Assembly (NCBI RefSeq): GCF_000392435.1 | Contig: NC_021219.1 | Coordinates: 30,001-62,000, forward strand | Direction: 5' to 3' | Length of the DNA stretch: 32,000 nucleotides | Origin: Candidatus Saccharimonas aalborgensis | Lineage (GTDB): Bacteria; Patescibacteriota; Saccharimonadia; Saccharimonadales; Saccharimonadaceae | In this document: positions 1-32,000 of the stretch, piece by piece | Layout: every line of letters starts with the position of its first letter | Numbering within the stretch: the stretch's first letter is position 1 | Notes under the pieces: generated by a model | The model's database searches: none | Seen by the model: only the letters and a program-made list of their open reading frames with translations | What the model was told of the DNA's origin: nothing | Made by a program: the position numbers and the translations under genes

Positions 1-1194
1 GCCGATAAACATGATGTAGGGAATAGCTTTTTTGACGGCAGTCTTGAGCTGCTTATCGATCTTTCGCCCGGTGAAATCAAGCTCAACATTGACTCCTTCA
101 CCGCGAAATTCCTTTGCCAATTTGGCGGCACCACGCAAGCTATCACCGACGACAATCATATAAATATCAGTTGTTGAGAAAAATGTTGGCAATAACCCAT
201 GTGTTTCGAGGAAAAGCTGCGTCATCGTCAGCCCAGGTGCAAACCCAACTGCACTGACCGGATCGGCGCCAAACAGGCTCACCAAACCATCATAGCGGCC
301 ACCACCGAAGAGCGCTCGGTTGTTTTCGGGGTGCGTGTCAAAAAATTCAAACACCGTGCCCGTGTAGTAGTCAAGCCCCCTCATGAGAGTGATGTCAAAT
401 ACGGCGTTTTTTACTCCTGCACGCTCGAGATGAGTGAAAAGCTCTTGAATTTCTTTGACAGCTTCGCTATCACGGATTGCTTCGGGGAGGTCGGCCATGG
501 TCTTGGCAGCGAGAAGCTGTGCAATCTTTTGTAGTCCCGTCGGTGCTGCCTCTTGCCCGAAGATGTCAATCGCTTGATCACGAAATGCATCCGACGCAAT
601 TTTACCTTTTCGATCAAACAGTTTTATCATCAACTGCGCCTGGATCGTGTCAAGCCCCAGGTAGTGTGCCATCATAAAGTTGATCACTTGCCGGTTATTG
701 ATACGGATGGCAAACATGTCATCAGCGGCGCCAAATGCTTTCATAAGGTCGTACCCCATCGAGATAATTTCTGCCTCAGGCAGTGCACCATCCATGCCGA
801 AAATATCGCAGTTGAGTTGCCAAAACTCGCGCTCACGACCCCTTTGAGGGCGTTCGTAGCGCATATACTGACCGATGTTGTACCATCGTGCCGGATAGGC
901 TATCTCCTGACGCCGCGCGGCGATCATACGACTGACACTCGGCGTCATTTCCGGTCGAATCGCTACTCGCCGTTCACCACGGTCAACAAACTGATAGGTT
1001 TGCTCATTGACAAGCTCTTGGCCACTCTTGGCAGCATATACTTCGATCGGCTCGAGTAATGGTGCGTCGTAGGCCTCATAGCCGTAACTTTTGACGATTC
1101 GCCGCCAGGTGCGAAAAATATAATTACGCACACGCATATCTTCGGGATACCAGTCCCGCGCGCCTTTGTACGATTCAGATGAGAGTGAGGTCAT
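1..1194 (-). CDS. hisS: Histidyl-tRNA synthetase; the C-terminal end runs off the window start
   Basis: The minus-strand frame is open from the ATG at 1194..1192 down to position 1. It is absent from the ORF track because no stop lies inside the window. My translation starts MTSLSSESYKGARDWYPEDMRVRNYIF. It contains FVDRGERRVAIRPEMTPSVSRM, RYERPQRGREREFWQLNCDIFG (class II motif 2-like) and ALFGGGRYDGLV (HisRS motif 3). Confidence 0.9.
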   Translation of the reverse strand, partial: MTSLSSESYKGARDWYPEDMRVRNYIFRTWRRIVKSYGYEAYDAPLLEPIEVYAAKSGQELVNEQTYQFVDRGERRVAIRPEMTPSVSRMIAARRQEIAYPARWYNIGQYMRYERPQRGREREFWQLNCDIFGMDGALPEAEIISMGYDLMKAFGAADDMFAIRINNRQVINFMMAHYLGLDTIQAQLMIKLFDRKGKIASDAFRDQAIDIFGQEAAPTGLQKIAQLLAAKTMADLPEAIRDSEAVKEIQELFTHLERAGVKNAVFDITLMRGLDYYTGTVFEFFDTHPENNRALFGGGRYDGLVSLFGADPVSAVGFAPGLTMTQLFLETHGLLPTFFSTTDIYMIVVGDSLRGAAKLAKEFRGEGVNVELDFTGRKIDKQLKTAVKKAIPYIMFIG

Positions 1195-1244
1195 AGTATC
1201 TGTTATTGTTTCATATTTCCCTGCATCACGCAAGGAAAAGCGGG

Positions 1245-1781
1245 TTAGTTCAACACGTGCTGTTGGAGCCACGCATACATGGCGATCCCTGCTGCCACGC
1301 CGACGTTGATACTACGGGTACTACCAAACTGCTCAATCGCGACAGTTTGCTCAGCGTAGTTGCGGAGTTTCTCAGAGATGCCCGGTCCCTCTGCGCCAAA
1401 TAGCAGCACACAGTCCTCGGGCAATAGTGCCTCGGATAGCAGAGACGCGTCTTCGCAGTTATCCACAGCAATCAGTCTCTTCTTGTACTGCCGCATCGCC
1501 GCCACGAAGCTATCGGCGTTGGCATAGTAATGCACATGCAGGTACTTGTCGGTCATCATGGCACCGCGCTTATTCCACTGGCGGCTGCCAATGATGTGCA
1601 CGTGCCGCACACCAAAGGCATTGGCACTGCGAACGATTGTTCCCATGTTGTAATCGCGTGACACATTATCGAGAGCGATTTCGAGCGAGATTGCGTCGGT
1701 ATCGAGATCAGCCACGATCGCATCGATCGACTTGCCTTTGTAAGCATCGATGAGGTTACGGCTATCGTGAGGGGCTTCCAT
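1245..1781 (-). CDS. SpoU/TrmH-family RNA 2'-O-methyltransferase
   Basis: 178-aa ORF. GTIVRSANAFGV, LLFGAEGPGIS and STRSINVGVAAGIAMY match the three SpoU methylase motifs. Confidence 0.8.
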   Translation of the reverse strand: MEAPHDSRNLIDAYKGKSIDAIVADLDTDAISLEIALDNVSRDYNMGTIVRSANAFGVRHVHIIGSRQWNKRGAMMTDKYLHVHYYANADSFVAAMRQYKKRLIAVDNCEDASLLSEALLPEDCVLLFGAEGPGISEKLRNYAEQTVAIEQFGSTRSINVGVAAGIAMYAWLQQHVLN

Positions 1782-1846
1782 ATTTTTTAGTATACAAAAA
1801 ACACGCCGATTTCGACGTGCTGACTATGAGCTAGAGAGGGTTTTCC

Positions 1847-1970
1847 CCGAGAGACAGGTCTCACCTACCATTCGCGCCGAAGCGCCAGGTCAGTGATCCA
1901 GTGTCTCTCGGGTATTCACCCCCTACGCGGTTGGAGTTCTGGCACGGCGCGGTGAAGCGCAGTGCCAGAA
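1847..1970 (-). terminator. Two strong hairpins in the 3' region of the GC-rich 104-aa gene
   Basis: Hairpin 1 pairs TTCTGGCAC (1937-1945) with GTGCCAGAA (1962-1970), plus an inner GCGC/GCGC extension. Hairpin 2 is a perfect 10-bp inverted repeat, CCGAGAGACA (1847-1856) with TGTCTCTCGG (1902-1911). Both lie just downstream of the minus-strand stop at 1981. No clear U-tract follows, so terminator function is inferred. Confidence 0.45.
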
Positions 1971-1980
1971 CCAGGACGGA

Positions 1981-2295
1981 CTACTTCTTGGACCGGTCGA
2001 CGGTCCGTCCGGCCCAAGCGAGGGCCTTCTTGGCCGCGTCGGCGCCGGCCTGGAGCTGCTCTCCCCGGGCCTTATCCGCGGGGGACAGGGCGTGGAAGGC
2101 GGCCCCGACGGCGTCGTCGAAGTTGTCGGCGCCGAGTTCCGCCACCCGGTCCAGGACCCGGTGGGCGAAGACGGTGGCGAAGCCACCCACCTGGCGGACG
2201 GCCCCGCACTTGTGGGCGAGGTCGATGACCTTCGCGGCGCGGTCGGCGACGGCGGCCTGGCTGGCGGCGAGGATGTCGAATCCCATTGTTTCCAT
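1981..2295 (-). CDS. Hypothetical Ala-rich, probably all-helical protein of 104 aa (GC-rich cassette 1)
   Basis: The ORF has GC-rich third codon positions. A weak Shine-Dalgarno (GAAAGGA) precedes the ATG at 2295. It has its own upstream promoter and downstream hairpins. I recognise no family motif. Confidence 0.6.
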   Translation of the reverse strand: METMGFDILAASQAAVADRAAKVIDLAHKCGAVRQVGGFATVFAHRVLDRVAELGADNFDDAVGAAFHALSPADKARGEQLQAGADAAKKALAWAGRTVDRSKK

Positions 2296-2384
2296 CCTTT
2301 CTGGCCTTTTTCAAGGGCCAGGTTGTAGGGGGATGAAGGTCTAGTCGTGAGTCGGTATTACTTCGATTCACGAACTCAGTACGC

Positions 2385-2413
2385 ATTATAGCATAAGCCT
2401 TAATTTTTGTCAA
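2385..2413 (-). promoter_or_regulatory. Sigma70-type promoter for the 104-aa gene
   Basis: On the minus strand, TTGACA (2413..2408), a 17-nt spacer, then TATAAT (2390..2385). It sits in an AT-rich patch about 90 nt upstream of the start codon. Confidence 0.6.
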
Positions 2414-2551
2414 TATGCTTGAGCGTTTGCCGTATGATATAGTGGGATGAGATGCAGATGTGACGGCTGCGTGAAACGCAAATGATTGTAGACGCGCTAG
2501 GCGTTGTATAATGTACAGGTACCGTCTCATTACATATCACATTTTATGTAT

Positions 2552-2638
2552 GCGGATATGGCGGAATTGGTAGACGCGCTAGCTTCAGGTGCTAGTGTAC
2601 GTAAGTACGTGGAGGTTCAAGTCCTCTTATCCGCACCA
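2552..2638 (+). tRNA. tRNA-Leu (anticodon CAG), type II with long variable arm, CCA encoded
   Basis: The acceptor stem is GCGGATA/TATCCGC. The D region is GGCGGAATTGGTAGACGC. The anticodon arm CTAGC-TTCAGGT-GCTAG gives anticodon CAG. The variable arm is GTAC-GTAA-GTAC and the T arm is GGAGG-TTCAAGT-CCTCT, followed by ACCA. Confidence 0.92.
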
Positions 2639-2675
2639 ACGATACAGCCCGGCCTCGTGTCGGGTTTTATCGTTG
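2639..2675 (+). terminator. Intrinsic terminator after tRNA-Leu(CAG)
   Basis: The inner stem is CCCGGC/GTCGGG with loop CTCGT, followed by TTTT. The outer arms are AACGATA/TATCGTT. Confidence 0.6.
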
Positions 2676-2700
2676 GTATGCATTAGCACTTGGAGCTTCA

Positions 2701-2812
2701 CGTCGTGGAGGTGAGAACTGCCAGTGGTAGTTCGGAAACGAATCTTCCGACGAAAGCTATGCTTTCTACGCGCGAGTTCGGGGGTCGCGGAACGTGACCA
2801 AGTCCTCTTATC
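2701..2812 (+). repeat. tRNA-Leu-linked conserved structured element, copy A (candidate ncRNA or att remnant)
   Basis: Copy A shares GTGGNGGTGAGAACTGCC...GTTCG..AA.GAAACG with copy B (7947-8066) and aligns with copy C (7620-7740). Hairpin H1 is at 2715-2733 and H2 (GAAAGC-TAT-GCTTTC) at 2752-2766. It ends in CAAGTCCTCTTATC (2799-2812), identical to T-loop/acceptor positions 2618-2631 of the upstream tRNA. Confidence 0.55.
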
Positions 2813-2839
2813 ATTGGTGGAGTATTAGAGTAAACTGCG

Positions 2840-3826
2840 TCAAGTTGCTTTCTCTTTGGCTGCGCGCATTGTCGCCCCGGCCAATCCATACACGTTTGTC
2901 GCACTATGGTCAGCATACTTTCCGGTGAGCCGTATCGGAACATATCGCGTAGTCAGGTTGCGGTCGTGCTCGATGGAAGTGCGTATATTGAGATTTGCTT
3001 CATCTGGAGAGACAGTTCCGGTACGCGCCCACACGTGAGCAACGCCGGCTCCTTTGTCGAGAGCATGGCGAATATCATACTCAAGTCGCATTCGGCGCAT
3101 CAAACCCACTATTGCCAAGTTATCTAATCGTGCAGCCCCTATTCCATATAGCATCATCCCGCGTGCAGTGAGTGATTCCAGATGTGCGGCTACTAGAGGT
3201 GATGCGGCATCGTCCTGACGGTTAAGCGAGATATTTGCGGCAAGTTGCTTGCCATCGGTCATAAAAGCCTTGATAAGTTCGTAATGGCTCCGATCTACTA
3301 CGGTAGGAGACTCAAATACCACCATGCTATGAAGAGCCGTATCGGGGTGAGACGCATATGGACCAACGATGGCAGCGCCCTGTGATGGCCCAAAAGTCAT
3401 CACCTCTCCAGCTTCGCCTATCTCTATACGTGCCCGATCAATAAGTGGCGAGGCATCGCCGTGCCTAATACGTGTACGCTCACTGTTAGATAGATTCACA
3501 TTGTCTTCCAAACACGTTGTATTTGGTTGATATATGAGTTTTGATGATGGATTCACCATCGCCCTTATTACGCGAGCCCTTGCCACGGCAGGAATAGATA
3601 TACCATTTGCGTATTCGGCAGGTACCCAGAGAACGCTGTCGTCCCAATCTTTAGGCGTATCGACAACGAGCCTAAAGGCCCTCCCCGCTAGCTCTCTACG
3701 AACAGTATGCGAGCTAACCCACTCTGCATGGTCCGAAAGAGCCTGCTCGACAATAGAGGCTATGAGCTCATCATCCTCGCCAGATACATATGCTTTAGCT
3801 TCAGGATACAGGTCGGTCCAGATCAT
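2840..3826 (-). CDS. Hypothetical protein, 328 aa
   Basis: Long ORF with backbone-like composition. No motif recognised. Confidence 0.6.
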   Translation of the reverse strand: MIWTDLYPEAKAYVSGEDDELIASIVEQALSDHAEWVSSHTVRRELAGRAFRLVVDTPKDWDDSVLWVPAEYANGISIPAVARARVIRAMVNPSSKLIYQPNTTCLEDNVNLSNSERTRIRHGDASPLIDRARIEIGEAGEVMTFGPSQGAAIVGPYASHPDTALHSMVVFESPTVVDRSHYELIKAFMTDGKQLAANISLNRQDDAASPLVAAHLESLTARGMMLYGIGAARLDNLAIVGLMRRMRLEYDIRHALDKGAGVAHVWARTGTVSPDEANLNIRTSIEHDRNLTTRYVPIRLTGKYADHSATNVYGLAGATMRAAKEKAT

Positions 3827-3922
3827 TATGGATCAAGAATACCCTATGCTTTGACATATATCAATATACATTTGATAAGATGTTACCAAGAGAATACATA
3901 ACCATGAGCTATATGGTAGACT

Positions 3923-4507
3923 GTGAGTATGGCAATGAGTTCAAAAGGATTTACGATTCTCGAGTTAATTGTCGTAATTGTCGTTATCGGAACTCTCACC
4001 ACAATCACGGTTGTCGCATTCAATGGCATCCAAGATCGTGCCTATATGTCTCAGATATACGCCAACGTGAGTAGCACCGCAAAGTTAATGAACAGCTATC
4101 ATATATTCAACAGAACCTACCCAATTGTTGCAAACACAAACTGTATCGGAAAAGTGAGCGATTACCCGGCGACGGGAGGGTTTGCGGCGGGGTCTTGCGG
4201 TATTGATACAAGCAATAACTCCTCATGGGGACAAGCAAATGACTCGTTTATGACGATGCTCGGCACAATGGGGACCGTACCAACCGGTACAACACCCCGG
4301 ATTGCCACCCATTACGGGATAAAGTATCGCGGCATTTATTTCCAGATAAATGACTACCCCAAAGGATCGGCGTGGCCCGACTCGGTATTCTTTGAATTTG
4401 CCGTACCGGGCAAGCTAGACTGCCAGGGAAAACCTTACATTTCCCGTTATGACTCGTCGGGTAATTCGACCTATTGTTCGTACTACTTCAACGCAGAGGG
4501 GAACTAG
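3923..4507 (+). CDS. Type IV pilin-like protein (prepilin N-terminal methylation motif)
   Basis: The N-terminus ..SSKG/FTILELIVVIVVIGTLTTITVVAF is a classical class III signal with a hydrophobic helix. The true start may be the ATG at 3929 or 3935 rather than the GTG at 3923. Confidence 0.8.
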   Translation: MSMAMSSKGFTILELIVVIVVIGTLTTITVVAFNGIQDRAYMSQIYANVSSTAKLMNSYHIFNRTYPIVANTNCIGKVSDYPATGGFAAGSCGIDTSNNSSWGQANDSFMTMLGTMGTVPTGTTPRIATHYGIKYRGIYFQINDYPKGSAWPDSVFFEFAVPGKLDCQGKPYISRYDSSGNSTYCSYYFNAEGN

Positions 4508-4525
4508 TCCCACACCGCTTAAGAT

Positions 4526-5062
4526 CTACTGTTCACCCGGAACCCAAGATTTCCCGCCGCGACGTAGTGGAGGAAGTGAAAGATGATCGAAGGTGTCTTC
4601 GTACACGGTTACTCCCGCCTCTCGCATAAGTTCGTCACCAAATCTGATACTTTCACCCCAGTGATCATCTCCATACACGACAGGAAACCGCACGACGTGT
4701 CGTATCCCAGACTCTATAATCATACGATCACACTCTGTACATCCTACCCACGGACTAACAAGGCAGGCGCGCCAAGTAGCTTGGCCCAATCGCGCTGCTT
4801 GGGCGATCGCTCGGCGCTCGGCGTGTTCATAAAAACGCAACTTTGTCTCGCGATCTGTGCGACGCGGCTTAGTGTCCTTGACGCCACGCGGCGTTCCGTT
4901 GAATCCGACACCGATTATGTCGCCAGTTTGGCCGAGAATAACTGCACCAGTCTGCGATGAAGGATCTTTGCTCTGAAGTGCAACCTTAAATGCAGCGATC
5001 ATTGCGATATCGATAACATCTGGCGATTGGCCCGTTTGTGCAAATTCGGCACGTGTCAACAT
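4526..5062 (-). CDS. dCMP/CMP deaminase family protein (ComEB-like)
   Basis: HAERRAI (the H-A-E zinc/catalytic motif) and GCTECDRMI (C-x-x-C) occur at the expected spacing in a 178-aa protein. Confidence 0.8.
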   Translation of the reverse strand: MLTRAEFAQTGQSPDVIDIAMIAAFKVALQSKDPSSQTGAVILGQTGDIIGVGFNGTPRGVKDTKPRRTDRETKLRFYEHAERRAIAQAARLGQATWRACLVSPWVGCTECDRMIIESGIRHVVRFPVVYGDDHWGESIRFGDELMREAGVTVYEDTFDHLSLPPLRRGGKSWVPGEQ

Positions 5063-5136
5063 AGTGTCTCTGTTTCCTCTTTAAGCTACGCTGAGTATAC
5101 ACCGATTTACGGTAATCTCAAGCATAAGAGATGTAG

Positions 5137-6759
5137 TTATATCCCAAATCGACCAAGTTGCCCGACGTCATGATGATCGCGCAATAACTCGGCGAGATGT
5201 TTGACATCGTTGGCAGCTTTTACCCCGGGGTTGAGGATACCATGCGGATCAAAAACGCTCTTGATATCCTGATAAAGTTTCACCTGTGTTTCATCAAGCT
5301 GGGCATAGACGAACTTTCCCTTTAGTCTCCCCTCGCCGCCTTCACTAATCATCGTCCCGCCACATGATGTGACGAGTGAGGTGAGTTCATCGAGCAATTT
5401 AAAGATAAGTTGTTTGTCGCTGACCTTGTGGAGTGACAGAGAGGGATACACGGTATAGGTACCAGTATAGGCATGTCCTGCAAGCGGGAGCGCGGTGTGG
5501 AGCTTGTCAGCAAGCTCGCTCAAATGCCCGCAAAATTCTTCAAACCTCTCGCCAGGAATATGAAAGCCACCGTAAAGTCCTGGCGAGGCGGTCTCGACTG
5601 TGTCGGGGAATGATGTGTAATACGCAACATCCAGCGCTGCCATGAGGTCGCCTGCAACATCACCATTGGCGGTAGTCACTGCGACGTTTGCCTTTGCTAC
5701 CAACTTTACCACTTTTTTGAGCTGTTTTTCTCGATGACGTTCGTTGAAGTCGTCAAATCCTAGCAGTATTACCGATTCGCCAGGTGTCTTTGCGACTGCT
5801 TCTGCATAAAACTGAAAAACATGTCCCCTATCGGCAGCGGCGTCGAAGAGAGCTGCATCGAAATACTCGATAAATGCTGGCTGTAGTTTGCACAGCGCAT
5901 CGAGTGCGTCCCTGGCGTCATTGGCTGACTGGTAGACCAGAGCTGCTACGCCAAAATGCAGGCTACGGAACTCTGCGCGCATGATCATCTCAGTGATGAT
6001 GCCTAAGGTACCCTGAGAACCAACAAAGAGTGGCGTCAAGTCAAATGAGCCGTCCTTTTGTTTGACATCGGCTATCGCATTGTACCCCGTTGCATCATCG
6101 GCACGAAGTGAGTCAAGCAACTCACCATTTTCCTCTATCAGGCCATCAATTCCACGGTAAATGTCGCCTTCCATGCCCTGGAGACCTTTGCGTCGATTGA
6201 GCTCGCGCTTACTAATCCGGCCTGTCTGAATCACGTCACCGTTGGCTAGCACCACTTCGAGCTGATCAATAGCTTTTTCGATGGTCCCATACTTGCCAGA
6301 CAGGGGCCCCGCTACACCACTGGCAACAGCTCCGCCGATCGTCCCTATGCCTATCGAACCAAAGAGCGGCATGAGTGCCGTCCCATGCAGAGAAAGTGCC
6401 TGCGATACACCATGGACGGTAGCACCAGGCTGAAGTCGCAGCAGTTTTTGCTTGGCATCATACTCAAATAGTTGATTCATATGCGCCATCGTGACGAGCG
6501 AGATACCTTTGCCAATAGCCGCTCCAGTGGGGTCTGTACCGGCACCACGCACCGTAATCGGCATGACATGGCCTTTTTCGGCAAGCTGCCATGCAAAGCG
6601 CGTTACCTTGCGCACATCGTTGGTTGTCCTCGGATAGATGACGAGCTCAGGTTTTATGGAAAGCACTCCACCGTCTGTACTCACCGCTTGGCAAACATCA
6701 CTCCGTGCTGATACCTCACCGCTGATATGCCCGCGTAGGTAAGTCGCAACTTTACTCAT
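5137..6759 (-). CDS. FAD-linked oxidase (GlcD/D-lactate dehydrogenase-like)
   Basis: 540 aa. The N-terminal PCMH-type FAD-binding region (PELVIYPRTTNDVRKV..., RGAGTDPTGAAIG, GATVHGV) is followed by a C-terminal oxidase domain ending FDPHGILNPG. Confidence 0.75.
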   Translation of the reverse strand: MSKVATYLRGHISGEVSARSDVCQAVSTDGGVLSIKPELVIYPRTTNDVRKVTRFAWQLAEKGHVMPITVRGAGTDPTGAAIGKGISLVTMAHMNQLFEYDAKQKLLRLQPGATVHGVSQALSLHGTALMPLFGSIGIGTIGGAVASGVAGPLSGKYGTIEKAIDQLEVVLANGDVIQTGRISKRELNRRKGLQGMEGDIYRGIDGLIEENGELLDSLRADDATGYNAIADVKQKDGSFDLTPLFVGSQGTLGIITEMIMRAEFRSLHFGVAALVYQSANDARDALDALCKLQPAFIEYFDAALFDAAADRGHVFQFYAEAVAKTPGESVILLGFDDFNERHREKQLKKVVKLVAKANVAVTTANGDVAGDLMAALDVAYYTSFPDTVETASPGLYGGFHIPGERFEEFCGHLSELADKLHTALPLAGHAYTGTYTVYPSLSLHKVSDKQLIFKLLDELTSLVTSCGGTMISEGGEGRLKGKFVYAQLDETQVKLYQDIKSVFDPHGILNPGVKAANDVKHLAELLRDHHDVGQLGRFGI

Positions 6760-6866
6760 GGATTTCCCCCATTAGACTCTTTAGGCACAGTATAGCATAA
6801 CGGGGATGGCTCGCCAATCGTGCTTTTGGTTGACCTAGCTGGTGCATTCCCTTTACACTACTCTCT

Positions 6867-7577
6867 ATGTCGCACCAACCAGAGGCAGTCCGTGTCCCTT
6901 ATCTATTGCGTCCCCTCACCATCGATACGATGGATGAGCAACGCCCCTATTACGTGCGCCCAGGATCCATATCGATCGCGCCAGATAGTGGCGCACTCAC
7001 TCTCCAGGGAGGCGAAAAACTCAAACCCGCAAGCCTGCGTCCACCCGTCATGCTGGGTTATGTCGGTATCATGCTTGTCACTCTATTTGAGGGAGATGAC
7101 TGCACCCCGGTACGCGGGTATGTGGCAGATTTGAGGCGTATCGCAAATGGCAATCTCTTCGATACGGGCACCACTGCCGACATGCCAGGTGATCAGGAGG
7201 AGGCAAATTACTGGGAGGAAACAAGAAAGGCCGAACGTCCTATCGTTGCCTGTATTTCACGTGCTGCCATCAAGGGTGCTGAACTCATTTTCGATGGTGA
7301 CCCCCGCTTTGAGCCCGCAACACGAGAGCTGGCAGCCCTCGCCGACAAGCTTGAGGAGGAGCTCAAAAAAGAACAACTAAAAAAAGCAAAAAAGATGCGT
7401 ATCCCCAAATCACTAAAGGATACACCGTCAGCTGGCGGCTCAGACGATGACCCAGGAGACAAAGAGCCATTGAGCCCTCCGAGTGATAATCCGGATGATT
7501 CGGGCAAGGGCGGGACGAAGCTTAAAGTCCGCAAACATGGTCGCAGCGTGGAGCTAGAGACACTAGAGGATGATTGA
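6867..7577 (+). CDS. Hypothetical protein with an acidic/Lys-rich low-complexity tail
   Basis: 236-aa ORF. The start is uncertain, with an alternative ATG at 6930 (MDEQRPYY). No strong Shine-Dalgarno and no recognised domain. Confidence 0.5.
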   Translation: MSHQPEAVRVPYLLRPLTIDTMDEQRPYYVRPGSISIAPDSGALTLQGGEKLKPASLRPPVMLGYVGIMLVTLFEGDDCTPVRGYVADLRRIANGNLFDTGTTADMPGDQEEANYWEETRKAERPIVACISRAAIKGAELIFDGDPRFEPATRELAALADKLEEELKKEQLKKAKKMRIPKSLKDTPSAGGSDDDPGDKEPLSPPSDNPDDSGKGGTKLKVRKHGRSVELETLEDD

Positions 7578-7619
7578 CGAGGCTGTGCTATACTAGTGTT
7601 ATCCTGCCTGCAAACGAAC

Positions 7620-7740
7620 GTGAAATTGGTATACACGTATGCCTTAGGTGAGAGCCGCCAGTGGCGGGTCGCAAGGGAGTCCACTCTTGAAAGCTGTGCT
7701 TTCAAAGATGTGACGACGGGGTCGCGCTAGCGTGACCATA
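7620..7740 (+). repeat. tRNA-Leu-linked structured element, copy C, fused to a 29-nt 5' fragment of tRNA-Leu(TAG)
   Basis: Positions 7620-7648 (GTGAAATTGGTATACACGTATGCCTTAGG) are identical to tRNA positions 7805-7833, covering the D arm to anticodon-loop position 37. The sequence then continues into the element. H1 (GAGCCGCC-AGT-GGCGGGTC) is at 7652-7670 and H2 (TTGAAAGC-TGT-GCTTTCAA) at 7687-7705. The 3' part CGGGGTCGCG..CGTGACCA matches copy A. Confidence 0.5.
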
Positions 7741-7795
7741 TGCTAGGCCATATGCTCCTCGTCGTACATTGCGATATAATGTCCTTACAAATTAT

Positions 7796-7880
7796 GCGGA
7801 TGTGGTGAAATTGGTATACACGTATGCCTTAGGAGCATATGCCTCACGGCGTGCTGGTTCAAGTCCAGTCATCCGCACCA
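7796..7880 (+). tRNA. tRNA-Leu (anticodon TAG), CCA encoded
   Basis: The acceptor stem is GCGGATG/CATCCGC. The anticodon arm TATGC-CTTAGGA-GCATA gives anticodon TAG. A long variable region is followed by the T arm GCTGG-TTCAAGT-CCAGT, then ACCA. Confidence 0.9.
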
Positions 7881-7915
7881 ACCATAGTACCGACCCTTGT
7901 GGTCGGTTTTATGGT
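7881..7915 (+). terminator. Intrinsic terminator after tRNA-Leu(TAG)
   Basis: The stem is CCGACC/GGTCGG with loop CTTGT, followed by TTTT. The outer arms are ACCATA/TATGGT. The architecture matches the terminator after tRNA-Leu(CAG). Confidence 0.6.
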
Positions 7916-7946
7916 TAGTAAGCGATACTTTGCTGTACCAGTACCC

Positions 7947-8066
7947 GCGGCGTGGTGGTGAGAACTGCCCGTCGGCAGTTCGCAAGGAAACGTCACCGAT
8001 GAGCTAGGCTCATCTGGCTGACTTTCGGGCCCGCAGAATGTGGGCAAGTCCAGTCATCCGCACCAA
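7947..8066 (+). repeat. tRNA-Leu-linked structured element, copy B, ending in a 22-nt copy of the tRNA 3' end
   Basis: H1 (GAACTGCC-CGTC-GGCAGTTC) is at 7962-7981 and H2 (GATGAGC-TAG-GCTCATC) at 7998-8014. An enclosing helix pairs GGTGA (7957-7961) with TCACC (7993-7997). The 3' end CAAGTCCAGTCATCCGCACCAA (8045-8066) is identical to tRNA positions 7860-7881. The 5' end GCGGCGTGGTGGTGA resembles the tRNA 5' end GCGGATGTGGTGA. Confidence 0.55.
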
Positions 8067-8070
8067 ATGA

Positions 8071-8092
8071 AATGAGCGTCATGCTCATTTTT
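8071..8092 (+). terminator. Intrinsic terminator after element copy B
   Basis: The stem is AATGAGC/GCTCATT with loop GTCAT, followed by a T-run. Its position suggests that copy B is transcribed on the + strand. Confidence 0.55.
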
Positions 8093-8108
8093 ATTACATT
8101 ATTCATTA

Positions 8109-8137
8109 TTGTTATTTTGTCAATTTTATGATAGAAT
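8109..8137 (+). promoter_or_regulatory. Sigma70-like promoter for the 475-aa gene
   Basis: TTGTTA (8109-8114), a 17-nt spacer, then TAGAAT (8132-8137), in a very AT-rich patch immediately before the GC-rich island. Confidence 0.5.
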
Positions 8138-8231
8138 ATTAGTCAGGTACGTTACCCCTCTGCAGCCAGCGAGGTGTAATTGTGCAGTAGTTTTCACCCA
8201 CGATCCTAACCCCTAAGGAGGGGATGTTCTG

Positions 8232-9659
8232 ATGACAGCAAGGACAAGCGTGTTGCCGGCGCCCACATGGCACGGCACGCCTGCTAACCTGCAACACCAG
8301 TGGTTTGAGTTCCTGCGCGGGCACGCCCGGCAGCAGGCTCAGACTCGCCCAGCTCAGCTGAGGCGCGAACTGAGCTATGCCCAGTCCGACAACAGAGACG
8401 ATCGTGCTCAACTCCGTAGCTACGCGAACGAGAGTCGCAATCATCAGGAGAAACTCACTCGTCTGCGTGCGTCTGTTCGGACGTACAACGACGAGGACTA
8501 CTTGAACGCACTCGAAGCGCTCTTTGCCCTGCCCGAAGTCATCGCGACCCGGGTAGACAGGCATGGGGCGCTCGTCGTCCTGATTCGTCCGATCCGCAGC
8601 GACAGCCTTGATCTCGGTGACTTCGAGATCTCGTTTGATGATCTCGTTGCTGACTACAACTCATACATTGTGAGGTCTCGACTGACACAGGATGATGTCC
8701 GGTACCGCAACCTAAGTATGTGTGATAGTTTCGGCAATAACACCCACCTCTTCCGCGTTGATTCGCTCACTCGACAGCAATTCTGTGACTTCTACGCTAA
8801 CCTCGACCTTGCCGGACTTGTCCGTGCAATCTCGGAACAGATCAATGAAGTCACGGCTAGCTCCCGAGCGCTTCTCCAGCAAACAGTGCCCGGTGCCGAA
8901 CCGCTCTGGGATGGGTTCGTGGAGAATCCGCTCAAAGCGCTCAAGCAGCTGCAGAAGCGAGCCCTCGACCGGCATCAGCTCGCTCGTCAGATTCGCGAAC
9001 AGGAAAGACTTGTCGCCGACTACGACAGGGCCATGCGCGATCTCCGCGAACGCATTCGACAGAATGAGGCCGACATCCGCCGGATGGAAGCCGAATTGGT
9101 CGCCCTCGAGGCGACGGCGCGACGGCGTGGCGAGATCATCGACCTCGCTGACGCACGTCGGACGCTGCGATTCATCACCCACATGCCCGGGTTCCTCGGC
9201 ATGCGGTTCGACGAGGATGGCACCGCCGTCATTCATATCCGAACCAGCTGGGTGTATCGGGACCGGCGCTATGACCTCGGTGATTTCGAGTTGTGGCTTC
9301 GGCCCAACCGAGGTAACCACAAGGGATACGGTGTCGTGCCGATCCATGCAACACGCCTCCCCAGTGGGGGCAGAAGCACGACTTACTTCAATCGGTACGC
9401 CAGCCATCGTCCTGGTCTCAACGAGAATGACTGGTTCTGCTTCGGAGGGCGCAGCGGCGAGCTCGGCAACATGCTGAATGACGGTGATTTTGGACACTTC
9501 GTCAATATTGCAGTCAACTGCATGAACTCCGTGAACAATGCAGATAAACCAGGTCATGCCCACCACCTCCCTGTCATTCCAATGGAGGAAGTGTGGCGGC
9601 ACCAGCCGCGTACTCGTGCGCGGCGGTGGTTGGCAAGGGTGGCAATCGCCGCCAGCTGA
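8232..9659 (+). CDS. Two-module coiled-coil protein, 475 aa; the C-terminal module is a candidate E2/UBC-like domain (inference)
   Basis: The Shine-Dalgarno AAGGAGG (8215-8221) precedes the ATG at 8232. There is an internal duplication. Module 1 reads coiled coil..ALVVLIRPIRSDSLDLGDFEISF. Module 2 reads coiled coil..AVIHIRTSWVYRDRRYDLGDFELWL. Module 2 continues VVPIHATRLP...YASHRPGLNENDWFCFGG, which resembles the E2 layout of beta-meander, HPN-like loop and catalytic Cys (Cys403, codon 9438-9440). Confidence 0.6.
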   Translation: MTARTSVLPAPTWHGTPANLQHQWFEFLRGHARQQAQTRPAQLRRELSYAQSDNRDDRAQLRSYANESRNHQEKLTRLRASVRTYNDEDYLNALEALFALPEVIATRVDRHGALVVLIRPIRSDSLDLGDFEISFDDLVADYNSYIVRSRLTQDDVRYRNLSMCDSFGNNTHLFRVDSLTRQQFCDFYANLDLAGLVRAISEQINEVTASSRALLQQTVPGAEPLWDGFVENPLKALKQLQKRALDRHQLARQIREQERLVADYDRAMRDLRERIRQNEADIRRMEAELVALEATARRRGEIIDLADARRTLRFITHMPGFLGMRFDEDGTAVIHIRTSWVYRDRRYDLGDFELWLRPNRGNHKGYGVVPIHATRLPSGGRSTTYFNRYASHRPGLNENDWFCFGGRSGELGNMLNDGDFGHFVNIAVNCMNSVNNADKPGHAHHLPVIPMEEVWRHQPRTRARRWLARVAIAAS

Positions 9660-9687
9660 ACCCACTTTGGATCAGAAAACTACACCT

Positions 9688-9723
9688 CGGCGAGTCCGAG
9701 AGCACCCGCTCTCGGACTCGCCG
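9688..9723 (+). terminator. Perfect 15-bp hairpin after the 475-aa gene
   Basis: CGGCGAGTCCGAGAG, loop CACCCG, then CTCTCGGACTCGCCG. No U-tract follows on the + strand, so terminator function is inferred from position only. Confidence 0.5.
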
Positions 9724-9778
9724 AAAGGAGATTTATAGATAGGTAGCGATAAGTTGTGAATAATTTTTGGAAAAACTA

Positions 9779-9807
9779 TTGACGATTTATCAATAAAAGT
9801 TTATAAT
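9779..9807 (+). promoter_or_regulatory. Sigma70-type promoter for the Ubl gene
   Basis: TTGACG (9779-9784), a 17-nt spacer, then TATAAT (9802-9807), in an AT-rich patch. Confidence 0.6.
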
Positions 9808-9882
9808 CTGTATCATGCTGTGCGGGTCCGATACCCCACAGTAGCTCCACCCTCGCATCACCGATCAAGGGAGGCATTGCCC

Positions 9883-10128
9883 ATGTCCAACACCGCCACC
9901 ACCGCTTCTGTGAAGCTGCCCGGAAAGGCCGGCCGCGTCGACGTCACCGTGCCTGAGGGCTCGACCGTCGCCGACGTCCTGTTGGCCGCCGCGGACGCCT
10001 TGGGCGTCCTCGGCAACTTCGACCCCGAGTCGGTCGTCGCCGTCGTCAACAACGAGGAGGCCGACCTCCAGGACGCCGTCCCCGACGGTGCTCAGGTCGA
10101 CGGCACGACCAACGTCGCCAACGGCTGA
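9883..10128 (+). CDS. Ubiquitin-like beta-grasp protein (ThiS/MoaD-like), 81 aa, C-terminus ...NVANG
   Basis: The Shine-Dalgarno AAGGGAGG (9868-9875) precedes the ATG at 9883. The track ORF begins earlier at a GTG (9820). The sequence VDVTVPEGSTVADVLLAAADALG...VAVVNNEEADLQDAVPDGAQVDGTTNVANG-stop follows the ThiS/MoaD pattern (..vNg....d..L.dGD.v.i.p.v.GG). Gly is the last residue. Confidence 0.7.
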   Translation: MSNTATTASVKLPGKAGRVDVTVPEGSTVADVLLAAADALGVLGNFDPESVVAVVNNEEADLQDAVPDGAQVDGTTNVANG

Positions 10129-10466
10129 CTCGACGACTTCCTCGCCATTCGGACCATCCCCGTCGTAGGGGACCATCTAGGACCGAGTGGACCAACGAGA
10201 AGCGAAGTCCCGTCGGAATCGTGTGATGTTAGAGGGCCGTCCATCGTAGTAGTGTCTGTAGCGTGCGGAACCCGTCAAACGGTGCCGTTTCGTCTCCACT
10301 CAGCGGTGTTCGGAACTATATCCGTTTCAAGATCAAAGGGCTGCGCCTCTCTGGTATGTCGGCGATTCTGCTATTAGTAGAATCCTGTCGGCACGACGAC
10401 GAGGGCACCTCAGTAGTGAGCGACGGATCTCACATGTTCCCCCCGGGGGACAAATGGAGCGCATCA

Positions 10467-10526
10467 CCCGACACCCGTCGGGTTTGGGGCGCGGACACTT
10501 CGGTGACCGCGCCCCCTTCGCTTTTT
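10467..10526 (+). terminator. Tandem hairpin terminators closing the Ubl transcription unit
   Basis: The first hairpin is CCCGAC-ACCC-GTCGGG (10467-10482), followed by TTT. The second pairs GGGGCGCGG (10486-10494) with CCGCGCCCC (10507-10515), followed by CTTCGCTTTTT. Confidence 0.65.
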
Positions 10527-10534
10527 GAGAATAC

Positions 10535-10563
10535 TTGATTTTTTTGTTATTTTGTAGTATAAT
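10535..10563 (+). promoter_or_regulatory. Sigma70-type promoter for the JAB-E1 operon
   Basis: TTGATT (10535-10540), a 17-nt spacer, then TATAAT (10558-10563). Confidence 0.55.
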
Positions 10564-10645
10564 AGAAGTGGCATTTTCTAGGTCTATTCCTGGGGTGCTC
10601 GACCCTTTACACCCTAGGCCCACACGAGACAAGGAGTCTTCTACT

Positions 10646-11278
10646 ATGCGCATCCTCTCTGCTCCGTTGACCGCGAAGGACGCACCTAAATTGGTCGTGC
10701 CGACACTCTTCATTTCCTCGAGTGACTACGACCTGATGCTCATCTACGCCCAGACGGCCTCACCACAAGAGGTGAACGGCTATGGGCTGATCGACCAGGG
10801 CGCCCGTGACCAGTTCATATTGTGCCCCGGTGGCCTCTTCATCACCGACCAGGTGGTGACGCAGGTCAGCGCCAAGCCGACTGCGGTCGGCAACGCCTAC
10901 GCCGGCAACCGTGCCGACGAGGCCGGCATGACGCTGGGGCTGCAGTGGCACAGCCACGGCAGGGGCGGAGCGTATCACTCGCCGACCGACATGAACACCG
11001 CCCACAACTACGGGAGGGTCGGCACCATCGACTGGATGATCTGGGTCGTCATCAATGACCGTGGCGACGTAGTCGCACGGCTCGAGCAGTACGCACCAAT
11101 CCGCATCGGCGTGCCGATGACCGTCATCGTCGTCCCCGACAACCACCAGCAGCTGCTGGAGCAGGTCACGGACGACATCGCGCGGCACGTCCGCGTCGAG
11201 ACGCCTCCGATACCATCCAAGGCGCTGGCGGCAACGCCAGCGTTCGTCAGCCCCGACAAGAAGGAGAACACCAAGTGA
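10646..11278 (+). CDS. JAB/MPN (JAMM) metallopeptidase, 210 aa
   Basis: The Shine-Dalgarno AAGGAG (10631-10636) precedes the ATG at 10646. The track ORF start at 10535 lies inside the promoter. The JAMM signature is complete: an upstream Glu in PQEVNGYG, then WHSHGRGGAYHSPTD (H-x-H-x7-S-x-x-D). Confidence 0.8.
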   Translation: MRILSAPLTAKDAPKLVVPTLFISSSDYDLMLIYAQTASPQEVNGYGLIDQGARDQFILCPGGLFITDQVVTQVSAKPTAVGNAYAGNRADEAGMTLGLQWHSHGRGGAYHSPTDMNTAHNYGRVGTIDWMIWVVINDRGDVVARLEQYAPIRIGVPMTVIVVPDNHQQLLEQVTDDIARHVRVETPPIPSKALAATPAFVSPDKKENTK

Positions 11279-11958
11279 GCAACGAGGACTTCGCTCCGAA
11301 CTGGTCCGACCAAGGCGGGATCTTCGATCCCGACAGCTTCGTCGGGACCATTACCATCATCGGGGCGGGGGGTATCGGCGCAAGCCTCATCCCCACGCTG
11401 GTCACCGTCGGTTTCCGGCGGTTCATCATCTACGACCCCGACCGGGTCGAGGACCGCAACATCGCCAGCCAACTGCTCTACAAGCCGCGTGACCTCTACC
11501 GCCCCAAGGTGGAGGTTTGTCAGGAGTACATCCAGACATACGGCGACTGTCAGGTGGTGGTCGAGGTACACCAGCGGCTGTTCACTGCCGAGGACCGCAT
11601 CACGACCCCAGTCGTCATCAGCGCCGTCGACAACCAAGACGCGCGTCGGATGATCTGGCAAGCCGTCCAGGACTCTCCCGACGTGCGACTCCTCATCGAC
11701 GGGCGTATCGGCAGCGAGGCGTTCACTTGCCTCGCCGTCGACATGCTCGACGACAGCGACTGGTATGACACCAAGTTCCTCGGCGACAACATCGCCCAGC
11801 TGCCCTGCGCCAGCCGTGCCATCGCCTACCCGGCGGTGGCGCTCGGTGCCGTCATCACACGGCACCTGGTGCACTGGCACGCTGGGGAGGAACTGCCACG
11901 GCGCGTCTCGCAGGACATGCGAGACCTCGTGCAACTCGTGATCCAGGCCCCGAAGTAA
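11275..11958 (+). CDS. Minimal ThiF/MoeB/E1-like adenylating enzyme, 227 aa
   Basis: The GTG start overlaps the JAB stop (GTGA at 11275-11278), with AAGGAG 8 nt upstream. Motifs are the Rossmann loop IIGAGGIGAS, YDPDRVEDRNIASQ (E1 nucleotide-binding Asp/Asn/Gln motif), RPKVEV, SAVDNQDARR and LPCASRAIAYPAVALG (Cys-containing loop). Confidence 0.8.
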   Translation: MSNEDFAPNWSDQGGIFDPDSFVGTITIIGAGGIGASLIPTLVTVGFRRFIIYDPDRVEDRNIASQLLYKPRDLYRPKVEVCQEYIQTYGDCQVVVEVHQRLFTAEDRITTPVVISAVDNQDARRMIWQAVQDSPDVRLLIDGRIGSEAFTCLAVDMLDDSDWYDTKFLGDNIAQLPCASRAIAYPAVALGAVITRHLVHWHAGEELPRRVSQDMRDLVQLVIQAPK

Positions 11959-12008
11959 GAGGGTCGTTCCGCTTCTCCACCACAGTAGCCAACTGTGCGA
12001 GGAGGAGC

Positions 12009-12073
12009 GGGATAACCGACCATAGATACAACAAGCTATGCTGATGAGCTGTAAACAGCGAATCGGTTATCCC
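12009..12073. other. 11-bp perfect inverted repeat at the right edge of the GC-rich island, between convergent genes
   Basis: GGGATAACCGA (12009-12019) pairs with TCGGTTATCCC (12063-12073), separated by 43 nt. It may be a bidirectional terminator or a boundary structure. Confidence 0.4.
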
Positions 12074-12687
12074 TACGCTCTGTGACCAGTCGTTTTCCGA
12101 TAGTTATACAGACTGAGCGCGAGTGAGCCAAGCAACATACCTGTTGCGGCGTGTTTTGCCCAGCGCGCTTCTTTGCTCTCCGGATACGCATCTCCAACTC
12201 TCAAGCTCACCGAACGTACTGCTGTCGAGAGTTTTCCCCACCACTGTGCTGCACCATCGCCACAGTGTTCTGTTTGGATTGTACGAAGATACGTCGACGT
12301 AACGTCCCGGCCGAGTCTCAGCAAAAACGTCGCAACGTCTAATTCACCGCGAAGCACGCGCAGCAATTCTTGCACAAAAAAATCGAGTTTATCAACAAAT
12401 GGATCAATTACTTTGCCAAAGGCATTTTCGGCTCCCGCACTCCGGATAATTTCGCCGTCTATCTTGTCACCAAGGTCAAGCAGGCTCTCGAGCGCAACAA
12501 ACTGAGCGCGAGATAATTTGCCCCGAGAATGGGCAGCCTCGACAATCATACGCGCAGCGAACCGTCCAAGCGTTACGATATTTGCCTCAATAATCGCGCG
12601 CTGCTGCTCTGGTGAATAATCAGCCCAGGCACCGCGGGTATCCTGGAAACCCTTTGCCAGCGGGCGTAGAACTTCACGAGCTATCAT
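12073..12687 (-). CDS. Hypothetical protein, 204 aa, with a C-terminal hydrophobic segment
   Basis: ORF with backbone composition. No recognised motif. Confidence 0.55.
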   Translation of the reverse strand: MIAREVLRPLAKGFQDTRGAWADYSPEQQRAIIEANIVTLGRFAARMIVEAAHSRGKLSRAQFVALESLLDLGDKIDGEIIRSAGAENAFGKVIDPFVDKLDFFVQELLRVLRGELDVATFLLRLGRDVTSTYLRTIQTEHCGDGAAQWWGKLSTAVRSVSLRVGDAYPESKEARWAKHAATGMLLGSLALSLYNYRKTTGHRA

Positions 12688-12740
12688 AGAGGTATTACAT
12701 CAGGTTGGTTCAAGAGGTGCAACCACTAGCATCAAAAAAT

Positions 12741-12766
12741 ATCAAAAAACGCTCCAGCGGAGCGTT
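12741..12766 (-). terminator. Intrinsic terminator after rsmD (minus strand)
   Basis: The stem is AACGCTCC/GGAGCGTT (12748-12766) with loop AGC. On the minus strand it is followed by TTTTTTGATATTTTTTG. Confidence 0.6.
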
Positions 12767-12768
12767 AC

Positions 12769-13314
12769 CTAGCCTATACGGCAGAACGAGGTGAGTTTTG
12801 CATTTCCATAACTACGATTGTCCACCACAACAATTCCGTTTTGCAGATTTGGTCCCTCACCTCGTCCTGACCAAGATAATACCATAAGCCCATTAGGTTT
12901 GAGAAGAGCAAATAACTGAGAGACTGTGGATAACTGTGGATCGTTGTATGGCGGATCAGCAAAGATTATGTCGTAATTTTTTTGTGATTTCGTCGTGAGC
13001 CAGTTTACGACAGATGTGTTGACTATCTCCACCTTTTCGGCTGCATCCAGCGATACCACATTTTTTGCCAAAACTTTTTGAGCAATTTTGTCACGTTCGA
13101 CAAATGTCACGCCTGCGGCACCCCTACTCAGCGCCTCAAGTCCAACCGCACCCGTGCCGGCAAATGCATCGAGAACCTCAGCCCCTTCGATACGAGTACC
13201 AATGCTATTGAAAAGTGCATTTCGTATTCGCTCACCCATGGGATGCGTGCGCGAGTTGTCTGGTGCATCAATCTTGCGACCACCGTACTGTCCTGCAATG
13301 AGGCGAATATACAT
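12769..13314 (-). CDS. rsmD: 16S rRNA (guanine966-N2)-methyltransferase RsmD
   Basis: MYIRLIAGQYGGRKI..., LDAFAGTGAVGLEALSRGA (SAM-binding motif) and FADPPY are present. I chose the ATG at 13314 so the gene does not overlap the upstream gene; the track ORF begins at 13365. Confidence 0.85.
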   Translation of the reverse strand: MYIRLIAGQYGGRKIDAPDNSRTHPMGERIRNALFNSIGTRIEGAEVLDAFAGTGAVGLEALSRGAAGVTFVERDKIAQKVLAKNVVSLDAAEKVEIVNTSVVNWLTTKSQKNYDIIFADPPYNDPQLSTVSQLFALLKPNGLMVLSWSGRGEGPNLQNGIVVVDNRSYGNAKLTSFCRIG

Positions 13315-13318
13315 GGTA

Positions 13319-14125
13319 TTAGAGCTCCGCCTTGCGATACGCTTCGTACCATGCAAACATGACAACCTGAATGATAGTTGGCAACAGAACCCGCCGCGTC
13401 TGCCGCGCTAACTTGGTGGTCCATCCTTCGTTCCAAAACGTATGATACATGTCGAGCGAATACACTTCGTGCATGGCATCCAAAAAAACCTGCTCTAGCC
13501 CTTGTGCCGTCGCCTGAGCGAGCCAAGCGTGATCAAGATCTTTTTGCGGATAACGAGAGGTCTTGGCGGCTGCGGCAACGCCAAACTCAAACGCTGCATG
13601 CGTCATAAATACTCCCTTAGCACCCCAATACTCCCAGTTTTTGCTCAGTGTCTCGAGACGTGTCTCACCGACAATAAAGTTCTTTTCTTTGATGGTGAGC
13701 CGTTCTTCTTTTGGCTTACCCCAAAGCTCTTCGATCTTTTCACCTAGGGGATAGTGATGAGCTGGAGTCAACCCATCGACAATAGCGTGCGATAGCCAGG
13801 CGGCTTCAAAAGCCGCTCGTTCATGATTATTGTAGCGCAGTGCCTCGACAAGGTTGTGTTGATGATCGAGGATCATCGTGACTAACTGACGGTCATCGGA
13901 TTTTGAGGGGTCGATATAGTGCCACGGCTCATCAGCACTGGGACTCTTGCGCTTCAGGCCATCGGGGCCATTGTCACCCTCAAACGCCAAGATTTCTTTG
14001 ATAGCAGGAAATCCTGGTCCGACTCCTGGTAGTTGATCCAGATTTCGGCGTGCAATCCGATCGATTTTTTGATGAACCCCGATGAACCCGCCAGAGGTTT
14101 TGTTAAGCGTTGTGCCTGAATACAT
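13319..14125 (-). CDS. Hypothetical protein, 268 aa (His-rich; weak resemblance to phospholipase C/P1 nuclease-like helical Zn enzymes)
   Basis: Long ORF with backbone composition. Its stop lies 5 nt before the rsmD start. The family assignment is a guess. Confidence 0.55.
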   Translation of the reverse strand: MYSGTTLNKTSGGFIGVHQKIDRIARRNLDQLPGVGPGFPAIKEILAFEGDNGPDGLKRKSPSADEPWHYIDPSKSDDRQLVTMILDHQHNLVEALRYNNHERAAFEAAWLSHAIVDGLTPAHHYPLGEKIEELWGKPKEERLTIKEKNFIVGETRLETLSKNWEYWGAKGVFMTHAAFEFGVAAAAKTSRYPQKDLDHAWLAQATAQGLEQVFLDAMHEVYSLDMYHTFWNEGWTTKLARQTRRVLLPTIIQVVMFAWYEAYRKAEL

Positions 14126-14174
14126 TACTCCTTATGATAGCAGACTCGCTACTTAAAATCACGATGGGAGCATA

Positions 14175-14203
14175 TTGACATTTTGCGACTTTATTATTAA
14201 AAT
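14175..14203 (+). promoter_or_regulatory. Sigma70-like promoter for the 65-aa ORF
   Basis: TTGACA (14175-14180), a 17-nt spacer, then TAAAAT (14198-14203). Confidence 0.5.
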
Positions 14204-14244
14204 AATGAAGTCCTATCTGTGTCAAACTGCGAGAAGAGGTACTA

Positions 14245-14442
14245 ATGGACAGGTTCTTTGTGGTAATCACCGTGCAAACGTTCTATCCCAGTCGAATGAA
14301 CACGCACTGCTGCATCGTCACTGACACCGATCCTGTTATGCGGTACAACACCGTATACCAAACGGTCTGCCGGCAGTATGGCCTTCCCGAGGAAGCCACT
14401 GCAACTCTGTTCTACTCGGTGGAGAAGATGCCCGCCGCCTAG
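14245..14442 (+). CDS. Small hypothetical protein, 65 aa
   Basis: A promoter lies upstream, an AGAGG Shine-Dalgarno-like site precedes the ATG, and terminator repeat R1 starts at the stop codon. No recognised motif. An antisense ORF (14242..14466) lacks these signals. Confidence 0.45.
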   Translation: MDRFFVVITVQTFYPSRMNTHCCIVTDTDPVMRYNTVYQTVCRQYGLPEEATATLFYSVEKMPAA

Positions 14443-14496
14443 CCCCGCCACCCGTTGTAGGCACACAGCCTCCGGGTGACCGGGGCTGTTTGCTTA
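14441..14496 (+). terminator. Terminator module R1 (first copy of a ~57-nt direct repeat)
   Basis: AGCCCCGCCACCCGTTGTAGGCACACAGCCTCCGGGTGACCGGGGCTGTTTGCTTA. The hairpin C-AGCC-(T)-CCGG GTGA CCGG-GGCT-G is at 14466-14488, followed by TTTGCTT. Confidence 0.65.
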
Positions 14497-14501
14497 GATG
14501 G

Positions 14502-14530
14502 TTGACAAAAATGATATTTTTTGATATAAT
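14502..14530 (+). promoter_or_regulatory. Consensus sigma70 promoter for the 102-aa membrane protein gene
   Basis: TTGACA (14502-14507), a 17-nt spacer, then TATAAT (14525-14530). Confidence 0.6.
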
Positions 14531-14629
14531 ATAAAATAACTTTCCGCCCCAGGAAAAGATGCGCGTCTTGTGCATTCCACAAAACTGGGTGCGACGGAAG
14601 TCGTACCCTCTACTCGAAGGAGCAGTTCT

Positions 14630-14938
14630 ATGTCTTGGTTCCTCAACGCTCTCGGCATCATCGTTATCGTCGTCGTCAGCATCTTCCTGATTCTCGTGGT
14701 CATGTTCATTGTGTCCATCTTCAGGGAGGCGAGCAAGCCCTGGACGCCGCTCACGCCGAAGCAAGTGGAGGCAGAGCACCTGATGGGACAACTTCGGGCC
14801 GTCTACGGAGACATCCAGTACGCCCGCGCACAACAGTTTGGGGAGTGGGATACCCTACGAGCCGCGGATATCGCGCGGCTTCAGGCAGAGGCTACCACAC
14901 TCCGAAACCAGCTTGCGAGACTCGGCTACGACGAGTAG
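14630..14938 (+). CDS. Single-pass membrane protein with a C-terminal coiled-coil-like region, 102 aa (GC-rich cassette)
   Basis: The Shine-Dalgarno GAAGGAG (14617-14623) precedes the ATG at 14630. The N-terminal TM segment is WFLNALGIIVIVVVSIFLILVVMFIVSIF. The track ORF start at 14570 lies in the leader. Confidence 0.6.
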   Translation: MSWFLNALGIIVIVVVSIFLILVVMFIVSIFREASKPWTPLTPKQVEAEHLMGQLRAVYGDIQYARAQQFGEWDTLRAADIARLQAEATTLRNQLARLGYDE

Positions 14939-14945
14939 TACCATA

Positions 14946-15002
14946 AGCCCCGATCACCCGTTGCAGGCACACAGCCTCCGGGTGACCGGGGCTGTTTGCT
15001 TA
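14946..15002 (+). terminator. Terminator module R2 (second copy of the ~57-nt direct repeat)
   Basis: AGCCCCGATCACCCGTTGCAGGCACACAGCCTCCGGGTGACCGGGGCTGTTTGCTTA. It is identical to R1 except for one indel and about two substitutions. The hairpin is at 14972-14994. Confidence 0.65.
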
Positions 15003-15008
15003 TTGTGG

Positions 15009-17084
15009 CTAGTTGAGCGTCGTCAGTCGCTGGTAGTACCGAACTTGCTCAGAAAGGACGGTATACTTAGCCATATCTTCACCACGGTCGATAAACCGCT
15101 TTACGACATGTTGGGCTCGTGCAATAAGTGTGGTGTCAGCAAGTGTCGCAATTTGCAAATTCAGCGCCCCATGCTGTGCCTTGCCATAGATCTCACCCGG
15201 ACCGCGCAGCTGCATGTCTACCTCGGCAAGATAAAAGCCATCGTTGCTCTTCTCTATCTCGCGCAGCCGCTCGCTCGGCTTGTTTGTGGTGCCCATCATC
15301 AGATAGCAATAGCTCTGGTGGTGACTCCGCCCGACACGGCCACGCAACTGGTGAAGTTGACTGAGTCCAAACTGCTCAGCATTCTCTATCATCATCAGGG
15401 TCGCATTTGGCACATCGACGCCCACCTCGACAACAGTCGTGCTGACTAAAATATCATATTCACCTTGTTTGAACTGCTGCATGATGAGTTCTTTTTCGAT
15501 CGGTGTCATGCGACCATGGAGGAGCGCAATACGTCGATGGCTAAAAATGCTGTTTTTGAGCCGCTTGTACTCCGCCTCGACACTTTTGATGTCGTTATCC
15601 GGATTGTCATCGATCAAACTGCAAATCACATAGAGCTGACGACCCACCGCTATCTCTTTGTCGACGACATCGTAGACACTTTTCGCAGAGACAGGAGAAA
15701 TAATCTTGGTAATAATCGGCAAGCGCCCCTTTGGCTTTTCATTGAGCACCGATATATCGAGTTCGCCATAGACAGTGAGCGCGAGACTACGTGGAATTGG
15801 CGTGGCCGTCATCGCGAGCAGATGCGGCAGATGATGCGCCTTGTCCAGTAAACGTTGACGCTGCTCGACACCAAACCGATGTTGCTCATCAATCACGACA
15901 AAGCCAAGCTTTTGAAATACGACTTTTTCCTGAAACAGCGCATGTGTCCCAATGACCACATCGACATCGCCATTTGCGATCGCCTCGTACAGTGCCGCGC
16001 GCGCCTTGCCCTTAACGCTACCGATAAGTAATGCGACCCGTATGCCAAAAGGGCTCAGCAGCGCATCAAGCGTCTCGGCGTGCTGGCGAGCAAGAATCTC
16101 GGTTGGTGCCATAAGCGCCGTCTGGTACCCGCTACTCGCTGCTTGCCGCGCAGCAAGGCCAGCCACGACTGTTTTGCCACTGCCGACGTCACCCTGGAGC
16201 AAGCGATTCATAGGCGTTGCACGCTCAAAGTCCTGCAAAATATCCCAGGCTGCACGACGCTGAGCGCTCGTAAGATCGAATGATAATTGCGCAACAAATT
16301 GTTTGACCACCTCTACTTCAAAAGGGATATGATAGCCGCTTAGTTTTTGATTTTCACGTTTGTTGAGCTGACTAGCGAGCAATAACTCAAACAGCTCCTC
16401 AAACGCCAGCCGCTCACGTGCCGCGGCCACGTCATCAGTATTCTTTGGAAAGTGCATTGTGCTTATCGCTTCCGATCGACTCATGAGCTTTTCATCGCGG
16501 ATAACACTCTCTGGCAAGGTCTCGGGTAACACACTCATAAGTGGTCGCAGCTGCTCCAAGACTTTTCGTACCATCTGGCTCTTGAGGCCACGAACTGAGC
16601 GATACACCGGCAGAAGTCGATCAGCCTGGACCGGCAAATCGGCAGCTTTTTCGGCACTGGGATTGGTAAGTTGGTAGCGTCCTCTCGAGTATTCAAACTC
16701 ACCGCTAAAGTAAAACTCATCGTCGCCCCCCGCCAGTTGCTGGGTACGGTAGGGTTGGTTGAACCAAATAGCGTTCAATTTACTGGTGTCATCAACTAAT
16801 ACCGCTGTAGTCAGCTGCAATCCTCGCCTCACGGGCCGCGTGGAGATTTTTTCACATCGGGCCTTGATGGTGACCTTGCCTGGTTTGAGATCAGCGATCG
16901 TAGTGACGTTGGTGAAATCTTCGTGTTTGCGCGGCAAAAAAAGCAAAATATCACCTACCGTCACCAATCCTGCCCGGGCTAACTGTTCGGCGGTTTTTGG
17001 TCCTACTCCTTTGATCTGATCTAATGTGGTCGCAAGATTCACTTCTCTATCATACACCGCTAGTCGTTGTACGGTGTATCTCAT
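15009..17084 (-). CDS. recG: ATP-dependent DNA helicase RecG
   Basis: 691 aa. An N-terminal wedge/OB region is followed by LLQGDVGSGKTVVA (Walker A), VIDEQHRFGV (DEQH box) and QLRGRVGR (motif VI). Confidence 0.92.
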   Translation of the reverse strand: MRYTVQRLAVYDREVNLATTLDQIKGVGPKTAEQLARAGLVTVGDILLFLPRKHEDFTNVTTIADLKPGKVTIKARCEKISTRPVRRGLQLTTAVLVDDTSKLNAIWFNQPYRTQQLAGGDDEFYFSGEFEYSRGRYQLTNPSAEKAADLPVQADRLLPVYRSVRGLKSQMVRKVLEQLRPLMSVLPETLPESVIRDEKLMSRSEAISTMHFPKNTDDVAAARERLAFEELFELLLASQLNKRENQKLSGYHIPFEVEVVKQFVAQLSFDLTSAQRRAAWDILQDFERATPMNRLLQGDVGSGKTVVAGLAARQAASSGYQTALMAPTEILARQHAETLDALLSPFGIRVALLIGSVKGKARAALYEAIANGDVDVVIGTHALFQEKVVFQKLGFVVIDEQHRFGVEQRQRLLDKAHHLPHLLAMTATPIPRSLALTVYGELDISVLNEKPKGRLPIITKIISPVSAKSVYDVVDKEIAVGRQLYVICSLIDDNPDNDIKSVEAEYKRLKNSIFSHRRIALLHGRMTPIEKELIMQQFKQGEYDILVSTTVVEVGVDVPNATLMMIENAEQFGLSQLHQLRGRVGRSHHQSYCYLMMGTTNKPSERLREIEKSNDGFYLAEVDMQLRGPGEIYGKAQHGALNLQIATLADTTLIARAQHVVKRFIDRGEDMAKYTVLSEQVRYYQRLTTLN

Positions 17085-17230
17085 ACAAAGAGTGCGTAGC
17101 TATCACTAGGTTATCTCCTGTCAGGTGAGACAATACTGACTAGTTCATCATGAATGATACCATTTGAGACAATCGTGCCCTTGAACGGTGTCGTGGAGGC
17201 TGCGATGAGATACTCGTAATTTATTGTCAA

Positions 17231-18445
17231 CTAGCCCCTAACAAGGACAAAACTATTTTTGCCTTTTTTGACTAAAGATATATCTGTTATTTCGCAGTTT
17301 TCGGTTATTTTTTGACCATTTATCATCACACTGCCCGCCGCAATCAGACGCTTTGCTTCGCCGTTGCTCTCACATACACCCGCGCTCACAAGCACCGAGA
17401 TCAGTGACTGATAGCCAACGACTGGTATCTCGGCTGCCAAGGCGGTAATATCGTCATCTGTTAAGTCACCGAATTGGCGTCCATTGAACAACACGTCTGT
17501 TACACGCTCAACTGACTCGCGGCGCTCCCGCCCGTGCACTAGATCGGTTACTTCACGCGCCAAGGTTTTTTGGAGGGCTCGTTCGCCAGGATTGACTTGG
17601 TGATTGGTAATTAAGGCACCTACGGTATCGCGATCAAGCAGTGTGTAGACTTTCACCAGATCTTCACTGGTCTCATCGTCGCAGTTGAGCCAAAATTGAT
17701 AGAACTTGTAGGGGCTTGTTTTTGCTGGATCCAGCCAAACCGCTCCTCCTTCACTCTTACCAAACTTTACCCCTGTCTGCTTGTTGATGATGAGTGGTGT
17801 CGAAAATACATGTGCTTCGCCCCCAGCAATCCGTCGAATCAACTGCGTGCCGGCGATCATATTGCCCCACTGATCGCTACCGCCAAGCTGTAGCGAGGCG
17901 CCCTTTTCTCGATAAAGATGGAGAAAATCAAAGCCCTGAATGAGTGAATAACTAAACTCTGCATAGCTTATTCCAGCTCCCCCTTCACCGACACGCGCCT
18001 GGACAAAGTCGCGATCAAGCATCTGAGTTAATGGAGCGTGTTTGCCGATATCGCGCAAGAAGTCAAGGTAGTTGTAGTCTTTGAACCAATCATAATTATC
18101 AACAATCTCAAAGTTTTTGCCCGCAAAAATACGTTTGTACTGCTCAGAAATTGCTGCCTTATTGGCAGAAATTTGCTCGAGTGTCAGTAGATCACGTTCC
18201 TGTTTCTTGCCATCTGGATCGCCAATCATACCAGTGGCACCGCCAATCAACAAAATAGGTGTGTATCCGTGCTCGATGAATTGCCGCACGAGCATCGCAG
18301 CGGCGAGGTTGCCAATCGTCATACTGTCAGCGCTGGGATCTACGCCCCAATAAAAGGTGCGCGTTGTTTCATCTAAATCAGTGATGTCGGCAAATGTCAT
18401 TTGATTGACAAAGCCTCGCCATGACAACTCTTCGGATAATGTCAT
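17231..18445 (-). CDS. tyrS: Tyrosyl-tRNA synthetase
   Basis: 404 aa. YWGVDPSADSMTIGNL (HIGH-region equivalent), GGSDQWGN and KFGKS (KMSKS variant) are present, with a C-terminal S4-like domain. Confidence 0.92.
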   Translation of the reverse strand: MTLSEELSWRGFVNQMTFADITDLDETTRTFYWGVDPSADSMTIGNLAAAMLVRQFIEHGYTPILLIGGATGMIGDPDGKKQERDLLTLEQISANKAAISEQYKRIFAGKNFEIVDNYDWFKDYNYLDFLRDIGKHAPLTQMLDRDFVQARVGEGGAGISYAEFSYSLIQGFDFLHLYREKGASLQLGGSDQWGNMIAGTQLIRRIAGGEAHVFSTPLIINKQTGVKFGKSEGGAVWLDPAKTSPYKFYQFWLNCDDETSEDLVKVYTLLDRDTVGALITNHQVNPGERALQKTLAREVTDLVHGRERRESVERVTDVLFNGRQFGDLTDDDITALAAEIPVVGYQSLISVLVSAGVCESNGEAKRLIAAGSVMINGQKITENCEITDISLVKKGKNSFVLVRG

Positions 18446-18561
18446 GTCAGCGCTCCTTTCTCTTTAGTTTACCGGTCAATAGTAGCACAAAAAACCATTC
18501 CCCGCACGTCTCAAATGGTGCTATAATGGGGTCAATATGCTTATGGGAAGGTACTATTATT

Positions 18562-21222
18562 GTGGCAGGTAGAAAATCCTCTACGCGCAAAGTAAGTGTG
18601 TACTCAAATCTCGCATCGAGGCGGAGGTCTAAAAAAGATGTCAAGTCGAGGCAAAAAGCAGAGTACCTCGCTAGTCTCCCCAAGCACCCCGTGAAACGTA
18701 TACTGTACCGACTCCACCCGAAGCGAGTCTATCAGTATTGGTTTAGCAAAAAAGGACTATTTATGGCGGCAAAGATTGTCGGCGTTACGGTTCTTCTCTT
18801 TGTGCTACTGATCCTCGGATTATTCGCCTACTACCGCAAGGACCTTGACGCAATACGACCCGGCGAACTTGACAAACGAGTGCAGTCAACGGTTATTAAG
18901 TACTACGACCGCAATGGTGCACTTCTCTGGGAAGATAAGGGCGCGGGCGATTATCGACTGGTGGTTACAAGTGACAACATCAATACCTATATGAAGCAAG
19001 CAACCGTTGCAATCGAGGACAAAGATTTCTATAGTCATCCCGGTATTAGCTTTTCGGGTATTCTCCGCGCATTTCTAAACAATAGTCAAGGGAATGCTAC
19101 TCAAGGCGGATCTACACTTACGCAACAACTCGTAAAGCAAGTATTCTTCCCGCCTGACGAAGCGCAGCAGCGAGGTGTTGCCGGCATCCCGCGCAAGATC
19201 AAGGAAATGATTTTGTCGGTCGAGGTTGAGCGCATGTACAACAAAGACCAGATTTTGACTCTCTATCTCAATGAGTCGCCCTACGGTGGTCGACGCAACG
19301 GAGTGGAATCTGCCGCGCAAACCTATTTCCATAAGTCAGCCAAGGATTTGACGCTTGCCGAGTCAGCGCTACTGGCCGCTATTCCCAATAACCCCTCTGT
19401 CTATAATCCGTATGATGTCACGGGTCACGTTGCACTTATCGAGCGGCAGCACAAAGTCCTTGATAGCATGGCAGACATGAAATATATATCGAGGGAACAA
19501 GCAGAGGAAGCCAAGAAAGTCGCTGTACTCGATACGCTTCAACCACTTGCCGACCAATTAGCTGGGATCAAAGCACCCCACTTTGTTCTGATGGTCAAAG
19601 CGCAACTCGAAAAAGAACTTGGTAAAGCAACTGTCGGACAGGGCGGCTTAACCGTTGTCACTACACTTGATCTCACCGCACAAAGCAAACTAGAAGCAAA
19701 TATGACAGCGATGTTTGATGGCACGCTGACAGATCGAAACTGTAGCTATGTGTCATGTCCAAGTTACGCAGGGTTTACCAATGGTGCTGCCGCAATAGAA
19801 GACGTTGAGACCGGCCAGTTGATTGCGCTGGTTGGTAGTAGAGATTACGGCTATCCTGGGTTTGGGCAAGACAATGCGGCCACGGCGTTTATCCAGCCTG
19901 GTTCAACAATCAAGCCGTTTGTGTATGCACAGTTATTTCAAAAACAAGCTGACGGCAAACCAAACTTTGGCAGCGGATCAATTCTCTCAGATACGTCAAC
20001 CACGTTTCCCGGGAATTATAAGCCACAAAATGCAGATGGCAAATTTCAGGGAAACATAAATATACGCCAAAGTCTCGACAGATCACGCAATATCCCCGCC
20101 ATCAAAGCAATGGTGATCGCTGGCAAAGACGAAACGTGGGCAACAATCCGAGCCATGGGAGATGTTGACTATTGTACCCAGGGGCCAGACCAAGATGCAG
20201 GACTCTCGTCAGCAATAGGTGGTTGCGGGACGCGCCTTACCGATCATACCAACGCTATCGCTTCATTCGCGCGCATGGGTGTGTATATGCCACAGACAAC
20301 AATACTAAAGGTAACAAATAGCACTGGCGAAGTGATCAAACAGTATAAGTCTGAGACAAAACAAGTGATCGACCCACAAGCAGCATACATCGTTAATGAC
20401 ATATTGGGTGATAGCAATGCCAGAGCTGGTCTCGGCTGGAACCAAGACTACTTAGTTCGACTCAACAAAGCAGGTATAAAGGCAGCGGCAAAAACCGGTA
20501 CGAGCAATGGTCAGATTGGCTCAAAGATCGTGCCTAAAGATATATGGACAGTTGGCTACACTCCCCACCTCTCTATGTCGGTATGGCTCGGAAACCCTGA
20601 TACCACGCCGCTCAGGCAAGGAAATTCTCTCATTCCAGCCATGATTTATGATAAAACGATGATGGAGGTGTCCCAATACTACATCGATAGCGGCAAAGCC
20701 AAAGGAAGCGACTGGTTTACGGCACCGTCAGGTATCCAGCGCGTTGGCAACGAAGTGTACCCCTCGTACTGGAACAAATCAAGCGGTATTACCAATACAA
20801 AAGCTACCTTTGACCGCGTCTCCAAAAAGAAAGCCACCGACTGCACACCGACTGCTGCAAAAATTGAGCTGAGCGTAAGTAAAATTACTGACCCCTACAC
20901 CAAAAAGGATATCATCAGCGCACCTGATGGCTATGATGGTTCGGCAGATGACGATATTCACTCCTGCTCTGATCCAAAACCGTATGTGACTCTCTCGACT
21001 TCTGGAAATACAGCTATGATGAGCTTTGGCACCTCAAGCAGCTCAACGTTCCAGCCAATGACAATTGAGCTTCGATCTCCGAGCGGTGTTATCGCAACTA
21101 AGCAAGTAACAAGTAACGACTCGTGGGGAGTTGATCTCACTGGCGTACCCCACGGAACTCAGTTGACGGCCACTGTCACCGATACGGGTTATTATACGGA
21201 CTCGGCAACAACAACTTATTAG
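18562..21222 (+). CDS. Class A penicillin-binding protein (glycosyltransferase plus transpeptidase)
   Basis: GT51 motifs are EDKDFYSHPGIS, GGSTLTQQLVK and RKIKE. Transpeptidase motifs are STIKP, SRN and KTGTS. I chose the GTG at 18562 (MAGRKSS...) because the track start at 18421 overlaps tyrS and a TGCTATAAT -10 element sits at about 18518-18526. Confidence in the exact start is moderate. Confidence 0.85.
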   Translation: MAGRKSSTRKVSVYSNLASRRRSKKDVKSRQKAEYLASLPKHPVKRILYRLHPKRVYQYWFSKKGLFMAAKIVGVTVLLFVLLILGLFAYYRKDLDAIRPGELDKRVQSTVIKYYDRNGALLWEDKGAGDYRLVVTSDNINTYMKQATVAIEDKDFYSHPGISFSGILRAFLNNSQGNATQGGSTLTQQLVKQVFFPPDEAQQRGVAGIPRKIKEMILSVEVERMYNKDQILTLYLNESPYGGRRNGVESAAQTYFHKSAKDLTLAESALLAAIPNNPSVYNPYDVTGHVALIERQHKVLDSMADMKYISREQAEEAKKVAVLDTLQPLADQLAGIKAPHFVLMVKAQLEKELGKATVGQGGLTVVTTLDLTAQSKLEANMTAMFDGTLTDRNCSYVSCPSYAGFTNGAAAIEDVETGQLIALVGSRDYGYPGFGQDNAATAFIQPGSTIKPFVYAQLFQKQADGKPNFGSGSILSDTSTTFPGNYKPQNADGKFQGNINIRQSLDRSRNIPAIKAMVIAGKDETWATIRAMGDVDYCTQGPDQDAGLSSAIGGCGTRLTDHTNAIASFARMGVYMPQTTILKVTNSTGEVIKQYKSETKQVIDPQAAYIVNDILGDSNARAGLGWNQDYLVRLNKAGIKAAAKTGTSNGQIGSKIVPKDIWTVGYTPHLSMSVWLGNPDTTPLRQGNSLIPAMIYDKTMMEVSQYYIDSGKAKGSDWFTAPSGIQRVGNEVYPSYWNKSSGITNTKATFDRVSKKKATDCTPTAAKIELSVSKITDPYTKKDIISAPDGYDGSADDDIHSCSDPKPYVTLSTSGNTAMMSFGTSSSSTFQPMTIELRSPSGVIATKQVTSNDSWGVDLTGVPHGTQLTATVTDTGYYTDSATTTY

Positions 21223-21236
21223 ATAATAGCTTACCC

Positions 21237-21353
21237 GAATCTAAACCCCTCCCCCGACAGACAGTTGGCCCTGATGGGCCAAGGCCCGCCAAGGCCAAGG
21301 CTAATCACTTAGCGGCGGGCCGGTTGTCTGGAGTGGGGAGGAGTTTGAGATTC
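21237..21353 (+). repeat. Long imperfect palindrome repeat, copy 1 (candidate structured RNA or MITE-like element)
   Basis: GAATCTAAACCCCTCCCCCGACAGACAGTTGGCCC...GGGCCGGTTGTCTGGAGTGGGGAGGAGTTTGAGATTC. It lies between the convergent PBP and PIN-TRAM genes. A second copy is at 30231-30347. Confidence 0.6.
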
Positions 21354-21360
21354 AGATCTA

Positions 21361-22284
21361 TCAAGGTTGTTTTTCGACTAAGTCGATGAGTGCACTCTCT
21401 CTATCCTGACGACGAGGAGATGACAATGAACGAGATAATTTTTGACGTGGCACAAATGGGCGTTGATCACGGTCATTCTTGCCAATCTTTTTTGGTGATA
21501 CAGATTCCTTCTGTGAGATGATCTTATGCGATGAGTCTTGGGTACGAGATCGCTGGGGACGACTCTGTGTCGGTTTAGCGATTGATTTATCTGATGCACG
21601 GCGAGCAAACATCATTTTGCCAGCGGCGGTCTGGAGGCTTCGAATCACTTCGACACTGACAGTTTGACCGATGAGATTGCTCGCCTGTTCAACGACGACC
21701 ATTGTCCCATCTGCTAGATAGCCGACACCCTGGTGGCTATCCTGACCTTTCTGTACAAGTTCTACCATCATATGCTCGCCAGGCAAGTAAGCCATACGTA
21801 AACTCTGCGCGAGCTCATTGATATTGAGGACAGGAATGCCCTCAACGGCGGCAACTTTATTCAGATTGTAATCGATAGTACAGATGACAGCGGTGTATTG
21901 TTTTGCAAGTGAGAGCAGTCTTTCGTCTACCCCTTCTTGGGCCTTGCTGCCGTCCTGGAGTACTTCAACGGTCACCATCGGCATTGCCTGTAGCTCAGTA
22001 ATGACGTCAAGTCCACGACGCGCCCTGGCACGCTTGTCGGCATCGGCATTATCCGCGAGAAACTGTAGCTCACCGACCACACTACGCGGAATCACTAGTG
22101 CGCCCCCCATGAATCCGGTTGATGCAATTGAGGTAATCCGCCCATCCATGAGGACCGAGGTATCGATCAATATTGGTCGTTCTTTTGATTTTATCGATGT
22201 TTTTGGCAATCTTGCCAAAAGATACGTTACTTCGCCGAGAATAAGAAGCGTGACAGCGAGTAACGCGATGTCTTTTGTTTCCAT
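21361..22284 (-). CDS. PIN-TRAM domain protein (YacL-like)
   Basis: An N-terminal TM segment is followed by the PIN region ILIDTSVLMDGRI...CTIDYNLNKVA. The TRAM-like segment is LIGQTVSVEVIRSLQTAAGKMMFAR. The position next to radA is typical. Confidence 0.8.
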   Translation of the reverse strand: METKDIALLAVTLLILGEVTYLLARLPKTSIKSKERPILIDTSVLMDGRITSIASTGFMGGALVIPRSVVGELQFLADNADADKRARARRGLDVITELQAMPMVTVEVLQDGSKAQEGVDERLLSLAKQYTAVICTIDYNLNKVAAVEGIPVLNINELAQSLRMAYLPGEHMMVELVQKGQDSHQGVGYLADGTMVVVEQASNLIGQTVSVEVIRSLQTAAGKMMFARRASDKSIAKPTQSRPQRSRTQDSSHKIISQKESVSPKKIGKNDRDQRPFVPRQKLSRSLSSPRRQDRESALIDLVEKQP

Positions 22285-22319
22285 AATAATAATATCCTTT
22301 CGTTATACGAATTCGCTCA

Positions 22320-23678
22320 CTATTTCAGATAGTCTACGAGCGCGTGGCGTAAATCTTGTACGCCGTTAATAAATGAATTCTTTTTGCTTGGAACAGGGGC
22401 AATTGCATGCGTGAATCCAAGCTTTTTTGCTTCGGCAATCCGCTTGTCTGACAAACTAGCGCTACGGATCTCCCCGCCCAGTCCCACTTCGCCAAACACA
22501 ACTAGCTCATCATCAAGTCGTCTGCCGGCAGCAGCACTCGCAATTGCCATTGCCACCGCGAGATCGGCAGCAGGATCAGCAAGTTTAAGACCTCCCACAA
22601 CGTTGATATAGATGTCTTTGTCCGATAAGTTCAGTTTGGTGCGGCGCTCAAGTACCGCGATCAAAAGATTGAGCCTATTGAGATCAAATCCGCTTGCTGT
22701 TCTCTTAGGATACCCGAAGCTTGTCGAATTGACAAGCGCCTGAATCTCTACCAAAATTGGTCTATTACCCTCAAGTGTGGCGAGGACGACCGATCCATCG
22801 GCATTTTGCCGTTCAGCAAGGAGAGCCGCGGAGGGGTTCTTGACTACTGTCAGACCCGTTTCTGTCATTTCAAAAATCGCTGCCTCACTCGTCGATCCAT
22901 AGCGGTTTTTGATCGCTCGTACTACCTTGAAGCCACCGTATCGATCTCCTTCGAACTGCAATACCACATCGACGAGGTGCTCTAAGACCTTTGGTCCGGC
23001 GATCGATCCCTCTTTTGTCACGTGCCCTACTAGTATGACGGCCGCTCCCGACTCTTTGGCCGCCCGAATGATGACATTTGCAGAGTTGGTGATCTGACTG
23101 ACCGTGCCAGGTGCGCTGGTTATCTCTGCGAGGCTCAAAGTCTGGACGCTATCGATGATGACCAACCGATATGCACCAGTCCGGATGGTCGCTGCGATAT
23201 CATCAGCACTGGTACTGGCAATAAAATGTAGGTCGTCACCTGACTCAGCGCCAAGTCGAGTTGCCCTCAGCTTGACCTGCCCAGCCGATTCTTCGCCGCT
23301 TGCATAGAGGACGGGCAGCGTCGCCGAGATGTGCGAGGCGATCTGAAGCAGCAATGTCGATTTACCAATTCCTGGTTGACCAGCGAGCAATACTACACCT
23401 CCTGGCAATACACCGCCGCCCAGTACACTATCGAGGTCGGCGATCCCCGTCCCAAAGCGTGTGATTGACTCCTTGGTGCTGATGGTACGCATCGTCTGAG
23501 GGGTCAGCGGCCTCCCAGTCTTTGCGCTCCTAGCTACTGCTGAGCTACCTTCGGAGGTTGCTGTCTGTTCGACAAGTGAGTTCCATTCGCCGCACTGTTC
23601 GCATTTACCAGTCCACTTCGGAAAAACTGCCCCACACTGCTGACACACAAATTGCGTACGAGTTTTTGCCATTATCAT
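22320..23678 (-). CDS. radA: DNA repair protein RadA/Sms
   Basis: The N-terminal zinc ribbon is CQQCGAVFPKWTGKCEQCGEW. GQPGIGKST is the Walker A motif and KNRYG is present, followed by a Lon-like C-terminal domain. Confidence 0.92.
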   Translation of the reverse strand: MIMAKTRTQFVCQQCGAVFPKWTGKCEQCGEWNSLVEQTATSEGSSAVARSAKTGRPLTPQTMRTISTKESITRFGTGIADLDSVLGGGVLPGGVVLLAGQPGIGKSTLLLQIASHISATLPVLYASGEESAGQVKLRATRLGAESGDDLHFIASTSADDIAATIRTGAYRLVIIDSVQTLSLAEITSAPGTVSQITNSANVIIRAAKESGAAVILVGHVTKEGSIAGPKVLEHLVDVVLQFEGDRYGGFKVVRAIKNRYGSTSEAAIFEMTETGLTVVKNPSAALLAERQNADGSVVLATLEGNRPILVEIQALVNSTSFGYPKRTASGFDLNRLNLLIAVLERRTKLNLSDKDIYINVVGGLKLADPAADLAVAMAIASAAAGRRLDDELVVFGEVGLGGEIRSASLSDKRIAEAKKLGFTHAIAPVPSKKNSFINGVQDLRHALVDYLK

Positions 23679-24685
23679 ACCCCCGATGCGGGAGTAGTGA
23701 TGCCGTTCATACTCTTGTTGAGTTCGCCCACTTTGACCGAAAGGGCGTTAAGCTTTGCAACAGTTTGGTTGTAAGCAGCTATTCGTTCATTAATGGTGAG
23801 TCGTCGTGCATTGAGTGCGCTAGTACGTGCCAGGAGAGCATTGCGGGCTGCCGTGAGTGCCGACTGAGAAGTGAAACCTCCATTTTTTGCTCGCTCGTTG
23901 AACGAATCAATATCGGTTTCTAGCTGGACTCGATCGACGTCATAGGTCGCAAGATCAGACTTAAGTGCATCTTTTTCGGTTTCGATTTGTGCCGAAAGTG
24001 CCTTTGATTGACTCTCTACTTCTTTGAACACAGCAGTATATTTGGCATTGAGTGCGACGATGCTACTTCGGTCGGTAAAGTAACGTTTATAGTACGCTTC
24101 AAGTTCTGGAGACACTGATGAGATAGTGGTGCCGATGATAGAGTGAAGCTCGTTGATATCCGACCCTGGCTCAGCCTTATTGTAATACGCCATAAGTGAC
24201 TTAATCTCGGGGTCATCTTTTATTTTTTCGTATTGCTCTTGGATCATCCTGTCCACAGACATCCGATCAAAATAATTGAGACGATCGTAGGCAGCATGAA
24301 GCATTTCGTGGGCGGCTGCCACTTCGACTGCGCCGTCAAGATCCTTGTTGGTCACGTTATAGAGATAAATATGACGCTTGAAATAACAGCCGAGCATAGC
24401 GGTCGTACGCTCAGTCGATTCACAACTCGTATTGAATTGATCTTGGCTTTGAATGGTGGGAACACTGGCATAAAACAGATTTGTCCCTTGATCTGTCAGC
24501 TTCAAGCGGCTATTGATCGCAGCTATTTGGGCGTTCGGCTGAAATTGTCTCGCAAGAATCGCATCATACAAACTCGGCCAATAAAAGATGTAGAGCAAGG
24601 CGAAGACAATGACAAGCAACGCCGAAACGAGCGCTCGTAATGCCATGTGACGTTTGACAGACTGATTATTCGGTTCGTTGTTCAA
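23675..24685 (-). CDS. Membrane-anchored hypothetical protein with an HExxH motif and a C-terminal coiled coil
   Basis: The TM segment is ALVSALLVIVFALLYIFYW. AAHEMLHAAY is an HExxH motif. The start may be the ATG at 24646 (MALRAL), which avoids overlap with clpC. The stop overlaps the radA start by 4 nt. Confidence 0.6.
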   Translation of the reverse strand: MNNEPNNQSVKRHMALRALVSALLVIVFALLYIFYWPSLYDAILARQFQPNAQIAAINSRLKLTDQGTNLFYASVPTIQSQDQFNTSCESTERTTAMLGCYFKRHIYLYNVTNKDLDGAVEVAAAHEMLHAAYDRLNYFDRMSVDRMIQEQYEKIKDDPEIKSLMAYYNKAEPGSDINELHSIIGTTISSVSPELEAYYKRYFTDRSSIVALNAKYTAVFKEVESQSKALSAQIETEKDALKSDLATYDVDRVQLETDIDSFNERAKNGGFTSQSALTAARNALLARTSALNARRLTINERIAAYNQTVAKLNALSVKVGELNKSMNGITTPASGV

Positions 24686-27131
24686 GCGTGAGATTCCCCT
24701 TTTCTACTCGTGCTTCTAGTATAGCGCCTTTTTGATAAATCCCGGAAATGATTCCCTCAGCAATGGCGTGCTCAAGCTCATCCTCGATAGCGCGTCGCAA
24801 GGGGCGAGCACCAAATGTCTTACTGTAGCCCTTGTCGATAAGGTGACGTTTTGCAACCGGACTTACTACCAGGCCAATTCCTTGACGAACCAATCGTTCT
24901 TGCAATTCTGAAATGAGGAGGTCAAATATCTTTCCTACTTCCTGACGAGTGAGGGCGCGAAATGTTACTATCCCATCAAGACGATTGATAAGCTCAGGCC
25001 TCATGAATTTTTCTAACTCATGTTGTGCGGCACGGACATTGCGGAGATGAAGCTGGTCAAGCGCCTGCTGTTCTTTTCTTGTAGTATTGTGAAACCCAAG
25101 TGCCGTTTCTCGTGTCATTGCATCAGCACCGAGATTGCTTGTCAAAATGATGATAGTGTTACGAAAACTGACACTGCGACCAGCAGCATCTGTCAATTGT
25201 CCATCCTCAAGCAGTTGCAAGAGGAGCTGAAACACATCAGGATGCGCTTTTTCGATTTCATCAAAGAGTACGACACTATAGGGTTGGCGACGGATTTTGT
25301 CAGTTAACTTACCACCATCTTCGTAACCAACGTACCCAGCAGGGGCACCGATCAGACGACTCGTCGTATGCTTCTCGCCAAACTCACTCATATCAATCTT
25401 GATCAGCGCTTCCTCACTCCCAAACACCTCACGTGCTAGTACCCGTGCAAGTTCCGTTTTGCCGACACCCGTTGGTCCCATAAATACAAAGCTGCCGATC
25501 GGGCGCTTTTGACTCGACACGCCGCTGCGACTTCGTCGGATCGCTCGCGCTACTTTCGTCACGGCATCTTTTTGACCGATAATATACTTGCCCAGATGAG
25601 ATTCGAGCTGCTTAAGGAGACGCGCCTCACTCGTCTGTACTTTCTCGACAGGGATATTGGTCATGACCGCGATGGCATGTGCAATATTTTGCTCGGTAAG
25701 AACAATGGGGTTCTTTGCTTCCTGTGCTTCGCGGACCGCTTCTAGCTGCTCGGTGATCTGGCTAATTCGCTGCTTATAGAGGGCAGCACGCTCATAATCC
25801 TCCCGAACAACTGCTTCTTCCATTTTCTCGTTCAGGCCCTTTAGTTCCTTTAGATATTCACGCTGTTTACTTGGTTTGTGGCCCTGCTTCACCCTGATAA
25901 GTGCAGCTGCCTCATCAATGACATCGATGGCTTTGTCGGGCATGAAACGATCGGCAACGTAGCGATCCGCCATATAGACCGCCGACTCAAGTGCTTGATC
26001 GCTCATGCTGACGCCGTGGTGTTTCTCGTAGTAGCCCTTGAGACCCTTGAGAATAGCAAGTGTTTCACCTAACGTCGGTTCCTTGACGACAATGGTCTGA
26101 AAACGCCGCTCAAGTGCCGTATCTTTTTCGATATGTTTGCGGTATTCATCGAGCGTGGTTGCGCCAATCATATGCAGCTCGCCGCGCGCAAGCGCTGGTT
26201 TCAAGATATTGGCTGCGTCCATGGCACCCTCGGCAGCTCCCGCACCGACAAGCAAGTGCAACTCGTCAATAAAGACGATGACGTTGCCTTGTTTCTTGAT
26301 TTCGGTAACAACTTTTTTAAGGCGATCTTCGAACTCACCTCGATACTTCGTGCCGGCAATCATACCAGCCATATCAAGCTGAATGACGCGTTTGTCGAGC
26401 AAGTGGTCCGGGACATCCTCGGCGACAATGCGCTGTGCCAGCCCCTCTACGATTGCCGTCTTACCGACACCGGGCTCACCAATCAACACGGGATTGTTTT
26501 TTGTGCGTCGGCTGAGAATGGTGACAAGTCGTTCTACTTCTTTGGCACGACCGATCATGGCATCAAGCTCGCCTGCGAGTGCACTTGCTGTCAGATCAAT
26601 TCCAAAGGTTGCAAGAGCACCGCCCCGAATTGGTTTGACGCCATTTTTTGCTGTCGTTTCCTCACTTACCCCTGGCATTTCCGAAAAATGAGCCTCCAGG
26701 CCATCGATCAATTCATCGACGTCTACTTCCATATCGCGAAGCAGGACTGTTGCCCGTGCGTTATCTTGTTTGAGCAGACTATAGAGAATATGCTCAGTTC
26801 CGAGGTGATCATGGTTATGATCCTTGGCAACCTCCCAGCCCATTTTGAGTGTCAGCAGCGCCGTCTCGGATAGTCCAACAGCGCCCGTCCGTACTACCAC
26901 ATGCTGAGGGGTGATATTGAGCAAATCTTCGGCACGTTGAAGGGTCACGCCAACGTCTGCTAGCACCTTAGCGCCCGTGCTACTCCCCTGTGCCAGAACT
27001 CCTAGTAAAAGATGCTCCGTGCCTATATAGGCGTTCCCGCTTCCCCGAGCAATCGCATCAGCGTGCTGAACACTCAACTTGGCGTTGTCGGTAAGGTGTG
27101 AAATAAAATCGGCAAAATCATCTGGTAGCAT
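24666..27131 (-). CDS. clpC: ATP-dependent Clp protease ATP-binding subunit ClpC
   Basis: Clp_N repeats are followed by two AAA+ modules ([13 protein letters not shown] and [11 protein letters not shown]). The UVR-like linker is [14 protein letters not shown] chose the ATG at 27131, preceded by GGAGG (27145..27141); the track ORF starts at 27200. Confidence 0.9.
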
Positions 27132-27209
27132 CGTTTTGTTCCTCCATACGGGGAGATTCCCACGTGGCCCAATTATAAAGCACCTATTGGCACTCGTCAA
27201 GTGAGAGTG

Positions 27210-27428
27210 CTAATTTACCGATCTTAGTATTGTATCTCCGTCATCGAGTTCGTCAACATCACCGCCAGACTGAGCTATTTCCTCAAGTGCTCGCGCTCTT
27301 GAGGCAAGCCAGCCTCTGGTGATTGCTCTTCGAACTTCTTTCGGTATTTCAGGCAATGGTAATGCAGTATCATCGGCACGCCATGCAGCCAATCCTTCGT
27401 GTGCAAAAACAGGTTTATGGCCTTTCAT
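27210..27428 (-). CDS. Small hypothetical protein, 72 aa, immediately downstream of nusA
   Basis: The ORF starts directly after the nusA stop. No recognised motif. Confidence 0.45.
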   Translation of the reverse strand: MKGHKPVFAHEGLAAWRADDTALPLPEIPKEVRRAITRGWLASRARALEEIAQSGGDVDELDDGDTILRSVN

Positions 27429-28547
27429 CTATTCACCCTGCTCTTCGATAGCAGCAAAGAGACCATCCTCAATGTTCTTCTTTGGTTTCTTTTCGGCAGG
27501 TTTGGCAGTCGCCGTTTCGATGTCAAGTTCAAAGCCGGTTAGGCGAGCAGCCAGACGAACGTTTTGACCACCGCGGCCAATGGCGATGCTTTGTTGATCC
27601 TCGGTCACAAATACCTTAGCCCGCTTTGTTTCCTTGTCAATCTCAACCTTTACCACCTCGGCAGGACTGAGGGCATTGCGGATGTACGTATCGATATTTT
27701 CGTCATAGGTCACGATATCGATTTTTTCCTGGTCGCCAATCTCATTCATGACAGCATTGACGCGCGTTCCGTGACCACCGACAAAGGTACCGACTGGATC
27801 GACTCCTGGAACCGTGCTCATAACTGCTAGTTTGGTGCGGCGTCCCGCTTCGCGAGCAATGCCCTTGATCTCTACTGCGCCGGTCTCCATCTCGGGAACT
27901 TCCTGACGAAATAGGTATTCGATAAAGGCTTCGTTGCCGCGGCTCAAAATGAGCTGTGGACCTCTGGTGTCGCGTTCGATATCCTTGATGAATACTTTGA
28001 GTCGGCTTCCAACTGAGTAGAACTCGCCCTGAATCTGCTCACTCTGCGGGATAATGCCCGTTGCTTTGCCAAGCTCAATCCGTACGACACGTGGCTCAAC
28101 TCGCTGTACGACACCGGTGACAACCGTACCGATCTTGTCTTCATACTCCGCTAGTACCACCTCGCGCTCTGCTTCTCGCAGACGCTGCAACACCACTTGC
28201 TTCGCCGTCTGAGCAGCCACACGTCCAAATGATATCACCTCGTGCTTTTCCTCGAGTATATCCTCGAGTTTAGCGTCTTTTTTGAGCTTTTTGGCCTCGG
28301 CAAGGCTGACTTCGATAGCAGGGTTGATAGCTTCTTCGACAACTTCGCGCTGGACATAAACAGTCGCCGTACCGTCGTTGATATTGAGCTCAGCGCGAAC
28401 TTCTTGCTCACGCTCACCATTATCACGGCGCCACGCGGCCGCAATTGCTTGTTCGATTATCTCGAGCACTGTTTCTTCGGGCAGATTTTTTTCTTCGGCA
28501 ATTGTCCGGACGGCAAGCGTCAGTTGTTTGATATTGAGATCTTCCAT
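27429..28547 (-). CDS. nusA: Transcription termination/antitermination factor NusA
   Basis: An N-terminal NusA domain is followed by an S1 domain (GTVVTGVVQRVEPRVVRIELG) and KH domains (GVDPVGTFVGGHGTRV, AIGRGGQNVRLA). I chose the ATG at 28547 (MEDLNIKQL), preceded by AAAGGA. Confidence 0.9.
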   Translation of the reverse strand: MEDLNIKQLTLAVRTIAEEKNLPEETVLEIIEQAIAAAWRRDNGEREQEVRAELNINDGTATVYVQREVVEEAINPAIEVSLAEAKKLKKDAKLEDILEEKHEVISFGRVAAQTAKQVVLQRLREAEREVVLAEYEDKIGTVVTGVVQRVEPRVVRIELGKATGIIPQSEQIQGEFYSVGSRLKVFIKDIERDTRGPQLILSRGNEAFIEYLFRQEVPEMETGAVEIKGIAREAGRRTKLAVMSTVPGVDPVGTFVGGHGTRVNAVMNEIGDQEKIDIVTYDENIDTYIRNALSPAEVVKVEIDKETKRAKVFVTEDQQSIAIGRGGQNVRLAARLTGFELDIETATAKPAEKKPKKNIEDGLFAAIEEQGE

Positions 28548-28647
28548 TACATCCTTTCCTGGGAGAGTGTGTTCTCCCTGATCATAAGGGATCATTAGTA
28601 TTTCTTACGAAAAACTCCGACCTGCCGGCCGGATGAGTACGTTTTTC

Positions 28648-28676
28648 ATATTAGCACACTAGGTTAAGAAAGTCAA
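28648..28676 (-). promoter_or_regulatory. Sigma70-like promoter upstream of nusA
   Basis: On the minus strand, TTGACT (28676..28671), a 17-nt spacer, then TAATAT (28653..28648). This shows that backbone genes use the same promoter style as the GC-rich cassettes. Confidence 0.5.
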
Positions 28677-29344
28677 GAACCGCGTTCGAGCAGCTCTAGT
28701 GCGCTCCAAACAAACGGGTGAGCACCCCTTCCTTTTCCCCTTAGGCACGGCTGGTCAATTAAGGTATAGTTTCCATCTTCATCAATAAACACATTACCGC
28801 CAAGGTTGTTTCCCCTTCGTAAGTCATTGACGAGTGTGCGCGAAACATACCTGCCGAGTTCTCTATCGAGCCTTGTTTCTACCGTATCGACGTGGGCATG
28901 AAGTGTCCGCATGGTTTCCGTATAATCAGCCTGGAAATCTCTTAAAGCTCCTCGCAACGATTCACCTGGAGCCATCTCAATTACCGAGACACCACGTTGA
29001 CCACCATCGGTGACAACAATAGGATGGCGGACCGCACTCACCCCCTCTGTGCTTTTTGATAAACGCTCGTAAAGGCCGTTCATGACCCGCTGCTGTATAA
29101 CCGCGTCGGCAGCAGACGGATGATACTTGATCACGAGACCAGTGGCACTATCGCGGACAACAAAGAGGTTCGGGTTGTAGCGCGAAACATGCGTGCTGAG
29201 TCGATCATCGCCATAACGTCTGCGCACCGCCACCACACTGCCTGTTACATAAGCAAGTTCAGCGATTTCTCTAGCTTCAGCAATAGCACCTGGATCTATG
29301 TCGGGTGTCAGGTATGAGCTGTCTATTACTTCCATTTTTTTCAT
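28673..29344 (-). CDS. Hypothetical protein, 223 aa (possible protein kinase-like/phosphotransferase fold; low confidence)
   Basis: I chose the start MKKMEVIDSS at 29344. The 113 N-terminal residues of the track ORF read through into the GC-rich cassette and are Arg/Gly/Pro-rich junk. NVFIDEDGNYTLIDQP resembles the catalytic-loop/DFG region of small kinases. Confidence 0.55.
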   Translation of the reverse strand: MKKMEVIDSSYLTPDIDPGAIAEAREIAELAYVTGSVVAVRRRYGDDRLSTHVSRYNPNLFVVRDSATGLVIKYHPSAADAVIQQRVMNGLYERLSKSTEGVSAVRHPIVVTDGGQRGVSVIEMAPGESLRGALRDFQADYTETMRTLHAHVDTVETRLDRELGRYVSRTLVNDLRRGNNLGGNVFIDEDGNYTLIDQPCLRGKGRGAHPFVWSALELLERGS

Positions 29345-29418
29345 AGCTATAGAGCATCTTTCTAGCAGAATCGCCCGCCCCCGGGAGGGAGCGGAACGAC
29401 CTGCTGGCCGAGCTCTCT

Positions 29419-29670
29419 CTAGGAGCGGGCATGAGGTGTCGGTTTGACCGGCACCACCTTGTAGACACTTGGGCGAGGCCCTTGGTTCAGAGAGAATGCG
29501 ACCAGTTCGGCTGCGCGCTGAGCCTGAGCGAAGGCTGAGCAGGCCGAGAATGACCCACGGGCGACCTCGACCCCCGTGGGAGCATCCGCTCCTACCTGAG
29601 TACGAAAACTGGTCACCGGCGGGTACTTCATGACGACGTGCGAGGTGCTGTCCGCACCTTCGAACTCCAT
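29419..29670 (-). CDS. Small hypothetical protein, 83 aa (third gene of the GC-rich operon)
   Basis: The ATG at 29670..29668 shares one base with the upstream stop TGA (29672..29670). GC-rich codons. No recognised motif. Confidence 0.5.
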   Translation of the reverse strand: MEFEGADSTSHVVMKYPPVTSFRTQVGADAPTGVEVARGSFSACSAFAQAQRAAELVAFSLNQGPRPSVYKVVPVKPTPHARS

Positions 29671-29891
29671 CACCTGTTTTCACCTCCTGTTGTCAGCAGT
29701 TCCTCGAGCCAGACGTCCTGCACCGGTATCACCTTTCGCTCAAAGAGCGAGAAGGTGCCAGCGAGCAGGCCGTAGAACGTGATACCCATCAGCGAACCGC
29801 CGATGAGTATAACCATCATGACGTAGCACAGGATGACCTCGAAACCGAGACCGGCTATCGCCACCGGCGCGTACCAGAGCGGGAAATCCAT
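29670..29891 (-). CDS. Small membrane protein, 73 aa, two predicted TM helices
   Basis: The hydrophobic segments are WYAPVAIAGLGFEVILCYVMMVILIGG and ITFYGLLAGTFSLF. The start lies 1 nt after the upstream stop. Confidence 0.55.
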   Translation of the reverse strand: MDFPLWYAPVAIAGLGFEVILCYVMMVILIGGSLMGITFYGLLAGTFSLFERKVIPVQDVWLEELLTTGGENR

Positions 29892-29892
29892 C

Positions 29893-30141
29893 TCAGTATT
29901 CCTGTGTCATTGCCCAGCTCAATGGAGCCTGAGCTCCTGGGAAGCTGACGAGCCGGATGATGTACTCAACTCCCGGCTCATCGACGTCTGGTTGATCGGC
30001 GATGAAGCCGACACAGGTCAGTTCGGCTGTCGTCGGTCCGTAGACCGACAAGCGAGCTCGGGCACACGCCGGAGAGTCCGGGGTGACCCGGAAAACCACA
30101 TACCAATTCTCCCAATGTCCTTCAGCCGCCACGCGTATCAC
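29893..30141 (-). CDS. Small hypothetical protein, 79-82 aa (first gene of the GC-rich operon)
   Basis: The GTG at 30141 directly abuts AGAGG. The GTG at 30132 has better Shine-Dalgarno spacing. GC-rich codons. No recognised motif. Confidence 0.5.
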   Translation of the reverse strand: MIRVAAEGHWENWYVVFRVTPDSPACARARLSVYGPTTAELTCVGFIADQPDVDEPGVEYIIRLVSFPGAQAPLSWAMTQEY

Positions 30142-30185
30142 CTCTTTCGTAGGATCGAACTATTGTGTGGGGTTGATCAATTTCT

Positions 30186-30214
30186 ATATTACAACTTTAT
30201 TGACTATTTATCAA
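30186..30214 (-). promoter_or_regulatory. Sigma70-like promoter for the three-gene operon
   Basis: On the minus strand, TTGATA (30214..30209), a 17-nt spacer, then TAATAT (30191..30186). Its spacer shares TCAATAAA at the same offset with the Ubl promoter. Confidence 0.5.
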
Positions 30215-30230
30215 GTTTACAAAAAAACCT

Positions 30231-30347
30231 GAATCTCAACCCTCCTCCGACAGACAGTTGGCCCTGATGGGCCAAGGCCCGCCAAGAGCGAAGGCTGATT
30301 TAGTTAGCGGCGGGCCGGTTGTCTGGAGTGGGGAGAGGATGGGTTTG
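30231..30347 (+). repeat. Long imperfect palindrome repeat, copy 2
   Basis: A 40-nt block (CCGACAGACAGTTGGCCCTGATGGGCCAAGGCCCGCCAAG) and a 29-nt block (AGCGGCGGGCCGGTTGTCTGGAGTGGGGA) are identical to copy 1. The central loop and outer arms differ. Confidence 0.6.
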
Positions 30348-30373
30348 TGTCTCTCGTGCTACACTGGTACGTG

Positions 30374-31402
30374 ATGCAACTCGCTGATTTTCATTATGAT
30401 ATTCCCGAAAAACTGATCGCGACCACGCCACCGACAGTACGCGGTGATGCGCGGCTGCTAGTTCTTGACCGCCAGAGCGGCACTGTTAGTGATCGACACT
30501 ACCCAGATATCGTCGACTACCTCGGGCTTGGCGACGTGCTTATCATCAATGACACCAAAGTCATCAAGGCTCGATTGATAACAACCAAACAAACCGGTGG
30601 CACACGCGAGCTTGTGCTTGTCGAGAAGCACGGTCGCAGTGACGACTGGCATACCCACAAGGTTATCTACCGACGCAAGTTAGCTGTTGGGGACAAACTC
30701 TCTGTCGGAGCCGATACGCTGACGGTGGAGGAACTACTTGATGGTGGCATGGCAATCATCAAAAGTGAGCGTGACCTGCTACAAATCGCCGAAGAACACG
30801 GCTCGGTGCCGCTGCCACCGTATATGCGGCGCGACGCAACGCCAGCAGATATCGAGCGATACCAGACGATATTTGCCCGTGAGCAGGGGTCGGTCGCCGC
30901 TCCGACGGCAAGTCTCAATATGACAGAGGAGACCCTCTCACGACTCCGCGACAAAGGCATTGTCGTCGTCTATGCAACGCTGCATGTCGGCCTCGGTACG
31001 TTTCTGCCTATTCGCGTCGAAGATGTTACCGATCATCATATGCATAAGGAGTATTTTGAGATTCCCGCAGTCACTGTAAGCGCGATACGTGATGCCAAGG
31101 CAAAGGGTAAGCGAGTTGTCGCCCTCGGCACGACTGTGACACGCACACTTGAGTATGCTCACGAAGCCATCCTGGCCGGGCCGCCTAGAGACCTCTCGGG
31201 CGAAGCAGATATCTTTATGTATCCTGGCTATAGCTTTAAGATTATCGACGGCCTGATCACGAACTTTCATATGCCAGATAGCACCGTCCTCATGCTGACC
31301 GCGGCCTTTGCAGGATGGGATAAGCTCAAGCCTGCCTATGAACACGCTATCGACAAAAGCTATCGGTTCTTTAGCTACGGCGACAGTATGTTGATCCTGT
31401 AG
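30374..31402 (+). CDS. queA: S-adenosylmethionine:tRNA ribosyltransferase-isomerase QueA
   Basis: MQLADFHYDIPEKLIATTPPTVRGDARLLVL, YQTIFAREQGSVAAPTASLN and HVGLGTF are typical QueA blocks. I chose the ATG at 30374; the track ORF starts at 30347 inside the repeat. Confidence 0.9.
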   Translation: MQLADFHYDIPEKLIATTPPTVRGDARLLVLDRQSGTVSDRHYPDIVDYLGLGDVLIINDTKVIKARLITTKQTGGTRELVLVEKHGRSDDWHTHKVIYRRKLAVGDKLSVGADTLTVEELLDGGMAIIKSERDLLQIAEEHGSVPLPPYMRRDATPADIERYQTIFAREQGSVAAPTASLNMTEETLSRLRDKGIVVVYATLHVGLGTFLPIRVEDVTDHHMHKEYFEIPAVTVSAIRDAKAKGKRVVALGTTVTRTLEYAHEAILAGPPRDLSGEADIFMYPGYSFKIIDGLITNFHMPDSTVLMLTAAFAGWDKLKPAYEHAIDKSYRFFSYGDSMLIL

Positions 31403-31419
31403 CCCACAAAAAGCAAACT

Positions 31420-31467
31420 GCCCGCCCCCGAGGGAGCGAGCAGTCGCTACAACCTCGAGGGACGGGC
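31420..31467. terminator. GC-rich hairpin between convergent queA and the membrane protein gene
   Basis: GCCCGCCCCCGAGG (31420-31433) pairs with CCTCGAGGGACGGGC (31453-31467) over about 13 bp, with one mismatch and one bulge. Confidence 0.5.
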
Positions 31468-31468
31468 G

Positions 31469-32000
31469 CTAAGAAACCGAAACTGATACTACCTTCCGCC
31501 TCATAATGATGGTGATCGCCATCAACACGTCGCAGAGAAGGAGATGCAATGGCGCCAAGTAGAGGAACCACTCTGGCGAACCAACGGCAACGACATTGAG
31601 TGCCGCGGCTACTGAGCCAAGCCCCCACATCATCAATGGCTCGGACGACGGATCGCGCCAGGTCTTGATGAGGCTGAGCGTGATACCGATGGTATCGGCA
31701 ACGAGGATGCAGACGAGCGCCATCAGCGCCGAGCTCATCGCGAACCACAGCGTGATACTGGTGAGCGCGATGACGAGCGCAAGTGAGTTTGGCCAGTCAA
31801 GTCCTCCCTCTCCCCGACCGCGCGTCAGCGACAGGCAAAATATCGTGAGGTTGACCACTACGAACCAGCCAAAGACAAACAGGCTGTCGCGTGAGCCAAG
31901 GGCGAACTGAGAGCCGAAGATCACGAGCGCGGTCATCAGGAAGATGAACCACGTATAGCGATGGGGCTGCGCTTGACGCCGCCAAATGGCTTTGACGTAG
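31469..32000 (-). CDS. Multi-pass membrane protein (GC-rich); the N-terminus may lie beyond the window end
   Basis: The track ORF is 31469..31936 (155 aa, several hydrophobic helices). The same frame stays open to position 32000 (..YVKAIWRRQAQPHRYTWFIFL-MTALVIF), so the start is unresolved. Confidence 0.55.
   Translation of the reverse strand, partial: YVKAIWRRQAQPHRYTWFIFLMTALVIFGSQFALGSRDSLFVFGWFVVVNLTIFCLSLTRGRGEGGLDWPNSLALVIALTSITLWFAMSSALMALVCILVADTIGITLSLIKTWRDPSSEPLMMWGLGSVAAALNVVAVGSPEWFLYLAPLHLLLCDVLMAITIIMRRKVVSVSVS

Follow-up and report, generated by a model that had tools for sequence, protein, structure and literature searches.

Small GC-rich accessory gene units, one most likely encoding a ubiquitin-like conjugation module, interrupt the housekeeping genes of Candidatus Saccharimonas aalborgensis

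The window analysed here is a stretch of 32,000 nucleotides from Candidatus Saccharimonas aalborgensis (TM7), an epibiotic bacterium with a tiny genome. Its housekeeping backbone is strongly syntenic, with hisS, spoU, two tRNA-Leu genes, recG, tyrS, PBP1, radA, clpC, nusA and queA, and the same order was found in 80 related loci (Table 1). The original prediction, made from the sequence alone, had guessed at an epibiont, and rightly so, as Saccharimonas belongs to the Saccharibacteria. The hisS gene of L168, to which the leftmost frame was compared, gives tRNA-synt_His Pfam matches; the plus-strand ORFs 199-534 and 553-1059 lie within hisS and were rejected as antisense artefacts. An undescribed structured RNA of ~108 nt adjoins the tRNA-Leu genes, and the tRNA-fragment repeats near cassette 2 are part of a separate structured element. 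A Pfam scan of the window ORFs found no integrase or transposase domain, as had been noted originally.

Table 1. Features of the window (scores such as 12/12 are promoter matches to the consensus)
Feature	Position	Strand	Details
hisS (backbone), off left window edge	1..1194	-	stop-free minus-strand frame; 99.5% identical to L168 HisS gene
SpoU-family rRNA/tRNA methylase (backbone)	1245..1781	-	Pfam PF00588, E 7.8e-30; adjoins HisS in relatives too
Cassette 1 terminator-like hairpin	1800..1821	-	9 bp + T-run
Gene C1, 101-aa four-helix protein	1981..2286	-	GC 0.72, GC3 0.91; GC by codon position
Cassette 1 promoter	2385..2413	-	12/12, extended TG; 89-nt leader
tRNA-Leu(CAG), backbone landmark	2552..2638	+	adjoins cassette 1
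tRNA-Leu(TAG), conserved backbone landmark	7796..7880	+	cassette 2 on its 3' side
475-aa gene promoter	8109..8137	+	9/12, extended TG, AT-rich patch; 94-nt leader
Cassette 2 gene 1, 475-aa protein	8232..9659	+	GC3 0.67; alignment, AF2 model
Hairpin closing the 475-aa unit	9685..9726	.	GC-rich, 19 bp
Ubl promoter	9779..9807	+	11/12; 75-nt leader
Cassette 2 gene 2, 81-aa Ubl (beta-grasp, SAMP/MoaD-type)	9883..10128	+	GC3 0.93; C-terminus ...TNVANG-stop
Non-coding spacer / Ubl-unit 3'UTR	10129..10534	+	structured (z = -3.3); hairpin ~10486-10515, terminator at ~10486-10526
JAB-E1 promoter	10535..10563	+	10/12; 82-nt leader
Cassette 2 gene 3, 210-aa JAB/JAMM metalloprotease	10646..11278	+	GC3 0.86; Pfam Prok-JAB 1.5e-6
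Cassette 2 gene 4, 227-aa minimal E1/ThiF-type adenylating enzyme	11275..11958	+	GC3 0.86; Pfam ThiF 2.2e-18
11-bp inverted repeat (12009-12019 / 12063-12073)	12009..12073	.	between convergent E1 and CDP-alcohol phosphatidyltransferase genes; read from sequence
Mini-cassette	14175..14496	+	promoter 14175-14203 (11/12); 65-aa ORF 14245-14442 (GC3 0.72)
48-nt terminator repeat, first copy	14449-14496		mini-cassette
Cassette 3	14502..15002	+	promoter 14502-14530 (12/12, extended TG); 99-nt leader; 102-aa gene 14630-14938 (GC3 0.75); hairpin 14976-14991
48-nt terminator repeat, second copy	14955-15002		cassette 3
nusA promoter (backbone)	28676..28648		9/12
Cassette 4, three-gene operon	29372..30214	-	promoter 30214..30186 (9/12); 44-nt leader; hairpin ~29395-29372
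Cassette 4 genes	30141-29893; 29891-29670; 29673-29419	-	82 aa; 73 aa, two TM helices; 84 aa; GC3 0.63-0.75
Cassette 5, incomplete at window edge	31416..32000	-	membrane protein gene 31469 to >=31936 (GC3 0.74)
Cassette 5 terminator	31445..31416	-	13 bp

At least six small, fast-evolving GC-rich gene units interrupt these conserved genes, and the GC-rich segments reported originally are real. GC reaches 0.72 at 1951-2250, 0.68 at 9901-10200, ~0.65 at 10650-12000, 0.61 at 14701-15000, ~0.60 at 29401-30150 and ~0.58 from 31500 to the end, against ~0.50 in the backbone and a window mean of 0.52. With curated coordinates, GC3 averages 0.78±0.10 (range 0.63-0.93) in 10 cassette genes and 0.51±0.08 (0.29-0.66) in 23 backbone genes (Mann-Whitney p=5e-6), a comparison whose labels are partly based on composition and whose independent support is the absence of the cassettes from related genomes. 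The shift lies mostly in third positions (ΔGC3 0.27 vs ΔGC1 0.05 and ΔGC2 0.03); GC1 is slightly higher in the cassette genes (0.65 vs 0.60, p=0.03) and GC2 is not raised (p=0.12). C1 and the ubiquitin-like protein (Ubl) of cassette 2 have a GC-type amino-acid composition as well (GARP/FYMINK 2.6-2.7), their GC1/2/3 values being 0.76/0.49/0.91 and 0.72/0.46/0.93, respectively. The GC steps are genuine and lie where they had been claimed. However, a switch within a few nucleotides was an overstatement, as the change spans ~40-150 nt at CDS boundaries. The list of segments missed a sixth unit, the mini-cassette, and ~8141-12020, GC-rich as described, is not a single block but three transcription units with spacers of intermediate GC. 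The promoters and leaders within the cassettes remain AT-rich.

All seven predicted promoters lie at their predicted positions. Those of cassettes 1 and 3 match the extended consensus completely, and we estimate that about 0.01 such sites would be expected in 64 kb of strand. Three of the seven, including that of nusA, score 9/12, which is common by chance: sites of at least 9/12 number 28 in the first 16 kb (12.5±3.4 expected) and 20 in the second (15±3.6 expected). A Shine-Dalgarno site follows every leader, and leader lengths run from 44 nt in cassette 4 to 99 nt in cassette 3. Closing hairpins are present at six sites; the end of the E1 gene, where a strong hairpin had also been claimed, has only a long-loop inverted repeat. 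The description of the cassettes as moron-like fits, since each is transcribed as a unit of its own and sits as an insertion among the backbone genes.

The C1 family alignment (10 sequences) has 49 invariant columns, and the AF2 model of C1 is all-helical (pLDDT 79.5) with no PDB match; a GC-rich 3'UTR extends from the gene to about 1845. C1 is absent from 31/31 related loci carrying SpoU. The SpoU-adjacent slot in L006, L007, L012, L014 and L041 holds different orphan genes with GC3 of 0.82-0.93, and some small GC-rich slot genes in relatives have the 'AL.WAG' C-terminal motif of C1. The product of cassette 3 is a single-pass membrane and coiled-coil protein. The homologue of the mini-cassette ORF in L001 (55% identity, dS about 1) keeps both termini but diverges in between; there the 48-nt repeats lie 1134 bp apart, vs 506 bp in the window, with an extra 179-aa gene between them. 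The cassette 4 genes are 69-90% identical between strains, and their flanks 98-99.5%. Cassette 5 has a homologue (70%), GC-rich as well, in a different slot in L078.

Cassette 2 is the largest unit and, judging by its gene content, is most likely a Saccharibacteria-specific, uncharacterised ubiquitin-like conjugation module. Its four genes encode a 475-aa coiled-coil protein, a Ubl of ~80 aa, a JAMM protease and a minimal E1. In its AF2 model (pLDDT 78.9) the 475-aa protein consists of two repeats, each a long coiled-coil helix plus a beta domain, and no fold match was found; the motifs RYDLGDFE and WFCFGGR are conserved, and the tail is rich in Arg. Its family comprises 351 cluster representatives, 63 of them at E<=1e-30, and all named members are Saccharibacteria. 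The Ubl gives weak profile matches to SAMP2, SAMP1 and TtuB, and its homologues weak Pfam matches to ThiS and SAMP2; the C-terminal V-x-N-G is invariant among 8 homologues. Downstream of the Ubl gene, all homologous modules have a gene-free gap comparable to that of the window (312-565 nt). The JAB protein retains an intact E...HxH...S..D motif (E42, H102, H104, S112 and D115 invariant) and matches Rpn11 (4e-6) and JAMM1 in PDB profiles. The E1 has a GxGGIG motif and a family-invariant Cys178, and matches the adenylation domains of UBA3, UBA2 and ThiF in the PDB, while its matches in NCBIfam and PADLOC are all far below the cut-offs. None of the four proteins matches E2/UBC in Pfam, PADLOC or NCBIfam, and PADLOC gives nothing stronger than a weak BilD match.

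The cassettes are accessory. Orthologous sites in nearly all of the 80 syntenic loci lack their genes (E1 is present in 3/80, JAB in 2/80, Ubl and C3 in 1/80 each), and tRNA-Leu(TAG) stands without cassette 2 in L002 and L007. The module is also mobile: the 475/Ubl/JAB/E1 set occupies the FADox-RsmD site in L081, as in the window, but adjoins EF-Tu in L164, YchF in L165 and purA in L167. Its homologues, at 29-62% protein identity, are GC3-rich across the seven independent contexts examined, with module vs flank GC3 of 0.74-0.95 vs 0.47-0.59 (L081), 0.68-0.90 vs 0.36-0.47 (L082), 0.69-0.99 vs 0.31-0.44 (L165) and 0.80-0.95 vs 0.32-0.53 (L167). The three promoters of cassette 2, with leaders of ~75-105 nt and Shine-Dalgarno sites, accompany the module in six further, unrelated genomic contexts, so these AT-rich elements are part of the cassette itself. 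The proposal of native promoters into which foreign coding parts were plugged is not supported.

Between strains, divergence is highest in the cassette regions, with dN/dS of 0.2-0.9 (C1 0.88, Ubl 0.65, C4_73 0.45, C3 0.43) vs 0.01-0.3 in the backbone. C1, found at one locus in five genomes, has a dS of 0.25 vs 0.24-0.31 in its neighbours but a dN of 0.22 vs 0.002-0.018. Its third positions changed from GC to AT 13 times and from AT to GC once (p=0.002; adjacent SpoU 10:11), although this polarity rests on 14 events, and parsimony and universal AT-biased mutation both inflate GC→AT counts. Such erosion is what one would expect if C1 had been imported from a source richer in GC. The substitutions of the 475-aa gene are near balance (59:43, not significant), which implies that GC3 would settle at about 0.61 vs about 0.40-0.45 for HisS.

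The original interpretation is partly supported. We consider it somewhat probable that the cassettes are laterally circulating accessory genes, imported whole from a GC-richer pool and slowly eroding. The proposed repeated acquisition is complicated by the distant module homologues that are still GC3-rich: a module resident for so long should have equilibrated, and its GC would have to be renewed by repeated import or upheld by some force. Further points against import are the near balance of the 475-aa gene at an equilibrium above that of HisS, and the lack of an integrase, transposase or clear att duplication flanking any cassette. Nor was a GC-rich donor found, as the named relatives are all Saccharibacteria, whose genomes range only from 32 to 51% GC (PMC7427843).

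A lesser but serious possibility is that the GC-richness was made and kept in place: diversifying selection would make these loci recombine often, and GC-biased gene conversion, or else selection acting on codons or mRNA, would push third positions toward G/C. In that case the cassettes could be long-resident Saccharibacteria genes and no GC-rich donor would be needed. The predominance of the GC3 shift, the persistent GC3 of the distant modules, the near balance of the 475-aa gene, the divergence of the cassette regions between strains and the exclusively saccharibacterial named relatives, none known to be GC-rich enough as a donor, all agree with this. However, C1 is plainly losing GC and not at equilibrium, and a dS on a par with that of the adjacent genes gives no hint of additional import by recombination there. 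Gene conversion should also enrich non-coding DNA, whereas cassette promoters and leaders are AT-rich, and variability does not entail high GC3: a gene in the corresponding slot of L001 that varies just as much has a GC3 of 0.44, and the hypervariable hyp223 has 0.46. The GC-type amino-acid composition of C1 and the Ubl is likewise unfavourable.

The donor originally suggested, a high-GC actinobacterial host or its phages, is unlikely. The codon-position profile and amino-acid bias of C1 and the Ubl are typical of high-GC Actinobacteria, C1 erodes like a recent import, and the phage-like contig L166 carries a distant E1/Ubl module. Saccharibacteria do live attached to Actinobacteria (PMC7427843). 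Yet a search of 5.8 billion proteins returned relatives of C1, the 475-aa protein and the E1 that were named as Saccharibacteria or carried no name, with no actinobacterial name among them; the members sampled from the 475-aa family at large gave none either. A tblastn search of 50,697 phage genomes with the E1 and 475-aa proteins gave no match, IMG/VR contains no relative of the 475-aa family, and only generic ThiF-like families were matched in PHROGs. L166 is itself low in GC (0.32) and carries a module that is not GC-rich either, and no strong signature of genes taken from a host is seen in TM7x.

Rather less probable still is that the cassettes are old, vertically inherited genes of the lineage that look like orphans through fast evolution, without any transfer. 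The single locus and neighbour-like dS of C1, the shared FADox-RsmD site of the window and the distant L081, and the recurrence of small GC-rich genes at the same slots, some with the C1 motif, would suit this idea. It is opposed by the unrelated sites of the module in L164, L165 and L167, the cassette 5 homologue elsewhere in L078 and the true empty sites in close relatives, and vertical residence offers no account of a GC3 of 0.9 now in the course of erosion. Assembly chimeras of high-GC reads with the Saccharimonas backbone, suggested by nothing but the sharpness of the composition change, are excluded for practical purposes because identical junctions are found in assemblies made independently by different projects, namely the closed 1.01-Mb genome and the MAG and metagenome contigs L001, L084, L085, L168 and L170, and cassette proteins are recorded on 40-78 contigs; homologous modules of other species show the same mosaic.

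A few recurrent inter-operon slots of the backbone house small accessory units that are transcribed independently and are each complete: a sigma-70-type promoter set in AT-rich sequence, a leader of 40-100 nt, a Shine-Dalgarno site, 1-3 GC3-rich genes and a terminator hairpin. With import from a GC-richer pool as the favoured reading, these units would have entered whole, their composition slowly eroding toward that of the recipient chromosome. In cassette 2, the minimal E1 may adenylate the exposed C-terminal glycine of the Ubl (...VANG) and possibly hand it to Cys178, and the Ubl would then be attached to a target without an E2, as happens in archaeal SAMPylation, and removed by the JAMM protease; the always-linked 475-aa coiled-coil protein could be the target, a sensor or an effector. 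The lineage-restricted, quickly evolving products of the units would probably serve in conflict with phages, hosts or competitors.

The window covers locus tags L336_0033-0037 and their neighbours in the closed genome (1,013,781 bp) of Candidatus Saccharimonas aalborgensis (TM7/Saccharibacteria). Pfam annotation gave a backbone of hisS (running past the left edge), spoU, tRNA-Leu(CAG), a pilin-like gene, dCMP deaminase, a FAD-linked oxidase (FADox), tRNA-Leu(TAG), a CDP-alcohol phosphatidyltransferase, rsmD, recG, tyrS, a class A PBP, a PIN-TRAM protein, radA, clpC, nusA and queA. The gene assignments of the original prediction, together with its guess at an epibiont of Actinobacteria, proved correct, the organism being a Saccharibacterium.

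Within this backbone, the ten cassette genes are set apart by their third codon positions, with a GC3 of 0.63-0.93 (mean 0.78) compared with 0.29-0.66 (mean 0.51) for 23 backbone genes (Mann-Whitney p=5e-6, curated coordinates). GC1 is slightly raised, while GC2 is not. All five GC-rich segments described earlier are visible in a sliding GC profile, and the composition changes over 40-150 nt, not within a few nucleotides as had been claimed. Identical junctions occur in independent assemblies, and misassembly is therefore excluded as the source of the GC steps. The seven proposed promoters were all recovered in place. Their near-consensus quality holds for only some of them: a perfect 12/12 match plus an extended TG occurs in two, one reaches 11/12 and one 10/12, whereas three, including that of nusA, score 9/12, which is near chance. 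The cassette leaders measure 44-99 nt, and a Shine-Dalgarno (SD) site follows each. A closing hairpin lies 3' of every unit, as anticipated, although after the E1 gene it is only an 11-bp inverted repeat with a long loop. By consensus promoter scans and hairpin prediction, every unit thus carries its own putative promoter and terminator, including a sixth unit that had been overlooked, which encodes a 65-aa ORF. A domain scan of the window ORFs revealed no integrase domain, in agreement with the earlier reading that neither integrase nor transposase is visible. Nine of the ten cassette proteins, by our count, have no match in PHROGs, PADLOC, NCBIfam and Pfam.

Several apparent features were discarded. 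The ORFs hyp111 and hyp168 are antisense to hisS and are not genes, and the automatic pooling of GC3-rich ORFs across loci mostly collected antisense artefacts within backbone genes. The C-rich pattern ACCCYWC, considered as a shared cassette-leader element, shows no enrichment (16 occurrences, with 10.3±3.6 expected; 3 against 2.75 for a stricter pattern) and was dismissed as a post-hoc impression.

The cassettes are accessory. A RecG-anchored scan yielded 80 Saccharibacteria loci with RecG identities of 65-100%, onto which all window proteins were mapped. The order ClpC-hyp336-RadA-PIN/TRAM-PBP1-TyrS-RecG-hyp268-RsmD-…-FADox-…-SpoU is kept in almost all of them. The cassette genes are nearly missing from the same loci: E1 is found in 3/80, JAB in 2/80, and Ubl and C3 (the product of cassette 3) in 1/80 each, and C1, from cassette 1, occurs in none of the 31 loci that have SpoU. 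The search for empty sites in relatives, which had been suggested earlier, succeeded for cassette 2: in two related loci, L002 and L007, tRNA-Leu(TAG) stands alone between RsmD (or the CDP-OH transferase) and FADox, and these are therefore true empty sites. Around queA, the region of cassettes 4 and 5, synteny is not kept beyond the species. A homologue of the cassette 5 product occupies another slot in the related locus L078.

The same genes diverge rapidly between strains. DNA identity is ~97% over the backbone versus ~90% across 9694-14500 and 27430-31468, and protein identity is 98-100% for the backbone versus 62% for Ubl, 68% for C1, 69% for C4_73 (the 73-aa product of cassette 4) and 78% for JAB. 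The dS of C1 (0.25) equals that of its neighbours (HisS 0.31, SpoU 0.24), whereas its dN is 0.22 against 0.002-0.018, resulting in a dN/dS of 0.88; the ratio is 0.65 for Ubl, 0.45 for C4_73 and 0.43 for C3, compared with 0.01-0.3 in the backbone. The neighbour-like dS and the high dN/dS values together indicate that these proteins evolve fast in place. That C1 is a real protein follows from 49 invariant columns among its ten homologues. Hypervariability is not limited to GC-rich genes, since the hypothetical protein hyp223 combines an ordinary GC3 with 84% amino acid identity and a dS of 0.81 between strains, and yet adjoins nusA (99.5%). Separately, the CDP-alcohol phosphatidyltransferase gene beside cassette 2 was found in 5/80 related loci at 36-88% identity, with 88% identity between strains, and may be part of the variable region instead of the backbone.

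Relatives show GC-rich islands (0.64-0.73 in backbones of ~0.50) at matching positions, namely adjacent to SpoU, between RecG and hyp268, and between RsmD and FADox, and these islands hold different orphan-like genes with a GC3 of 0.82-0.93. Some of the orphan-like genes in the FADox-SpoU region, the position of C1, end in ...AL.WAG..., to be compared with ...KKALAWAGRT in C1; they may be very divergent C1 relatives or independent users of the slot. In the window, the hyp268-RecG slot contains two tandem mini-cassettes, each closed by a copy of one 48-nt terminator repeat. The two copies are separated by 506 bp there but by 1134 bp in strain L001, where they enclose an extra 179-aa gene of ordinary GC3 (0.44), and the repeat may serve as a recombination point for cassette exchange. 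The 65-aa ORF has an 11/12 promoter and an SD site, and its L001 homologue keeps both termini around a divergent middle (55% identity, dS ~1). The minus-strand ORF hyp74 is antisense to it and probably spurious. We also observed a small GC-rich gene in the TyrS-RecG gap of Nanosynbacter-like genomes, some of them oral. It encodes a single-pass membrane and coiled-coil protein, similar to C3 in architecture and located in a different slot.

Coordinates of the cassette features, slot genes and structured elements in the window and in related loci (L numbers)
Feature	Location	Strand	Remarks
475-aa coiled-coil gene	8232-9659		cassette 2
Ubl gene	9883-10128		81 aa, ends …TNVANG
Structured stretch, Ubl to JAB promoter	10129-10534		strong terminator ~10486-10526
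JAB gene	10646-11278		overlaps E1 gene
ThiF/E1 gene	11275-11958		
CDP-alcohol phosphatidyltransferase	12073-12687	-	GC3 0.48
Promoter of sixth unit	14175-14203		
65-aa ORF of sixth unit	14245-14442	+	GC3 0.72
hyp74	within 14175-14448	-	74 aa
48-nt direct repeat	14449-14496, 14955-15002; L001 12091-12113, 13225-13247		98% identical; terminator-like hairpin, z = -4.1
hyp223	28673-29344	-	the '336-aa' ORF; true start 29344, 223 aa; GC3 0.46
Orphan-like genes, FADox-SpoU region	L006 4797-5267; L007 21031-21633; L012 20548-20892; L014 17417-17932, 18142-18606; L041 20211-20711		GC3 0.82-0.93
Small gene, TyrS-RecG gap	L015 9499-9852; L019 9526-9984; L023; L030; L031; L034		
Analogous gene set on low-GC contig	L166 4004-6911		contig GC 0.32
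~108-nt RNA	2708-2815, 7645-7753, 7955-8061	+	
~108-nt RNA	L003 15801-15906; L006 5875-5983, 9055-9163; L041 19754-19861; L168 1312-1418, 1621-1730, 5298-5405, 5609-5714; L010; L005		
Copy of tRNA-Leu(TAG) positions 10-38	7620-7648		29 nt, exact
Copy of tRNA-Leu(TAG) T-loop-to-CCA end	8045-8066		22 nt, exact
Dispersed ~95-110-nt repeat	21233-21341, 30227-30341; L084 about 248-361, 9881-9990, 12850-12942		88-100% identical; long branched hairpin, z = -4.4 to -4.7

Cassette 2 encodes a putative ubiquitin-like (Ubl) conjugation module in three predicted transcription units, comprising the 475-aa gene, the Ubl gene with its 3' stretch, and JAB-E1. JAB retains the E…HxH…S..D motif of a JAMM protease, with E42, H102, H104, S112 and D115 invariant in the alignment of its homologues, and matches Pfam Prok-JAB (28.5 bits, cut-off 25), Rpn11 (4e-6) and archaeal JAMM1. 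The E1 is a minimal adenylation domain of 227 aa with GxGGIG and an invariant Cys178. Its profile matches the adenylation domains of UBA3, UBA2 and ThiF in the PDB, and it scores far under every curated NCBIfam cut-off (ThiF TIGR02356 57/275 bits, UbaA SAMPActivE1UbaA 43.1/450, PRTRC-ThiF 39/145). The Ubl ends in V-x-N-G-stop, invariant in eight homologues, and its best PDB matches, all weak (E 0.02-0.5), are SAMP2, SAMP1 and TtuB; it is predicted to be a beta-grasp protein with an exposed C-terminal glycine. No module protein matches an E2/UBC or BilB in Pfam, PADLOC or NCBIfam. The 475-aa protein was modeled (pLDDT 79) as two repeats of a long coiled-coil helix followed by a beta domain, and the model has no fold match. 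In an exhaustive profile search, its family amounted to 351 cluster representatives, of which 63 reached E≤1e-30, and many of the weaker matches have only the C-terminal repeat in common; all named members are 'Candidatus Saccharibacteria'.

Between the Ubl gene and the JAB promoter lies a non-coding stretch of ~400 nt, which matches nothing in Rfam and folds better than 100/100 shuffles (z = -3.3). Its conservation is at the nucleotide level in all frames, so that it is not coding, and a hidden E2 or small ORF was ruled out. A gene-free gap of 312-565 nt is present in all homologous modules, and the stretch may function as a regulatory RNA or form an extended, structured 3'UTR.

The module is mobile, occurring at different chromosomal sites. 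The four genes occupy the same FADox-RsmD site in L081 and adjoin EF-Tu in L164, YchF in L165 and, with a changed gene order, purA in L167, and L082 and L083 carry parts of the module. At each of five loci compared, the module is GC3-richer than its flanks: 0.74-0.95 versus 0.47-0.59 in L081, 0.68-0.90 versus 0.36-0.47 in L082, 0.69-0.87 versus about 0.55 in L164, 0.69-0.99 versus 0.31-0.44 in L165, and 0.80-0.95 versus 0.32-0.53 in L167. Ubl is always the most extreme gene. Three promoters, with leaders of ~75-105 nt and SD sites, recur with the module, and in four genomes the Ubl promoter reaches 11-12/12. This recurrence makes the promoters components of the cassette and contradicts the earlier view that foreign genes were plugged into native signals.

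Two further gene sets were observed. Database proteins P0151, P0153 and P0115 comprise two distinct full-length 475-aa family proteins and an E1 with 60% identity to that of the window, all reported with a longest contig of 13,120 bp; probably, two paralogous modules or a duplicated partner gene lie on a single contig. In L166, a low-GC phage- or plasmid-like contig with a primase-like gene, a SNF2 helicase and many small ORFs, an analogous set encodes two proteins of 372 and 238 aa, a ThiS-like protein of 78 aa whose C-terminal extension is rich in Lys and Ser, and an E1 33% identical to that of the window. This E1/ThiS-like/JAB set is more distant than the other modules, and is not GC-rich.

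By analogy, the cassettes appear to work like morons or genomic islets, and the module most resembles archaeal SAMPylation. Like morons and islets, the cassettes sit between conserved genes, have their own promoters and terminators, are present or absent among syntenic relatives and differ in composition from the backbone. Unlike them, they lie in a cellular chromosome and not in a prophage and have no mobility genes nearby; they also exceed the host in GC content, the reverse of the AT-richness usual for accessory DNA. With the SAMP/UbaA/JAMM1 and Thermus TtuB/TtuC systems, the module shares a small Ubl of predicted beta-grasp fold with a C-terminal glycine, an E1 of ThiF/MoeB size, a JAMM protease and the lack of an E2. 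The sequence matches are weak, however, the Ubl ends in ...ANG and not ...GG, the 475-aa partner has no counterpart there, and the module is accessory, mobile and outside sulfur metabolism. Nor does the E1 belong to the UbaA family by threshold.

Other systems fit less well. Bil (BilA Ubl, BilB E2, BilC JAB, BilD E1) likewise combines Ubl, JAB and E1; BilD is the best PADLOC match of the E1, albeit weak (2.8e-7; 109/453 model positions covered), and the JAB profile matches BilC weakly. However, the module fails as a Bil system, as no E2 is encoded. In addition, its E1 has 227 aa against 453 BilD model positions, and its 475-aa partner is foreign to Bil. Type II CBASS is also an accessory system with E1-type adenylation (Cap2, an E1-E2 fusion) and a JAB reversal enzyme (Cap3). 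PADLOC E1-E2 models match the E1 only weakly, over the adenylation segment, and the module, with neither CD-NTase nor E2 domain, fails here too; it has a dedicated Ubl, whereas in CBASS the conjugated part is the CD-NTase's own C-terminus. The sulfur-carrier systems ThiS/ThiF, MoaD/MoeB and CysO/Mec+/MoeZ share the E1 fold and size and the C-terminal Gly of the Ubl, with a JAB in CysO-type variants, and the best NCBIfam matches of the E1 are ThiF models. Unlike these systems, the module is strain-variable, mobile and fast-evolving. The E1 fails as a ThiF/MoeB equivalog by cut-off and by neighborhood, its neighbors being the 475-aa protein, Ubl and JAB, with no thi, moa or cys genes beside them.

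Cassette 2 also resembles tRNA-linked islands: it lies directly 3' of tRNA-Leu(TAG), with an exact 22-nt copy of the tRNA 3' end between them, and relatives have empty sites. Unlike such islands, it lacks both an integrase and a further att copy at its distal end, and the tRNA-end copy belongs to a ~108-nt structured element that is also found without any cassette. Because the module is not tRNA-adjacent in L164, L165 and L167 and the tRNA-fragment repeats belong to a separate RNA, we rejected tRNA-targeted integration as a general insertion route.

This previously undescribed RNA of ~108 nt adopts a predicted four-way junction, with a closing stem and three hairpins, and occurs in the window and in six loci of related Saccharimonas-like genomes. 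Its usual position is 70-79 nt downstream of tRNA-Leu(TAG) or tRNA-Leu(CAG), in the same orientation and following a terminator-like hairpin; some copies also lie 44-48 nt upstream of tRNA-Leu. A covariance model built from the three window copies retrieved 14 full-length copies (42-118 bits). In the alignment, which was fitted to the model, 93% of the cells are paired, compared with 32-40% in slid controls, 0/500 shuffles reach the observed values, and 21/30 pairs show compensatory changes. The RNA has no Rfam match. The two exact tRNA-Leu(TAG) fragments are each located exactly 185 nt from the matching tRNA part and fused directly to a copy of the RNA, and 14 nt of the tRNA-Leu(CAG) T-arm form the end of the RNA copy that follows this tRNA. 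The fragments may have arisen by duplication or be what is left of an intron or an att site. A second, dispersed intergenic repeat of ~95-110 nt could be a REP/MITE-like element or a small RNA.

As for the GC-richness itself, weighing the evidence on import, maintenance and gene conversion leads us to favor, with moderate confidence, the import of complete units from a GC-richer pool. Whole units would enter from such a pool, and their third positions would slowly erode afterwards. Polarized third-position changes in C1 run 13 : 1 from GC→AT over AT→GC (p=0.002), compared with a balance in the adjacent SpoU, which argues for import, and the GC-type amino acid composition of C1 and Ubl (GARP/FYMINK 2.6-2.7) points to a GC-richer source. 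The main rival, which we regard as rather unlikely, is that GC-richness is kept up in situ by biased gene conversion or selection. In its favor, the module is GC3-rich throughout a range of 29-62% protein identity, and substitutions in the 475-aa gene are nearly balanced (59:43), which implies an equilibrium GC3 of ~0.61 versus ~0.40-0.45 for HisS. Pure gene conversion would nevertheless have to explain why promoters within the cassettes remain AT-rich and why equally variable genes have ordinary GC3 (the extra slot gene of L001, 0.44; hyp223, 0.46). The phylum spans 32-51% GC, and no strong host-to-TM7x gene transfer has been reported (PMC7427843). The actinobacterial or actinophage donor of the original prediction is not supported, as no homologue named as actinobacterial or phage-borne was found, S. 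aalborgensis is the sole named source among nine C1 relatives, named E1 family members are Saccharimonadaceae, the 475-aa family has no relatives in IMG/VR and a mid-GC amino acid composition (median GARP/FYMINK 1.3), and neither it nor E1 has relatives in 50,697 phage genomes.

A broader proposal, which we regard as rather unlikely, is that Saccharimonadaceae draw on a pool of GC-rich 'conflict' cassettes that is specific to the phylum and laterally mobile, each cassette having its own promoter. Its flagship would be a new E2-independent Ubl conjugation system (…VANG, minimal E1, JAMM) acting on or through the 475-aa double coiled-coil protein, for phage defence or interaction with the actinobacterial host. 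The GC-richness would then not be a leftover of transfer; biased gene conversion or selection would actively sustain it, for instance to suit codon or expression conditions like those of the host.

The genomes of Saccharibacteria are tiny and highly syntenic, and these organisms need a host bacterium; their few strain-variable genes are therefore the best candidates for determinants of host range, phage resistance and competition. Such genes can be recognized from sequence alone, being GC3-rich, self-promoted, fast-evolving and confined to few recurrent slots. Three testable objects emerge: a predicted phylum-confined, E2-less Ubl tagging module; its constant partner, the moderately large and uncharacterised 475-aa family that always accompanies it; and a tRNA-Leu-linked RNA. 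Moreover, no known genome of the phylum is as GC-rich as these accessory genes, whose excess is retained over deep divergence, a compositional puzzle that bears on the evolution of base composition in reduced genomes.

Follow-up and report, generated by a model that had tools for sequence, protein, structure and literature searches.

A conserved three-hairpin element in duplicated tRNA genes of Saccharibacteria, probably a non-autonomous mobile element

The window analysed in this study, a stretch of 32,000 nucleotides from Candidatus Saccharimonas aalborgensis (NC_021219.1, positions 30,001 to 62,000), contains three copies of a small non-coding element, designated E, which is a previously undescribed element family of Saccharibacteria. 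Judged from sequence comparison, E is probably a new mobile element, non-autonomous and dependent on structure, which invades tRNA genes and persists only beside a regenerated copy of the gene. A sequence-only reading of the window had suggested, among other ideas, the conserved arm of a very small integrative element, which is close to what the data show. Its other suggestion, a tRNA-derived or tRNA-like RNA, did not hold, as E itself had no tRNA homology and both ARAGORN and RF00005 were silent at the three copies.

Structure of the element

The three copies A, B and C first recognised from the sequence alone were borne out, all on the + strand of the window. Their shared core, GGTGAGA.C.GCC.GT.G, occurred exactly three times in the window against 0.19 occurrences expected by chance, and the sequences of the two hairpins reported for them, H1 and H2, read as given. 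A covariance model (R1) built from relatives of the window copies scored copies A, B and C at 87.3, 79.4 and 81.1 bits (E=3e-16 for copy A), with the next match in the window at 17 bits, and placed copy A at 2711..2799, copy C at 7648..7737 and copy B at 7958..8045. The conserved element was 89 nt long instead of the ~115 nt initially estimated, the extra ~25 nt being tRNA fragments outside E. Its own sequence, which encodes nothing, comprises 87 nt (UGAGA...GUGAC) between a G and a C or U that are derived from the target.

E consists of three hairpins, P1 (H1), P2 (the tip of which is H2) and P3, arranged in the order of 5' GUGA tail, P1 (8 bp), GCAAG/GGAAA linker, the long P2, GG linker and P3. 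The P3 hairpin has 7-8 bp, a fixed G.U pair, a GAA loop and one or more closing pairs formed with the first downstream nucleotide(s) of the target. In copy A, P1 occupies 2715-2722/2726-2733, P2 occupies 2739-2778, and P3 occupies 2781-2787/2791-2797 with the additional pairing of C2799. The pairing of H2 proved real, but H2 is merely the tip of P2, a much longer helix of 18 pairs, and the helix that had been drawn around H1 found no covariation support, its 3' strand belonging to P2. The stretch CGGGG(G)TCGCG..CGTGACCA is indeed shared by copies A and C, but it is really the third hairpin P3, which covaries in copy B too (GCCCGCA-GAA-TGTGGGC).

Compensatory changes were present in 22 of the 33 pairs. 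Over 77 distinct copies, 95.5% of the cells were paired, as against 28-39% when the partners were slid, and 431 cells were doubly changed as against 40-57 in the slid controls; the observed score was reached by none of 500 shuffles. The G.U pair at columns 83:93 was fixed in 69 of the 77 copies, and the target nucleotide paired with G79 was a C in 48 copies and a U in 25. Because G.U pairs were conserved, the fold was placed on the tRNA-sense strand. Copy B with its flanks gave a folding z of -3.7. The early view that these copies are not random spacer holds, since they form a conserved structured element with abundant compensatory changes. A further helix, between the invariant 5' GUGAGA and the P2 region, was considered and rejected, the candidate partner being variable and already paired within P2.

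tRNA genes and tRNA-derived flanks in the window

Copies A and B are the T-loop "down" units of two tRNA-Leu genes, and copy C is the anticodon-loop "up" unit of tRNA-Leu(TAG). The host gene of copy A, the intact tRNA-Leu(CAG), lies at 2552..2638 on the + strand (called by ARAGORN; 56 bits with the Rfam tRNA model), as do all features described in this section. It is followed by a long hairpin, T1 (2635..2677), with a terminator-like site at 2646-2666 and a T-run next to it. The 3' strand of T1, TATCGTTGGT, pairs back onto the ACCAACGATA end of the tRNA, and the same architecture, with compensatory changes, was found after tRNA-Leu(TAG) and after tRNAs of other loci. Comparison with 2552-2638 showed that the degenerate tRNA-derived spacer between T1 and copy A (2678..2710) carries TTAGCACTTGGAGCT, which resembles an anticodon arm, followed by CGTGGAG, a match to the end of the variable arm and the 5' strand of the T-stem of tRNA-Leu(CAG); an exact 9-nt match in this spacer runs to position 65 of the tRNA. 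Copy A lies in the T-loop of this truncated copy, flanked by CGTGGAGG and CAAGTCCTCTTATC of tRNA-Leu(CAG), with G2711 and C2799 common to the tRNA (G53, C56) and junctions at x=64 and y=67 in the 87-nt tRNA. The duplicate CAAGTCCTCTTATC (2799..2812) is a 14-nt exact match covering the T-loop, the T-stem 3' strand and the start of the acceptor, after which the sequence diverges. Upstream of the promoter of tRNA-Leu(CAG), an older "up" unit relic (2468..2500) consists of a GNRA hairpin, TGCGTGAAACGCA, followed by GTAGACGCGCTAG, which equals tRNA-Leu positions 19-31; the same GNRA hairpin interrupts the D-loop of a tRNA-Leu fragment at another locus (L080).

The intact tRNA-Leu(TAG) gene (7796..7880; ARAGORN and Rfam) lies between copies C and B. 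Copy C is preceded by a 5' fragment of this tRNA (positions 9-37; 7620..7648), a 29-nt exact copy of 7805-7833; positions 1-8 of the fragment are lost in the window, and a relative in a metagenome-assembled genome (MAG) has the full 1-37 (L097, 1336-1373). The element enters the anticodon loop after G37 and replaces A38-G39, and the Leu-tag junction is 38/41 in relatives. The "up" unit spacer that follows (7737..7795) contains CATATGC (tRNA 40-46), a 12-nt local duplication and a TATAAT box (7775-7780), 16 nt before the intact gene. Downstream of the gene, the region 7877..7957 comprises a T1 hairpin (7881-7916) that pairs with the CCA end, a copy of the 3' part of the tRNA that is inverted and degenerate, and GGCGTGGTG, of which 10 of 11 positions match the variable arm and T-stem 5' strand of tRNA-Leu(TAG). 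Copy B lies in the T-loop of this truncated copy and is adjoined on its 3' side by a 22-nt exact copy (8045..8066) of 7860-7881, spanning T-loop C56 to CCA plus 1; the CCA-bearing end that had drawn attention to copy B is simply this duplicate of the 3' end of tRNA-Leu(TAG). A terminator hairpin with a T-run, seen in the sequence at 8070..8093, closes the unit. That copy B has its own terminator, and that a tRNA-Leu followed by a hairpin and a T-run precedes both A and B, had been seen correctly from the start. In young units of other loci, T1 is repeated at the position corresponding to the 8070..8093 terminator. Copies C and B start 310 nt apart, a spacing that recurs at L012, L007, L089, L078, L036 and L022, and the 29-nt and 22-nt exact tRNA repeats have periods of 185 nt with the intact tRNA regenerated, as was also the case at ~60 loci.

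Distribution of the family

Scanning one genome per species with a sequence pattern returned 110 loci, 100 of them in Saccharibacteria and 10 apparent chance matches in other phyla, none of the latter being among the matches of the covariance model. With the model, 122 + 9 + 3 copies (~134) were found in 73 Saccharibacteria (TM7) assemblies, so that the three window copies do have further homologs; the searched loci held no other matches besides E copies. The seed pattern had fixed some of the "invariant" positions, but ~25 copies found by the model alone still keep them. Each assembly carried from 1 to at least 7 copies, nearly all of which scored 80-107 bits, and degenerate copies were few. 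Pattern scans of viral contigs yielded no E copy, their sole pattern match (L111) failing the model. In the scan of the window against Rfam 15 (4227 models), only the two tRNA-Leu genes matched at gathering score, and at E<=10 nothing beyond noise covered E on its strand. E was none of tmRNA, SRP RNA, RNase P, 6S RNA or a riboswitch, in line with the initial impression, and no description of it was found in the full-text literature searched.

Insertion sites and target rule

The association is not specific to tRNA-Leu, as it had seemed from the window: tRNAs of at least 14 amino-acid classes carry E, and units are known for at least 20 tRNA species and at least 6 insertion positions. E lies at G-NN-C/U sites at helix/loop boundaries, where it replaces exactly 2 nt (NN; the dinucleotides GT, TT, CG, CA and AG were seen). 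These sites are located in the D-arm, anticodon loop, variable loop and T-loop of tRNAs and, within E itself, at the base of P3. Among the 36 loci with exact flank matches, the tRNA resumed three positions past the last matched G in 35, and 73 of 74 insertions were in sense orientation relative to the target, the remaining one being antisense.

Wherever E occurs in a tRNA gene, the gene copy that contains it is truncated, and an intact gene for the same tRNA species adjoins it, 66-89 nt upstream or 37-70 nt downstream; in the "up" type the intact gene is equipped with a -10 box of its own, and in the "down" type with a terminator hairpin of its own. The "up" units begin at tRNA position +1 behind a -10-like box and usually contain just 7-13 nt of tRNA after E, and the "down" units finish with an exact CCA end and a terminator. 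The block added at tRNA genes is composed of E and a segment S, 172-193 nt in total. In the "up" units S measured 87.7 +- 5.7 nt with the insertion position ranging from 17 to 62, so its length is nearly fixed (r = -0.85, permutation p = 1.4e-4). Tandem arrays, S-E-S and (E+S), were present at L084, L028, L106, L036, L018 and L092, and E x E recombinants at L059 and L072. In seven tRNA-Lys D-loop units, the identity was 93% for E and 90% for the tRNA, as against 41% for the spacer and 24% for the upstream flank.

Evidence for probable recent movement

Nested insertions of E into E occurred as simple insertions at one P3 site at four loci (L054, L090, L097 and L002). In the nested copies and in one within-species pair of a filled and an empty site, 2 nt were replaced without target duplication. 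The window is 91-98% identical to a Ca. Saccharimonas aalborgensis MAG contig (L022 and L097), from which it differs by one nested insertion and one E block of 174 nt. Copy C of the window holds the empty target G7720-GT-C7723, at which L097 has a nested second element (1444-1534), the window GGGGTCGCG corresponding to GGG[TGAGA..GTGAC]CGCG of the MAG. The 174-nt D-arm block of L022 is absent from the window; its regenerated 5' part carries G7, and the displaced fragment retains the native A7. This second polymorphism could be a loss in the window instead of a gain in the MAG. On these comparisons, E appears to be still moving.

Proposed mechanism

As a mobile element, E would insert into structured RNA genes by replacing the two middle nucleotides of G-NN-C/U. 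Such an insertion would destroy the host tRNA gene, which is assumed to be single-copy in these ~1 Mb genomes, and therefore only events beside a regenerated intact copy would persist. The E blocks might later be gained, lost, amplified and exchanged through recombination between the repeats. A single-stranded folded form, either E RNA followed by reverse transcription or ssDNA, is suggested by the strand-specific structure, the sense-only insertion, the targeting of expressed genes (highly expressed structured RNA genes) and the GG-C/UC pairing, and a trans-acting enzyme encoded elsewhere would handle this folded form. The 965 ORFs neighbouring E were syntenic neighbours alone, with no recurrent family and no transposase (Y1 included), recombinase or reverse transcriptase gene linked to E; in all-against-all clustering, the largest ORF family was found near 8 of ~100 loci, and the window ORFs beside the copies had no Pfam match.

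The near-fixed length of S is not predicted by insertion with survival of rare duplications, which points to an extra step, such as a unit-length circle, a ruler-like (~87 nt) enzyme or a length-constrained transcript. Two simpler origins of S were rejected. Tandem-inversion-duplication fits the direct-inverted-direct spacers of the "down" units but fails for the "up" units and the fixed S. Target-site duplication was ruled out because E precedes tRNA sequence and not the start of S, and because the nested insertions have no duplication.

A more specific form of the mobile-element reading, in which movement takes place at the RNA level and E RNA inserts into folded tRNAs and into other E RNAs, is offered tentatively. 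The GG linker would choose the target by pairing with the C/UC that follows the insertion site, insertion would proceed by transesterification or by cleavage and ligation, and the genome would be reached via reverse transcription and recombination. E might then be, with the same reserve, an intron-like retro-element of 87 nt unrelated to group I, group II or bulge-helix-bulge (BHB) introns. In a weaker variant, an as yet unrecognised recombinase acting in trans, with a ~87-nt ruler built in, would have E as its RNA or ssDNA partner.

Alternative explanations

It is considerably less likely that E is a family of host-useful small RNA genes co-transcribed with tRNA genes. The tRNA fragments would then serve as processing or stability handles in a natural "tRNA scaffold", the 5' fragment of the "up" units giving the promoter and the 5' end, and the CCA fragment and terminator of the "down" units giving the other end; conservation would reflect a cellular function, for example protein binding or tRNA metabolism. 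The observation that E is as conserved as the adjacent tRNA beside saturated, randomised flanks is also expected of a host-useful RNA gene under purifying selection, and the uniformly high scores with few degenerate copies, the G.U pairs and sense orientation, the unit boundaries at +1 behind a -10-like box or at CCA and terminator, and the near-constant promoter-to-next-tRNA distance (~176 nt), which could be a transcript constraint, all suit an RNA. However, the distribution is patchy (73 species representatives with E, at 1 to at least 7 copies per assembly), presence or absence varies within one species, the handles derived from tRNA are decaying or have lost parts (L084, L094), and related genomes carry different E subfamilies at the same site (L038 vs L056). 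The nested insertions, which disrupt P3 of the host copy, are also hard to square with a function. The host-RNA reading is compatible with a mobile origin, as E could be a domesticated element.

Rather improbable, in our judgement, is a mobile unit that is not E alone but a mini-circle of ~176-190 bp made of E and S, in which E would be a folded attP-like site and S the tRNA segment that targets and repairs the gene. It would be moved by a recombinase encoded elsewhere, a tyrosine (Xer or integrase type) or serine recombinase being the candidates, and its closest analogies are integron cassettes with attC and the Xer-dependent integration of CTX phage. The exact direct repeats of tRNA segments that flank each block, the regenerated gene, the tandem (E+S)n arrays, the near-constant unit length and the attC-like preservation of structure over sequence on one strand are in its favour, and the L022 block carries its own promoter spacer and the G7 variant, as in Campbell-type integration. 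The crossover points fall in anticodon and T-loops, reportedly described by Williams in 2002 as classical integrase sublocations. But nested insertions of E occur without S and lose 2 nt, whereas conservative site-specific recombination loses none; a separate S would be required for each of the tRNA species (at least 20) and positions (at least 6); the ORFs neighbouring E include no recombinase gene; and a double-stranded circle of 176 bp is very small.

A tRNA-gene intron, self-spliced or protein-spliced, with interrupted copies that are functional or recently were so, is very improbable. Its appeal lies in the sense orientation inside tRNA loops, including 37/38-like sites, in one locus with a near full-length tRNA-Leu and two elements (L026), and in the ends 5' GUGAG and 3' AC, which faintly recall group II boundaries. 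The reading was rejected on account of the missing 2 nt and the truncation of the copies: with E taken out, 35 of the 36 loci tested have a tRNA that lacks 2 nt, ARAGORN calls no interrupted copy, and an intact gene always adjoins. At 89 nt, E is far below the size of group I and group II introns, and no Rfam intron or ribozyme model matched it at E<=10. Group I introns have a conserved P3-P8 core of ~200 nt or more and a precise exon junction, in place of which E has three simple hairpins and a junction minus 2 nt. Group II introns have a 5' GUGYG, a domain V with AGC triad and bulge, and a branch A in domain VI; E begins with GUGAG and has no domain V-like hairpin of 34 nt. A protein-spliced BHB tRNA intron was rejected likewise, as the tRNA resumes at x+3. 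Drift of decaying tandem tRNA duplications into chance hairpins, a scenario true of the flanks, which are decaying partial tRNA duplicates with inverted segments, is refuted almost beyond doubt for the element, which has no tRNA homology and keeps the same fold in ~134 copies from 73 assemblies, with 431 doubly compensated cells vs ~45 when slid.

Other identities were also discarded. An acceptor-like closing helix that copy B can form is not conserved, the flank being degenerate or partly deleted in other loci. ARAGORN was negative for one- and two-piece tmRNA in the window, and for tmRNA or tRNA-like genes at odd non-tRNA loci, also with E removed in silico and 9 alternative fillers put in its place. 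Motifs resembling hammerhead, hairpin and twister ribozymes and the K-turn, inspected by eye, were not conserved across copies, and no Rfam ribozyme model matched E. A MITE was rejected, as the two ends of E (GTGAGA... and ...GTGACC) do not form inverted repeats and the nested insertions lose 2 nt with no duplication.

Relation to known systems

As a mobile element, E shares features with several systems. Derivatives of IS200/IS605 move by single-strand "peel and paste" and insert 3' of a fixed tetra- or pentanucleotide with no target loss. Like the PATEs of this family and REP/RAYT sequences, E is non-coding, ~100 nt long and free of terminal inverted repeats and target duplication, with strand-specific subterminal hairpins that tolerate G.T and orientation-specific insertion, and mobilisation in trans, as in those systems, is proposed for E. 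Unlike them, E takes G-NN-C/U with a variable NN, deletes the NN and targets folded RNA genes. The folded single-stranded sites attC of integrons and attP(+) of CTX phage resemble E in keeping structure over sequence with one strand active, and, by analogy with attC cassettes, the small E+S unit might be excised and inserted. In contrast to these, the E consensus lacks the R''/R' core sites (RYYYAAC ... GTTRRRY), there is no integron platform, the targets are tRNA genes, and nested insertions lose 2 nt.

tRNA-targeting integrative elements include phage, ICE and genomic-island tyrosine integrases, and the archaeal pNOB8/SSV-type elements leave tRNA fragments (PMC3293823, PMC9897764). Like these, E lies within a tRNA gene, in the anticodon loop or the T-loop, a replacement tRNA segment is brought, the intact gene is regenerated, and the displaced fragment makes up a direct repeat, so that a tRNA segment is repeated at both ends of the block. 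Unlike these, the whole block has only 172-193 nt with no integrase or other gene inside and no recurrent family among neighbouring ORFs. Duplications of the 5' part ("up", promoter) are as common as those of the 3' part, the sites of E extend to the D-arm and the variable loop, the target loses 2 nt, and E inserts into itself without duplication.

Transposing tRNA introns and split tRNA genes have been reported in Archaea, in Thermoproteales and Caldiarchaeum (PMC4090602, review). With these introns E shares one short sequence found in sense at many non-canonical positions (D-arm, anticodon, T-loop), and with introns and split tRNAs alike the occurrence in many different tRNA genes and the association with tRNA gene fragments. 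The host of E, however, is a bacterium of the CPR, no bulge-helix-bulge motif is present, excision fails to restore the tRNA (2 nt missing, truncated copy), and what E interrupts is a pseudogene with an intact gene next to it. Small RNAs linked to tRNAs (3' external transcribed spacer or tRNA-scaffolded RNAs) are similar in that E, by its position, would belong to a tRNA transcription unit and has tRNA-like processing signals at its boundaries, but they are single-locus and spacer-derived, whereas E is multi-copy with insertion polymorphism and nested copies. We know of no element that joins sense-only insertion into structured RNA genes at helix/loop boundaries, exact loss of 2 nt and an obligatory regenerated gene copy of near-fixed length.

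Implications

Very few non-coding features are known in CPR/Patescibacteria, and E adds a well-supported, covarying structured element to them. The E model flags tRNA fragments that mislead tRNA annotation, marks recombination hotspots in Saccharibacteria MAGs and supplies strain-level markers. If E is the mobile element that we favour, the ~1 Mb genomes of Saccharibacteria would tolerate a selfish element that is active and directed against tRNA genes. Should it move through an RNA intermediate, E would be smaller than any other intron-like mobile RNA known, and it would provide a bacterial parallel to the way in which tRNA introns and split tRNAs have spread among Archaea, which is unexplained.

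Structure and distribution of the element

The three copies described in the sequence-only reading were present in the window and could be aligned with one another, and their common core occurred three times against 0.19 occurrences expected by chance. The window contained two tRNA genes, both for leucine, tRNA-Leu(CAG) at 2552-2638 and tRNA-Leu(TAG) at 7796-7880 (ARAGORN, Rfam). Copy C (7648-7737) had on its 5' side a 29-nt exact duplicate of positions 9-37 of tRNA-Leu(TAG), copy B (7958-8045) had on its 3' side a 22-nt exact duplicate of the 3' end of the same tRNA, CCA included, and the period of both exact repeats was 185 nt. Copy A (2711-2799) was flanked by CGTGGAGG on one side and CAAGTCCTCTTATC on the other, the two halves of the T-arm of tRNA-Leu(CAG). 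Since these flanks are pieces of tRNA, about 25 nt of the 115 nt originally assigned to the element belongs to tRNA; the conserved element itself, termed E here, is 89 nt long. By sequence, E looks like an insertion in partial tRNA copies, located in the T-loop for A and B and in the anticodon loop for C. The proposed Rfam scan gave no match to the three copies, even at E-values up to 10.

E consisted of three hairpins, P1 (8 bp, the first of the two hairpins noted before), P2 (18 bp, a long helix whose tip is the second) and P3 (7-8 bp), which also covaried (GGTCGCG-GAA-CGTGACC in A, GCCCGCA-GAA-TGTGGGC in B). In an alignment of 77 distinct copies (100 columns, mean identity 71%), 22 of the 33 consensus pairs had changes on both sides. 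Paired cells reached 95.5%, compared with 28-39% when the partners were slid by 1-3 columns, doubly changed cells numbered 431 against 40-57 in these slid controls, and none of 500 shuffles reached the observed score, so that the covariation evidence for the fold is strong. A G.U pair was fixed in P3 in 69 of the 77 copies, and at the last P3 pair 48 copies had G-C and 25 had G-U; owing to the G.U pairs, the fold can form only on the tRNA-sense strand. Random drift in decaying tandem tRNA duplicates, named earlier as a refuting alternative, was discarded, because E had no tRNA homology and its fold was maintained across 73 assemblies.

A pattern built from the positions common to the three copies was searched against one genome per prokaryotic species and yielded 110 loci, compared with roughly five expected by chance by our own estimate. 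One hundred of them were located in 73 Saccharibacteria/Saccharimonadales assemblies, and ten were scattered across other phyla. The covariance model suggested earlier was built from the alignment; it scored the window copies at 79-87 bits and the next-best window match at 17 bits or less. Across the first 100 loci it gave 122 matches, and across the remainder 9, with no match in the ten loci outside Saccharibacteria. About 25 matches had been missed by the pattern; these retained the 5' GUGAG and the GCAAG and CGGGG linkers, with P1 and the P2 tip covarying freely. No copy was found in the viral contigs scanned. Subfamilies with an extra 18-40 nt hairpin in P3 (e.g. AAATTTGCAGAGCAAATT), about 108-120 nt long, were observed at the fetched loci L002, L029, L049, L053, L062, L070 and L100, and also L067 and L075.

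tRNA context and target rule

An intact tRNA (ARAGORN) adjoined almost every copy of E, in two fixed geometries. In "down" units, the intact tRNA was followed by a hairpin that base-pairs with the CCA end through its 3' strand, a degenerate inverted tRNA 3' part, a few nucleotides of the T-stem 5' strand, E, the tRNA from T-loop to CCA, and a terminator; the site was always the T-loop. In "up" units, a tRNA 5' fragment starting at +1 was followed by E, 7-13 nt of tRNA with a small hairpin, a -10-like box and the intact tRNA. Twenty or more tRNA species carried E, including Leu, Lys, Pro, Gln, Val, Ser, Arg, Gly, Glu, His, Tyr and Ile.

Junctions were defined by exact matching of the flanks to the adjacent tRNA. 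At 35 of the 36 loci, the 5' flank together with the initial G of E matched the tRNA through position x, and the tRNA resumed at x+3; UGAGA...GUGAC thus takes the place of NN in a target that reads G-NN-C or, sometimes, G-NN-U. The sites were 17/20, 22-25/25-28, 36-38/40-41, 46/49 and 52-55/55-57, or the equivalents in long-arm tRNAs, all of which are helix/loop boundaries of the folded tRNA, and the closing pair or pairs of P3 were formed by the GG linker with the target-derived C or UC. An intron was rejected, since a tRNA from which E is removed lacks two bases, the copies that E interrupts are truncated, and a complete gene always lies alongside. Copy B with its flanks can fold as a four-way junction with a closing 12-bp helix ending in ACCA, but the tRNA-derived or tRNA-like RNA first envisaged was not upheld, since the 5' strand of this helix was degenerate or partly deleted at other loci.

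E was in the sense orientation in 73 of 74 cases. The sole antisense copy (L058, 944-1032, beside tRNA-Phe) had inverted tRNA segments on its flanks and probably arose through local inversion. At L003 (3089-3178) and L057 (488-578), E lay between ..GATTGGGGCG and GAGCCTGCCCCTCC in a T-arm-like context in which no tRNA or tmRNA was called, even with E removed. Another context, between ..GGGGTACCGG and GCATAACGACTGATTTG, was not tRNA (L068 6840-7442, L077 4098-4678, L061 5775-6012), and here E was followed by a conserved stretch of about 170 nt able to form helices. L068 and L077 are two copies in the complete genome CP064992.1, 112 kb apart and 95% identical over 604 nt. This region had no Rfam or ARAGORN match and may be an unrecognised structured RNA gene also invaded by E.

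Signs of mobility

Four loci contained E inside E, always in the P3 5' strand (G/GU/C or G/CC/C), in the orientation of the host copy, with 2 nt lost and without duplication. One nested site was polymorphic within the species: a Ca. Saccharimonas aalborgensis MAG contig, recovered as the adjoining pieces L022 and L097 and 91-98% identical to the window, carried GGG[TGAGA...GTGAC]CGCG, in L097, where copy C has GGGGTCGCG (empty site G7720 to C7723). This difference cannot be expressed as a pure insertion, and because an exact removal that brings GT back is improbable, the nested copy is most simply read as having entered the MAG lineage recently.

The MAG also carried a 174-nt block in the D-arm of tRNA-Leu(CAG), in which E was accompanied by a decayed segment of tRNA positions 28-50, a promoter spacer and newly added tRNA positions 1-24; at this position the window had an uninterrupted tRNA-Leu(CAG) with the same upstream flank. 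The displaced fragment retained the native A7 and the regenerated gene had G7, the pattern expected from one crossover with an imported unit. Window segments 3844-4513 and 6838-7577 were missing from the otherwise syntenic MAG contig; ORF 3923-4507 in the first matched the N-terminal methylation (pilin-type) motif weakly and below threshold, and Pfam gave no match for ORF 6867-7577 in the second.

Further dynamic states were seen, S being the segment added with E. L084 was S-E-S with S copies 97% identical, L028, L018 and L092 had more than one tandem (E+S) unit, L026 had two elements in a pseudo-tRNA of nearly full length, L072 was the collapsed E x E product of such an arrangement, and L059 was a Lys/Leu chimera. 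In L092 (the whole 862-nt piece) and L064 (1560-2130), the tRNA-Gln 5' part formed three tandem repeats, with E in one and a different small insertion in another. No protein family recurred beside E among the loci, and the window ORFs adjoining the copies had no Pfam match.

Other repeats in the window

A second repeat of about 100 nt, unrelated to E (21244-21343 and 30237-30338, 98-100% identical), adopted the fold of a long hairpin with branches (-62.4 kcal/mol, z=-5.4) and was absent from the 111 fetched loci. A 48-nt direct repeat (14449-14496 and 14955-15002, 98% identical, 506 nt apart) formed a stable hairpin (z=-3.1). The small GNRA hairpin TGCGTGAAACGCA lay where the D-loop would be in relic 5' fragments of tRNA-Leu, at window 2468-2500 and, in another genome, in the 5' flank of the element at L080, and may represent a second kind of insertion into pseudo-tRNAs, ~20 nt in length.

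Mechanism and nature of the element

With the fold, target rule, orientation, simple nested insertion, polymorphisms and regenerated gene demonstrated, we infer a primary insertion of E alone. Insertion into a tRNA gene would be harmful, only arrangements with a second, intact copy would survive, and through the resulting repeats E+S blocks would be gained, lost and amplified. The strand-specific structure, sense-only insertion, highly expressed structured RNA targets and pairing of the E GG with the target C or UC suggest a folded, single-stranded intermediate (RNA or ssDNA) and a trans-acting enzyme.

In "up" units the spacer shortened as the insertion position moved 3' (r = -0.85), so that the length of S stayed nearly constant. 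S was 87.7 ± 5.7 nt over x = 17 to 62 (permutation p = 1.4e-4, 14 independent tRNA/site combinations), equal to the length of E itself, and the two tRNA starts were spaced by about 176 bp; in "down" units S was 99 ± 6 nt. None of the models tried accounted for the fixed S together with the duplication-free nested insertions.

Full-text literature search found no description of E. Among the closest analogues, integrative elements that target tRNA genes share gene regeneration and a displaced tRNA fragment with E, but the E block has no integrase and is under 200 nt. The others are the transposing tRNA introns and disrupted tRNA genes of Archaea (PMC3293823, PMC4090602), and IS200/IS605-type miniature elements and integron attC sites, which are folded single-strand sites; each of these analogues fails at least one defining test. 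E is filed as a non-autonomous structured mobile element targeting tRNA genes. Something more distant, either an intron-like mobile RNA acting at the RNA level or a partner of an unrecognised ruler-type recombinase, appears rather unlikely.

A host function or domestication of E is a less probable but live alternative. In seven tRNA-Lys D-loop units, identity was 93% in E and 90% in the tRNA, compared with 41% in the spacers and 24% in the upstream flanks, and this conservation amid saturated surroundings keeps the host-function reading open. The contrast with the decayed flanks implies that E is either under purifying selection in place or continually renewed.

Follow-up and report, generated by a model that had tools for sequence, protein, structure and literature searches.

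A putative ubiquitin-like protein-conjugation cassette with a two-module E2-like protein in Candidatus Saccharimonas aalborgensis

Candidatus Saccharimonas aalborgensis, a tiny epibiotic bacterium, carries a GC-rich block of four genes, all on the + strand, within the 32,000-nt stretch of DNA analysed here (the window). The four open reading frames (ORFs) lie where the original prediction had placed them and encode a large two-module protein (BIG), a ubiquitin-like protein (Ubl), a JAB peptidase and an E1-like enzyme:

8232..9659, + strand: BIG, identified as L336_0034; ORF of 475 aa with a coiled coil
8484..8906, + strand: BIG N-terminal module, residues ~85-225; Cys-less duplicate of the C-terminal module
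9132..9626, + strand: BIG C-terminal E2-like module, residues 301-465; signature YDxGD ... FCFGxR ... NxxN
9883..10128, + strand: Ubl ORF, 81 aa from an internal ATG; beta-grasp protein of the ThiS/MoaD/SAMP class, ending -VANG-stop
10646..11278, + strand: JAB/JAMM metallopeptidase, 210 aa from ATG; E45, H102-x-H104 ... S112-x-x-D115
11275..11958, + strand: minimal E1, 227 aa; ThiF adenylation domain alone

Two long antisense ORFs, at 8712-9665 and 11008-11934 (both - strand), are probably artefacts of the high GC. The JAB ORF is listed from a TTG at 10535; its start is likely to be the ATG at 10646, which follows a GGAG ribosome-binding site and a promoter-like site. A consensus scan returned eight promoter-like sites where 1.2 are expected, one of them closely upstream of each of three units:

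8109..8137, + strand: promoter-like site of BIG (consensus scan); TTGTTA, 17-nt spacer, TAGAAT, TG extension
9685..9726, no strand assigned: hairpin 3' of BIG, 19-bp stem, terminator-like; scan call on the minus strand
9779..9807, + strand: promoter-like site of Ubl; TTGACG, 17-nt spacer, TATAAT; 11/12 match
10129..10485, + strand: spacer 3' of Ubl; non-coding, GC-rich
10486..10531, + strand: intrinsic terminator of the Ubl unit; GC-rich hairpin 10486-10515 with a UUCG loop, then a T run
10535..10563, + strand: promoter-like site of JAB-E1; TTGATT, 17-nt spacer, TATAAT; 10/12 match

The TTGA ... TATAAT columns of the JAB-E1 promoter are invariant in six loci, and the terminator hairpin of the Ubl unit is kept in L001, L004 and L022. 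A long spacer of 313-565 nt follows Ubl in all loci of the window's subtype; tblastx shows no conserved ORF in it and Rfam no match, and the folding of 10129-10535 has z = -2.85 relative to shuffled sequences. With a promoter-like site before each unit and hairpins at 9685-9726 and 10486-10515, the proposed split into three transcription units is plausible; the other two features singled out as unusual, a bare E1 and an E2-like protein of triple size with a duplication, are real.

The four genes strictly co-occur: they are found together in the homologous loci long enough to judge, with JAB undetected in L020 (BIG-E1-Ubl), even where the large protein is only ~25% identical and the gene order differs. 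The order is BIG-Ubl-JAB-E1 in L001, L002, L004, L009 and L025, and BIG-JAB-E1-Ubl in L010-L015, L018-L019 and L027, although in L014, whose contig stops soon after E1, the Ubl ORF was not found. These loci belong to Saccharibacteria and Microgenomates, both candidate-phyla-radiation bacteria, and their large proteins show three architectures: duplicated-module, membrane-anchored and short. PADLOC recognised no known system, and none of the libraries or papers searched describes such a gene set, in keeping with the earlier view of its composition as undescribed.

The JAB peptidase and the E1 are readily recognised. Both JAB motifs, EVNG and HSHGRGGAYHSPTD, are present and the Prok-JAB profile scores 28.5 bits against a Pfam cutoff of 25, bearing out the complete JAMM site originally reported; that site is complete in all 14 JAB orthologs, and the enzyme is predicted to process and deconjugate the Ubl. 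The E1 matches the ThiF profile with E 2.2e-18 and contains the full set of adenylation motifs, with GAGGIG, YDPDRVEDRNIASQ, VDNQDARR and LPCASR all as first listed. No CxxC zinc motifs, Cys domain, UFD or rhodanese domain were found in its 227 aa, which is indeed the adenylation domain alone. In the PDB, its closest matches are UBA3, UBA7 and SAE2. Cys178, within LPCASR, sits at the crossover-loop position in the column of ThiF Cys184, and is invariant in an alignment of 15 orthologs with E. coli ThiF.

The Ubl ends, as claimed, in VANG followed directly by a stop codon. Fourteen of 15 orthologs leave the conserved Gly exposed at the C-terminus, and 13 of them (13/15 loci) end in xNG-stop; some relatives carry a short C-terminal extension, -NGAG. 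A single Ubl sequence is matched by the ThiS profile weakly; a profile of 11 orthologs finds SAMP2 (PDB 5lda_B) with E 9e-8 and MoaD with E 7.5e-4, and 5 of the 11 orthologs match the SAMP2 family, Pfam PF21965. The closest known kin of the Ubl is therefore archaeal SAMP2, a protein modifier.

BIG is the component that distinguishes this gene set. Its relatives number ~350 in total and ~55 full-length at the 50% cluster level, and the full-length AF2 model has pLDDT 91 and pTM 0.72. The internal duplication first noticed in the sequence is borne out statistically: an HMM built from the C-terminal module detects the N-terminal module with E 1.7e-21 in P0017, and that of the window's BIG with E 1e-8 in a 4-sequence search and 3e-6 in a 153-sequence search. 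Cys403 (codon 9438-9440) lies in WFCFGG, residues 401-406, and its column holds Cys in 146 of 147 C-terminal modules, the sole invariant column across 59 diverse modules. The lone Cys-less protein, P0012 (WFNFGGH), is the second of a tandem pair, next to a Cys-bearing paralog. In the N-terminal module the same column is occupied by K, M, G or R, and this module is predicted to be inactive and UEV-like. Of the H-R-P...F-C-F-G-G segment proposed as E2-like, the Cys is kept, but 'H-R-P' is unconserved and H392 falls in an insert column.

Does the C-terminal module adopt a UBC fold? In its model (pLDDT 89, pTM 0.82) the order alpha1, beta1-4, loop with Cys, alpha2-4 is that of UBC domains, and ~20 of the top 28 Foldseek matches in the PDB fall in the UBC/UEV/RWD clan, among them UEV, UbcH7, UbcH8, FANCL, RWD and bacterial Cap2, but none is significant (best E 0.19, TM 0.2-0.3). 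An hhalign comparison with four eukaryotic E2s is colinear across 113 columns at a probability of 4%, in a register where C403 falls opposite the catalytic Cys85 of the E2s and YDLGDFE opposite their 'PYxGGxF' strand. The module lacks the 'HPN' motif of E2s. No sequence profile of Pfam, PADLOC, NCBIfam or the PDB recognises the module, Pfam gives no family match to any of 59 C-terminal modules, and comparison with BilB gave no match. The UBC-like fold originally envisaged is thus suggested by the order of its elements and the clan of its structural matches, but not at statistical significance.

On this evidence we consider it probable that the four genes form a self-contained cassette for ubiquitin-like protein conjugation, of a type not described before and a variant of the bacterial Ubl-E1-E2-JAB systems. 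Translation of the Ubl would leave its reactive Gly81 free at the C-terminus from the outset (-ANG-stop); relatives with the short -NGAG extension would be trimmed by the JAB peptidase. The minimal E1, presumably homodimeric as are ThiF, MoeB and UBA5, would adenylate Gly81 with ATP and then probably hold the Ubl on Cys178, from which it may be handed to Cys403 of BIG. The coiled coil and the Cys-less duplicate could act as a built-in adaptor that places the Ubl or the target, a design resembling an E2-UEV pair or an E2/E3 hybrid. A target lysine would receive the Ubl, and the JAB peptidase would remove the mark.

Archaeal SAMPs are conjugated without any E2 and, as they are the nearest relatives of the Ubl, BIG might not be an E2. 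In that case the other three proteins would make up a pathway of the sampylation or TtuB type, in which the E1 alone conjugates or the Ubl carries sulfur, for example for tRNA thiolation; BIG would serve as its main target, as a scaffold or, via Cys403, as a persulfide relay. The top matches of the Ubl profile (SAMP2, PF1061, MoaD, SAMP1, ThiS, TtuB) agree with this, as do the ThiF-type crossover-loop Cys and the best-scoring profile models of the E1, ThiF and the SAMP-activating UbaA, and the E2 identity of BIG is statistically unestablished. However, a scaffold or target has no need of a Cys so nearly invariant, with its one Cys-less copy paired with an active one. Sulfur carriers end in -GG, whereas the Ubl ends in -NG. 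None of ~15 loci has ThiG, MoaE, CysM, rhodanese or a TtuA-type partner, extending to the family the absence of sulfur-transfer partners first remarked on here: no locus has sulfur-acceptor or cofactor genes, and none is part of an operon for thiamine, molybdopterin, cysteine or siderophores. For the cassette proteins, all NCBIfam sulfur-pathway models stay far under their cutoffs. We therefore regard a pathway of this kind as unlikely.

BIG could instead be another Cys enzyme, a permuted papain-like or transglutaminase-like peptidase or ligase that would have Ubl conjugates as substrates, serving as a further protease or an E3-like ligase. The position of the Cys at a helix N-terminus inside the conserved FCFGxR loop would suit such an enzyme, as would the silence of the E2 family profiles and a BFVD search in which the top matches are unnamed viral proteins, non-significant, with no named E2 near the top. 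Yet no His is conserved alongside C403 in the 147-module alignment, nor any other general base in the family, which suits a thioester carrier better than a papain-type hydrolase; the fold matches gather in the UBC/UEV/RWD clan; and JAB already supplies a dedicated peptidase, leaving an E2 as the sole missing component. This makes a different Cys enzyme quite improbable.

The genomic setting of the proposed conjugation cassette resembles that of an exchanged module:

7796..7880, + strand: tRNA-Leu, anticodon UAG (ARAGORN, Rfam); cassette directly 3'
8045..8066, + strand: repeat of the tRNA-Leu 3' end; 22-nt exact direct repeat, 0 chance matches expected
11959..12072, no strand assigned: right border zone; GC back to genome level

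The GC content is 0.60 in the cassette against 0.51 in the flanks, and GC3 reaches 0.915 in Ubl, 0.853 in JAB, 0.855 in E1 and 0.672 in BIG, compared with 0.43-0.55 in neighbouring genes. The GC excess of the supposed foreign island is therefore real, but it is no simple one-off insert: the cassette usually lies directly 3' of tRNA-Leu(UAG), as in the window, L001, L008, L015 and L025, and this site is shared by genomes with RecG proteins of just 44% identity. The repeat at 8045..8066 resembles an att-site scar at the left border. Homology to L022 begins exactly there; the upstream context of L022 differs, with a tRNA-Leu fragment (two mismatches) and no tRNA gene. An 85%-identical copy of the cassette, in another genomic context, carries the tRNA fragment. 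To the right, a minus-strand CDP-alcohol phosphatidyltransferase gene of native composition follows, missing at that position in L001. Between two S. aalborgensis genomes dS is 0.28 in the cassette against 0.09-0.12 in flanking genes. An alternative in which the block, left over from an integrated element, is decaying and no longer functions would fit its foreign composition, the adjoining tRNA-fragment repeats, the lack of an integrase and an L015 large gene apparently split in two ORFs, but is highly improbable given four intact ORFs with complete catalytic motifs, a dN/dS of 0.19-0.26 (purifying selection, no arms-race signal), a gene set kept across two groups of bacteria and a strong promoter-like site retained by each unit.

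What might the cassette do for its host? Its neighbours across loci are housekeeping genes (tRNA synthetases, RecG, RsmD, RNase J, trigger factor); no known immune regulators adjoin it, no viral relatives were found, and nothing points directly to defence. Since the cassette acts like an accessory, horizontally exchanged module, our leading guess is a role in conflict, either in defence against phages or mobile elements, for which the Bil system offers a parallel, or in the interaction between epibiont and host. By analogy with archaeal sampylation, the cassette may, nearly as likely, regulate the bacterium's own proteins.

The cassette on the forward strand of the window, a stretch of Candidatus Saccharimonas aalborgensis, combines four genes, for a 475-aa large coiled-coil protein (BIG), an 81-aa beta-grasp protein (Ubl), a JAMM/JAB peptidase (JAB) and a 227-aa ThiF-type enzyme (E1), and our favored reading, held with moderate confidence, is that together they form an E1–E2-type Ubl conjugation cascade. 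All motifs quoted in the original prediction are present in the four ORFs; the BIG ORF is identical in sequence to L336_0034, on a 1.01-Mb contig. In Pfam searches JAB matches Prok-JAB above the cutoff, E1 matches ThiF (E 2.2e-18) and Ubl matches ThiS weakly. The genes and their putative transcription signals, in window positions, are as follows.

8109-8137, + strand, promoter-like site upstream of BIG
8232-9659, + strand, BIG, 475 aa
9685-9726, hairpin after BIG, 19-bp stem
9779-9807, + strand, promoter-like site upstream of Ubl
9883-10128, + strand, Ubl, 81 aa, C-terminus VANG-stop
10486-10531, hairpin after the Ubl unit, GC-rich, UUCG loop, T run
10535-10563, + strand, promoter-like site upstream of JAB–E1
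10646-11278, + strand, JAB, ATG start preferred
11275-11958, + strand, E1, 227 aa, ThiF-type, overlaps the JAB stop

For JAB the ORF list gives a TTG start at 10535, and the ATG at 10646 has a ribosome-binding site and a promoter-like site upstream. The proposed GC-rich island is borne out by a GC content of 0.60 in the cassette versus 0.51 in the flanks, and by a GC3 of 0.85–0.92 in Ubl, JAB and E1 versus 0.43–0.55 in adjoining genes; the GC excess is repeated in most loci of the subtype with a duplicated-module BIG. A division into three transcription units is likewise a reasonable reading: consensus scans place a promoter-like site exactly upstream of each unit (8 sites observed versus 1.2 expected) and predict the hairpins, and the UUCG hairpin with its downstream TTGA-17-TATAAT site is kept in related loci. 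The spacer between the Ubl stop and the JAB promoter (10129-10535) is GC-rich, non-coding and ~400 nt long, with a length of 313–565 nt across all loci of the duplicated-module subtype. It folds somewhat better than shuffled sequences (z = −2.85), and a structured 3′ UTR and a small RNA are both possibilities; we found no conserved ORF and no Rfam match in it, the terminator and promoter being its only conserved elements. The GC-rich block also contains long antisense or overlapping ORFs of 251–317 aa, at 8712-9665 (−), 11008-11934 (−) and 8722-9477 (+), which are most likely stop-codon-poor artefacts of high GC3 and not genes.

In an AlphaFold2 model built on a 50-sequence alignment (pLDDT 91, pTM 0.72), BIG consists of long helices at residues 20–81 and 233–299, an alpha/beta N-module (~85–225) and a C-module (~301–465). 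The suspected internal duplication is genuine, the N-module matching the C-module with E down to 1.7e-21. The predicted conserved Cys is also found: Cys403, in the C-module, is the sole invariant column among 59 diverse modules and is kept in 146 of 147 modules, together with YDxGD (142–146 of 147), F402, G405, R407 and N435. By contrast, the H-R-P of the originally described H-R-P…F-C-F-G-G segment falls in an insert column and is not conserved. The Cys column of the N-module holds K, M, G or R. As the N-module is a duplicate without the Cys, BIG would carry an active module linked to one that is inactive. Among the 147, the Cys is missing from P0012 (WFNFGGH) only, the second product of a tandem pair of BIG genes at positions 1172-4165 of a locus (L025) in the Saccharibacteria genome GCA_964478495.1; its neighbor P0010 is 37% identical and keeps WFCFGGR. 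P0012 looks like a pseudo-enzyme partner.

Three architectures of the large protein occur: the duplicated-module coiled-coil form, a form with an N-terminal multi-pass membrane region followed by a coiled coil and the C-module, and a short form of ~250–270 aa with a coiled coil plus the C-module. In the membrane subtype (L010–L019, for example L010 7001-8380; proteins P0076 and P0088) the membrane region replaces the N-terminal half of the large protein and contains a conserved loop of ~95 aa (YSYG…). In one metagenomic locus with this architecture, L015, the large gene appears split into ORFs 6992-7642 and 7639-8373, which could reflect a frameshift, a sequencing error or a pseudogene. BIG itself has a strongly conserved N-terminal peptide, LPxPTWxG (8253-8276), with P11 and W13 invariant in 50 sequences, and an Arg-rich C-terminal tail, PRxRxRRR (9606-9656); either may serve in docking or touch a membrane or nucleic acid. 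Pfam returns coiled-coil noise and nothing else for BIG, and we regard its PADLOC matches to LmuB and JetC as coiled-coil artefacts.

For Ubl, a profile built from 11 orthologs finds SAMP2 (PDB 5lda_B, E 9e-8), PF1061, MoaD, SAMP1, ThiS and TtuB, and Pfam SAMP2 is found in 5 of the 11 (best E 5e-7); Ubl is therefore a ThiS/MoaD/SAMP-class beta-grasp protein, nearest to a known protein modifier. Its C-terminus reads xNG at the stop codon in 13 of 15 orthologs, with -LG and -NGAG in one each, and an exposed single Gly after Asn is a hallmark of the family. JAB orthologs keep E…HxH…SxxD. In E1 the orthologs retain the GxGGxG loop and the Arg/Asp residues for adenylation, along with an invariant Cys in LPCAxR (Cys178 in the window), which in the E1 ortholog alignment falls on Cys184 in the crossover loop of E. 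coli ThiF. The enzyme was predicted to be a bare adenylation domain, and indeed its 227 aa include no CxxC zinc motifs, inserted Cys domain, UFD or rhodanese. Among PDB sequences it comes closest to the UBA3, UBA7 and SAE2 adenylation domains. It scores far below every curated cutoff, both in NCBIfam (ThiF 57 bits against 275, MoeB 33 against 266, MoeZ 24 against 647) and for BilD, PADLOC gives weak matches confined to the Rossmann region, to BilD (E 2.8e-7, residues 27–130) and to E1–E2 models, and neither resource recognizes a system in the cassette.

The affinities of Ubl favor another reading, a SAMP-like or sulfur-carrier system that works without an E2 and has BIG as its target, scaffold or sulfur relay. 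We nevertheless judge this alternative unlikely, as the Cys pattern in BIG, the -NG end of the tag and the absence of sulfur partners argue against it. The original prediction had noted no sulfur-transfer enzyme nearby, and this extends beyond the window: ThiG, MoaE, CysM, TtuA and rhodanese are absent from the window and from the homologous loci, and no homologous locus lies in thiamine, molybdopterin, cysteine or siderophore surroundings, as judged by the neighboring genes. Among the established sulfur-carrier systems (ThiS/ThiF, MoaD/MoeB, CysO/MoeZ/Mec+, TtuB/TtuC), assignment fails on the missing linked acceptor or donor enzyme and on E1 scores below the equivalog cutoffs.

Is the C-module an E2? 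Modeled alone (pLDDT 89, pTM 0.82), since Foldseek with the full-length BIG model against the PDB gave coiled-coil noise only, it starts with a helix and four antiparallel strands; after a long loop, Cys403 opens the next helix, and two further helices follow. A helix, a four-stranded antiparallel meander, a loop and two to three helices are the order of elements in the UBC domain. Foldseek matches of the C-module to the PDB are not significant (best E 0.19, TM 0.2–0.3), yet ~20 of the 28 top matches are to the TSG101 UEV, UbcH7, UbcH8, bacterial Cap2, FANCL or an RWD domain, a share of UBC/UEV/RWD folds far above that of such chains in the PDB. The UBC-like fold is a candidate assignment. An hhalign comparison of the module profile with four eukaryotic E2s was colinear over 113 columns at a probability of 4%; at that probability it placed Cys403 on the catalytic Cys85 of UBE2D2, YDLGDFE on the ‘PYxGGxF’ strand and Y-x-H near ‘YHPN’. 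The HPN motif, ~10 residues before the Cys in E2s, is absent, a loose Y-x-H or Y-P-x-Y occurring in subsets only; HPN is also missing in several bacterial and non-canonical E2s (PMC1779556).

Profile searches with the expected UBC and Prok-E2 families gave nothing: no curated E2 family (UQ_con, Prok-E2_A–E, RWD, UEV) matched, Pfam E2 families were not hit by full BIG at E ≤ 1 or by 10 distant relatives, and Pfam on 59 isolated modules at E ≤ 10 returned neither an E2 family nor any recurring one. The C-module profile had no relevant match among PDB sequences, and BIG, Ubl and JAB had none in PHROGs. Against BFVD the C-module matched unnamed viral proteins only (E ≥ 0.025); the best of these, A0A516LHL3, A0A516LW79 and A0A6J5NL39, are 474–1146 aa long and align over the whole domain (E 0.025–0.15, Foldseek probability ~0.9). 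The conserved Cys could also mark BIG as a Cys enzyme of another kind, which we consider improbable; a papain-like or other hydrolase is less likely because no conserved His accompanies Cys403 across the 147 modules.

Co-occurrence of the four genes, a test set by the original prediction, is borne out: in ~15 related loci the same partners are present wherever the contig is long enough. A profile of BIG relatives run against 1.84 billion cluster representatives retrieved 351 proteins, ~55 of them full length and the others matching in the C-terminal third only. Second and third homologous-protein searches with alignments, which use a word prefilter, added little, and a genome-contig scan with strict patterns returned two loci only and says little on prevalence. 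The gene order is BIG–Ubl–JAB–E1 in L001, L002, L004, L009 and L025, and BIG–JAB–E1–Ubl with overlapping genes in L010–L015, L018–L019 and L027; in the membrane subtype (L010–L019) the four genes overlap as one operon in this latter order. In L014 the Ubl ORF was not found and the contig ends soon after E1, and L020 reads BIG–E1–Ubl with no JAB detected. Named sources of BIG relatives are Candidatus Saccharibacteria and Candidatus Microgenomates, all others being metagenomic; no relatives of either subtype were found on viral contigs. Neighboring genes are housekeeping ones (tRNA synthetases, RecG, RsmD, RNase J, trigger factor, ribosomal protein S16, TrmD). We found no description of this composition in the literature on candidate phyla radiation (CPR) bacteria, Saccharibacteria or elsewhere, and it is not included in the Iyer–Burroughs–Aravind classes 6a–6e.

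The cassette lies directly 3′ of tRNA-Leu(UAG) in the window (tRNA gene at 7796-7880), in L001, L008 and L025, and in L015, a locus of the membrane-anchored subtype. It also adjoins the RsmD–RecG–TyrRS block, and although the tRNA site is the same, the RecG proteins of the window and L015 share just 44% identity. An exact copy of the final 22 nt of the tRNA, its 3′ end, lies at 8045-8066, 185 nt downstream, and homology to the related locus L022 starts exactly at this repeat; L022 is 85% identical in nucleotide sequence and has an alcohol dehydrogenase upstream, no tRNA, and the tRNA fragment with two mismatches. About 40 nt of the 5′ part of the tRNA are also repeated 185 nt upstream (7609-7648). 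These partial copies resemble the traces that repeated integration or recombination at this tRNA would leave. No integrase was found near the cassette or the tRNA. Just upstream of the tRNA, a 236-aa ORF (6867-7577, +) has an acidic, Lys/Pro-rich C-terminus; it has no match in Pfam, PADLOC, NCBIfam or PHROG, and no counterpart was detected in L001.

Two S. aalborgensis genomes share ~98% identity in the flanks and 90.7% in the cassette, with a dS of 0.28 for BIG versus 0.09–0.12 in flanking genes; the BIG dN/dS of 0.19–0.26 lends no support to positive selection. Between the window and L001, flanking proteins are 65–78% identical, compared with 33% for BIG, 48% for Ubl, 47% for JAB and 62% for E1. 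A CDP-alcohol phosphatidyltransferase gene of native GC (12073-12687, −) sits between the cassette and RsmD; L001 and L025 lack it there, so the right flank is variable as well. Position, border, divergence and GC results together point to an accessory cassette, itself under purifying selection, that lineages exchange at a tRNA-linked hotspot, and not to a recent single import or a decaying remnant; we give almost no credence to the cassette being non-functional.

How does the cassette compare with known systems? The closest in working is Bil Type I/II (BilABCD, bacterial ISG15-like antiphage operons), which has the same four roles in separate genes and, like the cassette, no E3. In Bil these roles are a Ubl, an E2-like Cys protein, a JAB and an E1, corresponding to rows 6d and 6c of Iyer, Burroughs and Aravind 2006, and the E2 is thought to choose the target itself (10.1101/2024.11.21.623953, 10.1101/2023.09.26.559546, PMC1779556). 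However, the BilD E1 comprises inactive and active adenylation domains and a Cys domain in ~450 aa or more, whereas the 227-aa cassette E1 has no crossover-loop insert; a BilB-type E2 (CEHH/Prok-E2) is a Bil feature to which the C-module shows no detectable similarity (hhalign of the module profile against E. aridi BilB, probability 0.1%); and the cassette has a 475-aa large protein with coiled coils and a duplicated module, in CPR hosts. We therefore do not assign it to Bil, whose gene content of Ubl, JAB, E1 and E2 it shares by analogy without the multidomain E1 or the BilB-type E2.

Archaeal sampylation (SAMP1/2, UbaA, HvJAMM1/PfJAMM1) shares with the cassette a single-domain ThiF-type E1 and a JAMM peptidase predicted to trim or remove the tag, and SAMP2 is the closest relative of Ubl in sequence. 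Sampylation proceeds without an E2 (PMC4443979, PMC4895103). In contrast, the cassette always has a linked fourth, Cys-bearing gene, its E1 lies far below the UbaA cutoff (43 bits against 450), and its tag ends in -NG, not -GG. The UFM1 pathway (UBA5–UFC1–UFM1) relies on a minimal E1 with its catalytic Cys in the crossover loop, on an E2 that lacks HPN and on a Ubl with one terminal Gly. By analogy, the minimal E1, HPN-less E2-like protein and single-Gly tag of the cassette may parallel it, but homology is limited to the generic ThiF domain (UBA5 chains match E1 at E ~1e-4), and UFC1 is not among the fold matches of the C-module.

The active-plus-inactive pairing of modules in BIG recalls E2–UEV pairs. 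In Ubc13–Mms2/Uev1, an E2 is paired with a Cys-less E2 variant. A comparable pairing of a Cys-bearing UBC-like domain with a homologous Cys-less one would exist within one BIG chain, and between the tandem genes of L025, and by this analogy the Cys-less module may position Ubl. Unlike Ubc13–Mms2/Uev1, the BIG modules are joined covalently via coiled coils, and no sequence relationship was detected.

Bub and Type II CBASS Cap2/Cap3 are bacterial E1/E2/JAB-type conjugation machineries, as the cassette would be. Cap2, among the top fold matches of the C-module, is an E1–E2 fusion acting on CD-NTase, whereas the cassette genes are separate, and we rejected Type II CBASS as neither a nucleotidyltransferase nor an effector occurs in the window or related loci. 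Bub (6E/DUF6527) works through Ser/Tyr oxyester intermediates, fusion proteins and a DUF6527 serine protease (10.1101/2024.11.21.623953); it was rejected on the lack of a DUF6527 match and of fusions, and on a Cys conserved in both E1 and BIG. PRTRC was discarded on the E1 score (38.6 bits against a cutoff of 144.75 for the PRTRC ThiF model) and the absence of ParB or PRTRC genes nearby, and the cassette is not of the 6A-MBL class. We classify it with the bacterial ubiquitination-like operons, with a new E2-like domain family and a CPR distribution.

In the conjugation cascade that we favor, JAB would trim the rare C-terminal extensions of Ubl, E1 would adenylate Gly81 and probably carry Ubl on Cys178, and Ubl would then pass to Cys403 of BIG. 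The coiled coil and pseudo-module of BIG, or the membrane anchor in other subtypes, may confer target or location specificity, and JAB would reverse the mark. Of this scheme, gene content, motifs, co-occurrence and conservation are direct observations, and the thioester steps and the targets are inferred. What is the cassette used for? It is mobile and of foreign composition, which hints at a role in conflict, as with Bil; its housekeeping surroundings, a modest dN/dS and the absence of known immune regulators are neutral or count against such a role. More speculatively, and with rather less conviction than we hold the cascade itself, we propose a CPR-wide ubiquitination-like pathway built on an unrecognized branch of the E2 fold (YDxGD … FCFGxR … NxxN), tethered via coiled coils to a pseudo-E2 or to a membrane anchor, or free-standing. 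Its SAMP2-type tag, bare ThiF-type E1 and E2 step would make it an intermediate between E2-less archaeal and bacterial Ubl activation and full E1–E2 cascades; as an exchangeable cassette at tRNA-Leu(UAG) in Saccharibacteria, it could have phage, mobile-element or host-interface proteins as its substrates.

Bacterial ubiquitin-like conjugation has been shown to be real only recently (CBASS type II, Bil, Bub), and each new family has so far brought different chemistry. The cassette would add a fourth lineage, with an E2-like domain unseen by every current profile library, the smallest possible E1 and a tag nearest to archaeal SAMP2. It would thereby bear on how the E2 step joined an ancestral E1–Ubl pair, and would offer a compact four-protein system for biochemistry. 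Its host bacteria have reduced genomes of ~1 Mb and keep few accessory systems, and in Saccharibacteria the cassette draws attention to tRNA-Leu(UAG) as a hotspot of recombination. Should it turn out to act on proteins of phages or of host contact, it would count as one of the earliest descriptions of a molecular conflict system in these epibionts.

Follow-up and report, generated by a model that had tools for sequence, protein, structure and literature searches.

A candidate E2-like carrier fused to its Cys-less paralog in a four-gene Ubl cassette of Saccharibacteria

Bacterial Ubl conjugation has been shown experimentally only recently, in type II CBASS, Bil, and Bub, each time with unexpected chemistry, and archaeal sampylation proceeds without any E2. 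The antiphage Bil system (BilABCD, old class 6d) follows a four-gene logic of Ubl, E2-like protein, JAB peptidase, and E1 with no E3, and its E2 has been proposed to select targets by itself (PMC11601596). Bub (6E/DUF6527) and type II CBASS (Cap2/Cap3) likewise combine E1, E2-like, and peptidase functions in bacterial operons, and they illustrate that bacterial E2s can diverge strongly and do without canonical motifs (PMC11601596). A cassette with the four-gene logic of Bil was found in the window analyzed here (the whole 32,000-nt stretch, positions 30,001 to 62,000 of contig NC_021219.1 of Ca. Saccharimonas aalborgensis), in which the gene L336_0034, annotated as "hypothetical protein", encodes a 475-aa protein with two modules next to genes for a Ubl, a JAB/JAMM metallopeptidase, and a minimal E1. 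No description of such a cassette was found in the searchable literature.

The likeness to these bacterial systems is partial. The Bil E1 consists of an inactive and an active adenylation domain in tandem, together with a Cys domain (IAD-AAD-CYS), whereas the E1 found here has one adenylation domain; PADLOC gave no BilA, BilB, or BilC matches, the Cys-domain family is unrelated to that of Bil by sequence, and the flanks of the cassette are mostly housekeeping. Bub relies on Ser/Tyr oxyesters, a DUF6527 serine protease, and fusions of the Ubl with the E2 or of the E2 with the E1 that have no catalytic Cys, whereas here neither fusions nor DUF6527 occur, and the E1 and module 2 each have an invariant Cys. 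Type II CBASS has an E2-E1 fusion acting on a CD-NTase, while no CBASS components were present here. The nearest Ubl relatives and a single-domain E1 are those of archaeal SAMP-UbaA-HvJAMM1 and Thermus TtuB/TtuC, and a JAMM peptidase reversing the modification, as in archaeal sampylation, is predicted here too; however, an E2-like partner is missing from those systems and Gly-Gly is the C-terminus of their Ubls, whereas the cassette here always includes a gene for an additional protein with an invariant Cys and has Asn-Gly at the Ubl terminus. The E2-UEV pair (Ubc13-Mms2/Uev1a) of the eukaryotic UBC superfamily offers another comparison: it, too, couples a domain with a Cys to a homologous copy without one and goes with an E1 and a Ubl, and its helix, four-strand meander, and Cys at a helix start recur in this order in the model of module 2. 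In contrast to that pair, both copies are here in one chain with a 60-residue helix before each, the HPN motif and a significant UBC sequence or fold score are lacking, and the E1 is a 227-aa single domain serving a Ubl with an Asn-Gly end. Coiled-coil + RWD proteins (Spc24/25, Mad1, Csm1, the tandem RWD of Knl1, the DRWD of FANCL), which dimerize via their helices and in some cases have tandem copies, share with the protein a long helix ahead of an alpha/beta domain, which would be UBC-like in both, but they are eukaryotic and non-catalytic, whereas the present protein has an invariant Cys in one copy and goes with E1, Ubl, and JAB genes.

The 475-aa protein and its internal duplication

The gene (8232..9659; the four cassette genes with all their domains and motifs are on the forward strand) is preceded by an AAGGAGG ribosome-binding site, and the translation of the ORF agrees with the 475-aa protein of the original prediction, which had described it as a tandem duplication of a long helix plus an alpha/beta domain. 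This duplication is established: residues 55-133 and 269-353 share 29% identity (BLASTP of the halves, E = 1e-6 in the pairwise search space), and an HMM of module 2 built from residues 296-462 only, with the helices left out, matched module 1 of the same protein (i-E 2.4e-6) as well as module 1 of homologs, with values up to 5.5e-19 (P0017) and 9.5e-19 (P0025). Since the helix-free HMM still finds module 1, the similarity between the halves is not an effect of coiled-coil composition. The motif DLGDFE, said to occur twice, was located at residues 127-132 and 348-353, encoded by nt 8610-8627 and 9273-9290, respectively, in agreement with the original positions.

Long helices were assigned by AlphaFold DSSP before both alpha/beta domains, i.e., helix 1 (residues 20-81, 8289..8474), which is rich in Arg, Glu, and Gln, and helix 2 (residues 233-298, 8928..9125), which additionally gave weak coiled-coil family matches. 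Heptad-like stretches had been proposed for both; in the heptad count, the pattern was strong in helix 2 (74% hydrophobic residues at a/d positions vs. 28% elsewhere) and weaker in helix 1 (47% vs. 24%), so that the helical part of the claim stands for both halves and clear heptads for the second. The conserved N-terminal motif LPxPTWHGxP (8253..8282), with P11 and W13 invariant in 49 full-length homologs, is also N-terminal in the separate single-module genes of one related locus (L017), while the Arg-rich C-terminal tail PRxRxRR (9597..9656) is kept in the soluble double-module subfamily only.

Module 1 (alpha/beta domain at residues 87-215, 8490..8876) is a poorly conserved paralog of module 2 that has lost the Cys: only two of 52 copies have a Cys at the column aligned with Cys403. 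A Cys in a different context had been pointed out in module 1, but this residue, C164, is neither conserved nor aligned with Cys403. Because it is a Cys-less paralog of module 2, module 1 can be called "UEV-like" in a limited sense; the suggested inactive copy is retained in this sense, which does not by itself make it a member of the UEV/RWD family.

Database searches with the whole protein returned little. The full-length model retrieved coiled-coil proteins only in Foldseek, phmmer and hmmsearch with the protein and the domain profile gave chance matches only against PDB sequences, and a profile search of a word-indexed protein database recovered two proteins only. There was no Pfam domain match for the 475-aa protein or for 83 distant members, and none for the 475-aa protein in NCBIfam, PADLOC, and PHROGs, which places the key component of the cassette outside the coverage of these collections.

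Module 2: conserved motifs and fold comparison

The alpha/beta domain of module 2 (residues 305-455, 9144..9596, delimited from the AlphaFold model and alignments) has two conserved motifs. RYDLGDFE, at the b2-b3 hairpin (9267..9290), is conserved at Y347 (93%), D348 (97%), G350 (99%), and D351 (97%), and WFCFGGR (9432..9452) contains Cys403 (codon TGC at 9438-9440), flanked by F402 (97%), G405 (97%), and R407 (91%) in the general form WFCFGxR. A lack of Cys403 conservation among homologs had been named as grounds for refutation, but the residue is kept in 146 of the 147 cluster representatives; it is the sole invariant column in a diverse alignment of 55 sequences, and one family member (P0012) has an Asn in its place. 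In the AlphaFold model, Cys403 sits two residues ahead of a helix. The HPN-like part of the active site originally sketched was not borne out: the proposed HPN-like H-R-P..N involves H392, which lies in an insertion of variable length and is unconserved, and the His of "SHRPG", originally numbered His390, is in fact this same unconserved H392. The HPN motif is absent from module 2, and it is missing from many bacterial E2s as well (PMC1779556, PMC11601596). The module 2 alignments contain no invariant His, which together with the invariant Cys is more in keeping with E2-type chemistry than with a Cys-His protease.

The AlphaFold model of module 2 (pLDDT 91.4, pTM 0.86) has the order a1-b1-b2-b3-b4-loop-Cys-helix-helix-helix, which is the order of elements in E2s. 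When this model was searched against the PDB with Foldseek, 18-19 of the top 20 matches were TSG101 UEV, UbcH7/UBE2L6 E2, RWD, Cap2, or FANCL, with RWD, FANCL, and KMN chains among the top matches, and none was significant (best E 0.23, TM 0.33-0.38). The solved bacterial E2s BilB and BubB were not in the top 50, where only Cap2 appeared (rank 16), and viral structures yielded no significant or nameable match in Foldseek. At the sequence level, 55 isolated family domains had no match at E ≤ 10 to Pfam UQ_con, Prok-E2_A-E, RWD, or UEV, and hhalign against seven eukaryotic E2/UEV sequences reached a probability of 4%, in a low-probability alignment that was in register over a1-b3 and placed RYDLGDFEL opposite SPYQGGVFFL. 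Module 2 may have a very diverged UBC/RWD-like fold.

Partner genes, proposed role and alternatives

The Ubl gene (9883..10128) codes for 81 aa from ATG 9883, a SAMP/MoaD/ThiS-like beta-grasp protein ending in ...NVANG, and its profile matched SAMP2 best (4e-6), followed by SAMP1 and MoaD. An Asn-Gly C-terminus is shared by all aligned Ubls (13/13) and by another 13 Ubl ORFs downstream of the E1 (12 GTDB loci). The JAB/JAMM metallopeptidase gene (10646..11278, likely start ATG 10646; Pfam Prok-JAB 1.5e-6, above the family cut-off) has an intact JAMM motif, HSHx7SxxD (10949-10990), with the upstream Glu at 10769-10771. The E1 (227 aa, 11275..11958) is a single ThiF-type adenylation domain with GAGGIG (11362-11379) and an invariant Leu-Pro-Cys178 (11800-11808), and CxxC zinc motifs are absent from it. 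Its best solved relatives were UBA3 (1.6e-11), UBA7, SAE2, and UBA1, with ThiF behind at 1.9e-6; a weak UbaA match was obtained in NCBIfam, and PADLOC reported it as a partial BilD match (2.8e-7), with nothing for the other three cassette proteins. This establishes what kinds of protein the Ubl, E1, and JAB genes encode, and with a Ubl like SAMP2, an E1 like UBA3/UBA7, the invariant Cys178, and the intact JAMM motif, the partners resemble a protein-conjugation set.

The tight linkage of the 475-aa gene with these three genes recurs in about 20 diverged loci. In each of them the gene adjoins those for a SAMP/MoaD-like Ubl and a minimal E1 with an invariant Cys, and all informative loci except one also have a JAMM peptidase. 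Five diverged double-module loci have the order 475-aa protein, Ubl, JAB, E1 wherever the contig permits, and in 14 GTDB species genomes a gene combining TM, coiled coil, and Cys module is followed by JAB, E1, and Ubl (these relatives were recovered by a hand-made degenerate DNA pattern, with 14 true loci out of 24). The cassette is so far found mainly in Saccharibacteria, and some genomes hold up to three. Most relatives have a single module with a membrane anchor, and a few have two modules as separate genes, either a Cys module and, after it, a paralog lacking the Cys (L006) or two Cys modules in tandem (L017). Together with the Cys-less module 1, these layouts suggest an evolutionary path from dimer to heterodimer to fusion.

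At about even confidence, the 475-aa protein is best explained as the part of a self-contained four-gene cassette that accepts and transfers the Ubl. Its role would be E2-like and its fold probably UBC/RWD-like but very diverged; in this view it is probably a hitherto undescribed E2-like carrier in fusion with an inactive paralog. We infer the following route, including its thioester, direction of transfer, and target. The 81-aa Ubl, ending in Asn-Gly, would be adenylated at its terminal Gly by the minimal E1, after a first trimming by the JAMM peptidase in relatives with 1-2 extra residues. Cys178 of the E1 may then hold the Ubl as a thioester, from which it would move on to the module 2 residue Cys403. 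The latter is part of an F-C-F-G-x-R turn where a helix begins, beside the conserved D348/G350/D351 hairpin, R375, and N435. Cys403 would hand the Ubl to a target amine, and the JAMM peptidase would undo the modification. Module 1 and the two long helices would make up an internal pseudo-heterodimer akin to an E2-UEV pair, with module 1 probably providing Ubl or target binding.

It is unlikely, in our estimate, that the protein is instead a non-catalytic substrate, scaffold, or effector while the Ubl is conjugated by the E1 on its own, as in archaeal sampylation or with Thermus TtuB, in which case the coiled-coil protein would itself be modified or regulated and the Cys would serve for attachment, redox switching, or structure. 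For SAMP/UbaA, the closest relatives of the Ubl and the E1, no E2 is necessary, and since the archaeal SAMP systems, closest in Ubl, E1, and JAMM, run without one, precedent does not require it; moreover, the E2 similarity is not significant, and long helices with membrane anchors in most relatives are typical for scaffolds or effectors. However, no Lys is conserved, whereas an invariant Cys in the F-C-F-G-x-R turn with conserved Asp, Arg, and Asn has the pattern of an active site, and a Cys copy beside a Cys-less paralog mirrors enzyme/pseudo-enzyme pairs. These same conserved residues, and a fold significantly matched to nothing, would also suit another type of thiol enzyme (e.g., a ligase analog in the style of HECT/RBR that forms thioesters, an enzyme akin to transglutaminases, or a thiol hydrolase acting in deconjugation), the E2 resemblance of module 2 then being convergent or superficial. 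We regard this as improbable, given that there is no conserved His for a Cys-His dyad, that the JAMM peptidase of the cassette already serves deconjugation, and that the structure search tops out with UBC-superfamily folds only.

An improbable alternative, too, is a sulfur relay, in which the E1 would adenylate the Ubl, a persulfide on Cys403 (in a rhodanese-type C-x-G-x-R loop) would make a Ubl thiocarboxylate for thiolation, and the JAB protein would process the Ubl as Mec+ does CysO. It would agree with a Ubl and an E1 of the ThiS/MoaD-ThiF/MoeB lineage, and the position of the Cys at the start of a helix, with Gly and Arg after it, is reminiscent of loops that bind persulfides or anions, but no conserved MoaE, ThiG, CysM, TtuA, or cysteine desulfurase adjoins the cassette in the window and 14 other loci, the Ubl ends in Asn-Gly and not in the Gly-Gly of sulfur carriers, and the E1 is nearer to conjugating E1s than to ThiF. 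Several cassettes per small genome, with a fast-evolving and membrane-anchored component, are likewise not suggestive of housekeeping cofactor chemistry.

Returning to the E2-like carrier, the combination of the simplest possible E1, an Asn-Gly Ubl terminus, and a carrier candidate with a Cys as its sole invariant residue is unusual, and four dedicated genes are a large investment for reduced genomes of ~1 Mb. If the Cys domain is a true E2, the UBC superfamily reaches the candidate phyla radiation and the protein would offer a natural model of a fused E2-UEV; if it does not have a UBC fold, module 2 would be a new solution to Ubl transfer. More tentatively, module 2 could represent a new class of Ubl-carrier enzymes (extremely diverged UBC-like or independently invented) within a complete, unrecognized system for protein or membrane/lipid conjugation, and since the commonest form is membrane-anchored, its targets might be envelope components or lipids. 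Under this same tentative reading, such a system would be characteristic of ultra-small, host-attached Saccharibacteria and might work at the envelope or in phage/host conflicts.

Surroundings and DNA elements of the locus

Directly upstream of the cassette is a tRNA-Leu(tag) gene (7796..7880, forward strand; ARAGORN, Rfam), found in the same place in the syntenic relative L001. A recent island insertion at this tRNA was rejected, there being no att-like repeat and the position being common to a relative with 65-78%-identical flanks, and carriage of the cassette by a phage or plasmid was ruled out at BLAST or pattern sensitivity. A defence-island context was not supported either (flanks mostly housekeeping, defence-like matches only sporadic), and the upstream 236-aa ORF (6867-7577), which is not conserved in L001, does not belong to the cassette. 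Identity between the window and L001 was 65-78% in flanking genes, 62% in the E1, 48% in the Ubl, 47% in JAB, and 33% in the 475-aa protein, and module 1 is the fastest-evolving part of the cassette.

A consensus scan placed a candidate sigma-70-like promoter of the 475-aa gene (TTGTTA-17-TAGAAT, TG extended) at 8109..8137 on the forward strand, and a 19-bp perfect, GC-rich, terminator-like hairpin (9685..9726, no strand assigned) follows just past the stop codon. Promoter-like sites are also present on the forward strand before the Ubl gene (TTGACG-17-TATAAT, 9779..9807) and at 10535..10563 (TTGATT-17-TATAAT), the latter with a GC hairpin and a T-run ahead. An RNA gene or small ORF was considered for the conserved DNA between Ubl and JAB and dropped in favor of a terminator hairpin followed by a -35/-10 promoter, Rfam being empty there; the block with the promoter-like site at 10535..10563 shows DNA-level conservation across four diverged loci.

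Architecture and conservation of the 475-aa protein

The ORF at 8232–9659 (+), equipped with an AAGGAGG ribosome-binding site, encodes precisely the product quoted in the original prediction, including the DLGDFE hexapeptides at nt 8610–8627 and 9273–9290, and matches, at 100% identity, the Candidatus Saccharimonas aalborgensis "hypothetical protein L336_0034" (Saccharibacteria/TM7, genome ~1 Mb). No domain match was found in Pfam, NCBIfam, PADLOC or PHROGs, and residues 235–298 gave only weak coiled-coil matches. When the N- and C-terminal halves were compared by BLASTP, residues 55–133 paired with 269–353 (29% identity, E = 1e−6). As this alignment takes in the Arg/Glu-rich helix, an HMM was built from the module-2 domain only (the C-terminal copy; residues 296–462, 49 homologs), and it detected module 1, the N-terminal copy, in the 475-aa protein (i-E 2.4e−6) as well as in homologs (up to 5.5e−19 and 9.5e−19), so that the proposed internal tandem duplication is real. 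The full-length AlphaFold model (9-sequence alignment, pLDDT 78.9) places long helices at 20–81 and 233–298, with a heptad pattern that is clear in the second and weaker in the first, each followed by a domain of a helix, a beta-meander and further helices.

A word-indexed search of 5.8 billion clusters retrieved only 9 relatives, while 1.84 billion representatives, searched in full with an HMMER profile, yielded 351 proteins at E ≤ 1e−3, of which ~55 are full-length double-module proteins and most of the remainder carry module 2 only, at the C-terminus of ~250-aa or ~450-aa proteins. Cys403 is the sole invariant column among 55 diverse module-2 sequences and is kept in 146 of 147 representatives, as the proposed E2 active site requires. 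Other positions conserved in the 147 representatives are G350 (99%), D348, D351, G320, F402 and G405 (97%), Y347 (93%), F404 (92%), R407 (91%), G418 (87%), N435 (86%) and R375 (80%); the short N-terminal motif LPxPTWHG is conserved as well. Neither alignment (55 or 147 sequences) contains a conserved His, and the HPN-like motif "H-R-P..N" that had been read from the sequence falls in an insertion of variable length, its His being residue 392 and not 390. Module 1 carries a Cys at the aligned column in just 2 of 52 proteins vs. 51 of 52 for module 2, as expected of the inactive copy that it had been suggested to be, and its mean top-residue frequency is lower (0.30 vs. 0.48). A single family member, the 460-aa homolog P0012, has Asn for the invariant Cys and His for the Arg (WFNFGGH); this reflects either natural inactivation or a mistake in the assembly.

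Partner genes and related loci

Downstream of the 475-aa gene lies an 81-aa Ubl gene (9883–10128), whose family profile matches Pyrococcus SAMP2 (4e−6), SAMP1 and MoaD through to the C-terminus. Every Ubl found, in the window (10120–10125) and in 17+ loci, has Asn-Gly in place of a C-terminal Gly-Gly; four relatives carry 1–2 extra residues past it (NGA twice, NGAG, NGL) and would, judging by sequence, need trimming. The Ubl is followed by a JAMM peptidase gene (JAB; 10646–11278) with an intact E...HxHx7SxxD motif, which probably starts at ATG 10646 and not at TTG 10535, and by a 227-aa ThiF-type E1 (11275–11958) with GxGGxG, conserved Asp residues and an invariant Leu-Pro-Cys178. No CxxC zinc motif occurs in this E1, and among solved structures it comes closest to the adenylation domains of E1s that serve conjugation (UBA3, 1.6e−11, then UBA7, SAE2 and UBA1), with ThiF ranking behind them (1.9e−6).

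The gene order of the cassette is the same in five diverged double-module loci, wherever the contig allows. A degenerate DNA pattern (YDxGD...FCFGxR) run on 185,579 GTDB species genomes hit 24 places, 14 of them genuine (12 Saccharibacteria MAGs, one Binatia and one unclassified bacterium). Most of these 14 encode a protein with 2–3 TM helices, a coiled coil and one Cys module, followed by JAB, E1 and Ubl. Variants include a cassette without JAB (L016), a single module followed by JAB (L007), a Cys module with a separate gene for a Cys-less paralog after it (L006) and a tandem pair of single-module genes that each have the Cys (L017). One Saccharibacteria MAG, CAZTXC01, harbors three cassettes of different architecture, namely tandem single-module genes, an E1 and Ubl pair, and a TM-type cassette (L017 5186–6739, L029 16–5423), which is remarkable given such small genomes. 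As far as BLAST and pattern searches reach, phage, plasmid and IMG/VR collections contained no cassette match, and the flanks of the other loci vary, being chiefly housekeeping with only sporadic defence-like matches.

Possible role of the 475-aa protein

The AlphaFold model of residues 297–462 is confident (55-sequence alignment, pLDDT 91.4, pTM 0.86) and consists of a helix, four strands, a 27-residue loop, a helix with the Cys at its N-terminus and two further helices. The UBC fold has the same element order, and its catalytic Cys likewise begins a short helix. Foldseek found no significant match for this model in the PDB (best E 0.23, TM 0.33–0.38). UBC-superfamily domains make up 18–19 of the top 20 matches (among them TSG101 UEV, UbcH7, UBE2L6, RWDD3, the Cap2 E2 domain, FANCL and a KMN RWD chain); since these are mutually related, they count as one weak observation and not as twenty.

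The E2 interpretation thus finds partial support: its Cys, its inactive copy and its operon logic stand, the HPN motif is not borne out, and the fold match falls short of significance. We give an even chance to the 475-aa protein being a catalytic Ubl carrier in an E2-like role, because its gene is strictly linked to those of a Ubl, an E1 and a peptidase for deconjugation, a tight F-C-F-G-x-R turn holds its one invariant Cys, Asp, Arg and Asn are conserved but no His is, a Cys-less paralog lies adjacent (fused or as a neighbouring gene) and its structural elements follow a UBC-like order. Module 1 and the long helices would then form with module 2 a built-in pseudo-heterodimer resembling E2-UEV pairs.

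SAMP-type systems work without an E2, which would suit a non-catalytic substrate or scaffold, a role we consider unlikely given the invariant Cys. A persulfide carrier of a sulfur relay appears quite improbable, as no acceptor enzyme accompanies the cassette in the window and 14 further loci, the Ubl ends in Asn-Gly and the E1 is closest to conjugating E1s; a thiol enzyme of another kind would also use the Cys, and we hold it to be very improbable. Bil, Bub, CBASS and the 6a–6e classes have been described (PMC1779556, PMC11601596), and the searchable literature yielded no account of this cassette or of Ubl systems in Saccharibacteria. The cassette fits best among those for bacterial Ubl conjugation, as a new form of them with an unannotated family as its key component.

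Genomic setting and neighbouring genes

The GC content of the cassette is 0.59–0.70 vs. 0.52 for the window, 7–18 GC points above its surroundings, and a tRNA-Leu(tag) lies directly upstream both in the window (7796–7880) and in the syntenic locus L001 (7276–7360). Together these suggest that the cassette was acquired long ago at a tRNA gene; no att-like repeat was found there in either genome. Identity between the window and L001 is 65–78% for flanking genes, 62% for the E1, 48% for the Ubl, 47% for JAB and 33% for the 475-aa protein. A fast-evolving carrier, several copies per genome and a patchy distribution hint at a conflict role, perhaps an antiviral one like that of Bil, of which the flanks give no sign.

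Between the Ubl and JAB genes, a DNA block at 10456–10612 is conserved in the alignment of the window with L001, L004 and L002 (A7), with 74% identity to L001 over 168 nt vs. only about 47% for the flanking proteins. It contains a GC hairpin and T-run terminator followed by TTGATT-17-TATAAT, and JAB and E1 therefore appear to be transcribed apart from the Ubl. A perfect 19-bp hairpin (9685–9726) after the stop of the 475-aa gene and a predicted near-consensus promoter ahead of the Ubl (TTGACG-17-TATAAT, 9779–9807) add a further boundary, so the cassette may comprise three transcription units.

Long antisense ORFs over the cassette genes (window 8712–9665 (−) and 11008–11934 (−); L002 8724–9524 (−)) were rejected as artefacts of its high GC content; one such antisense ORF was taken in place of the + strand E1 by the public gene call for L002. 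A 236-aa ORF at 6867–7577 (+), with an acidic low-complexity C-terminal half and no family match, is not conserved at the corresponding position in L001 and is probably unrelated to the cassette. A CDP-alcohol phosphatidyltransferase gene (12073–12687 (−)) abuts the E1 gene and is missing there in L001; it is mentioned solely because membrane anchors occur in most relatives of the 475-aa protein. A type IV pilin-like protein (3923–4507 (+)) carries a methylation motif at its N-terminus (Pfam N_methyl, E 3e−4, just below the cut-off), and a similar gene is present in L001.
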